Shown here in pieces: positions 1 through 64,000 of a stretch of 64,000 nucleotides of DNA. Each line of letters opens with the position of its first letter. Positions within the stretch are counted from its first letter, which is position 1. The notes under the pieces are model-generated. The model had not been told where the DNA came from. It did no database searches and was given only the letters and a program-made list of their open reading frames with translations. The position numbers and the translations under genes were made by a program. This DNA comes from Gemmatimonadota bacterium (GTDB lineage Bacteria; Gemmatimonadota; Gemmatimonadetes; Longimicrobiales; Gaopeijiaceae): assembly GCA_022560615.1 (NCBI GenBank), contig JADFSR010000013.1, forward strand, positions 29,595 to 93,594. Direction: 5' to 3'.

Positions 1-469
1 CCAGTTCGTGGAAGCGATACAAGACGAAGTCGATGAGGCGGCTCGTCATTTCCATCTCCGATCGCGCCTTGTCCGGCTCGTCGCCGCCGCCCGCAGCGAG
101 TCCATCCTCGAGCTCGACGACACGTCCGCACAAGAAGCCCAAAGTGTCCTCGACGACTTGGGGACGTGGCGAAGCAGGTGCAAGCGCGTCGGGCATCACC
201 TCAGTAAGTAGGAGCCCACGCATGAAAGCGAGGAAGCCCGGGAAGGCGAGCTCGGTGAGCGGTCCGCCCTCGAGGGCCTCCTCGAAGGTGATGTTCTCCC
301 ACTCGAGCTCGTTCCAGTAGAGGTCCTCCGCCTCCTCGAGCAGAAACTCGCGAACATGAGGCGGGATAGGAGAATTGGGGTCCGTTATGGGAGGTCGCAG
401 CTCCCGCTCCAGGATGCGTTCGAGGCGTTCGCGACGCCCGCTCAAGAGCGTGCTGGCGCGGTCTGTCAT
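1..469 (-). CDS. hypothetical protein, 5'-complete; the C-terminus runs off the window start
   Basis: Minus-strand reading frame from an ATG (complement of 467-469). It is open to position 1 with no stop in the window, so it is absent from the ORF track. Translation begins MTDRASTLLSGRRERLERILERELRPPITDPNSP... and contains the acidic motif EEAEDLYWNELEWENITFEEALEGG. No family recognised. Confidence 0.4.
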   Translation of the reverse strand, partial: MTDRASTLLSGRRERLERILERELRPPITDPNSPIPPHVREFLLEEAEDLYWNELEWENITFEEALEGGPLTELAFPGFLAFMRGLLLTEVMPDALAPASPRPQVVEDTLGFLCGRVVELEDGLAAGGGDEPDKARSEMEMTSRLIDFVLYRFHEL

Positions 470-621
470 GGTGTCCTCGGTCGGCCGAGTGGTCCCGATT
501 CGTGGCGAAAGCTATGTCATCTCTCGCCAGGCCGCATCGAGGCGAGCCAATCGTAGAAGGCTGACGGGAGAATCGGCCCCCCGGGAGAACCCGAGAGGCC
601 GAAAGTCCTTCTCCCACATAG

Positions 622-695
622 TGCCGGAGGAGGGACTTGAACCCCCGACACGCGGATTATGATTCCGCTGCTCTGACCAACTGAGCTACTCCGGC
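622..695 (-). tRNA. tRNA-Met (anticodon CAT), elongator type; tRNA-Ile2 (lysidine) cannot be excluded
   Basis: The reverse complement reads GCCGGAGTAGCTCAGTTGGTCAGAGCAGCGGAATCATAATCCGCGTGTCGGGGGTTCAAGTCCCTCCTCCGGCA. It has a 7-bp acceptor stem with a G1-C72 pair, a D-arm AGCTCAGTTGGTCAGAGC, an anticodon loop ATCATAA and a T-arm GGGGGTTCAAGTCCCTC. CCA is not encoded. Confidence 0.85.
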
Positions 696-847
696 AATGG
701 GAAAAAAAGCTGATCTGGCCGTCGGGTCGTGTCAACAGGCTTGCGCCCGGATGCTCCGCCCGCGACGCTCACTCCCGACGGGACATGAACAGCCTTTCGA
801 GGATCCCCGTATCCAGGGGCGTCCCTTCCTCTTTGCCCGGAGGATCC

Positions 848-1801
848 ATGGATCCCGCGACTATTGCGATCGGTGCAGCGGCCATCGTCGGTGTGTCGCT
901 CCTCACCAGCCTCAGGATTCTGTTGGAATACGAACGCGGCGTGGTCTTTCGACTCGGCAGACTCACGCGCGCCAAAGGCCCCGGCCTCATTTTTCTCGTG
1001 CCCTGGGGCATCGAGCGCATGAAGAGGATGGACCTCCGCATCGTGGCACTGGACATTCCGCCCCAGGACACGATCACGAAGGACAACGTCAGCGTCCGGG
1101 TGAACGCGGTCGTGTACTTCCGCGTCGCCGACCCGACGACGGCGGTCATCGAGATCGAGGACTACTACTTCGCGACGAGCCAACTGGCGCAGACCACATT
1201 GCGCTCGGTCATCGGCCAGTCGGAGTTGGATGAACTCCTCGCCGAACGAGAGCGCATCAACGAGCACATCCGTCAGATCATCGACGAAGGCACGGATTCG
1301 TGGGGCATCGAGGTCACCGCGGTCGAGATCAAGGATATCGATCTGCCCCAGGAGATGAAGCGGTCCATGGCCAAGCAGGCCGAAGCAGAACGCGAGAGGC
1401 GCGCCAAGGTAATCAACGCTCAAGGTGAGTATCAGGCGGCGGCGAAGCTCGCGGCAGCGGCCGAGATCATTCAGGAGTTCCCCGTGGCGATGCAGCTCCG
1501 CTTCCTGCAGACCGTGAGCGAGATCGCCGTAGAAAACAACTCGACGACGCTCTTCCCGATCCCGATCGACTTGTTCAGTCCCTTCCTCAAGCCGGGTCCG
1601 CCGGCCAGTGAGGAGGCACGCGCACGCGCGCTCAAGGTCGCTGTCGAAGCGCTTGCGGGGACCCTGTCCAGCAGCGAGGACTCCGGCCAACTCCAGAGCA
1701 TGGCGAAAAAAATGATCGCTGAGGCGGCGGAGGGTGAGGCCACTGAGGCGGAGGGTGAGGCCACTGAGAAGGTGCCGGCCGGATCCGACGAAGCCGAGTA
1801 G
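848..1801 (+). CDS. SPFH / band-7 (stomatin-prohibitin family) membrane protein
   Basis: An N-terminal TM segment is followed by [11 protein letters not shown]...[22 protein letters not shown], typical of a stomatin-like SPFH domain. The start was moved from the track ORF (785) to the ATG at 848, which has GGAGG six nucleotides upstream. The acidic C-terminus contains a tandem AEGEATE repeat. Confidence 0.85.
1721..1765 (+). repeat. In-frame tandem duplication (24 + 21 bp) encoding AEAAEGEAT / EAEGEAT at the SPFH C-terminus
   Basis: gaggcggcggagggtgaggccact followed by gaggcggagggtgaggccact. Confidence 0.7.
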
Positions 1802-1852
1802 CCACGGGCATGATCGAGCCGGAGCGCGCTGGCGTCCCGTGGGGCCTGGCTG

Positions 1853-2179
1853 TCACCGCATGGCCCCGTTCGTCGTGTCGCTCAACGCGAGCGCGCTGTC
1901 CCTAGGCTGTGCGAAACGATAGAGGATCTCGCCGTCCCGAATCATGCCGAAGCGCTCGCGCGCGATGCGCTCGAGCGTCACGGAATCGATCTGCATGGAG
2001 TCAGCCCATGCTCGGAGCGAATCGATCTGGCGCTTGAGCTCTGCGAGATCGTCCTCCTCCTGCTCGACCGCCGCTCGAGCGTCCCTGAGCTCGAACCACG
2101 AGTACTCGCCCCCGAACACCGCGTAGTACGCGGCGAGCAGCAGAAGGCCCGGCAGAATCGCCTTTTTCAACCTGTGCAC
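1853..2179 (-). CDS. ftsB: septum formation initiator (FtsB/DivIC family)
   Basis: A 108-aa protein with an N-terminal TM helix (LPGLLLLAAYYAVFG) followed by a coiled coil (LRDARAAVEQEEDDLAELKRQIDSLRAW). It lies immediately downstream of eno, which is the conserved eno-ftsB arrangement. Confidence 0.7.
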   Translation of the reverse strand: MHRLKKAILPGLLLLAAYYAVFGGEYSWFELRDARAAVEQEEDDLAELKRQIDSLRAWADSMQIDSVTLERIARERFGMIRDGEILYRFAQPRDSALALSDTTNGAMR

Positions 2180-2184
2180 GGCTG

Positions 2185-3785
<1,601 letters not shown>

Positions 3786-3789
<4 letters not shown>

Positions 3790-4583
3790 GCCCGAGTCGC
3801 CGAAGTCTGCAAGTCCCGCAGGGCCTGCCACGCTCTTTCGGCGAGTTCGTCTCTTCGTTCGAAGTCGTATGAATGGACCGGGATCGGAGTCCCGAATCGG
3901 ATTCGAATAACGCCCGCGCGGACCAGAATCCCGTTTTTCCTCATCACGTCTCTGGACCCGATGACCGCAGTCGGAACCACTTCGGCGCCGGCCTGAATCG
4001 CCAGAACGAACGCGCCCTTCTTGAACGGCTGCAGTTCGCCCGTCGGCGAGCGTGTCCCTTCAGGAAACATGATGACGGTTGGACCGTCATCTTCCAACCT
4101 CTGACGTGCGATCTCCAGCGATTCCAAGGCGAGGTCACGGTCGCCGCGATCGATGAAGATGTGCCCGCAAGCTCCGACCGCCCTACCGAAGAAGGGTATC
4201 CGCGCAACCTCTTTCTTCGCCACGAACACATATGGACCGGGACAGAAACCGGTCAAGGCGAGAGGGTCGAACCAGGACGTGTGATTCGCCACCACGACCT
4301 GCGGTGCCGCAGAGTGGATGTTTTCCGCCGCTTCAACCTCGACCCGCACGCCGGCGATACGGAGCATCAGCCTCGACCAGGTGCGCGGGACTTCCGCGCA
4401 TACACAGTCGGCGTTCGCAGCGTTTCGGTAGACGGCCCATACAATCCGCGTCGCGTACCAGATCGTGGCCGGGATCCCCAACGCCAGCAGCGCGAGCAGG
4501 CGGATCAATGGTCGACGCTCCCGAAGTGGTCGAAACCAGCGCGCGCCAGCGGCCGCGGCTCGCCGTCGCCGCGATCGAGCCAC
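3786..4583 (-). CDS. plsC: 1-acyl-sn-glycerol-3-phosphate acyltransferase
   Basis: Carries the HTSWFD (HX4D) and FPEGTR acyltransferase motifs and an N-terminal TM helix. Its TAG stop lies in the terminal CTAT of repeat A. The start is uncertain because it overlaps thiL by 79 nt. Confidence 0.78.
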
Positions 4584-5500
4584 ACGCCCTCCCCTTCGAG
4601 CACATGTCCGACGCGGGTCAAGTCGAGCCCGAAGCGGTCCTCGAAACGAGCCACGTCGACGATCCCCGGGTCGGCGACGAAGAGCAGCTCGTAGTCCTCG
4701 CCGCCATGCAGCGCCGCTTCCAACGCGCCCTCGGCTCCGAGGACGACGAGGGCGGCATCGGCGATCGGGACGGCACCCGCCTCCAAGACAACCTTGACGC
4801 CAGAGGCGGCCGCCAAATGGCCGACGTCACCGGCTAGGCCGTCGGATATGTCCATGAGCGCGTCAACCCATTCCTGCTCGACCAGACAGCACGCTTCGTC
4901 GATACGCGGCGTCGGACGGGCGAAGGCCGCGCGTGCTTGCGGGGACGGCTCACCCCCCTGCCGCCAAGCATGGACGGCGGCGGCGCTCGCGCCGAGGCGC
5001 CCGGTCACCCAGATCTCGTCGCCGGCCTTCGCCCCATTTCGCAATACCGGCCACGACGTACGGCCCACGACCACGACGTCGAGCACCAGGGGTCCTGGCG
5101 ATCGGGAGAGGTCTCCACCGAGAATCGCTCCACCAAGCGCTTGCACGGCTTCCTCAACCCCGACCTGCAGTGCTTCCAGATCGACGTCGCCGGCCTCCGG
5201 GACCGCAATGGACACCAGTAACCCGAGGGGGGTCGCCGCCATGGCCGCTAGGTCGGAGAGCGCGGTCGCCGCGGCGCGGTACCCGATCTCACGGTCCGAG
5301 AGCCAGCTACGTCGGAAGTGCACGTCCTCGACACACATGTCGGTACTCAGGACCCACCCACCTTCGATGACCGCCGCGTCGTCACCGGGTCCGACCCGGA
5401 CCGCCGCTGGGAGCTCACCGCCCAAAGCGATCGCCGTGCGGATCAGGTCGAACTCCGCCCCCGGGCCGAGTCGGATCGTGCGCGGCGGGTGATCGCTCAT
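4505..5500 (-). CDS. thiL: thiamine-monophosphate kinase
   Basis: AIR-synthase-related fold. GAEFDLIRTAIALG aligns to the ThiL N-terminus. The start was set at the internal ATG at 5500, 1 nt from the nnr stop. Confidence 0.8.
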   Translation of the reverse strand: MSDHPPRTIRLGPGAEFDLIRTAIALGGELPAAVRVGPGDDAAVIEGGWVLSTDMCVEDVHFRRSWLSDREIGYRAAATALSDLAAMAATPLGLLVSIAVPEAGDVDLEALQVGVEEAVQALGGAILGGDLSRSPGPLVLDVVVVGRTSWPVLRNGAKAGDEIWVTGRLGASAAAVHAWRQGGEPSPQARAAFARPTPRIDEACCLVEQEWVDALMDISDGLAGDVGHLAAASGVKVVLEAGAVPIADAALVVLGAEGALEAALHGGEDYELLFVADPGIVDVARFEDRFGLDLTRVGHVLEGEGVWLDRGDGEPRPLARAGFDHFGSVDH

Positions 5501-5501
5501 T

Positions 5502-7079
5502 TCACCGCGCCGGGTCAGCGTCGAAGAGAACAAAGGGCAGGTCGAGGTCCGAGACGCCCTCGCTCCGCTCCCTGAGAGCGTCCGGGAGGCAGCGGATCAC
5601 GTCACTCGGGGTGAGCGCCAAGCCCCGGCCTGCGAGCCGCGCGGAGCGGCCCGTCAGATACAGCCCGACCGCCCCGGCATCCACTGGACCCAAGCCCTGC
5701 GCCATGAGCGACGCGCACACGCCCGTCAGCGCATCGCCCATGCCCGCTGCCGCGAGGTCGGACGAACCCTGGCAATCCACGTGCACCTCGGCTCCCGGTG
5801 CGGCGACCAACGACGGCGCCCCCTTGAGCAACAGCGCGTGTCCGTTCGCCTCTACAGCACGGCCGAGCGCCGCGATTCGGTCCGACTGGACCGTGGCCGT
5901 ATCGGTGCCGAGCAGCCGCGCCATCTCGCCCGCGTGCGGAGTCGCCAGAACCGCTCTCGTCGCCGCCAACAACGGCAAGTCGAGTTTCCCTTGAGACGCC
6001 AGGTTGAGCGCGTCGGCATCTACCACCACGGGTCGAGGCGGACCCGTCGCAACCGCCGCGGCGAGCTTCTGTCCGAACGTGCCGGTGCCAAGGCCGGGCC
6101 CGAGGCCGACTGCGTCGCACTGATCCATGGCCGCGAGAAGCGCCCCTGGATCGCCGGGATCGACGTAGATCGCCTCCGGTGCGGCGCTCTGCACGATTTC
6201 GCGATTCTCCGGCGCGGAGCAAATCGTCACGAGACCGGCCCCCGCACGCAGCGACGCACGCACTGCGAGAACCGCGGCGCCGGCCATGCCCTGCTGTCCC
6301 GCGACCACGAGCACACGACCGACGGCGTTCTTGTGTGTGTCCGGGTCCCGGTGCGGGAGACGCGCCTGGGCCCAGGCAGGCGTGACCACTCGAGCGGTCA
6401 CTTCCGCCGGGCTCGACGGTGGAAAGGCGATCTCGACCGCGATCAACCGACCGGCAAGCGAACGCGCCGGATGCAGAAGGCTTCCGAGCTTCGGCGCGCC
6501 AAAGGCGACGGTGACCGTCGCCCGCACTGCGCTGCCCGGCACGGTCCCCGTCCCTGAGTCGATGCCGGACGGCACGTCCAACGAGAGAACCCAGCAACCC
6601 AAGGCGTTGATGTTCTCGATCGCGGCGCGCTGCCGCTCCCGGGGGGCGCCCTGCAAGCCCGTGCCGAGCACCCCGTCCACGACGAGACCCGCTTCCCCGA
6701 GCAGGTCGCGCCATCCTTCCGCGCCGAGTTCTTCGTCCGTCCGCAAGGCGACGTCCCAGCCGTGCAGCAGCGGGTCCTCCAAAGGCCGGTCGGCCACAAC
6801 CACCGCAAGGACGTCACGCCCCCACGCGCGTAGAGTCCTGAGCAGCACCAACGCGTCCCCGCCGTTGTTGCCGGACCCCACCACGCCCACCACCCGGCCG
6901 CGCGGGCGGAGGCGTTGCACGATCATCGCGGCCGCCCGCCCAGCGTTCTCCATGAGCACGGGCGGAGGCACCCCGATCGTCTCGATCGCCGTGCTATCGA
7001 GCGCCGCGGCCTCGGCTCCGGTGGGCGCGAGCACATGCAGGCGTGCGTAGGGGCGGAGTGGCGGGTGGAGACCGGCCAT
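5502..7079 (-). CDS. nnr: bifunctional NAD(P)H-hydrate epimerase / ADP-dependent (S)-NAD(P)H-hydrate dehydratase
   Basis: Has a YjeF-N domain (LMENAGRAAA...GSGNNGGDALV) and a YjeF-C carbohydrate-kinase domain. The annotated start is 2 nt from repeat B, so the true start may be internal. Confidence 0.82.
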   Translation of the reverse strand: MAGLHPPLRPYARLHVLAPTGAEAAALDSTAIETIGVPPPVLMENAGRAAAMIVQRLRPRGRVVGVVGSGNNGGDALVLLRTLRAWGRDVLAVVVADRPLEDPLLHGWDVALRTDEELGAEGWRDLLGEAGLVVDGVLGTGLQGAPRERQRAAIENINALGCWVLSLDVPSGIDSGTGTVPGSAVRATVTVAFGAPKLGSLLHPARSLAGRLIAVEIAFPPSSPAEVTARVVTPAWAQARLPHRDPDTHKNAVGRVLVVAGQQGMAGAAVLAVRASLRAGAGLVTICSAPENREIVQSAAPEAIYVDPGDPGALLAAMDQCDAVGLGPGLGTGTFGQKLAAAVATGPPRPVVVDADALNLASQGKLDLPLLAATRAVLATPHAGEMARLLGTDTATVQSDRIAALGRAVEANGHALLLKGAPSLVAAPGAEVHVDCQGSSDLAAAGMGDALTGVCASLMAQGLGPVDAGAVGLYLTGRSARLAGRGLALTPSDVIRCLPDALRERSEGVSDLDLPFVLFDADPAR

Positions 7080-7081
7080 GA

Positions 7082-7490
7082 GCTAGGGAGCCTCTGCACA
7101 AGTAGGGCGCGCCGCGCGACCCACACCTTCGGCGCGGGTGCCCGGTCTCGCGAGCTCAATAGTAGGCACGACGACGAGTCGTAGTTGTTCGGGCACCGCC
7201 GCCGAAGGCGGTGGTCCGAGGAGGAGAAACGACCTATTGGGCCGCGACCCCCCTGCGCCCAACATCATGAGTGACATGATCTACCAGGTCGTGGGTTACG
7301 GTGGCACGGCCCCATCTCCGTCGTTGGAGCTCCTAGGACCACCGTCTTCGACGGCGGTACCCGCGACGGCTATGGCGTCGTCGCACCGCGACCCGCGCTT
7401 TGCGCGGGTGCCCTATGGAGCCGTGGCGCCCGGGGACCCGTGCGTAAGCTCGGGTGGCGGCGTGCCCTACTTGTGCAGAGGCTCCCTGTA
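7082..7490 (-). repeat. MITE-like mosaic repeat, copy B (type-2 TIRs; core inverted relative to copy A)
   Basis: Left end: CTAGGGAGCCTCTGCACAAGTAGGGCGCGCCGCG. Right end: GGCGGCGTGCCCTACTTGTGCAGAGGCTCCCTGTAG. It contains the shared core GTGGGTTACGGTGGCACGGCCCCATCTCCGTCGTTGGAGCTCC and the GGGCACCGCCGCCGAAGGCGGTGGTCCGAG module. Confidence 0.85.
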
Positions 7491-7555
7491 GTTGGGCGAG
7501 ATCCCGGGAGCCACGACGGTCTGGGTCTCGCTTGGATCTGTGGGGGCGTCAGGCT

Positions 7556-7759
7556 CTACTTGTAGCTCTGCCCGATCGTGCGGCCGATGCTGATCTCGCC
7601 GTTGTCGATCCGGATGTTGAAGCCGCACTCCGGCCTGGAACACACCCACGCTTTATAGCGAATCGACGCCCCCTCTCTGCCGTAGTCCGAGAGCGGCAGC
7701 AAGAGACCGGCCTCGCACTTCAGACAAGGCGGAAATCCCTGCTCTCCCTCCATGTGCAA
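7556..7759 (-). CDS. small C4 zinc-ribbon protein (hypothetical)
   Basis: A 67-aa protein with CLKC ... CSRPEC cysteine pairs. Confidence 0.4.
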   Translation of the reverse strand: MHMEGEQGFPPCLKCEAGLLLPLSDYGREGASIRYKAWVCSRPECGFNIRIDNGEISIGRTIGQSYK

Positions 7760-7788
7760 CCCCTCCCCTCAGCGTGGCAACGATACGG

Positions 7789-8169
7789 TCAGAATCGAGC
7801 TTCCCAGGGATAACTCAGCTCGAAAGCCTCTTCGAAGTCGAACACGTCGGCGAAGTCCTCCGGGCGATCCTCGTCCTGCTTGACGAGGATCCCCTGCTCC
7901 ACCAACGCGAACACGACACTCCCGACATCCTCGGTGGCGCAAATCCCCCAGTGCTCCAGCACCATCCTCGCCATCGGACCAAAGCGCTCCAGAGCCAAGC
8001 GCCTCACCCCGTCCGCAAGCTCGCGCCCGGAAATGTGCCGGGGCTCGTCAAGCGAGTGGATGACCGAATGCAAGGCCGCGAGCACGAAGAAATACGCCCT
8101 CGTATCGAACCGAGGGTTTCGTTCCTGGAGCTGGTCCAGGACTTCGTCCGCGAATTGGAGTTCCGTCAT
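7789..8169 (-). CDS. hypothetical protein with acidic C-terminus
   Basis: The start was trimmed to MTELQFADEV (ATG at 8167-8169), because the track ORF's N-terminus runs into repeat C. No family recognised. Confidence 0.5.
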   Translation of the reverse strand: MTELQFADEVLDQLQERNPRFDTRAYFFVLAALHSVIHSLDEPRHISGRELADGVRRLALERFGPMARMVLEHWGICATEDVGSVVFALVEQGILVKQDEDRPEDFADVFDFEEAFELSYPWEARF

Positions 8170-8186
8170 GGGTAGAAATGTGGGTT

Positions 8187-8462
8187 TTAGAAGGGTGATC
8201 GGAAAGGGGGGTGGGCCGCGCGACCCACGCCTGACGGCGCGGGTGCCCCGCGCTTGCGCGCGTTCAGGCAAGGAACGACGAGGAGTCGTAGCCGAGCGGG
8301 CACCGCCGCCGAAGGCGATGGTCCGACGAGGAGAGACGCAGCATCAACCGCGCGGGCACCGACGCGAAGCGTTGGTCGCCATGTGCCCAACGCCATGGCT
8401 GATATGATCCTACGCCTCTGTGGGTTGGGGTGGCACGGCCCTCTTTCCGATCACCCTTCAAG
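8187..8462 (-). repeat. MITE-like repeat, copy C (type-1 TIRs, short variant lacking the left hairpin module, inverted)
   Basis: Left end: TTAGAAGGGTGATCGGAAAGGGGGGTGGGCCGCG. Right end: GGCACGGCCCTCTTTCCGATCACCCTTCAAG, which is degenerate. The body is the reverse complement of copy A's right two-thirds. Confidence 0.8.
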
Positions 8463-8498
8463 GGGGCCGTTCGCTAGTGGGAGCACCACATGACACGT

Positions 8499-9758
8499 CT
8501 ATCGCCCCGCCAATCCCACGTAGAGCGGGAAGGCGGTACAGAGATCCCTGACCTCGCCGCGAACCCCGGCGATCCGGTCTTCGTCGCTCGGTGCTTCCAG
8601 AACGTACGCGATCCAAGCCGCGATCTGCGCCATCTCGCTTTCCTTCATGCCACGGGAGGTGAGCGCCGGCGTTCCGATGCGAAGGCCGGACGTCACGAAC
8701 GGTGAACGTGTCTCCCCGGGTACCGTGTTCTTGTTCACGGTGATTCCGGAAGCCTCGAGCGCCGCCTCGGCTTCCTTGCCCGTCAGCTCGTCGTGGCTCG
8801 GCCGGAGATCCACGAGTAATAGGTGGGTGTCCGTGCCTCCGCTGACGAGGTGAAAGCCCCGCTCCACGAGGCCTTCTCCCAGCGCCTTCGCGTTGGCGAC
8901 GATCTGCTCGGAGTAGTCGCTGAATTCAGGCTGCAGCGCTTCGAGCAAGGCCACCGCCTTAGCCGCGATCACGTGCATGAGGGGACCGCCCTGCATGAAC
9001 GGGAAGACCGACTTGTCGATCGCCTTGGCGTGCTCTGCGCGGCAAAAGATCAGGCCGCCGCGGGGGCCCCGCAGCGTTTTGTGCGTCGTGGTGGTCACGA
9101 CGTCGGCGTGCGGAATCGGCGTGGGGTGGTGTCCCGTCGCCACGAGACCTGCGATGTGCGCCATGTCGACCAGGAAGCGTGCGTCGACTTCCCGCGCGAT
9201 TTCCGAGAAGGCGGCGAAGTCGATCGTGCGCGGGTACGCGCTCGCCCCGGCAATGATCATCTTCGGACGCTCGGCGTGCGCCTGGTCTCGAAGCTCATCG
9301 TAGTCGATGCGCCCGTCCTCTTCCCGTACTCCGTACGCGACAACCTCGAAGAGGCGGCCGCTGAAGTTCACCGGCGAGCCGTGCGTGAGATGACCGCCGT
9401 GACTGAGGTTCATCCCCAGGATCTTGTCCCCGGCCTCCAGGAAAGAGAAGTACGCCGCCATGTTGGCCTGCGCGCCCGAGTGCGGCTGCACGTTGACATG
9501 CTCCGCACCGAACAGCCGTTGGGCTCGGTCGCGGGCCAAATCCTCGGCGACGTCGACGAATTCGCAGCCGCCGTAGTACCGCTTCGATGGCAGACCCTCC
9601 GCATACTTGTTCGTCATCACGGTGCCCATCGCCTCAAGCACGGCCTCCGAGACGAAGTTCTCGCTCGCGATGAGCTCCAAGCCGTCGGCCTGCCGCCGGG
9701 CCTCGGAGATGATCGAGTCGAAGACGGCTGGGTCGGTCTTCTTCAGGCTGTCCATCAT
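8499..9758 (-). CDS. glyA: serine hydroxymethyltransferase
   Basis: [45 protein letters not shown]... has the PLP-lysine context [17 protein letters not shown]. The start was trimmed to the MM at 9758. Confidence 0.95.
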
Positions 9759-9789
9759 GACCGGCTGTCCATCACGAGAGGACCGTCCA

Positions 9790-10851
9790 TCACGTGCGGA
9801 ATGTCCGTTGCAGATGCCTGGCCTCCAAGATGCGCGCCTCCGCAACCTTGTTGGCCGCCACGTGCGGAGGAATCCCGTCGGTCCTGGCAAGCTCGAAAAT
9901 GCGGAGAAGCGTGCCGTAGATCTCCCCGGCCTTCCATTTGCTGCGATCCGCGGTCCAGTCGTTCAGCTCTCCATATACGTTGATGAGTCCACCGGCATTG
10001 ATCACGTAGTCGGGCGCGTACAGAATGCCCCGCTCGTGGAGCGCCGGCCCGTGAATCGGCCCGCGTGCCAACTGGTTGTTTGCGGCTCCCGCGACGATGT
10101 CGACTTGGAGCAAGTCGATCGTGTCGTCATTGACGACCGCGCCCAAAGCGCAGGGGGCGAAGATGTCGGCATCGACGGCATAGATGTCGTCCGCGGCAAC
10201 TGCCTTGGCCCCGAACTCCTCGGTGACCCGCGCCACGCGCTCCGGATCGATGTCGGCGACCGTGAGCCTGGCGCCTTCCTGCGCCAAATCCTCGCACAGG
10301 TAGTAGCCGACATGGCCGAGGCCCTGCACCGCGACGTGACGACCGGCCAAGGAATCGTCTCCGTACTTGATCGCTGCACACGCCTTGATGCCACGGTACA
10401 CCCCGTACGCGGTAACCGGAGACGGATCGCCCGAGCGTCCGTGCCGGCCGACCACGTATTCGGTCTCCATGCTGATGTATTCCATGTCGTCCGGCGACGT
10501 CCCCACGTCTTCGGCGGTGATGTAGCGGCCGTGCAGCGAGTCGACCGCACGGCCGTGCGCTCGGAAGATCATCTCCCGGTCTGCCAGGCGGTTGTCCCCC
10601 CAGATGACCGACTTGCCACCGCCGAGGTTGAGCCCGGCGATCGCTGCCTTGTACGTCATCCCTCGCGAGAGCCGGAGCGCGTCGATGACCGCGTCTCGAT
10701 CGTTCTCGTAGTTCCAGTAGCGGGTTCCGCCCAGCGCCGGTCCCATGGTGGTATCGTGGATCGCGATGATGCCTCTATATCCGAGGTCGGGATCGTTCCA
10801 GAACACGAGCTGCTCGTGCTTCTTCTCTGACATCAAGTCGAATATGTCCAT
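9790..10851 (-). CDS. Glu/Leu/Phe/Val dehydrogenase family enzyme, leucine-dehydrogenase-like
   Basis: Contains [10 protein letters not shown] and the Rossmann motif [13 protein letters not shown]. The start was moved to [10 protein letters not shown] (ATG at 10849-10851), because the track ORF's N-terminal extension is repeat D sequence. Confidence 0.85.
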
Positions 10852-10886
10852 TCTCGCTATGCGCTCACGCGTTCCGGGTTTTGGTG

Positions 10887-11299
10887 CCAGAAGGCTGTTG
10901 AAGAGGTACAGCGGGCCGCCACCCGTGCCTAGGCACGGGTCCCCGGGTGGCCACGGCCCCAGAGGGGAACCCGCGCCGCCGGCGCGGGTCGCGGGGCTTC
11001 GAAGGCATAGCCGTCGCGGGCACCGCCGCCGAAGGCGGTGGTCCGAGAAGCTCCAACGACGGAGATGGGGCCGTGCCACCGCAACCCACACACTCGTATG
11101 TCCTTTCAGCCATGGTGTTGGGCACATGGCGACCAACGCTTTCGCGTCGGTGCCCGCGCGGTTGATCCATCGTCTCTCCTCGTCGGACCACCGCCTTCGG
11201 CGGCGGTGCCCGCTCGGCTACGACTCCTCGTCGTTCCTTGCCTGAACGCGCGCAAGCACCATGTGCGCGGCCCACTGTACCTCTTCAACAGCCTTCTAG
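10887..11299 (+). repeat. MITE-like repeat, copy D (type-3 TIRs, with extra hairpin modules)
   Basis: Left end: CCAGAAGGCTGTTGAAGAGGTACAGCGGGCCGCC. Right end: GCGCGGCCCACTGTACCTCTTCAACAGCCTTCTAG. The internal core is shared with copy A. It carries two inverted GGGCACCGCCGCCGAAGGCGGTGGTCC modules. The right-terminal CTAG supplies the TAG stop of the acyl-CoA dehydrogenase gene. Confidence 0.85.
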
Positions 11300-12465
11300 T
11301 CGCTCGCCGCGTCCCGCAGCACTTCGCGGGCGATCACCACTCTCATGATCTCGTTGGTTCCTTCGTAAATCTCGGTGCCCTTGGCATCTCGCAGAAGCTG
11401 CTCGACCGGATAGTGACGCATGTAGCCGTACCCGCCAAAAATCTGAATCGCTTCGTCCGCAGACCAGGTCGCGGCCTCCGAGGCAGCGAGCTTCGCGATC
11501 GCCGCGCGGCTCGTTACCCCGTCGGTGCCGGTGCGGGAATGCCCCGATCCGCGGTTGGCCGCCTCGATGGCAGCGCCAGCGTGGTGGGCCAGTAGCCGCG
11601 CTCCTGTGAGCTTGCGCGCCATCTCCGCGAGCTTCGCCTGGGTCGCGCCGAAGTCCGCGATCGCCCGCCCGAACTGCTTGCGCTCCAACGCGTACTTGGC
11701 TGCATGCTCCAGGGCAGATCGCCCGATGCCCACCGCCTGGGCCGCGATGCCGGCGCGGCCGAGGTCGAGAGCTTCCAACGCGTAGGGGAGTCCGCGACCC
11801 AAGTCACCCAACAGCGCCTCGGCGCCGAGCTCCACGCCGTCGAGCTCCACACGCACGATTTGGGACGCCCGAAACCCCATCGTCGATTCCCGCGCGCCCA
11901 CGCTGTATCCGTCGGCATCAGGTGACACCAGAAACGCACTGATGCCGTCCTCCCCGGTGCGAGCGAAGACGACGACGAGCCCGGCGCGGCGGCCGTTGGT
12001 GACCCACCGCTTTTCGCCACTCAGCCTCCACCCGGTCTCAGATCGCTCCGCCTTCGTGCAGATCGAGCCCGCGTCACTGCCCGCCTCCGGCTCGGAGAGG
12101 GCAAACGCCCCGAGCAACGCACCCGAGGCGAGCCCAGGCAGCCAACGCCGCTTTTGATCGTCGCTGCCGTACCGCCGCAACATGCTGGCTACAGGTCCGT
12201 TGTGGATCGCCACCGAGAGCGCCACCGAGGCATCACCCCAGGCCAGCTCCTCGAGCACGAGCAAGTAGCTGTCCAGATCGAAGTCGAGCCCGCCGTACTC
12301 CTCCGGAATCAACATCCCGAGGAATCCGAGCTCCGCGAGCTTGTCGAACACCGCCTCGTCGAGGTCACGGGCGCTGTCCCACTCAGCGGATGCGCCTCGC
12401 AGCTCACCCTCGGCGAACTCGTGGGCGAGCGCCTGGATCCCGAGCTGTTCTTGCGTCCAAGTCAT
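11296..12465 (-). CDS. acyl-CoA dehydrogenase
   Basis: Full-length ACAD with the C-terminal motif GGYGYMRHYPVEQLLRDAKGTEIYEGTNEI. Confidence 0.9.
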   Translation of the reverse strand: MTWTQEQLGIQALAHEFAEGELRGASAEWDSARDLDEAVFDKLAELGFLGMLIPEEYGGLDFDLDSYLLVLEELAWGDASVALSVAIHNGPVASMLRRYGSDDQKRRWLPGLASGALLGAFALSEPEAGSDAGSICTKAERSETGWRLSGEKRWVTNGRRAGLVVVFARTGEDGISAFLVSPDADGYSVGARESTMGFRASQIVRVELDGVELGAEALLGDLGRGLPYALEALDLGRAGIAAQAVGIGRSALEHAAKYALERKQFGRAIADFGATQAKLAEMARKLTGARLLAHHAGAAIEAANRGSGHSRTGTDGVTSRAAIAKLAASEAATWSADEAIQIFGGYGYMRHYPVEQLLRDAKGTEIYEGTNEIMRVVIAREVLRDAASD

Positions 12466-12471
12466 CGTCGA

Positions 12472-13326
12472 CTACTCATAGCCGTAGAAGCCACGGCCGC
12501 TTTTTCGGCCATGCCAGCCCGCCGCGACGTACTTGCGCAGCAGCGGAGACGGCCGGTATCGGTCGTCCCCCAACTCACGGTGCAGCACTTCGAGGATGTT
12601 CAGGCAAGTATCCAGCCCGATCAGGTCGGCGAGCTCCAATGGACCCATGGGGTGGTTCAAGCCGAGCTTCATCACCGTGTCGATCGCCTCGGCTTCCGCC
12701 ACACCCTCCATGAGGGCGGTCACCGCCTCATTGATCATCGGCATGAGGACGCGGTTGGAAACGAAGCCCGGGAAGTCGTTCACCTCCACGGGAGTCTTCC
12801 CAAGCTCCTCGGCGAGCTCGAGGGTCGCTCGTGTCGTCTCGTCACTCGTGGCGAGACCGCGGATCACTTCGACGAGCTTCATGACGGGAACCGGATTCAT
12901 GAAGTGCATGCCGATCACCCTGTCGGGGCACGACGTATGCGCGGCGATCTCGGTGATCGAAATGGACGAGGTATTGCTCGCTAGAATCGTATCGGGCCCC
13001 ACGGCGTGATCGAGTGTCTCGAAGAGGTCGTACTTAAGCTGCGCCTTCTCTGGCACGGCCTCGATCACGAGATCGACGCCCTCGACGCCGGCCGCGAGGT
13101 CCGTGCCTGTCTCGATGCGGGCGAGCGTCGCATCACGGGCGGACTCGTCCAGAATTCCCTTCTCGACCTGCCGGGCGAGGTTCTTGACGATGGTTGCCGT
13201 CGCCCTCTCAAGCACCTCTCGCGAAACGTCGAGCAATCGCACTTCCCTACCGTGCTGAGCTGCGACATGGGCGATGCCGTTGCCCATCGTGCCTCCGCCA
13301 ACCACCGCGATTCGGTGGATACTCAT
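12472..13326 (-). CDS. hbd: 3-hydroxybutyryl-CoA / 3-hydroxyacyl-CoA dehydrogenase
   Basis: [21 protein letters not shown]... has the NAD-binding motif and a 3HCDH C-terminal domain. The start was trimmed to the ATG at 13326. Confidence 0.9.
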
Positions 13327-14315
13327 GCCCCGATCGCTCCTTGGGGCCCTCTGGGTCGGTGCAGGTCCGCTACAGCCAACGGCGACGTACGCAAAGCCGC
13401 CTCTCCAGGCCGCAGCCAGGGTCCCCACCAGCACGCAGCTGCAGCCGCCAAGACCACGACGGTCGCGAGCGCGCTGCCTTCAGGTCCGAATCCACCACCA
13501 CCGAGCCAATTCGGGCCCTGGGCGACGCCGTCGTAGAAGGGCGCGTCCAACAGCTCCAGACCACTTACCGGCACATCGGCCAGGTACCCGTGCCCCCAGT
13601 TCCAGCCCAGGTGCACCCCGGTGGCCCACCATAGACTTCCGGTGCGCAGGTACACAGCACCGAGCAACAGTCCCGCCGCCGCAATGTTCGCCAGCCCCAA
13701 CCACGTCACCTCGGGGTTGCCGAAGTGCAAAGCCCCGAAGGCGATCGACGTGACGAGCAAAGCCGTCGATGGGCCCCATGCCTCGGCGAGGGCCTGGAAG
13801 GGGTATCCCCTCAGCAGAGCTTCCTCGGCCGCTGCGGGCAGCGCCAGAAACAGCAACGAACTCGCGCCACCCACCAACCAGGCGCCAGCCGTGCCCGGCT
13901 GGGCTGACCAACGCAAACCGCCGAGGGCGGCCATTGCGAGCACCACCACCATCGCCACCACCACTCCGAGCCCGAGCCCCACCGCGGCTTCGCGTCCCGC
14001 GACCGGACTCAAGTAGAAACCGAGCGCGCCCGGAGCTCGCCCGTCGAGGGCAAGCGTGGCCCACCCTCCCACCAGCGCCCCGGAGAGCAGAGCCACCGAG
14101 CCACGCTGGGTCCCCGCCGGAAGAAGCATCCCCACGATCAGCCCGACGAGCGTCGCGGTGACCACGAAGAACAGAAGGCGCCAGCCCAGCCGGAGCCGCC
14201 CGCCCGTCCCTGTGAGGACCGCGCCTCGGAGCACTCCTTTGGGCAAGAGTGTTGGGGGCAAGGGTGTTACGCCTTCTCCACAGAGAGCGCCAGCGCGTGG
14301 CCGCCGCCGAGGCAA
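13323..14315 (-). CDS. CPBP-family (CAAX / Abi) intramembrane metalloprotease
   Basis: Contains [18 protein letters not shown] and HLGWNW motifs. The start is uncertain: the listed start overlaps the thiolase gene by 49 nt. Confidence 0.62.
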
Positions 14316-15481
14316 AGCGTTGCGAGCCCGGTCCCCGCCCCCCGATGCTCCAGCGCGTTCAGCAACGTCACCAGGATACGCGTGCCGGACGCCCCGATCG
14401 GGTGGCCCAGCGCAACCGCACCTCCGTTCACGTTCACGAGCTCCTCGTCCATTCCCAGCGCACGCATGTCGGCGATCGCCTGCACTGCGAAGGCCTCGTT
14501 CACCTCCACGAGCTCATAGTCGCTGATCTCCTTTCCTTCCTTTCGCATCAGGTTGTTCACCGCTGCGATCGGAGCGAAAAAGAGATCCTGAGGCTCGGTG
14601 GCACTGACGGCGTACGCCGAGATGAGGGCGTCCACTTGGAGCCCGTGCGCCTCGGCGTACTCGAGCGAGGCCACTACAACCGCCGCCGCCCCGTCATTGA
14701 GGCCGGGAGCGTTTCCAGCGGTGACAACGTGCTCGTCGATCCCCTCGGGCGCGTCACGTGCGAACGCCGGCCGCAGCTTGCTCAGCGCCTCGAGCGAACT
14801 GTCGGCCCGCGGGCTCTCGTCCGTGTCGACGACCGTCACGCCGCGACGGCCCTTGACCTCGACCGGAACGATCTCGTCCCTGAACCGCCCCTCTTCGATC
14901 GCGGCCACCGCCTTCTGGTGCGAGCGCAGCGAGAACTCGTCCGCGTCGGTGCGCGTGACCCCTGCCTTGTCGGCTGTGTACTCTGCGTGCCCACCCATGT
15001 GACAGGCCCCGAACGAGCACCACAGGCCATCGTGGATCAGTCCATCCTCGAGGGTTTGGTTCCCCAACTTCACGCCATTCCGCAACCCACGGACATAAAA
15101 AGGCACGTTGGACATCGACTCCATCCCACCGGCCAGCACGAGCCGGGCATCACCCGCCCGCACGGCCTGCGCCGCGAGCATGACCGCCTTCAGCCCCGAG
15201 CCGCAGACCTTGTTGATCGTCAGCGCAGGAATCGTCGCCGGCACACCGCCGTTCACGGCGGCCTGGCGGGCCGGGGCCTGGCCTGCTCCAGCGGACACGA
15301 CGTGGCCCATGATGACCTCGTCGAGGTCGGTGACCTCGATGCCGGCGCGCCCGATCGCGGCGCGGACAGCGATGGCGCCCAACTCGGGGGCCGAGAGTGG
15401 GCTGAGCCCACCCAGGAACCGTCCGATTGGTGTCCGGGCGCCCCCCTTCAAGATGACAGGGGTCGTCGATTTATCGGTCAT
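14267..15481 (-). CDS. acetyl-CoA C-acetyltransferase (thiolase II)
   Basis: Carries the active-site cysteines NKVCGSGLKAV and CLGGGHALA. Confidence 0.92.
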   Translation of the reverse strand: MTDKSTTPVILKGGARTPIGRFLGGLSPLSAPELGAIAVRAAIGRAGIEVTDLDEVIMGHVVSAGAGQAPARQAAVNGGVPATIPALTINKVCGSGLKAVMLAAQAVRAGDARLVLAGGMESMSNVPFYVRGLRNGVKLGNQTLEDGLIHDGLWCSFGACHMGGHAEYTADKAGVTRTDADEFSLRSHQKAVAAIEEGRFRDEIVPVEVKGRRGVTVVDTDESPRADSSLEALSKLRPAFARDAPEGIDEHVVTAGNAPGLNDGAAAVVVASLEYAEAHGLQVDALISAYAVSATEPQDLFFAPIAAVNNLMRKEGKEISDYELVEVNEAFAVQAIADMRALGMDEELVNVNGGAVALGHPIGASGTRILVTLLNALEHRGAGTGLATLCLGGGHALALSVEKA

Positions 15482-15605
15482 GAAAAGCCCAACTCGGTGT
15501 CGTTATTTGCCGATGTCGCCGGTGCTGAGTGCGCATAGTCGCTAACCCGAATGATACCGAAATCGGGGGGTGCGGTCACCTCGGCCAGAGTGGCCGTGCC
15601 GCAGT

Positions 15606-16487
15606 CTACTCCTCCCGCAGGCGGGGCCTTTCGGAGTCGGGATCGAGCCGGCCCCAGGGCACGCTGGCATCGTGTTCGAAGACCAACAGCCACTCCTCTT
15701 CTCGGGCCTGCTTCCACAGCGAGCGCTTCGACTCGAGCGTCACCAGCGGCTCGAGATCGTACCCCATGATCCACGGGAGCGGCATGTGCGCCGACGTCGG
15801 GCAGACATCCGCCAAATAGCAGGCGGTATCGCCTGCGCTGCTCACGAGCACTGAGTGGTGGTGTGGAGTATGGCCGGGGGTACGCACGACGCTCACACCG
15901 TCCGTGATCTCGGCGTCACCCTCGACGAAGTCCCACAGGCCGGCTTCCGCTACGGGCTCGAAATTCTTTGAGAGATAGCTCGCTCGCACGCGTTCGTTGC
16001 CGCCCCGAGCGAAGTCGAACTCCGCTTTCTGTACCATGTGGCGGGCCTGCGGGAAGGCCGGCCTCAACGCGCCGTCCGGGTCCAAGAAGGTGTTTCCCCC
16101 CGCGTGATCGAAGTGGAGATGCGTGTTGAGCACGATGTCGATGTCTTCCGGCTCGAACCCGGCGTCGCGGATCCCGTCCTCGAGGCGTGTCGGCTCACCG
16201 GCGTTGTCGAGCCCATAGAGGTCGATAAACTTTTCGCTCTCTTTGCCACCGATTCCGGTGTCTACGAGGACCAGGGCGTTGGGCGCCTCGATGAGCAGAC
16301 AGCGCAGAGCGAGCGGGATCCGGTTGCGGTCGTCGGACGGGATCCGCCGCTCCCACAGGGGTTTCGGCACCACCCCGAACATTGCTCCTCCGTCGAGCCA
16401 CTGAAGCCCGGCCTCGATGACGTGGATGCGGATCGATCCGATGTCCGTCGCGCGACTGAGCGGAAGATCCGCGGCGGTAATCGTCAT
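15606..16487 (-). CDS. MBL-fold metallo-hydrolase
   Basis: Contains HLHFDHAGGN and TPGHTPHHHS motifs. The start was trimmed to MTITAADL (ATG at 16487), which overlaps the upstream gene's stop by 4 bp. Confidence 0.8.
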   Translation of the reverse strand: MTITAADLPLSRATDIGSIRIHVIEAGLQWLDGGAMFGVVPKPLWERRIPSDDRNRIPLALRCLLIEAPNALVLVDTGIGGKESEKFIDLYGLDNAGEPTRLEDGIRDAGFEPEDIDIVLNTHLHFDHAGGNTFLDPDGALRPAFPQARHMVQKAEFDFARGGNERVRASYLSKNFEPVAEAGLWDFVEGDAEITDGVSVVRTPGHTPHHHSVLVSSAGDTACYLADVCPTSAHMPLPWIMGYDLEPLVTLESKRSLWKQAREEEWLLVFEHDASVPWGRLDPDSERPRLREE

Positions 16488-17212
16488 CGGCGTCTTCTCC
16501 TCCGGGGCTCGTAGCCGGGAAGTTCCAGAGAGTATTGGTCGGGGTTGAATACTTTGCGCTGTCGTCGGCGCTTGAGGTACCACTGTAGCGTCGCAAGATC
16601 CTCGACGCCTCTCCCGCTCGCTTCGTCGAGCAGACGCAGCAGGACCCTAGCCGTTGCAAGCGCATCTCCGTGGGCGCGGTGCCGAGCGTGGATGTCGACC
16701 CCGAAATGCCTGGTCACGACGTCGAGATTCCTGTGTCGGAGCACCGGGACCAGGCGCCGCACCATACGCACGGTGCACAGTTTGGGGACGTTCGGTACAT
16801 CCACGTTCGCGCGCACGAGCTCGGCCGAAACGAAGCTCCAGTCGAAAGTCGCGTTGTGAGCCACGAACGCGCGTCCCTCGAGGCGGCGTGCCACGTCCTC
16901 GGCGATGTGGTCGAAGTACGGTGCGATCGCCGTCATGTCGCTCGTGATACCGGTGAGGGACGTGATCATCGACGGAACGCCCTGCCCCGGATTCACAAGC
17001 GTCTCGTATTCGTCGACGATCGCCCCGTCCCGCACTTCTACGATGGCGATCTCGACGATGCGGTGACCGTTCCAAGCCCGGCCCCCGGTGGTCTCAACGT
17101 CGACGACCGCGAACGGCACCTCGCACAGGGGAGCACCAAGCGGCGCCAACGTGGGGTCGAGGCTCCATACGCCCTCTTCGTCCACCAGGAAGCGGGGGTC
17201 GGCACCGAGCAT
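16484..17212 (-). CDS. DnaQ-like 3'-5' exonuclease (DEDD family), N-terminus uncertain
   Basis: Contains FAVVDVETTG, HNATFDW and HRAHGDALATA motifs. The first in-frame ATG outside repeat E is at 17212. The open frame continues upstream through repeat E to 17422. Confidence 0.6.
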   Translation of the reverse strand: MLGADPRFLVDEEGVWSLDPTLAPLGAPLCEVPFAVVDVETTGGRAWNGHRIVEIAIVEVRDGAIVDEYETLVNPGQGVPSMITSLTGITSDMTAIAPYFDHIAEDVARRLEGRAFVAHNATFDWSFVSAELVRANVDVPNVPKLCTVRMVRRLVPVLRHRNLDVVTRHFGVDIHARHRAHGDALATARVLLRLLDEASGRGVEDLATLQWYLKRRRQRKVFNPDQYSLELPGYEPRRRRRR

Positions 17213-17336
17213 CTGGAAGACTGCCGCCGAAGCGGCTCCGGGGTGTCCGGAGAGCCCGAGCACGTCGCCGGCCAGCTCGAGGGTGTGCGTCGGTCCGTCC
17301 CCGAGGCGGCGGACCGCACGCCGGATGAGAGAGGTC

Positions 17337-17548
17337 CTAGGAGGGTGATCGGAAAGGGGGGTGGGCCGCGCACATGGCGCTTGCGCGTGTTCAGCCAAGG
17401 AACGACGAGGAGGCGTAGTCATTCTACGGCGACGAGGAGAGACGCAGGATCAACCGCGCAACCGCCATGTGCCCAGCACCATGCATGACATGAACGTACG
17501 CGTCGGTGGGTTGGGGTGGCACGCCCCCCTTTCCGATCACCCTCCTAG
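17337..17548 (-). repeat. MITE-like repeat, copy E (type-1 TIRs, shortest variant, inverted)
   Basis: Left end: CTAGGAGGGTGATCGGAAAGGGGGGTGGGCCGCG. Right end: GGCACGCCCCCCTTTCCGATCACCCTCCTAG. Both ends carry the same A-to-G change (CTAGGAGGG). Confidence 0.85.
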
Positions 17549-17557
17549 ACCCTCCGA

Positions 17558-18199
17558 TCACTCCCCGGCCTCACCCCACGTGATCTTGAACGAGAGCGCC
17601 TCGAGCTCCATCACGACATTGACGTCCTCGACGGGGATCGAGTCCGGTACCTTGATCTGGACTGGCGCGAAATTGAGGATGCCCTTTACGCCCGCCTGGA
17701 CCGCCCGGTCCGCGACCTCTTGAGCCGCCGAAGCCGGCACCGCCAGGATCACGAGATCGACATCGAGCTCGTCGATCACCGTCTCGAGCCGTTCCGACGA
17801 GTAGATGGTGGTCGTCCCCCACTGCGCGCCGATCTTCTCCGGGTCGGAGTCGAGGATCGCGACGCAGTCGTAACCACGCGTCTTGAAGTCCGGATATTCG
17901 TACAGCGCCCGTCCGATGCGGCCCGCACCGACGAGCACCACCCGCCACACGCGGTCGAGGCCAAGAATGGCCCGGAGACGCACACTCAGCTCCTCAACGC
18001 TGTATCCGAGGCCTCGCTTGCCGAAGGAGCCGAAATGCGAGAGGTCCTTTCGGACCTGAGCAGCCGTTGTGTGGCCCCGCGACGCGAGCTCTTCGCTCGA
18101 CACGGTTCCTCCCCCTGCCTCCTCGAGACCTTCGAGGGCCCGGAGATAGTGGGACAACCGGCGTACTGTCGAGTCGGAGATGCGTCTGGACACGGGCAC
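17558..18199 (-). CDS. rex: redox-sensing transcriptional repressor Rex
   Basis: N-terminal winged helix (RRLSHYLRAL) followed by a Rossmann fold (VVLVGAGRIGRAL). Confidence 0.9.
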   Translation of the reverse strand: MPVSRRISDSTVRRLSHYLRALEGLEEAGGGTVSSEELASRGHTTAAQVRKDLSHFGSFGKRGLGYSVEELSVRLRAILGLDRVWRVVLVGAGRIGRALYEYPDFKTRGYDCVAILDSDPEKIGAQWGTTTIYSSERLETVIDELDVDLVILAVPASAAQEVADRAVQAGVKGILNFAPVQIKVPDSIPVEDVNVVMELEALSFKITWGEAGE

Positions 18200-18233
18200 G
18201 GTTCAGGGGCCCACGGCGCAAGGAAAGCACCGC

Positions 18234-18251
18234 TTGTGAAAATCTTCACAA
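18234..18251. promoter_or_regulatory. Rex operator (TTGTGAA-N4-TTCACAA) in the rex upstream region
   Basis: TTGTGAAAATCTTCACAA is a perfect match to the Rex-box consensus. It lies 35 bp upstream of the rex start, which suggests autoregulation. Confidence 0.6.
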
Positions 18252-18264
18252 ATGTACTGGAGGC

Positions 18265-19080
18265 TCAGAACGACGGCAACGCGCCAGCCAACCGAATGAA
18301 GGCTTCCGGCGAGAGGCGCTCAGGACGGTCCGCTAGTTCGAAGCCGACACTCGCGGCTATGCGTCGGAGTTCACCCGCGGGGACGGAGAGGTCCGGGTGG
18401 TCGCGCAGGATCTTTCCTAACTGCTTTCGGCGCCACTGGAACAGTGCGCGCACCACGGTGCGGAGGCGCTCTTCATCCGCAAGCACGAGCGGCTCGGGCT
18501 TCAGCGGCTTGATCCGGATCACCGCAGAATCGACGCCTGTTACCGGCCGGAATGCTCCTCTGCCCACACCGAAGAGACGCTCGGCCGTTGCCACACTTCG
18601 CACCCCGACGGCGAGGGCACCGTATGCTTTGCTTCCGACCGGAGCTGTGATGCGGTCTGCGACCTCCTGCTGCACCATCAGGACGATCTCACGGGGTCGG
18701 GGCCGCTCGAGCAGCCGGAAGATGATCGGCGAAGTGATGTTGAAAGGAATGTTACCGACCACGAGCGCTTCCGACGGGTTACGCACATGCTCCCAGAACG
18801 GCTCCTCGAGAACGTCGCCGTGCACGACCCGGACATCGTCGCGGTCTGCCACCTCTGCCGTCCACCACGCAGCCATTTCGTTGTCGAGCTCGATGAGAAC
18901 GAGCCGGTCTACGGTCCCAATGAGGTGGTGAGTGAGCGCGCCTCGGCCCGGCCCGATCTCGACGACCTCGTCACTCGGCTTGGCACCCAACGCGGCGACG
19001 ATCTTCCTTTGCACGTTCGGGTCGACGAGGAAGTTCTGACCGAGCGATCGTTTGGCACGTCGCCGGGACGGTTCGCTCAT
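18265..19080 (-). CDS. rsmA: 16S rRNA (adenine1518/1519-N6)-dimethyltransferase
   Basis: SLGQNFLVDPNVQRKIV...EIGPGRGALT. Confidence 0.92.
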   Translation of the reverse strand: MSEPSRRRAKRSLGQNFLVDPNVQRKIVAALGAKPSDEVVEIGPGRGALTHHLIGTVDRLVLIELDNEMAAWWTAEVADRDDVRVVHGDVLEEPFWEHVRNPSEALVVGNIPFNITSPIIFRLLERPRPREIVLMVQQEVADRITAPVGSKAYGALAVGVRSVATAERLFGVGRGAFRPVTGVDSAVIRIKPLKPEPLVLADEERLRTVVRALFQWRRKQLGKILRDHPDLSVPAGELRRIAASVGFELADRPERLSPEAFIRLAGALPSF

Positions 19081-19097
19081 GGCGTGGAACCGTGAAG

Positions 19098-20684
19098 TCA
19101 GACTCTGACGACCAAGACAGTCCGGTCGTCACCCAGAAGCTGGTGTCCGCTGGGCTCGTCGGGTAAAAGCGCGAAGAGACCGTCCACGATGTCCATCGGC
19201 TTCCGGTACCGCTGCTTGATCGCAGTCTCGAGGATCAGCCCCTCCCCGTCGCCTCGTGAGTGCGAGCCGAGCATGTCGGAGAGCCCGTCGGTGAACAGGA
19301 GGAGCACGTCGCGTTCGGGCTCCCAGGCTACCATCGCCTCGTGATACGAGTCGGGACCTGCAAAACCTACGGGCGGGTCGGTGGCTGTAAGCCGCTCGGC
19401 GGTCCCGTCGTCCCGGATGGCGAAGGCATGGGGGTGACCGGCGTTCGAATAGACGAGTGTGCCGGCCTTCGGATCCAGCACGCCATAGAAGACGGTCAGG
19501 AACATCTCGGTCGTCTCGAGTTCTCCGGCCAGCGCATTGTCGAGCGAGCGGAGAACTTGAGCCGGGGACGTGAATTCTCGGGCGTAAACGCCCGCGACGC
19601 TCAGCGTCAGGGTCATGATCAGCGCTGAAGGGAACCCGTGCAGTGAGACATCGCCCAGCATGACGCCGATGCGCTCATCCGGGAGCTTGAACAGCTGGTA
19701 GAAGTCGCCACCAACCTGCTCAGCGGGCTGCACGCGCCCCCCCGCATTGACCCAGTCGAAGCGATCGGCGGCCGGGAGCAACTTCATCTGCAGGTCGTGT
19801 GCGAGCTCCATCTCCTTGGCCATGCGCTCCTTGGAGAGACTCAACTCCACGAGCCTGTGGTTCTCGAGAGCTGCCCCGATCTGCGACGCGATCGCCGCCA
19901 GTAGCTTCTGGTGGGCGGCGCTGAAGGGGCCCCCGTCCTGGCGCCCGATGAGGTTCACGACGCCCACGGTGCGCGACTCACCGGTCGCCGGCGCATACCG
20001 GATCGGCACGGACAGGAAGGAGTCGCCTTCACCCCCGGCGGCACGCTCCACCCCCGTGGGCCGGCGGGACCCAATGATCGGCTGTCCGCCTCGGAAAACC
20101 ATCGAGGTCACAGGGTCCGGGTCGTCCGAACCGAGCGGTCTCTCACGGCCGTCGTCGCCCACCTCGGCACAGAGGTAGAGCCGATCGTCCTCCGGCTCAT
20201 AGACCCACAGCGAGCCGCGCATCGCGCCCATGACGTCGGTAACCTCGGAGAGAATCTTTCTTGCGCCGTCGTCGAGATCCAGCGTGGCGCCGAGGGTCTC
20301 GCTGATGAAATAGAGGAGGTTGATCTCCTCGAACCGCTCCGAAAGCTCGTACGTGAAGAACTGGACCTCGCGCGCGGTCTCTAGCATACGCTCGAGCACC
20401 GGGGCGAGCACGGCTGCGATCGCGTCCGCATCGCCGTTCGGCGAAGCAATCTGCAGCTCGAGCGGTGGTCCCTGCTGCGCGGCAATCGGGCGCCGCGCAT
20501 TCGATTCAGCGGCGGTTTCGGTATCGAAGGCGTCGCTCGCGTACACGACCTCGCTGGCAGCGCCCGGTTCCGTAGGTGCCACGATGAGCCGCAGGGAAGC
20601 GTCGAATACCCTCTCGAAGTCAGCAAGCGTCTGGAGGACCGGCTCGGGTAACGTCGCGAGGACGAGCCGGTCGGGAACCGTCAC
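19098..20684 (-). CDS. GAF-domain PP2C-type serine phosphatase (RsbU/SpoIIE-like)
   Basis: A central GAF domain is followed by a C-terminal PP2C/SpoIIE domain (GDFYQLF...GDVSLHGFPSALIMT...TDGLSD). Confidence 0.85.
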   Translation of the reverse strand: MTVPDRLVLATLPEPVLQTLADFERVFDASLRLIVAPTEPGAASEVVYASDAFDTETAAESNARRPIAAQQGPPLELQIASPNGDADAIAAVLAPVLERMLETAREVQFFTYELSERFEEINLLYFISETLGATLDLDDGARKILSEVTDVMGAMRGSLWVYEPEDDRLYLCAEVGDDGRERPLGSDDPDPVTSMVFRGGQPIIGSRRPTGVERAAGGEGDSFLSVPIRYAPATGESRTVGVVNLIGRQDGGPFSAAHQKLLAAIASQIGAALENHRLVELSLSKERMAKEMELAHDLQMKLLPAADRFDWVNAGGRVQPAEQVGGDFYQLFKLPDERIGVMLGDVSLHGFPSALIMTLTLSVAGVYAREFTSPAQVLRSLDNALAGELETTEMFLTVFYGVLDPKAGTLVYSNAGHPHAFAIRDDGTAERLTATDPPVGFAGPDSYHEAMVAWEPERDVLLLFTDGLSDMLGSHSRGDGEGLILETAIKQRYRKPMDIVDGLFALLPDEPSGHQLLGDDRTVLVVRV

Positions 20685-21121
20685 GCCTGGGCGCCACCCT
20701 CGAGGGCGCTGCCCTGCTCAAGCCGAAGAACGAGTGTGACCTGATTGCCCTGATCGTTGTACCGCACTTCGTCGAGCAGTTGACGCATCAAGAACACGCC
20801 CCGGCCACCAGACTTGAGAATATTCTCCGGTTCGGTGGGGTCCGGGATCGTGCTCGGATCGAAGCCCCTTCCCTGGTCGGTGATCCGCGCCTCGAGTCGG
20901 CCGTTCTCGAACGTTACCTCGACGCGAACGCTCTTGGACTGGTCGTGCGCATTGCCGTAGAGCATCGCGTTCGTGAGCGCCTCGGTGAGCCCCACCCGGA
21001 AGTTCAGACGCAGGCGCTTTTCGTACGTCTCACACGTGCGACAACGCCGCAGGACGTAGTCGACGGCGTGCTCGATGGAGCGCACATCCGTCGGGATTTC
21101 GAGAACGAGGTCGTTGTCCAT
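20681..21121 (-). CDS. anti-sigma-factor serine kinase (RsbW/SpoIIAB-like HATPase_c)
   Basis: NAMLYGN...DQGRGFDP...GGRGVFLMRQL. Confidence 0.8.
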   Translation of the reverse strand: MDNDLVLEIPTDVRSIEHAVDYVLRRCRTCETYEKRLRLNFRVGLTEALTNAMLYGNAHDQSKSVRVEVTFENGRLEARITDQGRGFDPSTIPDPTEPENILKSGGRGVFLMRQLLDEVRYNDQGNQVTLVLRLEQGSALEGGAQA

Positions 21122-21168
21122 CTACGCCTGATCCGACGCTCGAGGGCCTGGGCTACGGGAATCGAGGA

Positions 21169-21501
21169 TCAAAATCCCTCCAGCGCCTCTTCCTTGGTAT
21201 CAGTGATTCGGAACAGCGTGTCGAGCTTCGTGAGCTCGAAGAGGGTCCGGAGGTCCTCATTGAGGCTCGACAGCCGAAGCTCCCCGCCTTGCTCCCGGAT
21301 CTTCTTCGAGAGGCTGACCAGGACGCCCAGTCCGGACGAGTCGATATAGCCCGTGCTCGAGAAATCGATGACGAACTTCCGGTCGCCACCCTCGAGCTGT
21401 TCCAGCACCCGCTGCTTGAGCTCCTGACGGTTCCCGACAATGAGCTGACCCTCGACTTCGACGAGAGTTGCATCACCGCTTTGCGATACCTGAAAGCCCA
21501 T
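21169..21501 (-). CDS. STAS-domain anti-sigma-factor antagonist
   Basis: A 110-aa protein; the phosphorylatable serine lies in the context GYIDSSGLG. Confidence 0.8.
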   Translation of the reverse strand: MGFQVSQSGDATLVEVEGQLIVGNRQELKQRVLEQLEGGDRKFVIDFSSTGYIDSSGLGVLVSLSKKIREQGGELRLSSLNEDLRTLFELTKLDTLFRITDTKEEALEGF

Positions 21502-21659
21502 GGCTTCGTCGCTCCGGAGTTGGATTCAGGGCCACCCACGCCGCCACGTGCGCGGACGGCACCGCTGACAGCGACTCATATAGTAAAAAGAGAACAAATG
21601 TTCAGGCAAGGGAAACATTCAGAAAAAAGAAACTTGGCAGGCGCGAAAAGATCTCCCAG

Positions 21660-22676
21660 CTATTCGGCTTCCTCCACCATTGCCGCGGTGATGCACGCCA
21701 CGGAAACGATGTCCGCGGGCGACGCACCTCTGGAAAGGTCGTTGTAGGGCTTCGCCAGACCTTGGAGAATCGGCCCCAACGCTAGCGCCCCCGCCAAGTG
21801 TTGAACGAGCTTGTAGGCGATGTTGGCCGCGTTCAGGTCGGGAAAGACGAGCACGTTCGCCGTTCCCCCCAAGACCGAGTCCGGCGCCTTCCGCCGGGCC
21901 ACGGAGGGCACCAGCGCCGCGTCGACTTGGAGCTCACCGTCAGCCGCCACTTCCGGCGACAGCTCCCGGAAGCGCACCAGCGCCTCCCGCATCTTGCTCA
22001 CGGCAGGGCCTTCCGCGGAGCCGTTGGTCGAATAGCTGAGGAAGGCCACGCGCGGCTCGTCGCCGACCACGAGGCGGCGGGCACGCGCCGCGGCGAGGCC
22101 GATCTGGGCCAGCTGCTCCGACGTAGGGTCGGGGACAACGCCCGCGTCGGTGAAGGTCAGAACAGACGACCCAAGAGAGTGTGTGTGCTCAAAGACCATG
22201 TAGAACGAAGAACTGACCGTATCGATACCCTCACCCGTCCCAATGCCCCTCAAGCCGGCTCGGACGACGTCTCGCGTCGTTCGAACCGATCCCGCCACGG
22301 AACCCTCGGCCTCGCCGTCGCGAACCATGAGCGCCGCCTGCAGCAAGGGGTCGCGCACGAACTCTCGTGCGTCGGTCGCCGTCATCCCTCGCCCCGCATG
22401 CAGCTCACAAAAACGCGTGGCGGCGCGTTCGACACGATCGGGCGACTCGGGGTCGAGGACCATCACCCGCTCCGGATCGATCCCGGCGGCGCAGAGCCCT
22501 TCGCGAACCGTCTGCGGAGGTCCGAGAAGGATGGGTTGATAGAGCTCCGAGGTAACCGCCTCGTGCAGCGAGTCGTGCACGCGAGGCTCGGTCCCTTCCG
22601 GGAAGACCAGCCGGCGCTTGCCTGAGCGGGCACGGGTCCGGAGTTCCTGGAGGAATTCTCCGGACGTGCCTATCAC
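21660..22676 (-). CDS. pta: phosphate acetyl- / butyryl-transferase (PTA_PTB family)
   Basis: [13 protein letters not shown] ... SGSVRTT ... [16 protein letters not shown]. Confidence 0.8.
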
Positions 22677-23173
22677 GCGCCGAGCCTCTCCCGTAGGCGG
22701 GCGAGCACGGGAGGCGATACGAAGCGTGAGACGTCCCCGCCGAGTGACGCGACTTCGCGCACCAGCGAGGAAGACAGGAACGAGTACTCGACGTCGGGCA
22801 CGAAGAAGAGCGTCTCGATCTCAGGCCACAACTCCTGATTCATCTGTGCCATTTGCATTTCGTACTCGAAGTCCGAGATCGCACGAAGGCCCCGAACGAC
22901 CAAGTACGACCCCATGTCTCGAGCGAAGTCGACGAGCAGACCTTCGAAGGCCCGAGCCTCTACACGCTCGTCGGCACTAAAGATCTCGTTGATCACGCCG
23001 ACGCGCTCTTCCACCGTGAAGAGATTCCGCTTCTGCTGCGTCGCGCTATGCGCGACGGCCACGACGAGCTTGTCGGCCACGCGGAGGGTCCGGCGGGCGA
23101 TATCCTCATGACCCTTGGTCATCGGGTCGAAGGACCCGGGATAGATTGCGACGATCGGGCTGGAAGGACTCAT
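22673..23173 (-). CDS. coaD: phosphopantetheine adenylyltransferase
   Basis: [18 protein letters not shown]. Confidence 0.92.
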
Positions 23174-23694
23174 GCTTCGGCCGTCAGGGTCGTGAGGGCG
23201 GTATCACCGTAGCGCCGCGTAGTAGCGGCGTCCGGCAGACGGAGCGTCTCCCGCGAAGGATGCTCCAACCAAAGTTCGCGCGCAAACGGACCTTCCCGCC
23301 ACTTGTCCGCAAGCGCCTGAGCGTGGCCGCTCCCGTAAGGGGGATCCGCCACCGCGAACGAGAAGAGCCCCGGGTCGCGGTCCAAGTACCGGAAGACGTC
23401 GTCGGCGATGACGGTGCAGCTCTCGGCAACCCCGAGTCGTTCGATATTCGCTTCGATCACTCGTAACGCTCCACGGGCATTCTCGACGAAGGTCACGTGT
23501 CCGGCCCCGCGGCTCAGCGCCTCGAGGCCCAACGCACCAGATCCCGAGAAGAGATCGAGCACCTCCAGACCGTCGAAACGGCCACCCATCGCCGACATCC
23601 ATGCCTCCCGGACTCGATCCGTGGTGGGCCGAACGCCCTTCCCCTTGAGGGGCTTGAGCCGATGGCCACGGAACCGGCCCGCTATGATCCTCAT
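23170..23694 (-). CDS. rsmD: 16S rRNA (guanine966-N2)-methyltransferase
   Basis: MRIIAGRFRGHRL...DLFSGSGALGLEALSRGA...ADPPY. The start was trimmed so that it abuts the recJ stop. Confidence 0.85.
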   Translation of the reverse strand: MRIIAGRFRGHRLKPLKGKGVRPTTDRVREAWMSAMGGRFDGLEVLDLFSGSGALGLEALSRGAGHVTFVENARGALRVIEANIERLGVAESCTVIADDVFRYLDRDPGLFSFAVADPPYGSGHAQALADKWREGPFARELWLEHPSRETLRLPDAATTRRYGDTALTTLTAEA

Positions 23695-25448
23695 CACGCG
23701 CTCCCGGAGGCACGCAGCGCGATCAGGCGAGCCTGAACCCGTGAAGTGCCTCGCCATTCATTCCTTTCGAGGCGAAAGACAACGTCGTGCGGCACGGCCA
23801 TGACCGCCTCGGGAGGGTGTCGCTCAGCAAGCCCGAAGCCGATGGCGTCGATCCGCCCCGCGCCCTGGCTCAACGTCGCCTTGAGGTGGTTCTCGCCGAC
23901 CACCTTGGCGCGCTGGAGTGCGGCAGCGCTCACGACGAAGAGGGGCCCTGGATTCCCGATGCCGTGCGGGCCCAGGTAGCTCATCCAGTGCACGAGTTGA
24001 AGATCGACGTCCTCGAGGTCGAGCACGACGTCGGTGCGAAGCTGCGGCCGCAAATCCGCGAGATCCAACCGCGAGCCGACTTCGGCGTTGAACGCCTCAC
24101 GCAGCGCCGACACGGAGTCCCGAGTGACGTCCATGCCAGCCGCGTGTTCATGCCCCCCGAAGCGCAGCATGTGGGCCGAGCATGCCTGCAGCGCCTCGTA
24201 GAGATGGAACCCTGGAATGGACCGCGCACTGCCTCTACCCCGCTCCCCGTCGAGCGCAATCAGGACGACGGGTCTATGGATGCGCTCCACGACACGGGAC
24301 GCGACGATCCCGATCACTCCCGGATGCCAACCCTCGCCAGCGAGAACGACACCGAGGTCGGAGCCCGGGTCGTACTCCCGCTCCAGCATTTCGAGGGCTT
24401 CGGCCAACGTGCGCTTGTCCTCGTGTTGCCGGTCCCGGTTCGTCGCATCGAGCTGCTCGGCGAGCTGTCGTGCCTCAGCCTCGTCATCGGTGAGAAGCAG
24501 CCGAAGCGCATCCGCGGACTCCCCGATGCGGCCCGCAGCGTTGATTCGGGGTGCCACCACGAAGCCCAACTTGCCCGCTGTGACCTCCGCGACGGGCACG
24601 CCTGCGACCTTCAGCAGTGCGTCGAGGCCACGTATTCGCGTACGCGCGAAACGTCTCAGGCCATGGTGAACGAGCACCCGGTTCTCGCCCGTGAGCGGAA
24701 CGAGGTCCGCGACGGTCGCGAGAGCAACCAGATCCAGGTACGTGACGAGCGCCTCCGAATCGGCAGCGAGCGCGTCGGCGACCAACTCACACAGCTTGTA
24801 GACCACTCCGGTACCGCACAGGCGCTTGTCCGGGTACTCGCAGTCGGGACGGTGGGGATTCACCACCGCCACGGCTTCGGGAAGTGACCCCGCAACGGTG
24901 TGGTGATCGGTGATGACGACGTCGATGCCTTCGCGACTCGCGCTCGACACCGTCTCATGGGCGACCGTGCCGCAATCTGCGGTCACGATGAGAGTAGCGC
25001 CGACGGCCCGGGCCGCGGCCAGCCCGGCGGAGCCAAAGTCGTAGCCGTCCCTCAGCCGGTGCGGCACGAACGGGACGATCTGCCCCCCGAGAGTTCGTAG
25101 CCACCGCGTGAGCAGGGCGGTCGCACAGACCCCGTCGACGTCGTAGTCCCCGTGTACGAGAATCGTGTCACCCGCACGTATGGCCGCCGCGATGCGCTCG
25201 GCGGCCGCCGGACCATCCGCCAGTCGAGCGGCGTCGTGTAGATGCTCTAGACGAGGGCGCAGGAAGTCTTTGGCCTCATCGGGCGACGTCACCCCACGCG
25301 TGACCAGCACCGAGCATAGAGCGGCGGGGAGCCTGAGCGACTGGACGAGTGTCTGGACCGCCGCTGGGTCAGGCGTGTGGGGAAGAATCCAGGTAGGATC
25401 GGGCGAACGGAGTTTGCTCGCGAAACCGTGCGGCCCGGCATTCGTCAC
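23694..25448 (-). CDS. recJ: single-stranded-DNA-specific exonuclease RecJ
   Basis: DHH motifs (VHGDYDVDG, ITDHH) followed by the DHHA1 domain. Confidence 0.92.
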   Translation of the reverse strand: MTNAGPHGFASKLRSPDPTWILPHTPDPAAVQTLVQSLRLPAALCSVLVTRGVTSPDEAKDFLRPRLEHLHDAARLADGPAAAERIAAAIRAGDTILVHGDYDVDGVCATALLTRWLRTLGGQIVPFVPHRLRDGYDFGSAGLAAARAVGATLIVTADCGTVAHETVSSASREGIDVVITDHHTVAGSLPEAVAVVNPHRPDCEYPDKRLCGTGVVYKLCELVADALAADSEALVTYLDLVALATVADLVPLTGENRVLVHHGLRRFARTRIRGLDALLKVAGVPVAEVTAGKLGFVVAPRINAAGRIGESADALRLLLTDDEAEARQLAEQLDATNRDRQHEDKRTLAEALEMLEREYDPGSDLGVVLAGEGWHPGVIGIVASRVVERIHRPVVLIALDGERGRGSARSIPGFHLYEALQACSAHMLRFGGHEHAAGMDVTRDSVSALREAFNAEVGSRLDLADLRPQLRTDVVLDLEDVDLQLVHWMSYLGPHGIGNPGPLFVVSAAALQRAKVVGENHLKATLSQGAGRIDAIGFGLAERHPPEAVMAVPHDVVFRLERNEWRGTSRVQARLIALRASGSA

Positions 25449-26377
25449 TCGTCGCCCGTGTCCTCGTCGTCGGTCTCCTCCGAAACGGCTGCACCATCGT
25501 CGTCACCGGCTTCGTCATCTGCGCCGTCGTCGGCCTCCGATGCGTCACCGGCATCATCCGCCTCGTCGGCGGCGGCGTCATCCGTCTCGTCGGCGGCGGC
25601 GTCATCCGCCTCGTCGGCTGCGGCGTCATCCGTCTCGTCGGCTGTGGCGGCAGCCGCGACGGCTTCTGAATCCGGAGCCGCCAGGATCACGCCGCAACCC
25701 TCACAGCGGATGAGCGCGTCCCCGTGGAGAATCTCGTTTCGAACCTGGAGTGGCACGATCCCGAAGCAGTGTCCGCAAGCACCATCCTCCGTGAGGTCGG
25801 CAACGGCGATCGACCGGCCACCGCGACGGATACCGTCGTAGAGCCGGAGCTCCGACGCGTCCATGCTGCCGACGAAGCTTTCCCGCTCCGACTCGAAGGA
25901 CACCAGGCCCTTCCGTGCGTCCGCTCGCTCCGCGATCAAGTCGGCCAACTTGGGCTCGACAACACTCCTCTCCTGGGCCAGCGTCTCGTCCACCTCTACT
26001 AGACGTTCCTCCGTCTTGCGGATCTGATCGATCAGCGTGTACGCCTCCTGTTCGTCCGCCTGCAGCGCACGCTTGATCATCTCGAGCTCGGCGCTGACGG
26101 CCGCCTCCTCACGCAGATTTCGAACGGAGCCGAGGCGTTCGTCGAGCCGTTTCTCGCGCTCGCGCCTCTCGTCCACGCTCGCCAAGAGACGGCGCTCTTC
26201 GAGCTTCATCTCCTTGAGACGCGTACGGGTCTTTTCGGCCTCGCTCTCCAGGACCAGAGCCGACTCCTCGGCTTCGATGAAGCGGGGGTCGAAGTCACGG
26301 ATCCGCTGGTGCGCTTCCAGGATCCTGAGATCGAGGTCTTGAAGCCCCTTCAGGGCGGTGCGGCGCTGCTGCGTCAT
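25445..26377 (-). CDS. zinc-ribbon / coiled-coil protein (COG1579-like), acidic repeat tail
   Basis: A long coiled coil is followed by CGHC...CEGC. The start was trimmed to MTQQRRTALKGLQ (ATG at 26377). The C-terminus is a tandem ADExDDAA repeat. Confidence 0.65.
   Translation of the reverse strand: MTQQRRTALKGLQDLDLRILEAHQRIRDFDPRFIEAEESALVLESEAEKTRTRLKEMKLEERRLLASVDERREREKRLDERLGSVRNLREEAAVSAELEMIKRALQADEQEAYTLIDQIRKTEERLVEVDETLAQERSVVEPKLADLIAERADARKGLVSFESERESFVGSMDASELRLYDGIRRGGRSIAVADLTEDGACGHCFGIVPLQVRNEILHGDALIRCEGCGVILAAPDSEAVAAAATADETDDAAADEADDAAADETDDAAADEADDAGDASEADDGADDEAGDDDGAAVSEETDDEDTGDE
25549..25644 (-). repeat. Four 24-bp in-frame tandem repeats (GGCGTCATCCGYCTCGTCGGCKGY) encoding the acidic tail AADE[AT]DDA
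   Basis: Four consecutive near-identical 24-mers. Confidence 0.75.
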
Positions 26378-26390
26378 GTGCTCGGCTTGT

Positions 26391-28193
26391 TCAAGTTGTG
26401 TCGCCCCGCAGCCTGCGGGCAGTAGTGGTCCAGTCGTTGGGGTTGAGCTCTCGCCGTTCGCGAGAAACCCGCTCCTTCTCCTCGATGAGGGTTCGCTTCT
26501 CCCCATCGCCAGCCGCCGCCCCAATCCGCAGATCGAGGTCCTGGCTGCGACGATCGAGCGCCGCCACGTGGATGCGGGCGACAGACTCTTCGAATACCCG
26601 CCCCGCGTGTGCCAGCTCTTCGGGATCGGAGAGGATCTCTTGCAGCCGTTGAGCGGCCACAGGATCCATTGATTCCGGCGGAGCACGTAGCCCCGGATCG
26701 TCGAGAAGCGCTTGGAAGATGGTGCGGTAGGTGGGATCCATAAAGTCCCCGGCCCCCAGATGCTCCACGGCCCGCTCGACGAAATCGGGATTCTTGGTCA
26801 TGAGCAGGAGCAGGAAACGCTCAGCACCGAGCTTCGGGACCCTGTGCGCCGCGATGCGAGGCACGTTCGAGGGCGCGCCGACACGCACCGGCCCCGACCC
26901 ACTCCCCGTTCGTTCCATCTCCGCTTCGAGCGTCTCGCGGCGCACTCCGGTGCGGTCGGCGACCTTGGCCACGTAGATGTCGCGCAGCGCCGGGTCGGAG
27001 GCTGCGCGCATCGTTGGCAGCAAGCGGTCGACCGCAGACCGGGTACGCTCGATCGATGAGAAGTAGTCCTTTTCGTCCAGAATCTGCAGCTTGCGGTCTA
27101 GCACATCGACCGCCTGATCCAAATACCGCTCAAGCCCCTCGGGCCCTTCAGAGCGCACAAGCGTGTCCGGATCCTCATCGGGTGGCAGAGTGACCACCGC
27201 CGGATGCAGAGCCGCCTCGAGCAAGGTGTCTCCTGCCTTGAAGGTCGCCTTGAGGCCAGCGGCGTCCGAGTCGAAGAGGAGGAGCACGCGCGTGGTGTAG
27301 CGGGAAAGGAGCTTCGCTTGCTCCGGCGTCAACGCGGTGCCCAGCGGCGCGACCACGTTTTCGAAGCCGTGAGCAGCGAGTGAGACGACGTCCATGTACC
27401 CCTCAACGACGAGCGCCGACTCCGCCCGCCGGATCGAATGCCGCGCCCAGGACAAACCATAAAGGTTGCTGCCCTTATGGTAGATCGGGGTCTCGGGCGA
27501 GTTGAGATACTTGGGGGCGTCCTTGCCACCACCCTCGAGCACGCGGCCACCAAACGCAATGACGCGCCCCGAGAGACCCTCTATCGTGAAGATGATGCGC
27601 CCTCGGAAGCGGTCGTACGGCTCGCGAGACCGCTCGCTGCGCCCCAGCAGACCGACCTCGAGCATCAACTCCTCTTCGAGCCCGTGTTTCGCAGCCGCGT
27701 CCCGCAGCCCGCGCCACTCGTCGGGAGCGAAGCCGAGCCCATAGCGCTCCGCAACGTCCGCGCCGATGCCCCGACCCTCCAAATACTCACGCGCGACGGC
27801 GCCGACGCTCGGATCCTCGAGCTGACGTCGGAACCAGTCCCGCGCGAATCCGTTGATCTCATACAGCGGTCGGTTCGGATCCTCTTCCTCCTGGCTCCGC
27901 TTCACCTCGCGGACCTGGACACCGGCACGCCCCGCCACGTGTTTGACCGCCTCTACAAAGTCCAGGCCCTGGCGCTCCATGACGAACGAGAAGACGTCGC
28001 CCGATTTCCCGCATCCGAAGCATTTGTAGAAGCCCTTGGCGGGGACGACATAGAAGCTCGGCGTGCGTTCCTCGTGGAAGGGGCAGTTCGCCTTGTACTC
28101 GCGACCGGCCTTCTTGAGCTGAACGAACTCGCTGATGACATCGACGATGTCGGCCGCGGCGCGGACCTCCTCAACCATGTCGTCCGGGATCAC
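26391..28193 (-). CDS. dnaG: DNA primase
   Basis: A CHC2 zinc finger (CPFHEERTPSF...CFGC) followed by a TOPRIM domain. Confidence 0.93.
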   Translation of the reverse strand: MIPDDMVEEVRAAADIVDVISEFVQLKKAGREYKANCPFHEERTPSFYVVPAKGFYKCFGCGKSGDVFSFVMERQGLDFVEAVKHVAGRAGVQVREVKRSQEEEDPNRPLYEINGFARDWFRRQLEDPSVGAVAREYLEGRGIGADVAERYGLGFAPDEWRGLRDAAAKHGLEEELMLEVGLLGRSERSREPYDRFRGRIIFTIEGLSGRVIAFGGRVLEGGGKDAPKYLNSPETPIYHKGSNLYGLSWARHSIRRAESALVVEGYMDVVSLAAHGFENVVAPLGTALTPEQAKLLSRYTTRVLLLFDSDAAGLKATFKAGDTLLEAALHPAVVTLPPDEDPDTLVRSEGPEGLERYLDQAVDVLDRKLQILDEKDYFSSIERTRSAVDRLLPTMRAASDPALRDIYVAKVADRTGVRRETLEAEMERTGSGSGPVRVGAPSNVPRIAAHRVPKLGAERFLLLLMTKNPDFVERAVEHLGAGDFMDPTYRTIFQALLDDPGLRAPPESMDPVAAQRLQEILSDPEELAHAGRVFEESVARIHVAALDRRSQDLDLRIGAAAGDGEKRTLIEEKERVSRERRELNPNDWTTTARRLRGDTT

Positions 28194-30556
28194 GAAGCAC
28201 CCCCGAAGCTCGCGACCGTTACCCCGGCCCCGCCCTCACCTGGGCCGCCCATCCGATGGACCTCGACCCTGGCGTCGTCGTCGAGCATCTCAGTTACACG
28301 CTTTCGGAGCGCACCTGTTCCCTTGCCATGGATGATGCGGAGTTCTCGGAGGTCCTCAAGAATCGCCTCGTCCAGTGCGCGCGACAATGCGAGCTCCATT
28401 TCGTCCACGCGCAGGCCGCGCAGGTCGACTTCCAACCGCGCTTGGCCTCGACTCGGCGCGCTCCACCCTCCCGCGCGGACCTCCGGCTCCGGAGAAGCGT
28501 CAACGACTTCCAGGTCGGACACCGGTACCTCGAGTCGAAACGCCCCGGCCTCCACCACCGCGCGCCCGGAACGCAGCTCGATCACCCCGCCCCGTGCTCC
28601 CGTCGCATGGATCCGCACTCGGTCGCCCACCTCGATGTCGACGTGGCGTCCCGCGCCTCGAGCCTCCGTACGGGTCTTCCTGTATCGGCCTGCCGCCCGC
28701 TCTATACGCCGACGCGCCTGACGCGTGCTTTCCTCCAGGTCAGCGCCCTGCTCGAACGAAGCGCGCAACTCCAAAATCGTGGCCTCGACCTCGGCGCGAG
28801 CCTCCAAGAGCAGTGTACGAGCTCCTTCCTGTGCACGGTTGTCCGCATTGCGCTCGAAGTCCCGAAGCGTGCGCTCCCGTCCCTCCATGCCCTTCTTCAG
28901 CCGGGCAGTCTGAGCGCGCTCCAGATCGAGTTGGTGCACGAGCTTCTCCGCTTCTCGCTCGAGCTGTTCGAGACGTGCGAGGGTTTCCTCCATGCGTGCC
29001 GCATCGTCCTCGCGGTACGTCTCGGCCCGATCGAGAACCACGGACGGGAATCCGAGTCGGCGTGCGATCGCAAGACCGTAGCTGCGACCCGGGCGCCCTT
29101 TCAGGAAACGGTAGGTGGGCTCCATCTGGTCGGCATCGAACTGCAAGGACGCGTTGACGATTCCGCTGCCGTCGCTGTCGAGGCGCTTGAGCTCTCCAAG
29201 GTGCGACGAGACGATGGTCGTCGCCTTCTTCGCTACCAGCTCCTCGAGTACCGAGCGAGCGAGAGCCGCTCCCTCCGCTGGATCTGTGCCAGTCCCCATC
29301 TCGTCGATCAGCACCAGCGACCGCGGTCCAGCTTCCGTCACGATGGCCGATAGGTTGGCGAGGTGCGCCGAGAAGGTGGAGAGCGAACGCACGATCGACT
29401 GCTCATCACCGATATCCGCGAAGAACGAGTCGAAGACGGGTAGGCGTGTCCCCGGCCCCACCGGCGGCACCACCCCGCTTTGCGCCAGCGCACATATCAG
29501 ACCCGTCGCCTTGAGGAAGACGCTCTTGCCTCCGGTGTTGGGGCCCGATACGACGACCGCTCGCTCCCCCTCATTGAGCTCGAGCTCGAACGGTACCACC
29601 GACGTCGCGCCATTCTCCAGCAGCAGCGGATGGCGACCGTCACGGATGTGGAGCGTGGGGTTGTCAATATCGGCGAGTTTCGGGACCGCGGCCCCCCACG
29701 ACAGCGCGGCACGAGCGCGAGCATAGAGGCTGTCGAAATCGACCAGCGCGTCGAGCGCCCCGCGCAACGCGTCGCGCTCCTGAGTGACCTCCGCTGTGAG
29801 CTCTCCGAGTACGCGCCGGATCTCTCTTCGCTCTTCGCGCTCCAGATCGCGCAGTTGGTTCATGAGAGCGATTGCCGCGGGGGGCTCCACGAACAACGTG
29901 GCACCCGACTGAGACTCGTCGTGCACGATGCCCCCGACTTCACCCTTTCCTTCCCGGCGTACCGGAATGACGTATCGCCCGTCTCGAATCGTCACCGAAC
30001 CGTCCGCCACGACGAAGCGCTCGGGAAGCGTGGTCACGAACGCCTCGAGCTTCTTCACGATTCTGGCGTGCGCACCTCGCAGCTTACCCCGAATCTTCTT
30101 GAGCTCCCGAGATGCGCCGTCGAGCACATGGCCTTCCGCGTCGACACACCGCCCGATCGCGTCCTCGATTTCCCTCCGTGACACCAGCATCTCGGTGATG
30201 GTCAGGAGCTCGGGATAGCGGCCGTCACGCGCATCGAACTCCGACGAGAGACGGCGAGACGAGTTGAGTAGAACCCCCGCCCCGTGCAACTGCGTCGGCT
30301 CGAGCACCACGCCCTCTGCGGTGAGTTGCTCGAGCGTGTTCGTCAGATCGGGGATGGGGGGCATGCCCCAGTCCGGGTCTTCCTCGACGAAGCGCATCGC
30401 CGCACCGACTCGCCCGAGCTCTCGGGCAATTGTCGCGGGGTCGGTCTCTGGGCGTAAAGCGAGTACGCGATCACGGGCGAGGTCACTGCCCGCGCGCGCC
30501 GCCACGCACTCGAGCACCCGACCAAACTCGAGAACCTCGAGCGCGTGCTCGCTCAC
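28190..30556 (-). CDS. mutS2: endonuclease MutS2 (Smr domain)
   Basis: A MutS ATPase domain (GPNTGGKS) and a C-terminal Smr domain (LRIIHGKGTGALR). Confidence 0.92.
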   Translation of the reverse strand: MSEHALEVLEFGRVLECVAARAGSDLARDRVLALRPETDPATIARELGRVGAAMRFVEEDPDWGMPPIPDLTNTLEQLTAEGVVLEPTQLHGAGVLLNSSRRLSSEFDARDGRYPELLTITEMLVSRREIEDAIGRCVDAEGHVLDGASRELKKIRGKLRGAHARIVKKLEAFVTTLPERFVVADGSVTIRDGRYVIPVRREGKGEVGGIVHDESQSGATLFVEPPAAIALMNQLRDLEREERREIRRVLGELTAEVTQERDALRGALDALVDFDSLYARARAALSWGAAVPKLADIDNPTLHIRDGRHPLLLENGATSVVPFELELNEGERAVVVSGPNTGGKSVFLKATGLICALAQSGVVPPVGPGTRLPVFDSFFADIGDEQSIVRSLSTFSAHLANLSAIVTEAGPRSLVLIDEMGTGTDPAEGAALARSVLEELVAKKATTIVSSHLGELKRLDSDGSGIVNASLQFDADQMEPTYRFLKGRPGRSYGLAIARRLGFPSVVLDRAETYREDDAARMEETLARLEQLEREAEKLVHQLDLERAQTARLKKGMEGRERTLRDFERNADNRAQEGARTLLLEARAEVEATILELRASFEQGADLEESTRQARRRIERAAGRYRKTRTEARGAGRHVDIEVGDRVRIHATGARGGVIELRSGRAVVEAGAFRLEVPVSDLEVVDASPEPEVRAGGWSAPSRGQARLEVDLRGLRVDEMELALSRALDEAILEDLRELRIIHGKGTGALRKRVTEMLDDDARVEVHRMGGPGEGGAGVTVASFGGAS

Positions 30557-30571
30557 GCGGGGTTCACCCTT

Positions 30572-30833
30572 CTAGAAGGGTGATCGGAGAGGGGGGCGGG
30601 CCGCCACCCGTGCTGTCGCACGGGTCCCCGAGTGCCACGGCCCCCAGAGGGCACCCGCGCATTGCGCGGGTCGCGGAGGGGCGAAGGCGTAGCCGTAGCG
30701 GGCACCGCCGCCGAAGGCGGTGGTCCGAGACGCTCCAACGACGGAGATGGGGCCGTGCCACCCCAACCCACAGCCATGCGTGCCTTTTCATCAAGGTGTT
30801 GGGCACCACCCCCCTCTCCGATCACCCTTCTAG
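30572..30833 (+). repeat. MITE-like repeat, copy F (type-1 TIRs, right module deleted)
   Basis: Left end: CTAGAAGGGTGATCGGAGAGGGGGGCGGGCCGCC. Right end: CCCCCCTCTCCGATCACCCTTCTAG. Both ends carry the same GGAGAGG variant. The terminus supplies the last codons (L-E-G) and the TGA stop of yqeY. The left flank extends the palindrome (TCACCCTTCTAGAAGGGTGA). Confidence 0.85.
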
Positions 30834-31262
30834 CTCCTCCCGCACGATCCGGTTCGCTTCCTTCCCGTCGAAACGGCCCCGGATCTGAGGCATGATGCGC
30901 GCCATGAGAGGGCCCATCTGGTCGGCGCCGGCGGCGATCGCCTGCTTCACGAGCGCTCGCACTTCCTCTTCTGAGAGCCCTTCAGGTAGGTATTCAGCCA
31001 AGACCTCCGACTGTGACTCCTCAGTCGTCGCGAGCTCCTCCCGGCCCGCGGCCCGCATCTGGTCAGCGGCGTCCTTGCGCTGCTTGATGCCCTTCGAGAT
31101 GACCTGCACCACGCCGTCGTCATCGAGCTCGCTGCGTTGATCGATCTCTTTGTAGCGCACCTCCGAGAGCACGGTCGACAGCACGAGCGTGCGCAATTTG
31201 TCGCGCTCTTTTCTGGCCGCCGTGAGGTCCGCCCGGAGCCGGATCTTGAGGTCGCTGGACAC
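30822..31262 (-). CDS. yqeY: GatB/YqeY-domain protein
   Basis: Full-length YqeY-like protein. Its final 12 nt (CTAGAAGGGTGA, read on the minus strand) are the repeat F terminus. Confidence 0.8.
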   Translation of the reverse strand: MSSDLKIRLRADLTAARKERDKLRTLVLSTVLSEVRYKEIDQRSELDDDGVVQVISKGIKQRKDAADQMRAAGREELATTEESQSEVLAEYLPEGLSEEEVRALVKQAIAAGADQMGPLMARIMPQIRGRFDGKEANRIVREELEG

Positions 31263-31349
31263 GAGTAGTCCGCCTCTTTTTGCGCGTGGGACGTGCGTCG
31301 GGCGGAAGAAGCTACGTTCTAGCCCGAGTACGGGTCAACGCGCCTCGGC

Positions 31350-31700
31350 TCAGCCCGGAGGCCACGTCAGAGCGCGCCCACCCAACAGGTGCAGATGCAT
31401 GTGGCGCACCGTTTGACCTCCGTCGTCACCGGTGTTCATCACCGTGCGATATCCGGCTTCAGCGACGTCCTCCGCCCGAGCGATGTCCCGCGCCGCGAGC
31501 ATCATTTCACCCAGCACGCCTTGATGGTCGTCCAGCGCCACCTCGAGCGATGTGATGTGTTCGGTGGGGATGACGAGGATGTGGACCGGCGCCTGGGGGC
31601 TGATGTCGCGAAAGGCGAGGAGATCCTCGGTACGGTGCACTACGTCGGCGGGGATCTCGCCTGCCACGATCCTGCAAAAGAGGCAGTCAGGGTTGGTCAT
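31350..31700 (-). CDS. HIT-family (histidine triad) hydrolase
   Basis: Carries the HxHxHxx motif (VRHMHLHLLGG). The start was trimmed to MTNPDCLFCRI. Confidence 0.8.
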   Translation of the reverse strand: MTNPDCLFCRIVAGEIPADVVHRTEDLLAFRDISPQAPVHILVIPTEHITSLEVALDDHQGVLGEMMLAARDIARAEDVAEAGYRTVMNTGDDGGQTVRHMHLHLLGGRALTWPPG

Positions 31701-31901
31701 GAGTGTGCTCCGAAGACGGCGAGTCGGGCGTGCGGGGTTCCCTCCCATCGATCTAGTGCGTGCGAGGGACCACGCGCAATGCGAAAATCAGACGCGGCTC
31801 CAACTGCGTCCCAACATGCGGCCGGCCGGACCATGGAGACGCCCCTTCCCGAATACGAGCTTCCGCCTTCCGCACTGACAGACGCTCACCGAGGAGGAGC
31901 A

Positions 31902-32333
31902 ATGGATCTGAATCCGATCATCGAGTATGCGGAGCGTATTCTGCTCGAACACCCCCACCCCGCCCTCCGACTCACCGAGCTGCACGAGCTCCTCGCCGAG
32001 CGCTTCGACCGAAGCCTCGAACAATCGCGGCTACGCGGGATGCTCGAGGCACACCCAAAGGTGTTCCGAGTGCTCGATCCGTGGCGCGGCGCGTGGAGGA
32101 GTCCGGTGCAGCCACGGGCGGCTCTGTATGCGGCCGACCCGTGGGTCATCATCGTGACACATCCCGATGGAGCCGACCACTCGCAGGGACCAACGGCTCT
32201 GAAGCTGAGGGAGAGCGTTCGTTGGCTGGCGCACGACATCGACGCGCGCTCGGCCTACGAAGTCAATCGCTGGTACGCGATCGTTCTGGCCGAACGGCAA
32301 GCGCGCAGTGTCATCCAGCGAAAGGCGGCTTGA
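31902..32333 (+). CDS. hypothetical protein
   Basis: The upstream part of the track ORF is antisense to the HIT gene. An ATG at 31902 is preceded by GAGGAGGAG. Confidence 0.45.
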   Translation: MDLNPIIEYAERILLEHPHPALRLTELHELLAERFDRSLEQSRLRGMLEAHPKVFRVLDPWRGAWRSPVQPRAALYAADPWVIIVTHPDGADHSQGPTALKLRESVRWLAHDIDARSAYEVNRWYAIVLAERQARSVIQRKAA

Positions 32334-32384
32334 ACGCTAGCAGCCCGTGGTGGAAGTACCACGGGCTGCCAGGCATGAAGCCTG

Positions 32385-33260
32385 TCAACCGGTGGAATCG
32401 AAGAGGAGCGAACGCCATTCACCATCTCGGTCGATCGCCCGGCACGTGAAGCCGAGCTGTTCCGTCTCCTCACGCAGCTCATCGCACTCGTGATCGAGGA
32501 TTCCTGAGAGCACGAGCCAGCCGCCAGGTCGCACAGCGGCCCGGAAGCCGCCGATCAGCGGCCGCAAAAGGCCGGTCTCGAGGTTGGCCACGAGGCCGTC
32601 AACCGGACCCCATGCCTCGAGCTTCTCGGCATCGGCCCATTCGATGAGCACGGCCACCCGGTCCGTCCCGCCGTTGTTCTGCAAGTTCGCGTGTAAAGCC
32701 TCGGCCGAGAGCTCGTCGGACTCCACCGCGGTTACGTGAGCCGCGCCGAGAAGTACCGCCGCCACCGACAGAATCCCGGACCCGGCTCCGACGTCGAGCA
32801 GTCGATCGCCCGGTGATACGGCACGGTCGAGCAGCCTGAGGCACCCACGCGTCGTGCCATGCTCCGCGGTGCCAAACGCCATCCCCGGATCCAACACTAT
32901 GACCAGGTCCTCCGGTCCGGCCCTGAAGTCGGTCCAGGACGGACGCACCACCAGCCGGTCGGTGATCCGGCGCGGAGCAAGCCCCCGCTTCCAGGTCTCG
33001 GCCCAATCCTCGTGAGCCTGCCACCGAGTCCGGAGCTCCAAGTCTGCTAGTCCGGTCATCGCCACGAGTGCGTCCCGGACGTCCGTGACAAAAGCTTCCG
33101 GGTCATCGGGTTCGCGTACGTGCGTCACGCACCACCCGTCCTGTTCTACCGCAGCGCGCCCCGCCACATCGACGAGCCCCTCCGCGAGGAGCGGGATCGA
33201 CTCCTCCACGGAAGGGCAGCGCACGCTCAACTCCAGCCAGCGTCGGCTCGCGTCACTCAT
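32385..33260 (-). CDS. prmA: ribosomal protein L11 methyltransferase
   Basis: An N-terminal PrmA domain plus a SAM-binding motif (LDVGAGSGILS). It sits downstream of dnaJ. Confidence 0.82.
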   Translation of the reverse strand: MSDASRRWLELSVRCPSVEESIPLLAEGLVDVAGRAAVEQDGWCVTHVREPDDPEAFVTDVRDALVAMTGLADLELRTRWQAHEDWAETWKRGLAPRRITDRLVVRPSWTDFRAGPEDLVIVLDPGMAFGTAEHGTTRGCLRLLDRAVSPGDRLLDVGAGSGILSVAAVLLGAAHVTAVESDELSAEALHANLQNNGGTDRVAVLIEWADAEKLEAWGPVDGLVANLETGLLRPLIGGFRAAVRPGGWLVLSGILDHECDELREETEQLGFTCRAIDRDGEWRSLLFDSTG

Positions 33261-34417
33261 CCGCCAGAGAACGCCTCCTTCACCCGAGACCAGAACCCCT
33301 TGTGCGAGCGCCGGCGAATCCGCTCTGGCGCGGGCGACTCGACCTCACGGAGGCGACGCATCGCCTCCTCCTGCTCAGGCGTGAGCTCGTCAGGAGTCCA
33401 AAGCAATATCTTGAGCAGTTGATCTCCACGGTGGTGACCATTGAGCTCGGGGAGGCCGAGTCCCCTCAACCTCAGAAGGTCACCGCCCTGGATCCCCGCC
33501 GGCACCGTCACTCGCGCGGTACCGTCGATCGTAGGCACTTCGATCTCGTCGCCGAGTGCGGCCTGCCCGAACGTGATCGGTAGTTCGTGAATCAGGTCGG
33601 GACCGTCCCGAACGAAGCGCGGATCGTCTTCCACCTCCAGTAGGACCACGATATCTCCGCGCGGACCACCCCGCGGGCCGACGCTTCCTCGCCTGCGAAG
33701 CGTGAGGAAGTTCTCCGACGTGACGCCGGCAGGGACCTCCACCTCGATCTCTGTTTCGCGCCGAGCCCGCCCCTCGCCACGACACGCGTCGCAGCGCTGC
33801 TCGATCACACGCCCTTCGCCCTGGCAGGTCTGGCAGGGCTGTACACTCACGAACTGTCCGAACACCGAACGCTGGACGTGCCGCTCTTCACCGGAGCCGC
33901 CGCATACGTTGCACAGAGTTGGTGCGGTGCCCGCCCGCGCTCCCGAACCATCGCAGCTTCTGCACTCTTCGAGCAGCGCGACGCGCAAGGTCTTGGTGAC
34001 CCCGTGAGCAACTTCGGAAAGCGTCAGCGGAAGCCGGATTCGAACAGTCTGAGCCTTGCGCGATGCTGTACGCTGCCCGCGGGCGCCGCGCATGCCGAAG
34101 ATGTCCTCGAGCCCCGAGAAGCCGCCGAAGTCGCGCATGAAGACGTCGACCGCGTCGCTGAAATCGAAGCCACCCATGCCGCCCGGCCCCGCTCGACCCT
34201 TGAGGCCTTGCTCCCCATATCGGTTGTAGGTCGCGCGCTTGTCGGGGTCACGCAGGACTTCGTACGCCTGCGTGACTTCCTTGAAGCGCTCCTCGGCCTC
34301 CTTCGAACCCTGGTTGCGGTCGGGGTGAGACTCGAGCGCGAGCTTTCGGTACGCTTTCTTGATCTGCTCCGTGTCCGCATCGTGCGGCACGCCGAGCAGT
34401 TTGTAGTAGTCGGACAT
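33257..34417 (-). CDS. dnaJ: molecular chaperone DnaJ
   Basis: A J-domain (HPD), a glycine-rich region and four CxxCxGxG zinc motifs. Confidence 0.95.
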   Translation of the reverse strand: MSDYYKLLGVPHDADTEQIKKAYRKLALESHPDRNQGSKEAEERFKEVTQAYEVLRDPDKRATYNRYGEQGLKGRAGPGGMGGFDFSDAVDVFMRDFGGFSGLEDIFGMRGARGQRTASRKAQTVRIRLPLTLSEVAHGVTKTLRVALLEECRSCDGSGARAGTAPTLCNVCGGSGEERHVQRSVFGQFVSVQPCQTCQGEGRVIEQRCDACRGEGRARRETEIEVEVPAGVTSENFLTLRRRGSVGPRGGPRGDIVVLLEVEDDPRFVRDGPDLIHELPITFGQAALGDEIEVPTIDGTARVTVPAGIQGGDLLRLRGLGLPELNGHHRGDQLLKILLWTPDELTPEQEEAMRRLREVESPAPERIRRRSHKGFWSRVKEAFSGG

Positions 34418-34427
34418 CTATTTCCTT

Positions 34428-34460
34428 CAGAGCCCCAGAAGTTTCAGAACTTCAGCTCTG
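34428..34460. promoter_or_regulatory. Nested 33-bp palindrome spanning the hrcA stop to the dnaJ 5' UTR
   Basis: CAGAGCCCCAGAAGTTTCAGAACTTCAGCTCTG is nearly perfectly self-complementary. It sits directly upstream of the dnaJ SD (AAGGAA). It is not a CIRCE element. Confidence 0.4.
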
Positions 34461-35522
34461 CAGCATGCGTGTCACGAGTGTCGACGTGTAGTCCACGATC
34501 GTAACTATCTTTTCATAAGGCATGCGCGTCGGGCCGATCACGCCGATCACGCCCCTGAGGTCGCCCGTCCTGTACTCCGAGGTGACGAGCGTAAAGTCGG
34601 CGAGCTCGCTGCTGTCGTGCTCGCCGCCGATCGTGATCACGACGCGACCCCGGTGCTCGCGATTACCCACGGTCCGCGCGAGAAGATCCCGACGCTCGGT
34701 CAGCTCGATGAGGCTCTTGAGCCGATCACCGCTCTCGAACTCCGGCTGCGCCGCCAGCACGCTTGCGTGCCCGAGATGGATGTCGGTGCCATCCAAGTCC
34801 CTGAGGTCGAAGAGCTCAGCTCCCGACTGCACGAAGATGTTGAGAAGCTCAGCCGCCTCCGCTTGCCCGCCATGTGAGTCCCGCAGACGCTGCGGCAGCG
34901 TCCTTCGAATCTCCTGCAGGCTCAGGCCGGCAAGCCGCTCGTTCAAGGCGAGCGTTAGGGTCACCAACGCCTTCTCGGGGACTTCCACAGGGAGGTCGAC
35001 GTACACGGTACGCACGACACCGCCACGTATCGTCACCACCAGAAGAACCTTGTTGGACGAGACCTGGATCAACTCGAGCTTCTCGAGCACCGCATCGTCG
35101 AGGCGCGGCGCCAGCGCCACACCCAGCTCGTTCGATAGGAGGCTTAGCGCTCGCGTAGCGTGGCGCACCAGTCGCTCGACCGCAGACCCCGCCACGTCGA
35201 GCTCGCGCTCCAGACTCGAGCGTTCGGCCTCCGTCAGAAGGATCGGTTCCATGAGCCGATCCACGAAGAAGCGGTACGCGATGTCGGTCGGGACACGGCC
35301 TGCCGAAGCGTGCTGGCGGAAGAGGTAGCCCTCCTCCTCCAGGTCGCTCATGGTGTTGCGGATCGTGGCAGCGGAGATGCCGAGGCTGAACTTCCGGGAG
35401 ATCGTGCGGCTCCCCACCGGCTCGGCCGTATCCACGTAGGTGCGTACCACAGCATCCAATACGTGGCGTTCTCGGTCGGTCAGTTCGTCGCCGACCAGCT
35501 CTCGTTTGTCCATCCCGCTCAT
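34452..35522 (-). CDS. hrcA: heat-inducible transcription repressor HrcA
   Basis: N-terminal winged-helix domain (ERHVLDAVVRTYVDTAEPVGSRTI). The start is ambiguous between 35522 and 35513. Confidence 0.9.
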   Translation of the reverse strand: MSGMDKRELVGDELTDRERHVLDAVVRTYVDTAEPVGSRTISRKFSLGISAATIRNTMSDLEEEGYLFRQHASAGRVPTDIAYRFFVDRLMEPILLTEAERSSLERELDVAGSAVERLVRHATRALSLLSNELGVALAPRLDDAVLEKLELIQVSSNKVLLVVTIRGGVVRTVYVDLPVEVPEKALVTLTLALNERLAGLSLQEIRRTLPQRLRDSHGGQAEAAELLNIFVQSGAELFDLRDLDGTDIHLGHASVLAAQPEFESGDRLKSLIELTERRDLLARTVGNREHRGRVVITIGGEHDSSELADFTLVTSEYRTGDLRGVIGVIGPTRMPYEKIVTIVDYTSTLVTRMLQS

Positions 35523-36724
35523 CTCCGAAGATCGAGAGTCGCGGATCGCGGCGTCAACCCAGGGCCGCATCGCTCGAGCTCAACCACAAGCTCGTCGAGC
35601 AAGAGCCAGCCCTCTGCGTTCAGCCGCAGCGCGTCTTCCGACGTCAGCGTCCATCCACGGCCTGACCATGCGCTCGCCAGGCCCCGTTGCCGCTCGTCGA
35701 GGTCCATGAGCGGCACGCCTTCGCTCGTGCGAAGCCCGAGCCAGAGACGCTCGAGCCTACGCGCATCAGCGTCAACTGTCTCGCGGTCGTCCTCGGGCAC
35801 GTTGCCCGCGCGCGCGCGCTCACTGTACGAGGGCCACTCACGGAGATTCCAACGCCGCACGGGAGCTGCGAAACTGTGCGCGCCGTTCCCGAGCCCGAGG
35901 TACGGACGGCCGTCCCAGTACACCGCGTTGTGGCGCGACCGATGGCCCGGAATGGCAAAGTTGGACACCTCGTAGTGCTCGTATCCCGCGGCGCCGAATA
36001 GTTCGGCGGCGAGCAGATACTCGTCCTGGTACTGCTGCTCGGCGACCGGGCTCTCGTTCCCCTCTCGCACGGCTCGTCCGAGCGGCGTCCCATCCTCCAC
36101 CGTGAGGCCGTACAGGCTCACATGCGGCACGTCCAGCGCCAGTGCACGCTCGATATCGTCCCGCCATGACCGCTTGAGCCGCCAAGGCAGCCCGAAGATC
36201 AGATCGACACTCAAGTTCGTGAGGCCGGCCGAATTTGCGGCGTCGACGGCCCGCTCGGCACTCTCGGCGCCGTGTAGCCGCCCCATCCACCGAAGGGCCT
36301 CGGCGTTGAACGTCTGCACCCCGATGCTGAGGCGGTTCAACCCGGAGCGGCGCCACGCCGAAGCCAGCTCCCTGGTCAGGCTCTCCGGATTCACTTCCGC
36401 CGTCCACTCCAGGTCGGAGCTCCCGAGGCGCCGCCGCCCGACGACAGCCGCGAGTGCCTCCATCGCGTCCTCGCCCAGTAGTGAAGGCGTTCCGCCGCCG
36501 ACGTAGAGCGTGTGGAGTGAGTCCTCGAGGGCGAAGAGTCCCTCCCTCTCGACCGCTCGCAGCTCACCTTCGAGCGCGTCGCGCCACGCGGCCAGGTCGC
36601 CGTGCCTGCTGACATGTACCGCGAAGTCGCAGTAGAAGCAGCGGCGTACGCAAAACGGGGCGTGGACGTAGACCGAGCGCACCGTCGTCGGGGCCGCGCG
36701 TCTGGTGTCAGGAGGCACGCTCAA
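35519..36724 (-). CDS. hemW: radical-SAM heme chaperone HemW (HemN-like)
   Basis: CxxxCxYC cluster (CVRRCFYCDF). Confidence 0.88.
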   Translation of the reverse strand: MSVPPDTRRAAPTTVRSVYVHAPFCVRRCFYCDFAVHVSRHGDLAAWRDALEGELRAVEREGLFALEDSLHTLYVGGGTPSLLGEDAMEALAAVVGRRRLGSSDLEWTAEVNPESLTRELASAWRRSGLNRLSIGVQTFNAEALRWMGRLHGAESAERAVDAANSAGLTNLSVDLIFGLPWRLKRSWRDDIERALALDVPHVSLYGLTVEDGTPLGRAVREGNESPVAEQQYQDEYLLAAELFGAAGYEHYEVSNFAIPGHRSRHNAVYWDGRPYLGLGNGAHSFAAPVRRWNLREWPSYSERARAGNVPEDDRETVDADARRLERLWLGLRTSEGVPLMDLDERQRGLASAWSGRGWTLTSEDALRLNAEGWLLLDELVVELERCGPGLTPRSATLDLRR

Positions 36725-37790
36725 ACCGCAGTCCGGGGCGTTGCTCGACCCATCCGTTCACCTCGAGCTCGGTGAGCAGAGCCAATGCCTCCGACACCCC
36801 CAACCCCACCAGGACCGCCAGCTCTTCCACATGTACGGGCCCGCGATCGAGGCCGAGCAGAAGGAGACCCTCGGCGCCTCCGGGTCGAAGCCGCTCGCTT
36901 GCGCTCGACGAGCCGACGCCAAGTTCTTCGAGGAACCGCTCGACCGATACCAGCGGTCGAGCACCGTCTGCGAGCAGCGCGTTGCTGCCCTCACAAGCGG
37001 CTTGGTCAACCGGCCCCGGCACCGCGTATACGTCGATGCCGAGGTCGAGCGCATGCTCCACCGTAATGAGCGAGCCGCTGCGGCGGGACGCCTCCACAAC
37101 TACAACTGCCTGGCCGAGCGCCGCGAGCACACGATTTCGGCGGGGGAAGTGGTGCGGCAGCGCCGGCGTCCCCGGGAGGAACTCGGACACTACGAGCCCC
37201 CCCGCCACGATGTCCCGGAAGAGTCGCCCATGAGACGCCGGATAGGCTCGGTCGGGACCTCGCCCGAGCACGGCAATGGTCCCACCGCCGGCGTCGAGCG
37301 CGCCCACGTGCGCGCAGCCGTCGATGCCGAGCGCCATTCCGCTCACGACCGTGTAGCCCGAACGCGCGATCGCCGACGCCAACCGTCGAGCGAAGTCGCG
37401 AGCCCGAGCGGTCGCCTTCCGTGCCCCGACGATCGTGATGCACGGGGTCGACAAAAGCTCGGCCCGACCGCGCAGAAAGAGTACGGGCGGTGGGTCGGCG
37501 AGGTTGCGCAACATCCTCGGATACTCTGCGTCCGACCACGTCAGTGCGGGTGCGTTCAATCGCTCGGCATCGTTCAGCCCGGCCGCGACCCGGTCTCGAA
37601 TCTCGGCGTCGCCCCTCGCGATGGCGGCACGCTGTCCGGCGACCACTGAGAACGCACGGGCCGGCGCGGCCAGCGCGGCTCGTCCCGAGCCGAACCGCGC
37701 GACGAGTGCGGCCAGCGTTTTCAGTCCGATTCCGTGTATCTGGTCGAGCATGAGCAGCGCGCGTACTTCGGCCTTGTGATCGGCTGGCAT
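36708..37790 (-). CDS. dprA: DNA-processing protein DprA (Smf)
   Basis: A Rossmann-like DprA domain (IVGARKAT...VVSGMALGIDG) and a C-terminal winged helix. The start was trimmed so that it abuts obg. Confidence 0.85.
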   Translation of the reverse strand: MPADHKAEVRALLMLDQIHGIGLKTLAALVARFGSGRAALAAPARAFSVVAGQRAAIARGDAEIRDRVAAGLNDAERLNAPALTWSDAEYPRMLRNLADPPPVLFLRGRAELLSTPCITIVGARKATARARDFARRLASAIARSGYTVVSGMALGIDGCAHVGALDAGGGTIAVLGRGPDRAYPASHGRLFRDIVAGGLVVSEFLPGTPALPHHFPRRNRVLAALGQAVVVVEASRRSGSLITVEHALDLGIDVYAVPGPVDQAACEGSNALLADGARPLVSVERFLEELGVGSSSASERLRPGGAEGLLLLGLDRGPVHVEELAVLVGLGVSEALALLTELEVNGWVEQRPGLRFERAS

Positions 37791-38815
37791 CACGAACTCC
37801 ACCAACCCTCGTCGGCGCCCGGCGTCTCCCCTGTGCCCGCCTTTCGACTCGCTTCCCAGAGCAACGGGAGAAGCTCGTCCACCCCCCTGTGGGCGACCGA
37901 CGAAACACCGAATACCCCCCACGCGTCCGGGGCTTCCAGCTCCGGTAGCGGCTCGTCGGCCGGCAGCAAATCGGTCTTGGTGAGCATTACGCAGTGGGGT
38001 GTCATCGCGAGTTCGGTCGAGTACGCGTCCAGCTCCGAGCGCAGCGCCTCGTACTCCACCTGGACGTCCGGGGCATCGACCGGAATCACCAGCGCCAGTG
38101 TGCGGGTGCGTTCGATGTGCCTCAGAAACTGATGCCCCAGTCCCTTGCCCTCATGTGCGCCCTCGATGATCCCCGGAATGTCCGCGATCACGAAGGTCCG
38201 GAAATCGGACAGTTGAACGACGCCGAGGTTCGGCTCGAGCGTGGTGAATGGATAGTCGGCGACCTTCGGCCGGGCTGCTGTGACCGCCGCGAGAAACGTC
38301 GACTTGCCCGCATTCGGTTCGCCCACGAGCCCGACGTCGGCGATGAGCTTGAGCTCCAGCCGCACGCGGCGCTCCTCACCCTCGCCGCCCCGCTCCCAAC
38401 GACGCGGCGCCTGCTGTGTAGACGTCTTGAAGTGAGTGTTCCCACGTCCCCCACGGCCCCCGAGAGCGACGACGATGCTCTGGCCGGGCTCGAGCAACTC
38501 CCCGAGGCACTCCTCGGAGTCGGCGTCGTAGGCGACCGTGCCCGGTGGCACCTTGAGCACGAGATCGTCACCGGAGCGCCCCGTTTTGTTCTTGCCGGCA
38601 CCATGCATCCCACGGTCCGCCTTGTAGTGCCGACGGTACGAATAGTCGAGCAGGGTCGCGAGCTGCGCGTCGGCCTCGAGCAGGACGTCACCGCCCTTCC
38701 CCCCATCTCCACCTGCGGGGCCCCCGCGCGGCACTCCCTTCTCCCGGCGGAACGCCTCCGATCCGGAGCCTCCCGTTCCCGCTATCACCTCGATAACCGC
38801 CCGGTCGATGAACAC
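37790..38815 (-). CDS. obgE: GTPase Obg
   Basis: An Obg fold (MFIDRAVIEV...GGDGGKGGDV) followed by a G-domain (GEPNAGKST). Confidence 0.93.
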   Translation of the reverse strand: MFIDRAVIEVIAGTGGSGSEAFRREKGVPRGGPAGGDGGKGGDVLLEADAQLATLLDYSYRRHYKADRGMHGAGKNKTGRSGDDLVLKVPPGTVAYDADSEECLGELLEPGQSIVVALGGRGGRGNTHFKTSTQQAPRRWERGGEGEERRVRLELKLIADVGLVGEPNAGKSTFLAAVTAARPKVADYPFTTLEPNLGVVQLSDFRTFVIADIPGIIEGAHEGKGLGHQFLRHIERTRTLALVIPVDAPDVQVEYEALRSELDAYSTELAMTPHCVMLTKTDLLPADEPLPELEAPDAWGVFGVSSVAHRGVDELLPLLWEASRKAGTGETPGADEGWWSS

Positions 38816-38818
38816 CGC

Positions 38819-39043
38819 TCAGCGTTCCAGGCCAGTACGTGCGCGAACCGAGACCCGGGTCTGGGGCAGCCCCGGGCGCCCCAGGAACAGGTAACTCCGT
38901 AGGATCAGCTCCTCGACGGCGTCCGTCCCACCGCGCTCAGCCGCGACCCGCATCGCAGATTCGAGCTCTTCGTCGCGACGCGAGGCGAGCACAGCGCTGA
39001 GGCGTACGAGCACTTCGTGGGCATCGGAGGCCGGCGCAGTCAT
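38819..39043 (-). CDS. small hypothetical protein
   Basis: A 74-aa ORF between obg and the asparaginase gene. No homology recognised. Confidence 0.25.
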   Translation of the reverse strand: MTAPASDAHEVLVRLSAVLASRRDEELESAMRVAAERGGTDAVEELILRSYLFLGRPGLPQTRVSVRARTGLER

Positions 39044-40035
39044 GCGATGGCGCCGGCCAGATCGAACGCGGCCCGGATCTCCCCAACCTCTTCACCCCGG
39101 GTGTTGTACAATGTCGGGTTCGCGTGTTGGCGCAGTGCGTCGACGTCGTCGCTCGAAAGGACACCGAGCTCGGAGAGCACACGCACGAGGGCCACTTCGA
39201 CCGCCCGGCGCCCGCCGTCAACCACCTTGATCGCGAAGCCGAGACCCCGCTCAGTCACGCCGCCGGCGTACACCCCTTCGGCACCAACCTTCACAAAGGC
39301 CCGTCCCGCCGCCCGCTTCATCACGTCGGTGCAGGTGCGCCCCGTGCCACCCACCATGAACGGATGCGCGGTCATGGCGTTCACGACCCGTTTCGCCCCC
39401 TCGTCCCTGGCGGCCGCCGCTGCGAACCGGGCGAACGAGGCCGCCATGTCGCGCAGCGGCACCGCGAAACACATGACGCCACATCCGTCGACACCGGTTC
39501 GGATCTCCTCGCTGCTCAGCTCCGTCCACCGTCGGATCTCGTCGAGCATGCGGAGCTGCACAGGATGTTCCGGAAGATGATAGTCGACGGGATCCCAAGC
39601 GAGGGCGGCCGCAAGCGCGAGCATGCCCGCATGCTTGCCCGAGCAGTTGTTGTGAACGCACGCGGCCTGACCGCCACCCGCCAGCAACGCACGTGTAGCC
39701 TCCGGCGAGAACGGAAGGTGTGGCCCACACCGCAGCAACGACTCTTCGAGGCCGGCCTTGCGCAGAATCGACCGGGCGCCGGCCACGTGCTCCGTCTCAC
39801 CCTCGTGCGACCCACAGCACAGAGCCAACTCGGCATCCGAAAGCCCGAAGCGGTCGACGACGCCCTCTTCCACCAGAGGAAGCGCCTGCAGGGGCTTGGC
39901 GGCCGAGCGGTAGTACGTCAGCTCGTCAACATCACCGATGGACGCGACTACGGCTCCTTCGTGGTCCGCGACGACTATACGAAGCGAGTGTCTCGCCTCC
40001 ACCAGATCGCCGCGCACGACCTCGACTACGCCCAT
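39040..40035 (-). CDS. asparaginase-family protein (Asparaginase_II type)
   Basis: HNNCSGKHAGMLA and TAHPFMVGGTGRTCTD motifs. Confidence 0.7.
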   Translation of the reverse strand: MGVVEVVRGDLVEARHSLRIVVADHEGAVVASIGDVDELTYYRSAAKPLQALPLVEEGVVDRFGLSDAELALCCGSHEGETEHVAGARSILRKAGLEESLLRCGPHLPFSPEATRALLAGGGQAACVHNNCSGKHAGMLALAAALAWDPVDYHLPEHPVQLRMLDEIRRWTELSSEEIRTGVDGCGVMCFAVPLRDMAASFARFAAAAARDEGAKRVVNAMTAHPFMVGGTGRTCTDVMKRAAGRAFVKVGAEGVYAGGVTERGLGFAIKVVDGGRRAVEVALVRVLSELGVLSSDDVDALRQHANPTLYNTRGEEVGEIRAAFDLAGAIA

Positions 40036-40131
40036 TCGTCCGCCAAGTCCATGGATCCGAGATCGTGGTCACCTGTAAGGAAGCGGCCCCAACGGGGCGT
40101 GGGCATGACGGAATCGGACCGGCCGCCGAAT

Positions 40132-40439
40132 CTAGAAGGGTGATCGGGAAGGTGGGTGGGCCGCGTTGGAGTGCCACGGCCCCATATCCTAGGCGGAGCT
40201 TCGAAGACATAGCCGTCGCTACGTCGAGGAGCTCCAACGACGGAGATGGGGCCGTGCCACCCCAACCCACAGAGGCGTAAGATCATATCAACCATGGTGT
40301 TGGGCACATGGCGGTTGCGCGGTTGATCCTGCGTCTCTCCTCGTCACCGTAGCTCGGCTACGACTCCTCGTCGTTCCTTGCCTGAACGCGCGCAAGCGCC
40401 ATGTGCGCGGCCCACCCACCTTCCCGATCACCCTTCTAG
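40132..40439 (+). repeat. MITE-like repeat, copy G (type-1 TIRs, full-length)
   Basis: Left end: CTAGAAGGGTGATCGGGAAGGTGGGTGGGCCGCG. The right end is its exact reverse complement over 34 nt. Flanked by CTAG on both sides. About 90% identical to copy A. Confidence 0.88.
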
Positions 40440-40460
40440 GCACGTGGGTCCGCCACAGTG

Positions 40461-42083
40461 TCAGGAGCCCGAGTCTTGCTCGTTCTCCGCGGACGCGACT
40501 TGTGCGATCAGATCCGCCGGGTTCGCAGCACCCCGTAGCAGCTCGACCGCCTTCATCAGCTGGGTGTCGTGCCTCCGGGACTGCTCGAACTGCCCAGCGT
40601 CACCCCACGCCTGCAGGGCGATCTCTCGCTCCATGCGGTAGCGAACGAAGCGCTGGGCCGCCATGAATTCGTCGTGGTCGACTTCCGCGCGCCACTCGGG
40701 AAGCGTCTCGTAGAAGTCCTGGATCTCGGCGTCACGCACGACGAAGCCCGGTTGGGCATTCGGGTGGTCCTGAACGAATGAGACGGCGTAGTTGAAGAGC
40801 GCCGTGCTGAATTCTCCCGCCCGACGGAAGACCCGGTAGACCGCTTCGGCCTCTTGGGGCGACAACGTCTCTGGAGATACGAAGAGATCGGGAGTGATAC
40901 CACCGCCCCCTAACAGCGTGCGGCCACCGAGCGACTCGTACTCAGGGCGTCCATCGAGGACGGTCGGTATCACGATCTTGCCCGAGATCGCGAGCTCGTG
41001 CTCCGCCACATCGACGACGGCATCGGGATCACGGTCGATCGAACGACCGACGGGCGTATACCACCGCGCCGTAGTCAGCCGCAATACGTCTCCGCCCGTG
41101 AGCCGGAAAAGACTCTGCACGGAGCCTTTGCCGTACGTCGTCTCACCGACGATCACCGCCCGGTCGTGATCCTGGAGCGCTCCTGCGATGATCTCCGACG
41201 CCGAGGCACTGGTGCCGTCGACCAGCACGACGATGGGCAGATCCTTATATCGATCCGGTGACGACGATGAGTACGTCGCGTTTTGGTTCGCGGCCCTGCC
41301 CCTCGTTTCGACGATGGGGAGGCCTGCTTCGAGGAACAGATCGGAGACCGCGATCCCCTCGTCGAGCAAGCCACCCGGGTTCCCGCGCAGATCCAGGATC
41401 AGTCCGTCGAGCCCTTCCCCACGCAGCGAGTCGACGGCAGCTCGGATCTCGCTTGACGACGTCTCACTGACGGTCTGCAGCGGCACATAGCCGATCCCGG
41501 GCTCCAGCATGAGCGCGAAGGGCACCGCACGCAGTCGGATCGTCGCCCGCTTGATGGTGAATTCGATCGGCTCCTCGACTCCTGGGCGAAGCATCTTCAC
41601 CGTGACTTCAGTACCGGGACGGCCGCGCAGCAGCTCGACCGCCTGGTCCGTGGTCATCGTGTCCGCGGGAATCCCCTCGATCTCGAAGAACTTGTCACCA
41701 CCGCGAATCCCGGCGCGTTGGCCCGGAGTGCTCGAAATCGGACTGACAACCGTAACCCAACCGCCGCGGTCGATGACCTCGAGACCGATCCCTTCGTACT
41801 CTCCTTCAATGCGGATGCTCAGGTTCTCGTATTCGTCGGCGGGCAAGAACGACGAGTGCGGATCGCCGAGGTCGCGGATGAGTCCGTCGATCGCGGCGTT
41901 GTAGAGACCGGCGGGATCGACGTCGTCTACGAAGCTCGTCTCCACGTGCTCTACGACTTCCTGGAGCACGCGCACACGGACGTAAATGTTCGCGGCTCGG
42001 TCGACGCCCTCCTGCAATAACCAGCCGCCTGCCATCACCGCAAAGGCGACCACGACCACCGGCGCAAAGACCCCTCGCCTCAC
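40461..42083 (-). CDS. ctpA: C-terminal processing peptidase (S41 family)
   Basis: N-terminal TM helix, a PDZ domain and the S41 catalytic motif (GTSASASEI...TYGKGSVQ). Confidence 0.9.
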   Translation of the reverse strand: MRRGVFAPVVVVAFAVMAGGWLLQEGVDRAANIYVRVRVLQEVVEHVETSFVDDVDPAGLYNAAIDGLIRDLGDPHSSFLPADEYENLSIRIEGEYEGIGLEVIDRGGWVTVVSPISSTPGQRAGIRGGDKFFEIEGIPADTMTTDQAVELLRGRPGTEVTVKMLRPGVEEPIEFTIKRATIRLRAVPFALMLEPGIGYVPLQTVSETSSSEIRAAVDSLRGEGLDGLILDLRGNPGGLLDEGIAVSDLFLEAGLPIVETRGRAANQNATYSSSSPDRYKDLPIVVLVDGTSASASEIIAGALQDHDRAVIVGETTYGKGSVQSLFRLTGGDVLRLTTARWYTPVGRSIDRDPDAVVDVAEHELAISGKIVIPTVLDGRPEYESLGGRTLLGGGGITPDLFVSPETLSPQEAEAVYRVFRRAGEFSTALFNYAVSFVQDHPNAQPGFVVRDAEIQDFYETLPEWRAEVDHDEFMAAQRFVRYRMEREIALQAWGDAGQFEQSRRHDTQLMKAVELLRGAANPADLIAQVASAENEQDSGS

Positions 42084-42175
42084 GATTCCACCCTCCTGCT
42101 CACGTTCGACCGATCCATTCTGATACCGAGCACTCCCCGGCAGCCCATCGCAAACCCTCTCGGTTATACCGCGCC

Positions 42176-42808
42176 CTACCGGAAGGTTTCAGGGAAACAC
42201 GTCTCGAGAAGTCCACGGATCGTCGCGTGCACGTCCTCGGGCGCCCCACGGGCGCTCAACACTTGAACTCCCGGCTCCGTCTCCGCCAACGCAAGATACC
42301 CTTCACGCACGGACTGGAGGAAGCCGTATCCCTCCTTTTCGATGCGATCCGGTATCATGCCATCTCGACGCTGACGTTCGCTGGCGGCTTCGGCCGGCAG
42401 ATCGAGCACGATGTACAGGTCCGGCCTCAGACCACCCGTAGCGATCCGCAGGCCGTCCCTCACGTCGTCCAAATCCAGCCCCCGACCGTAGCCCTGGTAC
42501 GCGAGCGTGGAGAGCGCAAAGCGATCCGCCAATACGACCTGGCCCTTTGCGAGCGCGGGCCGAACGACGTCGCGCACGAACGCCGCCCGCGCCGCGAGGA
42601 TGAGCAAGAGCTCGGACTCAGCAGGCATCTCCAGGTCGTCGCGACCGAGCACGACCTCGCGGATCGCCTCACCCACCGGAGTACCCCCGGGTTCCCGCGT
42701 GAGGATGTGCGGGATTTCGCGCGCAGCCAGCCAAGACGACAGGAGGGCGGCCTGCGTGGTCTTGCCCACGCCGTCGGCGCCCTCCAATACGATGAAGCGC
42801 CCCGCCAT
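42176..42808 (-). CDS. tmk: dTMP (thymidylate) kinase
   Basis: P-loop (LEGADGVGKTTQ) and TREPGGT motif. Confidence 0.9.
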   Translation of the reverse strand: MAGRFIVLEGADGVGKTTQAALLSSWLAAREIPHILTREPGGTPVGEAIREVVLGRDDLEMPAESELLLILAARAAFVRDVVRPALAKGQVVLADRFALSTLAYQGYGRGLDLDDVRDGLRIATGGLRPDLYIVLDLPAEAASERQRRDGMIPDRIEKEGYGFLQSVREGYLALAETEPGVQVLSARGAPEDVHATIRGLLETCFPETFR

Positions 42809-42811
42809 GGT

Positions 42812-44125
42812 CTAGTCGTAGTACTCCACACCCAGGTGAGTCGCCATTTCCTCGCGCATCATCCAGCGAAGCGTGTTTTTCAGCTTCCAATGCTGAATGA
42901 AGAGGTCATGCTCCGGATAGAGGCCAGGCGCGGTCTGCGGCGCCTTGAAGTAGAACGACAGCCACTCCTGGATCCCACTCAGGCCCGCGCGCGACGCGAG
43001 GTCGAGGAAGATCGCCAGGTCCAGCACGATGGGCGCGGCGAGGATCGAGTCGCGGCAGAGGAAATCGACCTTGATCTGCATGGCGTACCCCATCCATCCG
43101 AAGATGTCGATGCTGTCCCACCCTTCTTTGTTGTCGCCACGCGGCGGGTAGTAGTTGATCCGCACTTTGTGGTACATGTCACCGTACAGCTTCGGGTAGA
43201 CGTCCGGCTGCAGAATGTGCTCGAGCGCGCCGAGTTTCGACTCCTCCTTCGTCTTGAACGATTCGGGGTCGTCGAGGACCTCGCCATCGCGATTGCCGAG
43301 GATGTTCGTGCTGAACCACCCCGACAAACCGAGCATGCGCGTCTTGAAGCCCGGGGCGAGGATCGTCTTCATGAGGGTCTGGCCCGTCTTGAAGTCTTTG
43401 CCACCAATGGGCACGCTGTTGTCGGCCGCGAGCTGCTCGAGCGCGGGAATGTCCACCGATAGGTTCGGGGCGCCGTTGGCGTACGGTACGCCCTCCATCA
43501 GCGCCGCATACGCGTACAGCATACTGGGCGCGATCCCCGAGTCACCGTCGCACATGGCCTGCTCGAACGACCCGAGGGTCTCATGCACTGCACTCGGGCG
43601 TAGGAAGACCTCGGTCGAGGCGCACCAGATCATCACGAGGCGGTCGCAGCCGTTCTCCTCCTTGAAGCGGCGGATGTCGGCACGGATCTCCTCGGCCTGT
43701 TCCATTTTGGTGCCCGACTTCTTGTTCGGGCCGTCGAGCTTCTTCACGTAGTCGGTGTCGAAGGCTGCCGACATCGGCTTGATGGCAGACAGAAAGTCCC
43801 GGATCGGGTCGAGGTGCTTCTCTTTTTGGAGAACCCCCGCGTTCACCGCGCTCGCGTAGCCGTCGTCGGGAATCGGGTCCCAGGTGCAGAAAACGAGGTC
43901 GTCGAGACCGGCGAGTGGCACGAAATCCTGGATGAGCGGAGCGCGGCCATCGGTACGCTTGCCCAACCGAATCGTGTTCATCTGGGTCAAGGAGCCGATA
44001 GGCTCCGCGAGTCCGCGGCGCACGGCTTCCACGCCGGCAACGAACGTCGTGGCGACGGCCCCGAAGCCGGGCAGAAGTACGCCGAGTTTGCCCTCGGCCG
44101 GACGGATCTCAGTAGGCTGCTTCAC
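42812..44125 (-). CDS. ino1: inositol-3-phosphate synthase (myo-inositol-1-phosphate synthase)
   Basis: Full-length MIPS (GVLLPGFGAVATTFVAGV...SGWFSTNILGNRDG). Confidence 0.88.
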   Translation of the reverse strand: MKQPTEIRPAEGKLGVLLPGFGAVATTFVAGVEAVRRGLAEPIGSLTQMNTIRLGKRTDGRAPLIQDFVPLAGLDDLVFCTWDPIPDDGYASAVNAGVLQKEKHLDPIRDFLSAIKPMSAAFDTDYVKKLDGPNKKSGTKMEQAEEIRADIRRFKEENGCDRLVMIWCASTEVFLRPSAVHETLGSFEQAMCDGDSGIAPSMLYAYAALMEGVPYANGAPNLSVDIPALEQLAADNSVPIGGKDFKTGQTLMKTILAPGFKTRMLGLSGWFSTNILGNRDGEVLDDPESFKTKEESKLGALEHILQPDVYPKLYGDMYHKVRINYYPPRGDNKEGWDSIDIFGWMGYAMQIKVDFLCRDSILAAPIVLDLAIFLDLASRAGLSGIQEWLSFYFKAPQTAPGLYPEHDLFIQHWKLKNTLRWMMREEMATHLGVEYYD

Positions 44126-44163
44126 TGAAAAGCCTCACGTTTGAGTTGATCGTTGAACTGGCC

Positions 44164-44520
44164 CTACGGAACGATGATCCGGCTCCGGGCGCCCTCTTCG
44201 ATGCCCCTTGCCACGGTGTCGTTCACCTTCATCATGACCTTCTCGAAGTTGGCCTGTGCCGAAATCAGGCGCTGGAAGCCCGCCTTGATCTGAAGTTCCT
44301 CGGCAGCCTCCGTGTAAACCTTCTTCGCGTCCTCATCGGGTTCCTGACCGGCAAGCATCGACGCCTCCAGGCGCTGCTCGAGCGCCTCGAGGCGATTCCG
44401 AAGCTCGACCAACTCCCGGTCCTCATCCGCGGCATCCATCGCCCGTTTGAGCGCCTGATACTCGTCGGTCCGCGCCAGGGCATTCCCTAGGTCGCGCGCC
44501 TTTTCATCGATGCCCATCAT
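44164..44520 (-). CDS. YlbF/YmcA-family regulator (UPF0342)
   Basis: A 118-aa helical protein (ALARTDEYQALKRAMDAAD...). Confidence 0.65.
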   Translation of the reverse strand: MMGIDEKARDLGNALARTDEYQALKRAMDAADEDRELVELRNRLEALEQRLEASMLAGQEPDEDAKKVYTEAAEELQIKAGFQRLISAQANFEKVMMKVNDTVARGIEEGARSRIIVP

Positions 44521-44545
44521 ACCCTCATGTCTCCGGTCCGGAATC

Positions 44546-45472
44546 TCAGTTCGTCATCGCCCGACGCGTGAGCACCATCCGCTCACGTCCCGTTAGGTCC
44601 CTTCGCACGCGTGCGTCGACGTACTCGCCCGTATCCTCCAGCATGGCCACCACCGGCCCTGCCTGGCCCACGCCTACTTCCAGCGCCAGCAGCCCGCCCG
44701 GCCGCAAGCGCGAACCCGCGCCTACGATGATGGCCCTTAGCGCCACCAGCCCGTCCGGCCCCGCGAAGAGCGCGTCACCGGGCTCCCACTCGCGCACTTC
44801 GGGCTCGAGCGACGGAGCCTCCCCCTCCGCAACGTACGGCGGATTGGACACCACGAGGTCGAAGACCTCCGCCTCCGAGACAGGCTCGAAGTACGAACCC
44901 AGCCGGAACTCCACCTTCTCACCCAAGCCAGCGGCCTCCGCATTGCAGCGGGCTACCTCCAGCGCACCCTCGGAGCTGTCTGTCGCCACGACCAACTCGA
45001 ACGGCCCTTCCAGCACGAGCGACAGCGCGATCGCCCCCGACCCGGTACCGACATCGAGCCCGCGCGCCTGAGCACCTGCGTGAGCCCCGGCCCACTCGAG
45101 TACCTCATCGAGAAGGATCTCGGTCTCGGGACGGGGGATCAGCACCCGCCCATCGACCTCGAGATCCAACTCCCGGAAGGCCGCACGCCCTAGAATGTAC
45201 TGAAGTGGCTCCCTTGTTGCGCGCCGCTTGAGCAGTGGCCGGTACTGGTCCAGCTCCGCGGCGACCAGGGGCCGGTCGAACTGCAGATAGAGCTCCAGGC
45301 GCCCGAGCCCCAATACGTCTGCGAGCAGATGCTCGGCGTCGAGACGACCACGCACGATACCTTTGCCCTCCAGGTACTCTCCGCTCCACTCGATCATGCG
45401 GAGTACCGTCCAGCGGTCCTTGCCCTGCGCGCCCAGCGGCGACGAAGGTAGTCGGTCGAGGTCCTCACTCAT
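44546..45472 (-). CDS. prmC: release-factor glutamine N5-methyltransferase
   Basis: Carries the NPPY motif (VVSNPPYV). It sits downstream of prfA. The start was trimmed to MSEDLDRL. Confidence 0.88.
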
Positions 45473-46574
45473 CGTCGGCCCCGAGTCGCTCTTGCTCCTC
45501 CGCAAGCCGGAGCGACGCGATCAGCTCGTCGAGTGTCCCGTCCAGCACATCGTTGAGCCGGTGGAGCGTTAGGCCGATCCGATGATCCGTAACCCGCCCC
45601 TGCGGGAAATTGTACGTGCGGATCTTGGCCGACCGGTCCCCCGTGCCCACCTGGGTCTTCCGTTCCCTCGCGCGCTCGGCTTCCCGCTCAGCGATCATCC
45701 GATCGAGAAGGCGGCTGCGCAGCACCTTCATCGCCTTCGCCTTGTTCTTGTGCTGCGACTTTTCGTCCTGGCAGGTTACGACGAGCTTCGACGGGAGGTG
45801 CGTAATGCGTACGGCGGAGTCCGTCGTGTTCACCGACTGGCCGCCGGGACCCGAAGACCGAAAGACATCGATTCGCAGGTCGTTGGGATCGATCTCCAGA
45901 TCGACCTCCTCGGCCTCGGGCAACACCGCTACGGTGGCCGCCGAGGTGTGGATCCGCCCTTGGCTCTCGGTCGCGGGGACACGCTGAACGCGATGCACAC
46001 CCGACTCGTACCGCAGTCGACCATACGCGCCACTTCCACGCACTGTGAAGATCACTTCCTTGATCGAGCCTGGGATGCCCTCAGAGAGGCTCATTACCTC
46101 GACAGACCAGCGGTTGCGCTCCGCAAATCGGCGATACATGCGCAGAAGATCCGACGCGAAGAGGCCTGCTTCATCGCCGCCCGTACCGGCGCGGATCTCG
46201 ATGACCGCCGCGCGATCCGCTAGTGGGTCCGGTGGAATGAGCAGCTCACGCACCTGAAGCGCGAGCTGCTCGATGCGCTTGCCGAGTACCGAGAGCTCCT
46301 CTTCGGCGAGCGCCTTCATTTCGGGATCGTCGGTCTCCTCCAGCAACTCGGCCGCGCTGCGCTGATCTTCTACCGCGGTACGCTGCTCACGGCTGGCGGT
46401 GACGATCCGGTCTAGACGCGCTCTCTCCCGCCCGAGATCCTTCAGCCGCTCAGGGCTCGAGAGCACTTCCGGGCTTGCGAGCTCCGAGTCGAGCTCTGGA
46501 AGGCGCAGTTCCGCCTCTTCGAGGCGCTGCAGCAGACGGGCGTCGACGTTCGGGGACTTCATGAGATGGGCCAT
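45465..46574 (-). CDS. prfA: peptide chain release factor 1
   Basis: PCRF domain and the GGQ motif ([21 protein letters not shown]). Confidence 0.95.
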
Positions 46575-46596
46575 GACTCAGGAGGCCCTGGCCCCC

Positions 46597-46806
46597 TCAC
46601 TTCGCGGCGACCGTCCCGTACATCTTCTTGAAGCGGTCGACGCGGCCCGCGGTGTCTACTAGACGCTGCTTGCCGGTGTAGAAAGGGTGGCACACCGAGC
46701 AAATCTCCACGTGGATCTCGTCCACGGTGGACATCGTCTCGAAGCGGTTGCCGCACGCACAGACGGCGGTCGCCGCCATGTATTCGGGATGGATGCCCTT
46801 CTTCAT
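46597..46806 (-). CDS. rpmE: 50S ribosomal protein L31
   Basis: MKKGIHPEY...CxC...[12 protein letters not shown]. Confidence 0.93.
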
Positions 46807-46937
46807 GTCCTACTCCAAGCACCTATGTGGAACGGGCCTGGGCGCTAACAGGCCCGGCCCGATTGACTTGCAGGGACATTTTGTACGCGACGCCCCCAGT
46901 ACAGCCTAGAAAAGTTAAATGTCTCGGGCGGAGGGGT

Positions 46938-47242
46938 CTAGGGAGCCTGTGAACAAGTAGGGCGCGCCGCGCGCAGGGGTCTCGCGAGTTCAAGAGTAGG
47001 AAGGACGACGAGTCGTAGCCGTAGCTACGGCGAGGAGGAGAGACGACCTATTGGGCCGCGACCCCCCTGCGCCCAACACCGAGTGTGACAATCGTACCGG
47101 TTTGTGGGTTACGGTGGCACGGCCCCATCTCCGTCGTTGGGGCTCCTAGCCGTAGCGACGGCTATGGCGTCGTCGCCCCGCCTAGGATATGGAGCCGTGG
47201 CACCGTAACGCGGCGTGCCCTACTTGTTCAGAGGTTCCCTAG
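46938..47242 (-). repeat. MITE-like repeat, copy H (type-2 TIRs, inverted core)
   Basis: Left end: CTAGGGAGCCTGTGAACAAGTAGGGCGCGCCGCG. Right end: GCGGCGTGCCCTACTTGTTCAGAGGTTCCCTAG, immediately followed by the dcd ATG. Shares copy B's architecture, with TGAACAAG at both ends. Confidence 0.85.
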
Positions 47243-47797
47243 ATGCCCATCAAGAGCGACAAGTGGATCCGCCGCATGTGCGAAGAGCACCGCATGATCG
47301 AGCCCTTCGAGACTGGTCAGGTCCGGGAGGGGAAGATCTCCTACGGCCTCTCCTCGTACGGCTACGACATCCGAGTGTCGACCGAGTTCAAGGTCTTCAC
47401 GAACGTGTTCAACTCGATCGTGGACCCGAAGAACTTCGACGACCGCTCTTTCGTCGACATCGTCGGACCGGAGTGCATCATCCCGCCCAACTCGTTCGCG
47501 CTCGCTCGAACCGAGGAGTACTTCCGGATTCCACGGGATGTGCTCGTCTTGTGCGTGGGAAAATCGACCTACGCACGTTGTGGTTTGATCGTGAACGTTA
47601 CTCCCCTCGAGCCGACGTGGGAGGGGTACCTGACGCTCGAGATCTCCAACACGACCCCCCTGCCCGCGAAAGTCTACGGCGGTGAGGGGATCGCGCAGCT
47701 CCTGTTCTTCGAGGGCGACGAGGAGCCCGAGGTGGCGTACGCGGACCGCCAGGGCAAGTACATGAAGCAGGTCGGGGTCACGCTCCCGAAAATGTAG
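47243..47797 (+). CDS. dcd: dCTP deaminase
   Basis: Full-length Dcd ([16 protein letters not shown]...GYDIRVS...[10 protein letters not shown]). Confidence 0.93.
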
Positions 47798-47802
47798 GCG
47801 GG

Positions 47803-50017
47803 TTGATCATTCCGAAGCGTCGCAGAATCGTGGGTGGCTCGGCTCGGCTCTTCGCCGCTCTGCCCTTCGTTGCGGCACCGCTCATCCCCGCGTCCGCTCA
47901 GGAGCCGGGACTCCGTGCCGCCGGACTCCGTGCTCGTCCTGTCTGAGATCACGGTGCCGATTGGTCGGCTTCGTGTTGGGGCCTTCCCGGCTGCCCGGGC
48001 GCCCTTCCCCGTTCAGACCCTTCAGATCGAGGACGGTTCGGCCGAGAGCCTCACGCGTAGGCTAGCCCGTCTCCCAGGTGTCAGCCTCAGCAATCAAACC
48101 GGGAGCCCTTACCAATCCGATGTGAGACTTAGAGGCTTCGCACTGAGCCCAATCGTGGGGGTGCCCCAGGGCGTGAGCGTGTTCGTCGACGGCGTGCGCG
48201 TGAACGAGGCCGACGCTTCGCAGGTGCACCTGTCGCTCATCCCCGGCGGTGCCGTCGAACGTGTCGAGCTTCTTCGCGGACCTGTTGGAGCGTTCGGAAA
48301 AAACGCGCTCGCGGGTGCCCTCAACTTCGTTACCGCGCGGGGGAGCGACGACGCACGAATCGAACTCGAGACGGAGGGTGGATCGTACGGCTCGGCTTCC
48401 GGAACAGTGCGCGCCGGAGGGCGATGGGCCGCGTACGACGGTTTCATCGCAGCCTCATATCGGCGGTCAGACGGCTGGCGTGAGCACGGGCACTCGGAGG
48501 AATTGTCCGTTTTTGGCAAGCTCGGCTGGAGTGGAGAGCGCACCGACGCCTGGCTGTCCTATACGTTCGAGTCGGACTCGCTGGAGGGAACCGGACCTCT
48601 TCCAGAGTCGTGGATCCAGGGGGGAGCTTTGCCTGCCGACATCGTCGCTCCCCCCCAGGATCGGCGCCGACTCCAGTACACCGGTGGAACGGGGGACGCA
48701 TTCACTGCGCGCATGCACTTCCTCAACGGAAGGCTCGAGCGTGTGCTTTCCGAGGAGTGGAGCGCACAGCTGATCTCCTTCGCCCGCTTTGTCGACTTTC
48801 GGCAGTCGAACGACAACGTCACGGAACCCGACGCGCTCGGGATCACCGAGATAGCCTCGGTGGGGACAACGGCCCAGTTGACCTACCAGCCGCGCGATGG
48901 ACTCCTGCTCATTCTGGGCGCCGAAGGGGTACGCAACGACGTGCGCATCGACATCCAAGCGCACCCGAACCGCGCCTTCCCGAGTCTAGCGCCACACACG
49001 ACAGAACGCCTCCGTACCGACGAGGGCAATTTGGCAAGCTTCGCCGAGGCTTGGTGGGCGCTTTCCCCGAGCCTTGCACTGCACGGCTCACTCCGGTTCG
49101 ACTTCTCCTCGCTTCCGGTGACCGACCTTCTCGATCCAGCCGACAGCGGGGAGAACACGTTCAGCGAGTGGTCGGGAGGACTCGGTCTGAGTGGGGACAT
49201 CGGGTCCGGGGTCAACGCCTTCGCCGGTTACGGGCGGGGCTTCCGCAGCCCGGTGATCTTGGAGGTGAGCTGCGCAGATCCCGAGGATCCGTGCCAGCTC
49301 CCCTTCGAACTAGGGCCTGACCCGCCCCTGAGTCCGGTGACGTCGGACACTTGGCAGGCCGGTCTTCGTCTCGGCGGGGAGCGGCTTCGGGGAGAAGCGG
49401 TTGGCTACTGGTCCGAGGTCAAGAACGACATCTTCAACGTGGTCGACCTCGAGACGCCGACCCGAGGCTTTTTCACCAACTTGGAGCGGACCCGCCGGCT
49501 CGGCCTCGAGCTGTCGGCAGAAGCGAGGCCATTTCGCGGTGAGCACGAGCTCACCATCACGGGCAGCCTTGGCTGGACGCGGGCCACATTCGAGTCCTCG
49601 GCGGTCCTCGCCGCGCCGTTCCTCGATGAGGATGAGCAAGGAGCGCCGCCCGAGGTCGAGCCCGGGGACCGCTTCCCGATGGTCCCGGAGTTCTCGGTCT
49701 CGGCTGGAGTCGCGTACGCGTTCTTTCGCACTTCGGTAGCCCTGCAAGCACTCTGGGTGGGTGAGCAATTCCTCATCGGCGACGAAGGCAACGAGGCACC
49801 CTTCAAGAAGCTCGACCGCTATTCCCTCGTCGACCTGAGAGTCGAACATCGGATCGGACAGGCGATGGCATACCTGGAGTTGTCCAATCTGTTGGATCAG
49901 AGATATTCGCCCTTCGGCATCATCTCGCGTAACGTCCGCGGCGCGGAAGAGGAGGTGGAGCGGATTCCTCACGCCCGGTCTCCCACGAACGCTGCGCGTG
50001 GGGCTGAGGGTCCGTAG
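47803..50017 (+). pseudogene. TonB-dependent outer-membrane receptor, apparently disrupted by a +1 frameshift
   Basis: A TTG start with a classic signal peptide (MIIPKRRRIVGGSARLFAALPFVAAPLIPASA/QEP) is read in frame 0 and stops at 47944. The receptor body (DSVLVLSEITV..., plug plus barrel) is in frame +1 from about 47924. The shift falls at a duplicated GGACTCCGTGC. An authentic error-free gene is also possible. Confidence 0.55.
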
Positions 50018-50032
50018 GGGTCGCTGAGTGGA

Positions 50033-50374
50033 GTGGAGGGGATCGTGGCATACGACGAAGGACTAGCCCAGCGCGTTCGCGAAGCGCTTCCCGAGCGCCC
50101 TGACCTCTCCGAACGAAAGATGTTCGGAGGCCTCTGCTTCATGCTCGGCGGCAACACGTGCGCCGGTATCGTCGGGGAGGAGCTCATGCTGCGAGTCGGA
50201 CCAGACTCCTACGAGGACGCGCTCACAAGACCGCACGCCCGAGAGATGGACTTCACGGGCCGGTCCCTCAAGGGGATGGTCTACATGGGAGTCGCTGGGG
50301 TCGCGGACGACGCCGACCTGGCGAGTTGGCTGGATGTCGCGGTGAGCTTCGCGGGCGGCCTACCGCCCAAGTAG
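50033..50374 (+). CDS. TfoX N-terminal-domain protein
   Basis: YDEGLAQRVREAL...ERKMFGGLCFMLGGNTCAGI. Confidence 0.65.
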   Translation: MEGIVAYDEGLAQRVREALPERPDLSERKMFGGLCFMLGGNTCAGIVGEELMLRVGPDSYEDALTRPHAREMDFTGRSLKGMVYMGVAGVADDADLASWLDVAVSFAGGLPPK

Positions 50375-50400
50375 CGGCGCGTGAAGCGACAGCCAGCGAC

Positions 50401-50877
50401 TCAGCCGATCGACTCGAGCTCGATCCGGAAAATCAGGATCGAACCCGCCGGAATCGAACCGCGCGCACTGTTTCCATAGCCGAGGCTCGGCGGCATGATA
50501 ATGAGCCGGATGCCACCCAGCTTCATGCCTAGCACACCTTCGTCGAAGCCGTCCACTGCCCCCCCGGTACCCAGGATGAAGTTGAACGGCCCGCTCTGAT
50601 CGGAAGAGTCGAACACGTCTCCGTTTGAGAGAAACCCGACGTACAACACGGTCACATCGTTCCCCGCCACCGCCGGCTCGCCGGTTCCTTCGGATATCGT
50701 CTCGATGTACAGACCGGAGGACGTCCTGGTCATCGAACCGAGATCGATATTCAGCGACGGCGCGAAGTTCGTCTCTTCGATTACCTCGGGGGCAAACGCA
50801 TCACTGCACGCAGCGAGAAAAAGAAGGCCGGCCACGGTTGAGGTCAGCGAAGAGAATCTGAGGCGAATCAACCGCAT
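50401..50877 (-). CDS. FKBP-type peptidyl-prolyl isomerase (lipoprotein)
   Basis: A lipobox (LLFLAAC) followed by an FKBP domain (VTVLYVGFLSNGDVFDSS...GMKLGGIRLIIMPPSLGYG). The start was trimmed to MRLIRL. Confidence 0.85.
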   Translation of the reverse strand: MRLIRLRFSSLTSTVAGLLFLAACSDAFAPEVIEETNFAPSLNIDLGSMTRTSSGLYIETISEGTGEPAVAGNDVTVLYVGFLSNGDVFDSSDQSGPFNFILGTGGAVDGFDEGVLGMKLGGIRLIIMPPSLGYGNSARGSIPAGSILIFRIELESIG

Positions 50878-50971
50878 GATGTCTGGTCCTCGAAGCGTGG
50901 GACGGCGAACTGGACGGCCCTCGATGCGGACCCCCGGTGCCAGCGGAATACGCTCATCGGATGGCAGAGTT

Positions 50972-51484
50972 TCAATTCGCGTCGATGAGCTGAACCTCGA
51001 AGACCAGAGTCGCCCCAGGAGGCACCTTGCCGCGTCCCCGCGAACCGTAGGCGAGTCCCGGTCGAACCACCAGCCGCCGCCGACCGCCGATACGCATGCC
51101 CTGGATGCCCTCGTTCCAGCCCCGAATGACCTCGTTGCCACCCAGTCGGAAGTGGAAAGGGTCACCCTGCAGTTGGCCGTCGAAGACTGTGCCATCGGGA
51201 AGCCACCCGACGTAGTAGATCCATACATGGCTCGTCCGTCGCGCCATCGTCCCCGTCCCCTCATTCATGTCCTGCAGGTAAAGACCCGACGCCGTGAGCT
51301 GGAAGTCCGCCAGATCGATGCCGAGCTCCGACGCGAAGTGGAGCTGTGCGGGATCCGAGGGAGGCAACGGACCAGCAGGCGCGCCACCAGCACAGGCCGC
51401 CATGAAGAGCGTGGCGCCCAACGTCGCGAGCGACGCCCGCCGCTTGGCTGTCCCCCTCGTCATGCGGTTGGTCTTTGGCATCAC
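50972..51484 (-). CDS. FKBP-type peptidyl-prolyl isomerase (lipoprotein)
   Basis: A second FKBP paralog (LFMAAC ... VWIYYVGWLPDGTVFD ... GMRIGGRRRLVVRPGLAYG). Confidence 0.85.
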   Translation of the reverse strand: MMPKTNRMTRGTAKRRASLATLGATLFMAACAGGAPAGPLPPSDPAQLHFASELGIDLADFQLTASGLYLQDMNEGTGTMARRTSHVWIYYVGWLPDGTVFDGQLQGDPFHFRLGGNEVIRGWNEGIQGMRIGGRRRLVVRPGLAYGSRGRGKVPPGATLVFEVQLIDAN

Positions 51485-51677
51485 ACTGGGCCTTCTAGAA
51501 GGGTCCGAGACGCGTGGCCACGCCGATCGACGTCACCCTCAGACACTATGGCCTGCTCGCGCGAGGGGGCAAGGAGATGTATCCCTTTACTCAGCAATGC
51601 AAGTGGATCGCACGTACGCCTGTTGATGACGACCGGTCGTCCCGGCGTTCGGGCCTTTTGGACCCTTGGGGGTTGTG

Positions 51678-52481
51678 ATGAAGCAGACTGCCTTCTTCCT
51701 CGTGGCGTTCGTTCTCTTTTCGCTCACGAGCGTTCTCGCCGTGACCTCTGCCGAGCGCACCAGCAGACAGGAAGCCGACGACACCGTCGCCGATTCGCTC
51801 GTCGCCAACTGGATCGCCGCCGTCGGCGGGCTCGACGCGTACTGGCCCCTGAAGAGCGCCCGCTTCATTCTGACGACCGAGATCTACGATCCCGAGAGCG
51901 GCCGGATGCGGCGCGCACGTCCTCGCTACGTAACGATCGCCCGCACGGACGCGGGTGAGATCTCCCGAATCGAACGCTGGGAAGGGGACGACTTCATCCA
52001 ACAGGGATGGGATGGAGAGACCCAGTGGGCTACGCTGAACGGCGAGCCGCTCGGCGAAGGCGACAAGGACTACGACCAAGTCCGCTACGTCTCCGGCGAC
52101 GTGCAATACTGGATCAGCCTGCCCTACAAGCTCCTCGACGACGGAGTGACCGTGCACGATCGGGGCATCGATGACGAGGGTCGGCACGTGGTGGGCGTGA
52201 CCTTCGGAGAAGGCATCGGCCTGCACGACGAGGACACGTGGCAGTACTGGTTCGAGGACGGCCGCTCGTGGCCCGTCCAGGTGGCGTACATGGAGGAAAG
52301 CGATGACGACTGGAATCGCCTTCGCTTTGAGGATATCCGGACCGTCGACGGTTACATTTTCGTGGGGCGACGTGTACACTACGACGCAGACGGCGCTCTG
52401 ACCAAGGTCCTGTTCACCCACGACTTCGAGTTCAACCCAGCGCTGGATATGGCACTCTTTTCGACGCCGGATTGGCATTAG
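51678..52481 (+). CDS. secreted hypothetical protein
   Basis: Signal peptide (MKQTAFFLVAFVLFSLTSVLAVTSA) and an RBS (GGGGG). No family recognised. Confidence 0.5.
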   Translation: MKQTAFFLVAFVLFSLTSVLAVTSAERTSRQEADDTVADSLVANWIAAVGGLDAYWPLKSARFILTTEIYDPESGRMRRARPRYVTIARTDAGEISRIERWEGDDFIQQGWDGETQWATLNGEPLGEGDKDYDQVRYVSGDVQYWISLPYKLLDDGVTVHDRGIDDEGRHVVGVTFGEGIGLHDEDTWQYWFEDGRSWPVQVAYMEESDDDWNRLRFEDIRTVDGYIFVGRRVHYDADGALTKVLFTHDFEFNPALDMALFSTPDWH

Positions 52482-52543
52482 CGTCGAGGAGCGTCCAGCG
52501 TGTATCTTGAGCGCTTCTCGACTCGCCAGATTCGGAGTCTCTG

Positions 52544-53110
52544 ATGTACTCGGCCTATCTCTTCAGCGTCGTGCTCGGTGGTGGACTCCTACTCTTGTCC
52601 CTGCTCGGCGACCTACTCGGCAGCGATGCCGTGGAGCTGGAGCTGGATGCCGACACGGGCGTCGACCACTCGGCCTCCAAGATCCTCTCGATCCGGACGC
52701 TCACCTACACGCTGTTCGGATTCGGTGCCGTCGGGTGGTTGCTGTCGCGCGGGGGCCTCGCACCCGGGGCTCCGAGCACGATCACCTACGCGGCCGTCGG
52801 GGGTCTGATATCCGGAACGCTCGTGCACCGCGCGTTCGGCTACCTGCGACGCACCGAGACGGGAACGATCGCGGAGGACGACTCCTTCGTGGGACTCGCC
52901 GGTAAGGTCACAGTGCCCCTGGGTGGTGGCTCCGTCGGTAAAATGGCGCTCAAGCGTGGCAACCGGCGTCACACGCTGCGCGCCCTGCCCCACGCCAGTG
53001 TCGGGCCTGGCACCCCCCCAGAAGAGTGGCACACCGTGGTGGTGGTCGAGATGAAAGACGGGGTCGCATATGTCGCCCCGTCCGACGAAGACCTCACGGC
53101 CCTTCAGTGA
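52544..53110 (+). CDS. NfeD-like membrane protein (OB-fold), partner of flotillin
   Basis: Two TM helices and a C-terminal beta-barrel (VGLAGKVTVPLGGGSVGKMALKRGNRRHTLRALP). It is followed by a flotillin gene in a YuaF-YuaG-like operon. Confidence 0.7.
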   Translation: MYSAYLFSVVLGGGLLLLSLLGDLLGSDAVELELDADTGVDHSASKILSIRTLTYTLFGFGAVGWLLSRGGLAPGAPSTITYAAVGGLISGTLVHRAFGYLRRTETGTIAEDDSFVGLAGKVTVPLGGGSVGKMALKRGNRRHTLRALPHASVGPGTPPEEWHTVVVVEMKDGVAYVAPSDEDLTALQ

Positions 53111-53138
53111 TGTTCAGATTCCTCATACGGAGCTTCAT

Positions 53139-54479
53139 ATGCAAACCCTACCTGAGATCCTGACCGCGCCTGCGACCCTGCTGGCGTTCGTCGTGATCGT
53201 CGTCGTCATGGTGATCCTCTCGACGATTCGTGCGCTGATCGTGATCGTGCCGCCGAACCAGGCCGCGGTGATCACGGGCGGCATGAGGGCGCTCAAGGAC
53301 GGCAGCAAGATCGGCTACCGTTCGATCACGGGTGGCCGCACGATGCGCATCCCACTCATCGAGACCGTGTCATACTTGAACCTCGAGACGATCCCGCTCG
53401 AGATCACCGTGAACAACGCGTTCTCCAAGGGGAACATCCCGCTCAACGTGGAGGCGATCGCGAACGTGAAGATCGCGTCCAAGCCCGAGGTCGTGTTCAA
53501 CAACGCGGTGGAGCGATTGCTCGGAAAGACCGAGGAGGAGATCAGGGAGCTCGCAAGAGATACGCTCATGGGGAACCTGCGCGGCGTGCTCGCGACACTG
53601 ACGCCTGAACAGGTCAACGAGGACCGCCTCGGTTTCGCGAAAGCCCTCGCGCTGGACGCCGGTGAAGACCTCTCGTCGCTGGGCTTCCACCTCGACGTGC
53701 TCAAGATCCAGAACGTGAGCGACCAGGGCGGCTACCTGGAGGCGATCGGTCGCAAGAAGGCCGCCGAAGCGGTGCGTGAGGCCGAGATCGCCGAGGCTCA
53801 GGCTGCAGCAGACACCCGCGAAGCCCGGGCGAAGGCGAGGCAGCGAGCCGAGATCCGCGAAGCCGAAGCCAACGTCAAGATCGCCGAAGCCCAAAACGAG
53901 CTGCGCGTGCGCCAAGCGGAGCTCGACCAGGAGGCGGAAATCGCGGAGAAGACCGCGGCCGTGCGCTCCGAAGAGGCCAAGGTCGAGGCGGAGCGAGCGC
54001 TCGAGACGAAGCGCGTCCAGCGCGAGATGGAGCGGCTGCGCGCCGACGTGATCGAGCCCGCGAACGCCGAGCGCGACGCCGCGTTCGCGCAGGCCAAAGC
54101 CGAGGCGGCACCGATCCTGGAGCGAGGCAAAGCTCAGGTCGAGGTGTTGCGGCTGCTCTACGAGCAGGTCCAGGAGGGTGGTGACCAGGCGTTCGCGGTC
54201 TTCCTCGCCGAAAAGCTGCCCGAGCTGCTGGAAATCTCGGTCGAAGCAGTGAAGGGCGTCGACATCGACCGCCTAATCGTCATGGACAGCGGCGACGGCG
54301 GCGCCGTGAGTAACGCGATCAACCAGCGCGTGAGGGGCGCGTACGGGACCATGGAAGGTCTCGGCTCGGTGCTGGGCATCGACATTCAGGCAGTGCTGCA
54401 GAACGCGGTGCAGAGAGCGGGAGGCACCGCGTCGCCCGCGAGGGTGCCTGATGAGGACTCCAGCGCACACGCCGAGTGA
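53139..54479 (+). CDS. flotillin-like SPFH protein (FloA/YuaG type)
   Basis: TM helix, an SPFH domain and a long Ala/Glu-rich coiled coil. The start was set at MQTLPEIL (ATG at 53139, with GGAG upstream). Confidence 0.88.
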   Translation: MQTLPEILTAPATLLAFVVIVVVMVILSTIRALIVIVPPNQAAVITGGMRALKDGSKIGYRSITGGRTMRIPLIETVSYLNLETIPLEITVNNAFSKGNIPLNVEAIANVKIASKPEVVFNNAVERLLGKTEEEIRELARDTLMGNLRGVLATLTPEQVNEDRLGFAKALALDAGEDLSSLGFHLDVLKIQNVSDQGGYLEAIGRKKAAEAVREAEIAEAQAAADTREARAKARQRAEIREAEANVKIAEAQNELRVRQAELDQEAEIAEKTAAVRSEEAKVEAERALETKRVQREMERLRADVIEPANAERDAAFAQAKAEAAPILERGKAQVEVLRLLYEQVQEGGDQAFAVFLAEKLPELLEISVEAVKGVDIDRLIVMDSGDGGAVSNAINQRVRGAYGTMEGLGSVLGIDIQAVLQNAVQRAGGTASPARVPDEDSSAHAE

Positions 54480-54505
54480 GGTAGTAGCCGCAGGCGGTTC
54501 GAGAC

Positions 54506-56551
54506 ATGGCCAAAGACACCGGGCTCCTCGTTGAGCTCAAGCGTCGCAAGGTCGTTCGCGCGGCGGTCGTGTATGTGGCAGCGGCCTTCGCTACGCTCGA
54601 ATTCGCCGACATTGCGTTTCCGCGAATCGGGCTCTCGGATGGCGCTGTGGACATGGTTCTTTGGGCCGGCTTGCTGGGCTTTCCTATCGCGCTGGCGCTC
54701 GCTTGGTTCTTCGACCTGCGGGCCGAGACCACGAGCGTGCGCTCGCCCGGCTGGTTCTCGGCCCCTGCCCTTGCAGCCGCCACGATATTGGTTGCTCTGG
54801 GCGTCGGCGCTGGAATGCTTTGGGGAGGCGGTGACTCGGCGAACAACGCCTTGCCCGCACTTGCGATCTCACCGTTAACCACCACTGTCGGCCTCAATTT
54901 GTCTGGCAGTTGGTCACCGGATGGAAGCCAGATTGCGTACGACTACACGCTGAACGGGACGATGGACATCGCGGTGTCGTCTCTGGGTGGCGGTGAGCTT
55001 CGTCTGGTGGCGGGCGGCCCGAACGACGAACTGATGCCGCGCTGGTCACCCGACGGATCCAAGATCGCCTTCATCTCCGATGATGGATCGGGGATGAACG
55101 TCTATTGGGTGCCGCCAACCGGAGGATCTAGACGAAAGGTAGCTGAAACGCACTTTCTGTATCTCGATCGCTTCACGGCAATCGGCGTAATCGGTTCTCA
55201 GCCTTGGTCTCCCGACGGACGTGAACTCGTGTTTTCGCGGCTCGAAGCAACGGGCCTCGCGCTGTGGAAGGTCGAGCTCTTGAGCCGGGAAGAGACCCGA
55301 TTGACGACGCCAGCCGCCGGAACCCTCGACCTACGGGCGGCATGGTCACACGACGGAGAATGGATCGCTTTCATGCGGCAGCCTGGGCGACCGCCGTTTG
55401 GCCTATATCTGATCTCCGCAACGGGTGGCGAGCCGATCCCGCTGGTGGTCAACCAGAGTTTGAACGGAAGCCCGAACTGGGGACTCGACGATCGTCGGAT
55501 CCTGTTTACGACTACGAGTACCCCGAACGGCGGCGGCGATATCTGGGACGTCGACGTAGATACGGGGGAGCTTCGACAACTCACGAACGGTTTGGGTGCG
55601 AGTACACCGATAATCTCGTCTACGGGGCGGATCTCCTACTCGCGCTGGAGTCATGAGGCCTCCTTCTATCGCATGGACCTCGGGTCAGCCGAGGAACATC
55701 AACCGATCTCGTTAAGCATTGGCAACAACTTTTCGCAGCGCTTTTCGCCGAATGGAGAGCAGATCGCATTCCAATCCAGTCGCCAAGGCCGTACCCAGAT
55801 CTGGCTTCACGACCTAGCGACGGGGGCGGAGACGCAGCTCACCTACCCGGCGGAGGGAATCGGGGACAGAACGCCCGACTGGTCCCCCGCTGGGGACGAA
55901 ATCGTGTTTCTCTCCAATCGTGAAGGCCCGTTTCAACTGTGGGTAACCGGTCTCGACGGGGGCACGCCGCGTCGACTTTCGGAGCAAGTGATTCCCATGG
56001 ACGGCGACTTCTGGGTAAACGCACGAGTCGCCCCACGCTGGTCCTCGGACGGAAGCACCATCGCCTACCTAGCGCCCGGTGACGAAGGCACGACCCTCTG
56101 GCTTATCGATCCCGACGGAAGCAATGCGAGGCGGACCGACATCGGCGTGGTCCTGCGTTTCGATTGGTACCTCGACAGCCAGCGCATCGTCCATACGCGG
56201 AACCCGCCGGACGGCTCCGGAGGGATCGAGATGATCGCCACCGATCTCAGGACCGGCGAAGAGGTGCTACTACTCAAGGCGAACGCGTCCGAGTTGAGTG
56301 TCGCACCCGACGGAAGTTACGTCGCCTACAACAGCGCGGATGGTCACTTCAGCATCAACCGCTACATACTCCCGCTGACCCCTGCGACCGCCGATCAGCT
56401 CCCCCGCGCCTCAGGAGAGCCGGAGCAGATCACGTTCGGTCAAGGTGTGTGGCACGTTCATGGCGGCGCGTGGTCCCCGGACAGCAAGCAAATCGTCTAT
56501 ACCAAGGATTTCGATCGGGGAAATCTCTACGTGATCGACAACTACCGCTGA
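54506..56551 (+). CDS. membrane-anchored PD40 (TolB-like) beta-propeller repeat protein
   Basis: N-terminal motif LVELKRRKVVRAAVVYVAAAFATLEFADIAFP plus a TM segment, followed by multiple WSPDG PD40 repeats. Confidence 0.8.
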   Translation: MAKDTGLLVELKRRKVVRAAVVYVAAAFATLEFADIAFPRIGLSDGAVDMVLWAGLLGFPIALALAWFFDLRAETTSVRSPGWFSAPALAAATILVALGVGAGMLWGGGDSANNALPALAISPLTTTVGLNLSGSWSPDGSQIAYDYTLNGTMDIAVSSLGGGELRLVAGGPNDELMPRWSPDGSKIAFISDDGSGMNVYWVPPTGGSRRKVAETHFLYLDRFTAIGVIGSQPWSPDGRELVFSRLEATGLALWKVELLSREETRLTTPAAGTLDLRAAWSHDGEWIAFMRQPGRPPFGLYLISATGGEPIPLVVNQSLNGSPNWGLDDRRILFTTTSTPNGGGDIWDVDVDTGELRQLTNGLGASTPIISSTGRISYSRWSHEASFYRMDLGSAEEHQPISLSIGNNFSQRFSPNGEQIAFQSSRQGRTQIWLHDLATGAETQLTYPAEGIGDRTPDWSPAGDEIVFLSNREGPFQLWVTGLDGGTPRRLSEQVIPMDGDFWVNARVAPRWSSDGSTIAYLAPGDEGTTLWLIDPDGSNARRTDIGVVLRFDWYLDSQRIVHTRNPPDGSGGIEMIATDLRTGEEVLLLKANASELSVAPDGSYVAYNSADGHFSINRYILPLTPATADQLPRASGEPEQITFGQGVWHVHGGAWSPDSKQIVYTKDFDRGNLYVIDNYR

Positions 56552-56628
56552 TCGGCGGACTCCGGCAGCGATCGCTTCCCGCTCGATCCGGCGGCGCATA
56601 GCGTCCAGATCGGCGTCCATCCTTCCGA

Positions 56629-56672
56629 CACTGGGGCGGGTGGATTCGACCACCAACCTCCTGGTTGACAGG
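56629..56672 (-). repeat. tRNA 3'-end-like fragment (T-arm plus acceptor 3' strand), direct-repeat copy 1
   Basis: The minus strand reads CCTGTCAACCAGGAGGTTGGTGGTCGAATCCACCCGCCCCAG. No D-arm, anticodon arm or 5' acceptor strand is present. Confidence 0.5.
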
Positions 56673-57017
56673 CCAAAGCCCAGGTACCCCTATCCGGAGA
56701 ACTTCGCCTACCTAAGCCAAATTTCCGCCGCCTTCCGCCGGGTTTTCTTCGGGTTCCGCCACCTTTCGCCGCCCTCAGAGACACATTCTAGACACACCCA
56801 GGAAGCTCAGGGGAAGGACTACCACGCCGCCCGCAAACACGCCCAGCAGGCGCCACATTTAGCCAAGGTATTAGAGGGCTTGGTGGAATTGCAGGAGCGT
56901 CAGACGGCAGCACTCGAGGTGATCGCCCAGGACGCCGCGAGGCGCGAATGAGCGGCTTCGCCCAGGCCCTGCCCGCCGTTTCGGCCCCGTGCCAGCGTGG
57001 GGAGGCTCGGACCAGCG

Positions 57018-57860
57018 CTAGCGGCTCCTCGTCCACAACACGACCACGCCGCATGGTACGGTCCAGCCACCACCCGGCTCTCGGTCAGGCATCGAATACT
57101 GCACGGGGATCTCTGAAGGTCCCGAGTAGATCTCGATGGCCTCGATGGCCGAGAGCGGCACGGCGGTGTTCAGCTCGCCTGTTATGAAGTCGATGGCGGC
57201 CCCGTCGAGGTAGTACTTCGGGAAACACAGGGCCGCGGCCGAGGTGCCCCGAAGCACGATCATGTGGCCGGCGTTCCCCTGGGAAGAACTCCGTCCGTAG
57301 ACCTTCATCAGCGAAACGCCGGGAATCCCTTCGAAGAGCTCGACGGTGCTGAGCGCCCGCGAATTCTCGATCTCGAACGGTGTAATGAAGTGGCCGAGGC
57401 CGCGGTTCAAGCGGGCCAGGAATCCGCTCGCGATCAGGTTGTGCCGGGACTCTAGTCGATGGGTGGAGACCACAAGCCCATCCAAGGCCACCGGGCGTGG
57501 GTCGATCCTGAAGTCGACCGTCATCTCTCCGTCCGGACCCAGGTTGAAAATGCTGCCTGCCGTGGAGGTTCCGTAACCGAAGGCCGAGGCCCTCAGAAGG
57601 AAGCTGCCCGGCTCAGGCGAGGTGAGGGAGAATCTGCCGAGGTCATCTGTGATGGTCGCAGCGACCATGTCGCCCGTATTCTCCGCAACCAGCGTGACGA
57701 TCGCCAAACCGATCGGCCGGTTGCTTCCACTTCCGAGGAGTCTTCCGCCGAGCGTCTGTGCATCCGCCGCGACGGTGACCGTCGACGAGGCGAGCCAGAG
57801 CAGCATGGCGAATCGGCTCGCACACGTCACCCGGCGTCTTGGCGTTCCCCAACTCATCAT
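57018..57860 (-). CDS. truncated TonB-dependent-receptor-like protein (CarbopepD_reg plus plug domains only)
   Basis: Signal peptide (MMSWGTPRRRVTCASRFAMLLWLASSTVTVAADA), a carboxypeptidase-regulatory-like domain and a plug-like region (IEIYSGPSEIPVQYS), with no beta-barrel. Confidence 0.55.
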   Translation of the reverse strand: MMSWGTPRRRVTCASRFAMLLWLASSTVTVAADAQTLGGRLLGSGSNRPIGLAIVTLVAENTGDMVAATITDDLGRFSLTSPEPGSFLLRASAFGYGTSTAGSIFNLGPDGEMTVDFRIDPRPVALDGLVVSTHRLESRHNLIASGFLARLNRGLGHFITPFEIENSRALSTVELFEGIPGVSLMKVYGRSSSQGNAGHMIVLRGTSAAALCFPKYYLDGAAIDFITGELNTAVPLSAIEAIEIYSGPSEIPVQYSMPDREPGGGWTVPCGVVVLWTRSR

Positions 57861-58416
57861 CGACCCTCCAAGCGTATCCCAACGATTGCGGGCGGACGTC
57901 GGGCGCGCAAGGCTGGGCGACGGGTTCGGGGTCCGCGCCTCCCCTGAGCGGGCGCCTTCTGCAACATGGCCGCAACCTACTAGCGAGATCATTGCGCGAT
58001 ACCTTCGCAATGCCTACGAGCACGTCACCATCTGTGTGTTTGGGTATTGCAAGAGTGCTGGGACCCTATTGGCACTCGGCGCTCACGATCTTGTTATGGG
58101 TGTCTGCGGGGAATTGGGCCCTGACGCTGGCGCCCGAACGCCTGCTCTCTCGCTGACTCGAGAAGTCGAGCACGAGAGCATCGCGTCCTGCCGGTGGCTG
58201 AACCTTAACGCCCCGGTCAAACCCTCACCTCCCCTCAACCAAGTCGAGCACGGCGCGCCTAGCGACGCCAGGGGAGGGGGAGTTCGGAAGAGCACACAAG
58301 CGCTGAAGCTCAGTTACCAGCATCCGGACCCGGCAACCGCGCTTCGCGTTGTCGAGCACACCTGAATCTGAGACACATTCCGGACACACCTAGCCAGACA
58401 AAGGAAGCGCCGCAGA

Positions 58417-58447
58417 GCCGTAAAGCCTTACGGCGCTTTATCTTACA
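58417..58447 (+). terminator. putative rho-independent terminator
   Basis: GCCGTAA-AGCC-TTACGGC hairpin followed by GCTTTATCTT. There is no annotated plus-strand gene upstream. Confidence 0.4.
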
Positions 58448-58450
58448 ACA

Positions 58451-58494
58451 CTGGGGCGGGTGGGTTCGAACCACCAACCTCCTGGTTAACAGAC
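58451..58494 (-). repeat. tRNA 3'-end-like fragment, direct-repeat copy 2
   Basis: The minus strand reads TCTGTTAACCAGGAGGTTGGTGGTTCGAACCCACCCGCCCCAG, about 40/43 identical to copy 1. Confidence 0.5.
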
Positions 58495-58739
58495 CCGCCA
58501 CAGCGCCACCGTTTCCACAGAATCCGAGTACGTAGGCGGGTTCTATCCCGCGTTACCGGGGATGATTTCCGAGTCTTCCTCGGAGTTTGGGAACCCGAAC
58601 GTACACAGCAACGTGCCCAGGCCAGTCCCAAGGCAGGAACCCGACCCCTGTACGCCGCTTGGCGACCCCGCGTACGCGCGAGGCCAGCGGCCGGTCACGG
58701 GTTTCGTGTATCTGACCTCGCACACTACCTCGCACACCC

Positions 58740-59366
58740 ATGAAAGCAAATAAAATTACGGCGCCACCGTGCTATCCGTCTGGCAAACGCGAAGCCCCGG
58801 GAATCGCATTGATGGAGAGGCCCCAGGTACGTACGGAAGTGGAAGTCGGTGGAGCACCGGGTACGGACGTTGGTGTCGGCACACCAGGGCAGAACGCCCC
58901 AGGTAGTAGTATCCGAACGCGAGGCACCACGCTCGCTGACTGGGAAGACGAGCCCGCCGAACTGCTACCGGACCAGCTAGAGCGTCTAGAGCAAGTCAGC
59001 TCGGCGCTCGCACGAGCTTTCCTTCCCGCCTACGTGCTCTACGGCAACGTCGCAAAGGCGGTGAAGGTCGCGGGCTGCTCGAGCAGGGTGCGCGGCTACT
59101 GGCGTACGACAGACCCAGCTTACGCCGAATTGGAGGCCGAGGTGACCGAAGATGTGAGAGAGCGCTGGGATGCGGTCTTCGAGTCGGGAGCGCTGCACGG
59201 GCTGGTAGAACAGATATACGACAAGAACAACAAACTGGTGGGCACCAAGATACGCCAGGACAGCGCTATTCTGCGCATGGTCGCTGCTGGGATCAACCCC
59301 GAGAAGTATGGCAAAGACACCGATGACCGGAACATCACGATCATCATCCAGGACGTGAAGGAATGA
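58740..59366 (+). CDS. phage terminase small-subunit-like protein (Terminase_2-like HTH)
   Basis: AFLPAYVLYGNVAKAVKVAGCSSRVRGYW resembles the TerS motif (F..Y...GNATQAA.KAGYS). The assignment rests on this motif only. Confidence 0.5.
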   Translation: MKANKITAPPCYPSGKREAPGIALMERPQVRTEVEVGGAPGTDVGVGTPGQNAPGSSIRTRGTTLADWEDEPAELLPDQLERLEQVSSALARAFLPAYVLYGNVAKAVKVAGCSSRVRGYWRTTDPAYAELEAEVTEDVRERWDAVFESGALHGLVEQIYDKNNKLVGTKIRQDSAILRMVAAGINPEKYGKDTDDRNITIIIQDVKE

Positions 59367-59884
59367 CCTGGCACGAGCTGACGGACGACGACGTTGAGCA
59401 CACGAGCGTAGGTTGCCGCTGCAACTATGCGGACCACTTCAGTTTCAGCACGCTCGAGGGAAAAAGGACGGTGCGCTGTACGACTTCCACCACCAGCACC
59501 CGTTTTCACCTGGCTGCACGGCTCGCGCGTGCGTGAGGAGCACTTTCACGCGTCGTCACGGCAAGCGCGCGTGAGGCTGGACCGCATGACTATTCACCTG
59601 AACGGGGGCGTCCAAGAATGCATAAAGCCACCACTGACCTTCGGTGGCCCCTCGTAACAAGCCAACGGCAAGCGGTTCAGGGCTTCAGGGCCGTAAACTA
59701 GGTTCGCAGAAGGTACATTGAACTAAACCGCTGCGCGGTGGAGCCTGTGGGCGCCTTCCTGGGGTGCGTCTGACGGACCAACCAACCCTGCTCGCCTTCC
59801 CCTCGTTTGCCGTCCTCCGGAATGATGGGCCATGGGGCGTCGTTGTGACGCCCATGTCATTGGCCCCTTTCACGGGAGGATCCC

Positions 59885-60751
59885 ATGGGCAGGCTACACG
59901 ATCGGATGGACCGCGAGCTGCGGATCCGCGGCTACGCGGAGAACACGAGGAAGTGCTACATCGAGAAGATGAAGTGCTTCGTGCGCTTCTTCATGCGACC
60001 GCCGGACGAGCTCACGGTGGAGGACGTAAATCAGTACCAGCTCTTCCTGACCAAGGACAAACGGGTGTCGTGGAGCACGTTCAACGTGCACGTCTGCGCG
60101 ATCCGCTTCTTCTACCGGGAGGTGCTCCGGGTCGACTGGAACGTCGAGCACATCCCCTACCATCGGTCCGGCAGGAAGCTGCCGGTCGTTCTGAGCCGCG
60201 AGGAGGTGCGGGCGCTGCTCGATGTCACGACCAACCTCAAGCACCGCGCGCTCCTCATGACCCTCTACTCGGCTGGCCTTCGCACCGGTGAGGTCGTGCA
60301 CTTGAAGCCGGCTGACATCGACAGCGGGCGCATGATAATCAGAGTCGAGCAGGGCAAGGGTCGCAAGGATCGCTACGTCATGTTGTCGGAGAAGCTGCTG
60401 TTGACCCTGCGCCGCTACTGGCGAGAGTACCAGCCCGCGCTTTGGCTCTTTCCCGGGGCAGATCCCTCACGCTCACTCACTCGCGAGTCCGTTGGCAGGC
60501 TCTTCGCTCGCGCAAAGGAGAGGGCCGGCATCCGGAAGCGCGTCTCCCCGCATTCGCTTCGGCACGCGTTTGCGACTCATCTGCTCGAGCGCGGCGTCAA
60601 CATCCGGGTGATCCAGCGCCTGCTCGGGCACCGGAGCCTGCGCTCGACCGAGATCTACACCCACGTGGCCGAGAACTACGTCGCGGACACGAAGAGTCCG
60701 CTCGACGACCTGCTGCCCGATGTCGAGGACATCGAACCGACGATGACCTGA
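59885..60751 (+). CDS. tyrosine-type site-specific recombinase / integrase
   Basis: Catalytic R...HSLRHAFATHLL...LLGH...TEIYTHV (the R-H-R-Y tetrad). GGAGGA RBS. Confidence 0.9.
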   Translation: MGRLHDRMDRELRIRGYAENTRKCYIEKMKCFVRFFMRPPDELTVEDVNQYQLFLTKDKRVSWSTFNVHVCAIRFFYREVLRVDWNVEHIPYHRSGRKLPVVLSREEVRALLDVTTNLKHRALLMTLYSAGLRTGEVVHLKPADIDSGRMIIRVEQGKGRKDRYVMLSEKLLLTLRRYWREYQPALWLFPGADPSRSLTRESVGRLFARAKERAGIRKRVSPHSLRHAFATHLLERGVNIRVIQRLLGHRSLRSTEIYTHVAENYVADTKSPLDDLLPDVEDIEPTMT

Positions 60752-60754
60752 CCC

Positions 60755-61948
60755 GTGCCGGTCCGGGTAGCCCGCGAAGGGCGCCCGGAGCTGGCGGACA
60801 TTTTCCGGACCCATGGAACGCGGCTCGACGGCCTAAACGCGCAGCAGCGTAGGGTCGTTGCCGCGATCCTGAGCTGTCGTACAGCAGCGCTCGGCGGTCA
60901 TGTCCGGGAGTGTGACCGCGGCTGCGGGTACCAGGAGATCTCGTACAATTCGTGTCGGGACCGGCACTGTCCCAAGTGCCAGGGGCTGGAACGCGTGCGC
61001 TGGCAGGAGGCGCGGGCGAACGATCTTCTGCCTGTGCCCTACTTCCACGTCGTCTTCACGATCCCTTCCTGCCTCCACGAGATCTTCCTCGCCAACCCGC
61101 GGGTGGCCTACAACCTCCTCTTCACTACGGCTGCCGAGACCGTGAAGGAGGTCGCCGCGAACCCGAAGAACCTCGGCGCCGAGATCGGCATGACGGCCGT
61201 CTTGCACACCTGGACCCAATGCCTGCTCTATCATCCCCACCTCCACCTGATCGTGCCCGGCGGCGGTCTCGACCCGAGCAGGTCTCGGTGGATCTCCACT
61301 CGGGAGGACTTCTTCCTCTCGGTGCGCATCCTCTCGACGGTCTTTCGCGGCAAACTGCTGGCCGCCCTTGAAAAGGCGGTCGCTTCGGGCACGATCAAGG
61401 CGTGTGTCGGAAGCGGTGTCCAGGTCGCGAGCCTCCTGCGCCGGGCCGCCCGTCCAAGATGGGTCGTCTACGCAAAGCCCCCCTTCGCCGGGCCAGAGCA
61501 GGTCCTCACCTACCTTGGGCGCTACACCCACCGGATCGCGATCTCCAACGAGCGTATCGTCTCCATGGAAGGAGACCAGGTAACGTTCCACTACAGGGAC
61601 CGCGCGAACGGCAACCGCCGAAAGTCCATGACCCTTCCCGCCGCCGCGTTCCTCCGGCGGTTCCTGCTACATGTGCTCCCGCCGCGGTTCGTCCGGATCC
61701 GACACTATGGTTTTCTCGCCAACTCTGTGCGGCAACAACGCATCACGCTCTGCCGTCAGCTCCTGGGAGTCCCCGCGGAATCGGCTCCACCCGCCCCCTC
61801 GGAGAGCTGGGAAGAGATGCTTTTCCGGTTAACCGGAGAGGACGTGACGTGCTGTCCCCGGTGTGAGGCGGGACATCTCCGCAAGGTGCGAGAGATCAAG
61901 CCCGACCGCGCTCCTCATCCGATCTGGCGCAGAGAGGCCCCCACATGA
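60755..61948 (+). CDS. IS91-family transposase (HUH Y2 rolling-circle type)
   Basis: N-terminal zinc-binding domain (CDRGCGY...CRDRHCPKC), HUH motif (HTWTQCLLYHPHLHLIVPGGGL) and Y-motif (YLGRYTHRIAISNERI). GTG start 4 nt after the integrase stop. Confidence 0.9.
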   Translation: MPVRVAREGRPELADIFRTHGTRLDGLNAQQRRVVAAILSCRTAALGGHVRECDRGCGYQEISYNSCRDRHCPKCQGLERVRWQEARANDLLPVPYFHVVFTIPSCLHEIFLANPRVAYNLLFTTAAETVKEVAANPKNLGAEIGMTAVLHTWTQCLLYHPHLHLIVPGGGLDPSRSRWISTREDFFLSVRILSTVFRGKLLAALEKAVASGTIKACVGSGVQVASLLRRAARPRWVVYAKPPFAGPEQVLTYLGRYTHRIAISNERIVSMEGDQVTFHYRDRANGNRRKSMTLPAAAFLRRFLLHVLPPRFVRIRHYGFLANSVRQQRITLCRQLLGVPAESAPPAPSESWEEMLFRLTGEDVTCCPRCEAGHLRKVREIKPDRAPHPIWRREAPT

Positions 61949-62302
61949 CGACGCGGGCGACCTCGATCCCCAAGAACTCCTTCTCACTCTACCGCCGGTG
62001 CCCCGGAAGAGGGATCGGTGCGTCCTCGCCCCAATGCTGCACCCACCTTTGCGTCGGCGCAGGACCCAAAGGCGTGTCTCCGAGCCATCGCCGGCCCCAC
62101 CTCAGCCTCCTGGCTCCTCGACCTGCCCGCCGGGGCCATATCGAGTGTAGAGTCGCCCCCAACCAATCCCCATAGCCGCAGCCATCCGCCTGAGACCCGC
62201 GGCTCAGTTCAATAAGTCCTTCCTGGCATCGCGCTGCGCGCACGCCAAGAAGAACCCTCTTCATTATGTTACCCTAGCCACCCCAAAACGGCCGATTCCT
62301 GA

Positions 62303-62656
62303 GTGATTATGCACGGACCAGCCGAGTGGGTGGCGATCACCGATGACGACATCTTCCGACCCGAGTTCGAGATCGGCGTGGACCCCGAGGTGGAGGAGAA
62401 CGACGTCCACTTCATCCATGACCTCGCCGACATGTTCAACGCCTCGATCGGGGGCAGGGTCTACGCCACGCTAGGCGCGCTCAGTCGGCGCTGGGGAGAG
62501 TCAAAGGGCACCGTGGTCGAGTTGCTCTCCAACATCAGCCACTTCACCGGCGTCATCGTGCTCATTCGGTGGGCAGACGAAGCGGTCCGGATCACTTGGC
62601 TCGGCATCCCTCTTGCCTGGGGTGTGTTCGGTAGCCAGCCCCACGCCGACGCATAG
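62303..62656 (+). CDS. hypothetical protein (island cargo)
   Basis: A 117-aa ORF downstream of the IS91 module. No family recognised. Confidence 0.35.
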   Translation: MIMHGPAEWVAITDDDIFRPEFEIGVDPEVEENDVHFIHDLADMFNASIGGRVYATLGALSRRWGESKGTVVELLSNISHFTGVIVLIRWADEAVRITWLGIPLAWGVFGSQPHADA

Positions 62657-62890
62657 TTGTCCAGGGGTATCGGCAAGCCTCTGAGCGCTCTCACACGCGT
62701 CTCGCGGCCACAAGGGGACACGGTGGACGCCCTGGCGACTTTCGGGCTTTATACGGGCACTCAGGACGTTCGGAGGGGCCCCCCGGTCAGGTATTCAAGG
62801 ACCCTAGCTTTTCTTCAACGGCCTCGGTTCACAGTACGTATATAGTCTGCCCCGGCAATTTTTCGACAATTCTGAAATCGGCATGGAACG

Positions 62891-63427
62891 ATGTTTGAAG
62901 TGGGGCCACACCACGGGAGACCGGGCGTTGCGGCCGAGAAGAAAGGATGTAGGATGTCACATCTAGGACCACAGCCAGCCGGTCACGCCACCGGCTTGGA
63001 GCGCGGTCGAGGCTTTAGCGCGGGGAACACCATGCCGGACGTATGGGAGTTAACGGGCGGATATCAAAACATCGTCCAAGGCAATCCACTGGTCTTCCCC
63101 AACGTGCTTACCTGCATGGCTTTCGTTGCGTACGACGGAGCGCAACTGATTGGTGTACACTTCACTCAGATGGATGATACGACTGCGCGAGCCCAGGGCG
63201 CATGGGATAGGGTGCAACTCCTATCGGCTGGCCACCACCAGGTCTACATCGCCGGTCCCGGGTGGAACGCCAACGTGCTGGCCAACCTCATTCCGGCGCC
63301 CGCTGGCTTCCATTCGGCTATCACGCCCGCCGGGTCCGACCTCCAAGCCACTCTGGCGGGTGGGGTAGTAACAATGCAGCGGCGGCCGCACGCCGGCGGT
63401 GCTTGGGTCCCCGTGCCGCTTATGTGA
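62891..63427 (+). CDS. hypothetical protein (island cargo)
   Basis: A 178-aa ORF preceded by an AT-richer stretch (62780-62890). Start uncertain. Confidence 0.4.
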   Translation: MFEVGPHHGRPGVAAEKKGCRMSHLGPQPAGHATGLERGRGFSAGNTMPDVWELTGGYQNIVQGNPLVFPNVLTCMAFVAYDGAQLIGVHFTQMDDTTARAQGAWDRVQLLSAGHHQVYIAGPGWNANVLANLIPAPAGFHSAITPAGSDLQATLAGGVVTMQRRPHAGGAWVPVPLM

Positions 63428-63750
63428 GCACACGCTGGTCTCGACGAACGGCACCTGCTCAGGGATGTGTTTGAAGGAGGAAGTTCGAAGACGGAAAGCC
63501 AGACAATCGGCCAATACTTCGTGACGGCGGTGTAGAGTCTGCCGGAGGGCTCGGAGGTCACGCGAGCAAGATGCGGCGCAGGTCAGCAGAGCGCGAGCAG
63601 ATCCCCTACAGCGCTCGAAACACGCTGATCCCCCTGCGACGACCGGGCCGGGGAGTCTGCCGCTCCACCAGCCCCCGGTGCGCCATATCTCCGAGGATCA
63701 GATGTACTGTGTGGTCGGGAACTTCTCGGTTGACCGTGGCGTGCCTGTAA

Positions 63751-64000
63751 TCAAGCGATCTGAGCCATCTGACACTGGACGCCTTCCAATACGACTGCGT
63801 TCGAGATCCCGGCCTTGGCGCCTGCGGTGTCGACCTTGATCCCCTCCTTCTCATCGTACTGTATTCCTTTTCGCTGCTGCGCCACCTTCTTGGCCTCCGC
63901 CGGGTTCGTGGGAAAGGGGACCCGGTCGGCTTCGCTCATCGCTTTGATGCTGTATAGGCCCGAGACCTTCTTGTCGCCTGCCGTGCAGTTGATCACGAGG
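63751..64000 (-). CDS. hypothetical protein, C-terminal part (continues beyond window end)
   Basis: The frame is open to the window edge. The C-terminus reads ...NAVVLEGVQCQMAQIA. It overlaps the alternative ORF 63606..63854, and only one of the two is likely real. Confidence 0.3.
   Translation of the reverse strand, partial: LVINCTAGDKKVSGLYSIKAMSEADRVPFPTNPAEAKKVAQQRKGIQYDEKEGIKVDTAGAKAGISNAVVLEGVQCQMAQIA

Follow-up and report, generated by a model that had tools for sequence, protein, structure and literature searches.

Short repeats spread through the window (the whole stretch of 64,000 nucleotides of Gemmatimonadota DNA that was analysed) carried changes matched between their two ends more often than expected by chance, and what is conserved in the outer 22 bp of their terminal stem is base-pairing, not sequence. 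As both the ends and the inner hairpins were kept complementary by matched mutations, it is a folded shape that is being preserved. The repeats may be best explained as an undescribed, non-autonomous, TA-inserting family of fold-back MITEs of the IS630/Tc1-mariner type from Gemmatimonadota, whose arms would pair in a DNA hairpin maintained by templated arm correction or by selection for pairing; this explanation, taken as a whole, was given about an even chance of being right.

The elements and their positions in the window

Eight copies and two stubs were found in the 64 kb, accounting for 3.9% of the window. The elements were small (200–410 bp), multi-copy and putatively non-coding, with arms (TIRs) of 31-33 nt. 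The 31-33-bp terminal stem closed a junction with two or three hairpins, assembled in turn from exchangeable small hairpin modules. Stems were conserved; loops and the inter-hairpin spacer were variable, and the spacer differed strongly even between otherwise near-identical copies. Four end-sequence types (1 to 4) shared this one modular hairpin body. The type-1 arm was purine-rich, and self-complementarity of the type-3 arm was limited to CTGT...ACAG. A few G residues were invariant in the stem, the sequence of the outer stem being free to vary. Copies were located at gene boundaries, and a Pfam scan of ten proteins from the window showed housekeeping enzymes. The copies, stubs and one unoccupied target site were the following:

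3484..3788, + strand: copy A, end type 1, full architecture (terminal stem, hairpin 1, spacer, hairpin 2)
7084..7490, - strand: copy B, end type 2 (TAGGGAGCCTCTGCACAAGTAGGG...), 407 nt, the longest copy
8188..8461, - strand: copy C, end type 1, deletion derivative
10888..11298, + strand: copy D, end type 3 (TAGAAGGCTGTTGAAGAGGTACAG...), mirrored variant GAAGAGG
17338..17547, - strand: copy E, end type 1, mirrored A4>G (TAGGAGGG at both ends), deletion derivative
30559..30572, no strand: type-1 right-end stub, 14 nt, GTTCACCCTTCTA, directly next to the TA at copy F's left end
30573..30832, + strand: copy F, end type 1, mirrored A17>G (GGAGAGG)
32338..32371, no strand: type-4 stub, 34 nt, TA-GCAGCCCGTGGT GGAAGT ACCACGGGCTGC-CA
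40133..40438, + strand: copy G, end type 1, changes mirrored at two positions (A16>G, G21>T), arms 40133-40165 and 40406-40438 fully complementary
42812..42815, no strand: empty target, unoccupied CTAG (CCATGGTC-TA-GTCGTAG), overlapping a stop codon
46939..47241, - strand: copy H, end type 2, mirrored C14>A and two one-arm differences

Copy A, with TA at both flanks, had genes for an enolase and an acyltransferase as its neighbours on either side. Copy B, which contained five additional small hairpin modules, ended 4 nt from the start codon of a YjeF-type gene, and copy H stopped 1 nt short of the ATG of a gene resembling dCTP deaminase. At the right end of copy D, the CTAG overlapped an acyl-CoA dehydrogenase stop codon. 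In copy C, hairpin 1 was missing its left half and one arm its inner part; copy F, upstream of a MutS2 gene, lacked hairpin 2 and formed, together with the 14-nt stub, the palindromic junction CACCCTTC-TA-GAAGGGTG, an arrangement also found at locus L050. The type-4 stub had its interior deleted and its outer arms retained, and analogous stubs were common in the metagenome loci. Copy A lies outside the range of the preliminary description (7082-47242), in which the type-4 stub had also been missed.

Covariation and inheritance of the element ends

The mirrored variants listed in the preliminary description were recovered: CTAGGAGGG in copy E at 17337 (+) and 17540 (-), but at no other position of the window (the other type-1 ends carried CTAGAAGGG); GATCGGAGAGGGG at both ends of copy F; GATCGGGAAGGTG at both ends of copy G, whose 34-nt arms (40132-40165 and 40406-40439) were, as had been noted, exact reverse complements (100% complementary); GGGAGCCTCTGCACAAGTAGGG at both ends of copy B; and TGAACAAG at both ends of copy H, besides its two unmirrored differences. 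The unmirrored mismatches ascribed to copy A were also present, three in number (GATCGAAAAGGGG against GATCGGAAAGGGA). The copy E variant recurred at a different locus of a related genome (L010).

The larger sample consisted of 53 complete copies, from the window plus 51 Gemmatimonadota genome loci, set in one 33-nt frame. At stem positions 3-24, 55 non-consensus cells were mirrored (28 distinct states) and 54 were confined to one arm. When right arms were permuted among copies of the same end type (2000 shuffles), 15.7 ± 3.9 mirrored cells were obtained, with a maximum of 28, and 55 was reached in 0 of 2000; for rare variants alone, 26 mirrored cells were observed vs. 3.2 ± 1.8 after shuffling. 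In a 33-copy alignment, 22 of the 28 pairs of the terminal stem changed on both sides and 97.1% of cells were paired, values reached in 0 of 500 shuffles, and pairing fell to 32-46% when the partner column was slid by 1-3 positions. For all stems, 32 of 78 pairs changed on both sides (five of them in hairpin 2) and 97.5% of cells were paired. Left and right variants were thus strongly correlated across the 53 copies, rather than uncorrelated, and the coupling of the ends that had been proposed is one of base-pairing: the element folds along its full length, and covariation extends to the internal hairpins.

Pairing was not complete. Stem position 25 was mismatched (C in one arm, T in the other) in 45 of the 53 copies (85%) and position 29 in 21 of them; these mismatches were inherited, which excludes conversion acting over the stem in its entirety, and the state of position 25 in particular leans against blanket arm-to-arm conversion. 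Among variants of the outer stem affecting one arm, 43 were private and 6 shared; 10 of the 28 mirrored states were common to copies at different loci and 18 were private in the sample (Fisher p=0.02 vs. one-arm), suggesting that mirrored variants travel with transposition and mismatches rarely do. The transition:transversion ratio was the same for mirrored (19:9) and one-arm states (33:16), which fits one mutation plus copying, not two-step compensation through wobble pairs.

One-arm change amounted to about 2% per site in the outer stem, whereas the TA, which at the flanks would lengthen the stem, had gone from 37% of sides. Conservation of copies at the same site can exceed that of their flanks (95% vs. 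81%; 90% vs. 58-73%), and the stem changed more slowly than the flanks. Templating alone leaves this slow change unexplained; purifying selection or between-copy homogenisation is also needed. The same-site copies of L040 and L168 were 83% alike in the element vs. 96-98% in the flanks, and differed in module content too.

Mismatches in the terminal stem were balanced between G·T and A·C (13:13), also when oriented by the sense strand of the neighbouring gene (17:17 at position 25, 13:18 at positions 3-24). For all stems, read on the core strand, the G·U:A·C ratio was 92:27, a value driven by few subfamily-wide positions (27 vs. 20 columns). Both DNA strands folded equally well (z -12.6 and -13.5). 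At the gathering threshold, the only Rfam match in the window was a tRNA at 622-695, and copy G gave no match up to E=1. The balanced mismatches, the equal folding of both strands and the lack of an Rfam match favour a DNA hairpin over a structured RNA and tell, on balance, against a stem in a strand-specific RNA.

Either single strand would fold into such a DNA hairpin or cruciform during replication, repair or transposition. The snapped-back strand may then pass a change from one arm to the other, through quasi-palindrome template switching or short arm-to-arm conversion, and lineages with paired outer stems would keep spreading, pairing being putatively needed for spread or persistence. Template switching is known to correct quasi-palindromes (PMC7202029) and can yield compensatory changes in a single event (PMC8794818). 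Several observations stand against this explanation: orientation relative to neighbouring genes was biased (56:21; 4:4 within the window), something not expected of a DNA structure that is symmetric between strands; a distance of about 240 nt separates the arms, more than in classic quasi-palindromes; the mismatches at positions 25 and 29 are inherited; the stem changes slowly; and no autonomous partner was found.

Mobility, target sites and IS630-family relatives

Comparison of filled and empty sites between relatives showed that the elements are mobile, inserting at TA, usually within CTAG, with the TA duplicated. The filled site of L102 read TCCG-TA-element-TA-GGATC, and the corresponding empty site of L028 TCCC-AA-GGATC; a converse pair had L028 filled and L102 empty. 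Filled and empty states also differed between L031, which carried an element, and both the window site at 42812 and L022, which were empty, and between copy G and L031, where copy G was not present at the orthologous site. TA was located within 0-2 nt of 67 of the 106 element sides, and was absent from many Longimicrobiales type-3 copies. CTAG was three-fold under-represented (64 observed vs. 207 expected). Many stubs consisted of one arm joined at a microhomology to 6-11 nt of the other, and some were at orthologous sites; these deletion stubs represent hairpin-type instability and count in favour of the DNA hairpin. A chimera (L011) joined a left end of type 3 to a right end of type 4, and in L018 and L045 the arms were swapped relative to the core.

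IS630-family insertion sequences (DDE_3 and HTH domains) flanked by C-TA-G were present in the same populations (L148, L172-L181), and one of them sat in the TA beside an element end. Their ends (TAGTGC...AAGT..TGGTACA), placed in register with end types 2-4, had in common only TAG, A15, AAGT at 17-20 and G24. The elements may be mobilised by an IS630-family transposase. An autonomous partner with type 1-4 ends was not found among the loci examined, the host genomes being read as 8-kb pieces.

The autonomous IS630-family control, from the same kind of metagenomes, carried, depending on lineage, TGGTACA, TGGAACA or GATACA at both ends, tracking transposase divergence. The premise of the preliminary description, that protein-recognised TIRs drift independently, did not hold in this control, and the four end types could therefore be due in part to different transposases. 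Likeness between the two ends of these insertion sequences was only 67-87%, vs. about 97% pairing in the elements. The IS630/Tc1-mariner mechanism, as described for ISY100, is a double-stranded cut-and-paste with insertion at TA and without a hairpin (PMC2170065), and so offers no explanation for pairing between the ends.

Alternative explanations and related systems

Selection at the RNA level would make the elements co-transcribed structured modules, for example processing or stabilising hairpins as proposed for ERIC, Correia and bcr1, with stems kept by compensatory evolution in the RNA. The conserved stems beside variable spacer and loops, the position at gene boundaries, the 56:21 orientation bias, the conservation of same-site copies relative to their flanks, the slightly better RNA folding of the usual gene-sense strand (30 of 40 copies) and two U·G positions in hairpin 1 (13 copies) are consistent with it. 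Wobble asymmetry was nevertheless absent from the three mismatch counts given above, transversions were equally common in mirrored states and single changes, Rfam gave no match even at E=1, no sigma-70-like promoter or intrinsic-terminator-like site was found in the elements, and a quarter of the copies had the other orientation, with an even split in the window; RNA-level selection was considered improbable. Slightly less probable was concerted evolution, in which between-copy gene conversion or replacement, together with reuse of scarce CTAG sites, would spread mirrored states inherited from few sources. The strong difference between the L040 and L168 elements in near-identical flanks, the greater likeness of elements than of their flanks at deeper divergence, the L011 chimera, the swapped arms of L018/L045 and the scarcity of CTAG are all consistent with it, but it does not account for the origin of a mirrored state (18 of 28 were private in the sample), and the spacer divergence among near-identical copies argues against blanket homogenisation.

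An ordinary MITE, with one transposase binding both ends, subfamily ends co-evolving with their own transposase and no pairing between them, would agree with the control insertion sequences, with the register TAG...AAGT...G common to these and the four end types, and with the finding of several mirrored variants as subfamily markers at two or more loci. This was judged unlikely: it supposes that each of about 28 mirrored states had its own transposase variant, leaves the covariation of the internal hairpins unexplained, does not match the gap between the likeness of IS ends and the pairing of element ends, and predicts one-arm variants inherited as often as mirrored ones, which was not so. Less probable than any of these was a single-stranded hairpin of the REPIN kind, moved by a Y1/HUH (RAYT-like) transposase that needs pairing for recognition. 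Compensatory hairpin changes, persistence, in-place conservation and singlet-like stubs have parallels in REPINs (PMC3116915), and the outer stem varies freely while one conserved mismatch and a small number of invariant G residues are kept. However, the arms lack the palindromic form of REP sequences, and an unsystematic look through the 8-kb pieces of the host genomes revealed no Y1 transposase. The TA is duplicated at insertion, and Y1 transposition (IS200/IS605) is not known to yield a TA duplication.

The closest known systems are the bacterial IS630/Tc1-mariner MITEs (ISY100/IS630-derived; Correia/NEMIS of Neisseria, a TA-flanked hairpin MITE), which are likewise small, multi-copy and TIR-bearing, and are non-coding, as the window elements putatively are. 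In Correia, end variants (alpha and beta types) combine freely rather than being mirrored. TA insertion with TA duplication (PMC2170065), gene-boundary sites, folding into a long hairpin and presence/absence polymorphism between related genomes were all observed here; unlike those MITEs, the window family has four end sequences on one body, a modular-hairpin interior, near-perfectly paired ends with covariation at 22 of 28 positions, and no autonomous partner found with the same ends. Quasi-palindrome template switching resembles the behaviour of the arms, as one step makes an imperfect inverted-repeat arm match the other (PMC7202029; PMC8794818), and fits a transition:transversion ratio that does not differ between mirrored and single changes; most documented cases are short hairpins, whereas the arms here lie about 240 nt apart, and the position-25 mismatch persists in 85% of copies.

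REPINs are also mobile hairpins with long persistence and decayed single-arm remnants, in which compensatory changes are common on both hairpin sides (PMC3116915); they have REP palindromes as arms, a linked RAYT gene, a length of about 100 nt and no TA duplication, whereas the arms of the window family are non-palindromic, TA is duplicated and the elements measure 200-410 nt. The bcr1 repeats of the Bacillus cereus group, in which compensatory changes keep a cruciform-like fold (PMC3184786), and enterobacterial ERIC are likewise mobile and intergenic with fold-preserving changes, but their constraint is reported at the RNA level, whereas mismatch polarity in the window family had no strand preference; host phylum, sequence and target duplication (5-bp repeats for bcr1) differ too. 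The suggestion that the repeats are more than an ordinary MITE is only partly right. The degree to which the shape is kept is unusual, but preservation of shape by matched mutations is known from other bacterial repeats, with REPINs (PMC3116915) and bcr1 (PMC3184786) as precedents.

Copies, anatomy and distribution of the family

Eight elements of the repeat family (also called MITE here), copies A to H, were present in the window, the base composition of which was about 65% G+C. The family occupied about 4% of the window and was located at the boundaries of housekeeping genes. The mirrored substitutions (the same change in both arms, complementary) that the preliminary description had named in copies E, F, G, B and H were all found in the sequence, as were the unmirrored arm mismatches of copy A. 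That description, with its range 7082-47242, missed copy A and also two stubs, at 32338-32371 and 30559-30572.

Elements and stubs of the family in the window
3484-3788, copy A
7084-7490, copy B; CTGCACAAG in both ends
8188-8461, copy C
10888-11298, copy D
17338-17547, copy E; CTAGGAGGG in both ends and nowhere else in the window
30559-30572, right-end stub of 14 nt, GTTCACCCTTC-TA, abutting the left end of copy F
30573-30832, copy F; GGAGAGG in both ends
32338-32371, type-4 stub of 34 nt between two convergent genes; outer arms kept, interior deleted
40133-40438, copy G; GGGAAGGTG in both ends, 34-nt arms perfectly complementary
46939-47241, copy H; TGAACAAG in both ends, plus two one-arm differences

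End types of the family
Type 1, TAGAAGGGTGATCGGAAAGGGGGGCGGGCCGCG
Type 2, TAGGGAGCCTCTGCACAAGTAGGGCGCGCCGCG
Type 3, TAGAAGGCTGTTGAAGGAGTACAGTGGGCCGCG
Type 4, TAGCAGCCCGTGGTAGAAGTACAGTGGGCCGCG

Arms were 33 nt long in every copy, running from the flanking TA to ...CCGCG. All four end types were present in the window, and behind them lay one common interior: hairpin 1 (containing a conserved CCAACGACGGAGATGGGGCCGTGCCACC), a variable spacer, and hairpin 2, which existed in two fully compensated versions. Some elements also carried additional hairpin modules, each about 28 nt long and optional (GGGCACC...GGTGGTCC); when examined as candidate free-standing repeats, these proved to occur, within the window, only inside elements. 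Both DNA strands of copy G folded far better than shuffled sequences (z of -12.6 and -13.5). The CCTAGG of hairpin 1 was invariant across copies.

An exact 22-mer taken from hairpin 1, and so unaffected by the end sequences, matched 51 loci, all but one in metagenome-assembled genomes of Gemmatimonadota, mostly Longimicrobiales; the remaining locus belonged to a record titled Proteobacteria. The type-3 end matched at least 120 metagenome stretches, and viral contigs scanned with the type-3 and type-1 ends gave no matches. Rfam contained no family for the repeat, whether the window was scanned at the gathering threshold or copy G at E≤1, and our search of the literature turned up no account of repeats like these from Gemmatimonadota. 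The sole curated RNA family in the window was a tRNA gene at 622-695 on the minus strand (RF00005, 68.7 bits).

Covariation of the arms and strand symmetry

Fifty-three complete copies were set in one frame, left arm with reverse-complemented right arm. Non-consensus cells at stem positions 3-24 were mirrored in 55 cases (28 distinct states) and restricted to one arm in 54. Shuffling of right arms within end type produced only 15.7±3.9 mirrored cells, and 55 were reached in none of 2000 shuffles; the correlation between left and right ends seen in the window thus held in the larger set. For rare variants alone, 26 mirrored cells were observed vs. 3.2±1.8 in shuffles. In an alignment of 33 copies, for which the predicted consensus fold comprised 78 pairs, 97.5% of the cells across the fold were paired, and both sides changed in 22 of the 28 pairs of the terminal stem (the two end arms) and in 32 pairs overall; the mirroring was therefore confirmed, and spans the whole element rather than the ends alone. 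This covariation was reached in 0 of 500 shuffles and was abolished by sliding the partner column.

The premise that ends recognized by proteins drift independently did not survive comparison with IS630-family insertion sequences, used here as a control for coupled ends. Their left and right ends were 67-87% alike and carried lineage-specific states in both ends (TGGTACA, TGGAACA or GATACA) which followed transposase divergence, so protein-bound ends do co-evolve. The MITEs differed from this control in their near-perfect pairing, in the many private or low-frequency mirrored states within each type, and in the covariation of internal stems, which no transposase is known to bind.

Transitions and transversions were distributed 19:9 in mirrored states and 33:16 in one-arm states, an equal spectrum that fits one change subsequently copied, and not two-step compensation via wobble pairs. 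Mismatch polarity showed no strand preference: in the terminal stem, G·T and A·C were equally frequent (13:13), and with the sense strand of the neighbouring gene as reference their ratio was 17:17 for position 25 and 13:18 for positions 3-24. Scans of the elements found no promoter-like or terminator-like sites. None of these tests gave an RNA signature, and most of the evidence speaks for a structure in which the two strands are equivalent. Orientation was nevertheless biased: of the 77 cases in which the gene strand could be called (by GC3 minus GC2), the strand carrying the hairpin-1 core lay antisense to the neighbouring genes in 56 (p=8e-5). The core strand lay on the locally C-rich strand in a ratio of 38:19, and in 30 of 40 copies the non-core strand gave a slightly better RNA fold. 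There is therefore some strand-dependent effect, whether transcriptional or replicative in origin, though it is not visible in stem mismatches. Copies A to H were split 4:4 in orientation.

Insertion at TA and evolution in place

Orthologous regions were identified by comparing flanks among the loci (L-numbers) that carry the repeat or related insertion sequences elsewhere. The site of copy G was empty in L031 (about 86% identical), and a bare site, CCATGGTC-TA-GTCGTAG, present in the window (42812-42815) and in L022, was occupied by an element in L031. One filled/empty pair revealed a 2-bp duplication (TCCG-TA-[element]-TA-GGATC in L102 vs. TCCC-AA-GGATC in L028), and a reciprocal clean pair, also with a 2-bp duplication, was given by L028 vs. 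L102. A TA was found 0-2 nt from the element on 67 of 106 sides. The window contained 64 CTAG sites where its base composition predicts about 207, and element ends accounted for 12 of the 64. Insertion into TA with duplication of TA is the signature of the IS630/Tc1-mariner family, and the repeat family showed the tested features of an IS630-type MITE, a matching autonomous partner excepted. ISY100 likewise inserts into TA and duplicates it, with about 13% of atypical flanks (PMC2170065). Type-3 copies of Longimicrobiales (L012, L028, L031, L039 and L042, among others) often had one unpaired extra nucleotide at the right end (...CCTTC/TA), and in many of them TG, CA or CG replaced the flanking TA. 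The GTTCACCCTTC-TA stub was also found beside the left end of a full copy at an unrelated locus (L050), the junction being palindromic, and the palindrome CCTTCTAGAAGG occurred bare, with no element, at 51489-51506 of the window; these junctions and the bare palindrome may reflect insertion into a TA adjoining resident ends.

Several findings were at odds with an ordinary MITE undergoing decay. In 45 of 53 copies, stem position 25 (the region of 40157/40414 in the window, for example) was mismatched, C standing in one arm and T in the other, with both polarities occurring. Position 29 was mismatched in 21 of 53 and behaved similarly in one subfamily; both mismatches were inherited by many copies. 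One-arm variants of the outer stem were almost all private (43, vs. 6 shared), whereas 10 of the 28 mirrored states were common to different loci (Fisher p=0.02). The flanking TA had been lost on 37% of sides, vs. about 2% one-arm change per site in the outer stem, and copies devoid of TA had fewer arm mismatches (0.5-0.8 per copy) than those retaining it (1.6), the opposite of what simple neutral decay after insertion predicts, so that this explanation was rejected.

At deeper divergence, elements at the same site were more alike than their flanks in two pairs: 95% vs. 81% for L058:2043-2348 and L110:1671-1881, and 90% vs. 58-73% for L104 and L136. The reverse was seen for L040:216-457 and L168:1414-1783, clearly different variants (83%) within flanks 96-98% identical. 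The L040/L168 pair points to replacement or conversion, and the L058/L110 pair to constraint or homogenization. Stubs that retained a single arm together with 6-11 nt of its counterpart were common (L056, L081, L097, L117, L170, L074, L141), with junctions at short repeats such as ACAG; they also lay at orthologous sites (L054, L100), some in place of a full element in a relative, and are the expected product of hairpin-stimulated deletion. A chimera with type-3 and type-4 ends (L011), and two loci (L018/L045) in which the two arm versions had changed places with respect to the core, as though the interior were inverted, show exchange or inversion between inverted repeats.

Candidate partners, mechanism and significance

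The search for an autonomous partner, which covered L124, L171, L111, L014, L148 and the relatives of L148, turned up none with type 1-4 ends. In L124 (contig Ga0066369_10014804) two type-3 ends stood 1.8 kb apart, but the intervening sequence (445-1911) was an IS110-family insertion sequence (PF01548 and PF02371) nested in a type-3 copy; it lay in hairpin 2, between ...CGTCGTCG(G)TCC and TTGTCTGAACG..., and this element may have a specific landing site in the MITE interior. The solo type-3 ends of L171 and L111 had no adjoining transposase, and L014 was a truncated copy. A tblastn search with an IS630 transposase sequence matched L148, where an insertion sequence of the IS630 family, about 1.48 kb long (69-1551; a 357-aa DDE_3/HTH transposase and a second ORF of 102-104 aa), sat in the TA beside a MITE right end. 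In L148 and its relatives (L172-L181) every insertion sequence was flanked by C-TA-G. Their ends (TAGTGC...CCC.AAGT..TGGTACA) were unlike types 1-4, and each of six further look-ups again yielded such ends; since only TAG, A15, AAGT at 17-20 and G24 are in common with types 2-4, a link to the MITEs as partner is suggestive and nothing more.

Taken as observed, the family is a mobile, TA-inserting fold-back element, pairing being conserved in every stem and symmetric between strands. The standard IS630 mechanism is double-stranded cut-and-paste without a hairpin (PMC2170065), and so gives the ends no reason to pair. Most likely, a change in one arm would be copied to the other within a snapped-back single strand; this step would be quasi-palindrome template switching, a process already described (PMC7202029), and template switching can introduce compensatory changes within a single event (PMC8794818). 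Paired outer stems would then mark the lineages that go on spreading or persisting. Such templating does not account for the conserved mismatch, for the orientation bias, or for the slow change compared with the flanks; purifying selection on an in-place function, or homogenization between copies, could fill these gaps. A bolder reading, which we consider improbable, is that the terminal stem is recognized by shape and not by sequence: the outer 22 bp would be free provided that the arms match, the landmarks being the near-universal C/T mismatch at 25 and a few invariant G residues, and the element would be a self-correcting fold-back replicator, maintained vertically over long times, or else a DNA structure adopted by the host. 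If true, the family would be the TA-inserting equivalent of REPINs, conserved in place more strongly than its flanks are.

The family has neither the arm structure of REPINs nor their absence of target duplication, but shares with them compensatory change in a hairpin-forming mobile repeat. As such change has already been reported for REPINs (PMC3116915) and for bcr1 (PMC3184786), the family is best seen as a further variant within a known class of repeats, from a phylum that has received little study. Unusual in degree are the attachment of four end types to a single body, the covariation at 22 of the 28 terminal-stem pairs, the inherited mismatch and the conservation in place; these features make testable a question of long standing, whether templated correction or selection keeps inverted repeats matched. 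In practical terms, the family will affect assembly, annotation and gene-start calls in Gemmatimonadota genomes, and is a landing site for insertion sequences of the IS110 and IS630 families. The many independent copies, the four end types, the conserved mismatch and the filled/empty sites (in complete Longimicrobiales genomes) supply enough events to separate the models computationally. If the pairing of the ends is what is kept, the family would be a test case for templated one-step correction vs. selection in the matching of long inverted repeats of bacterial chromosomes, and also for whether the ends of a TA-inserting transposon can be read by structure and not by sequence.
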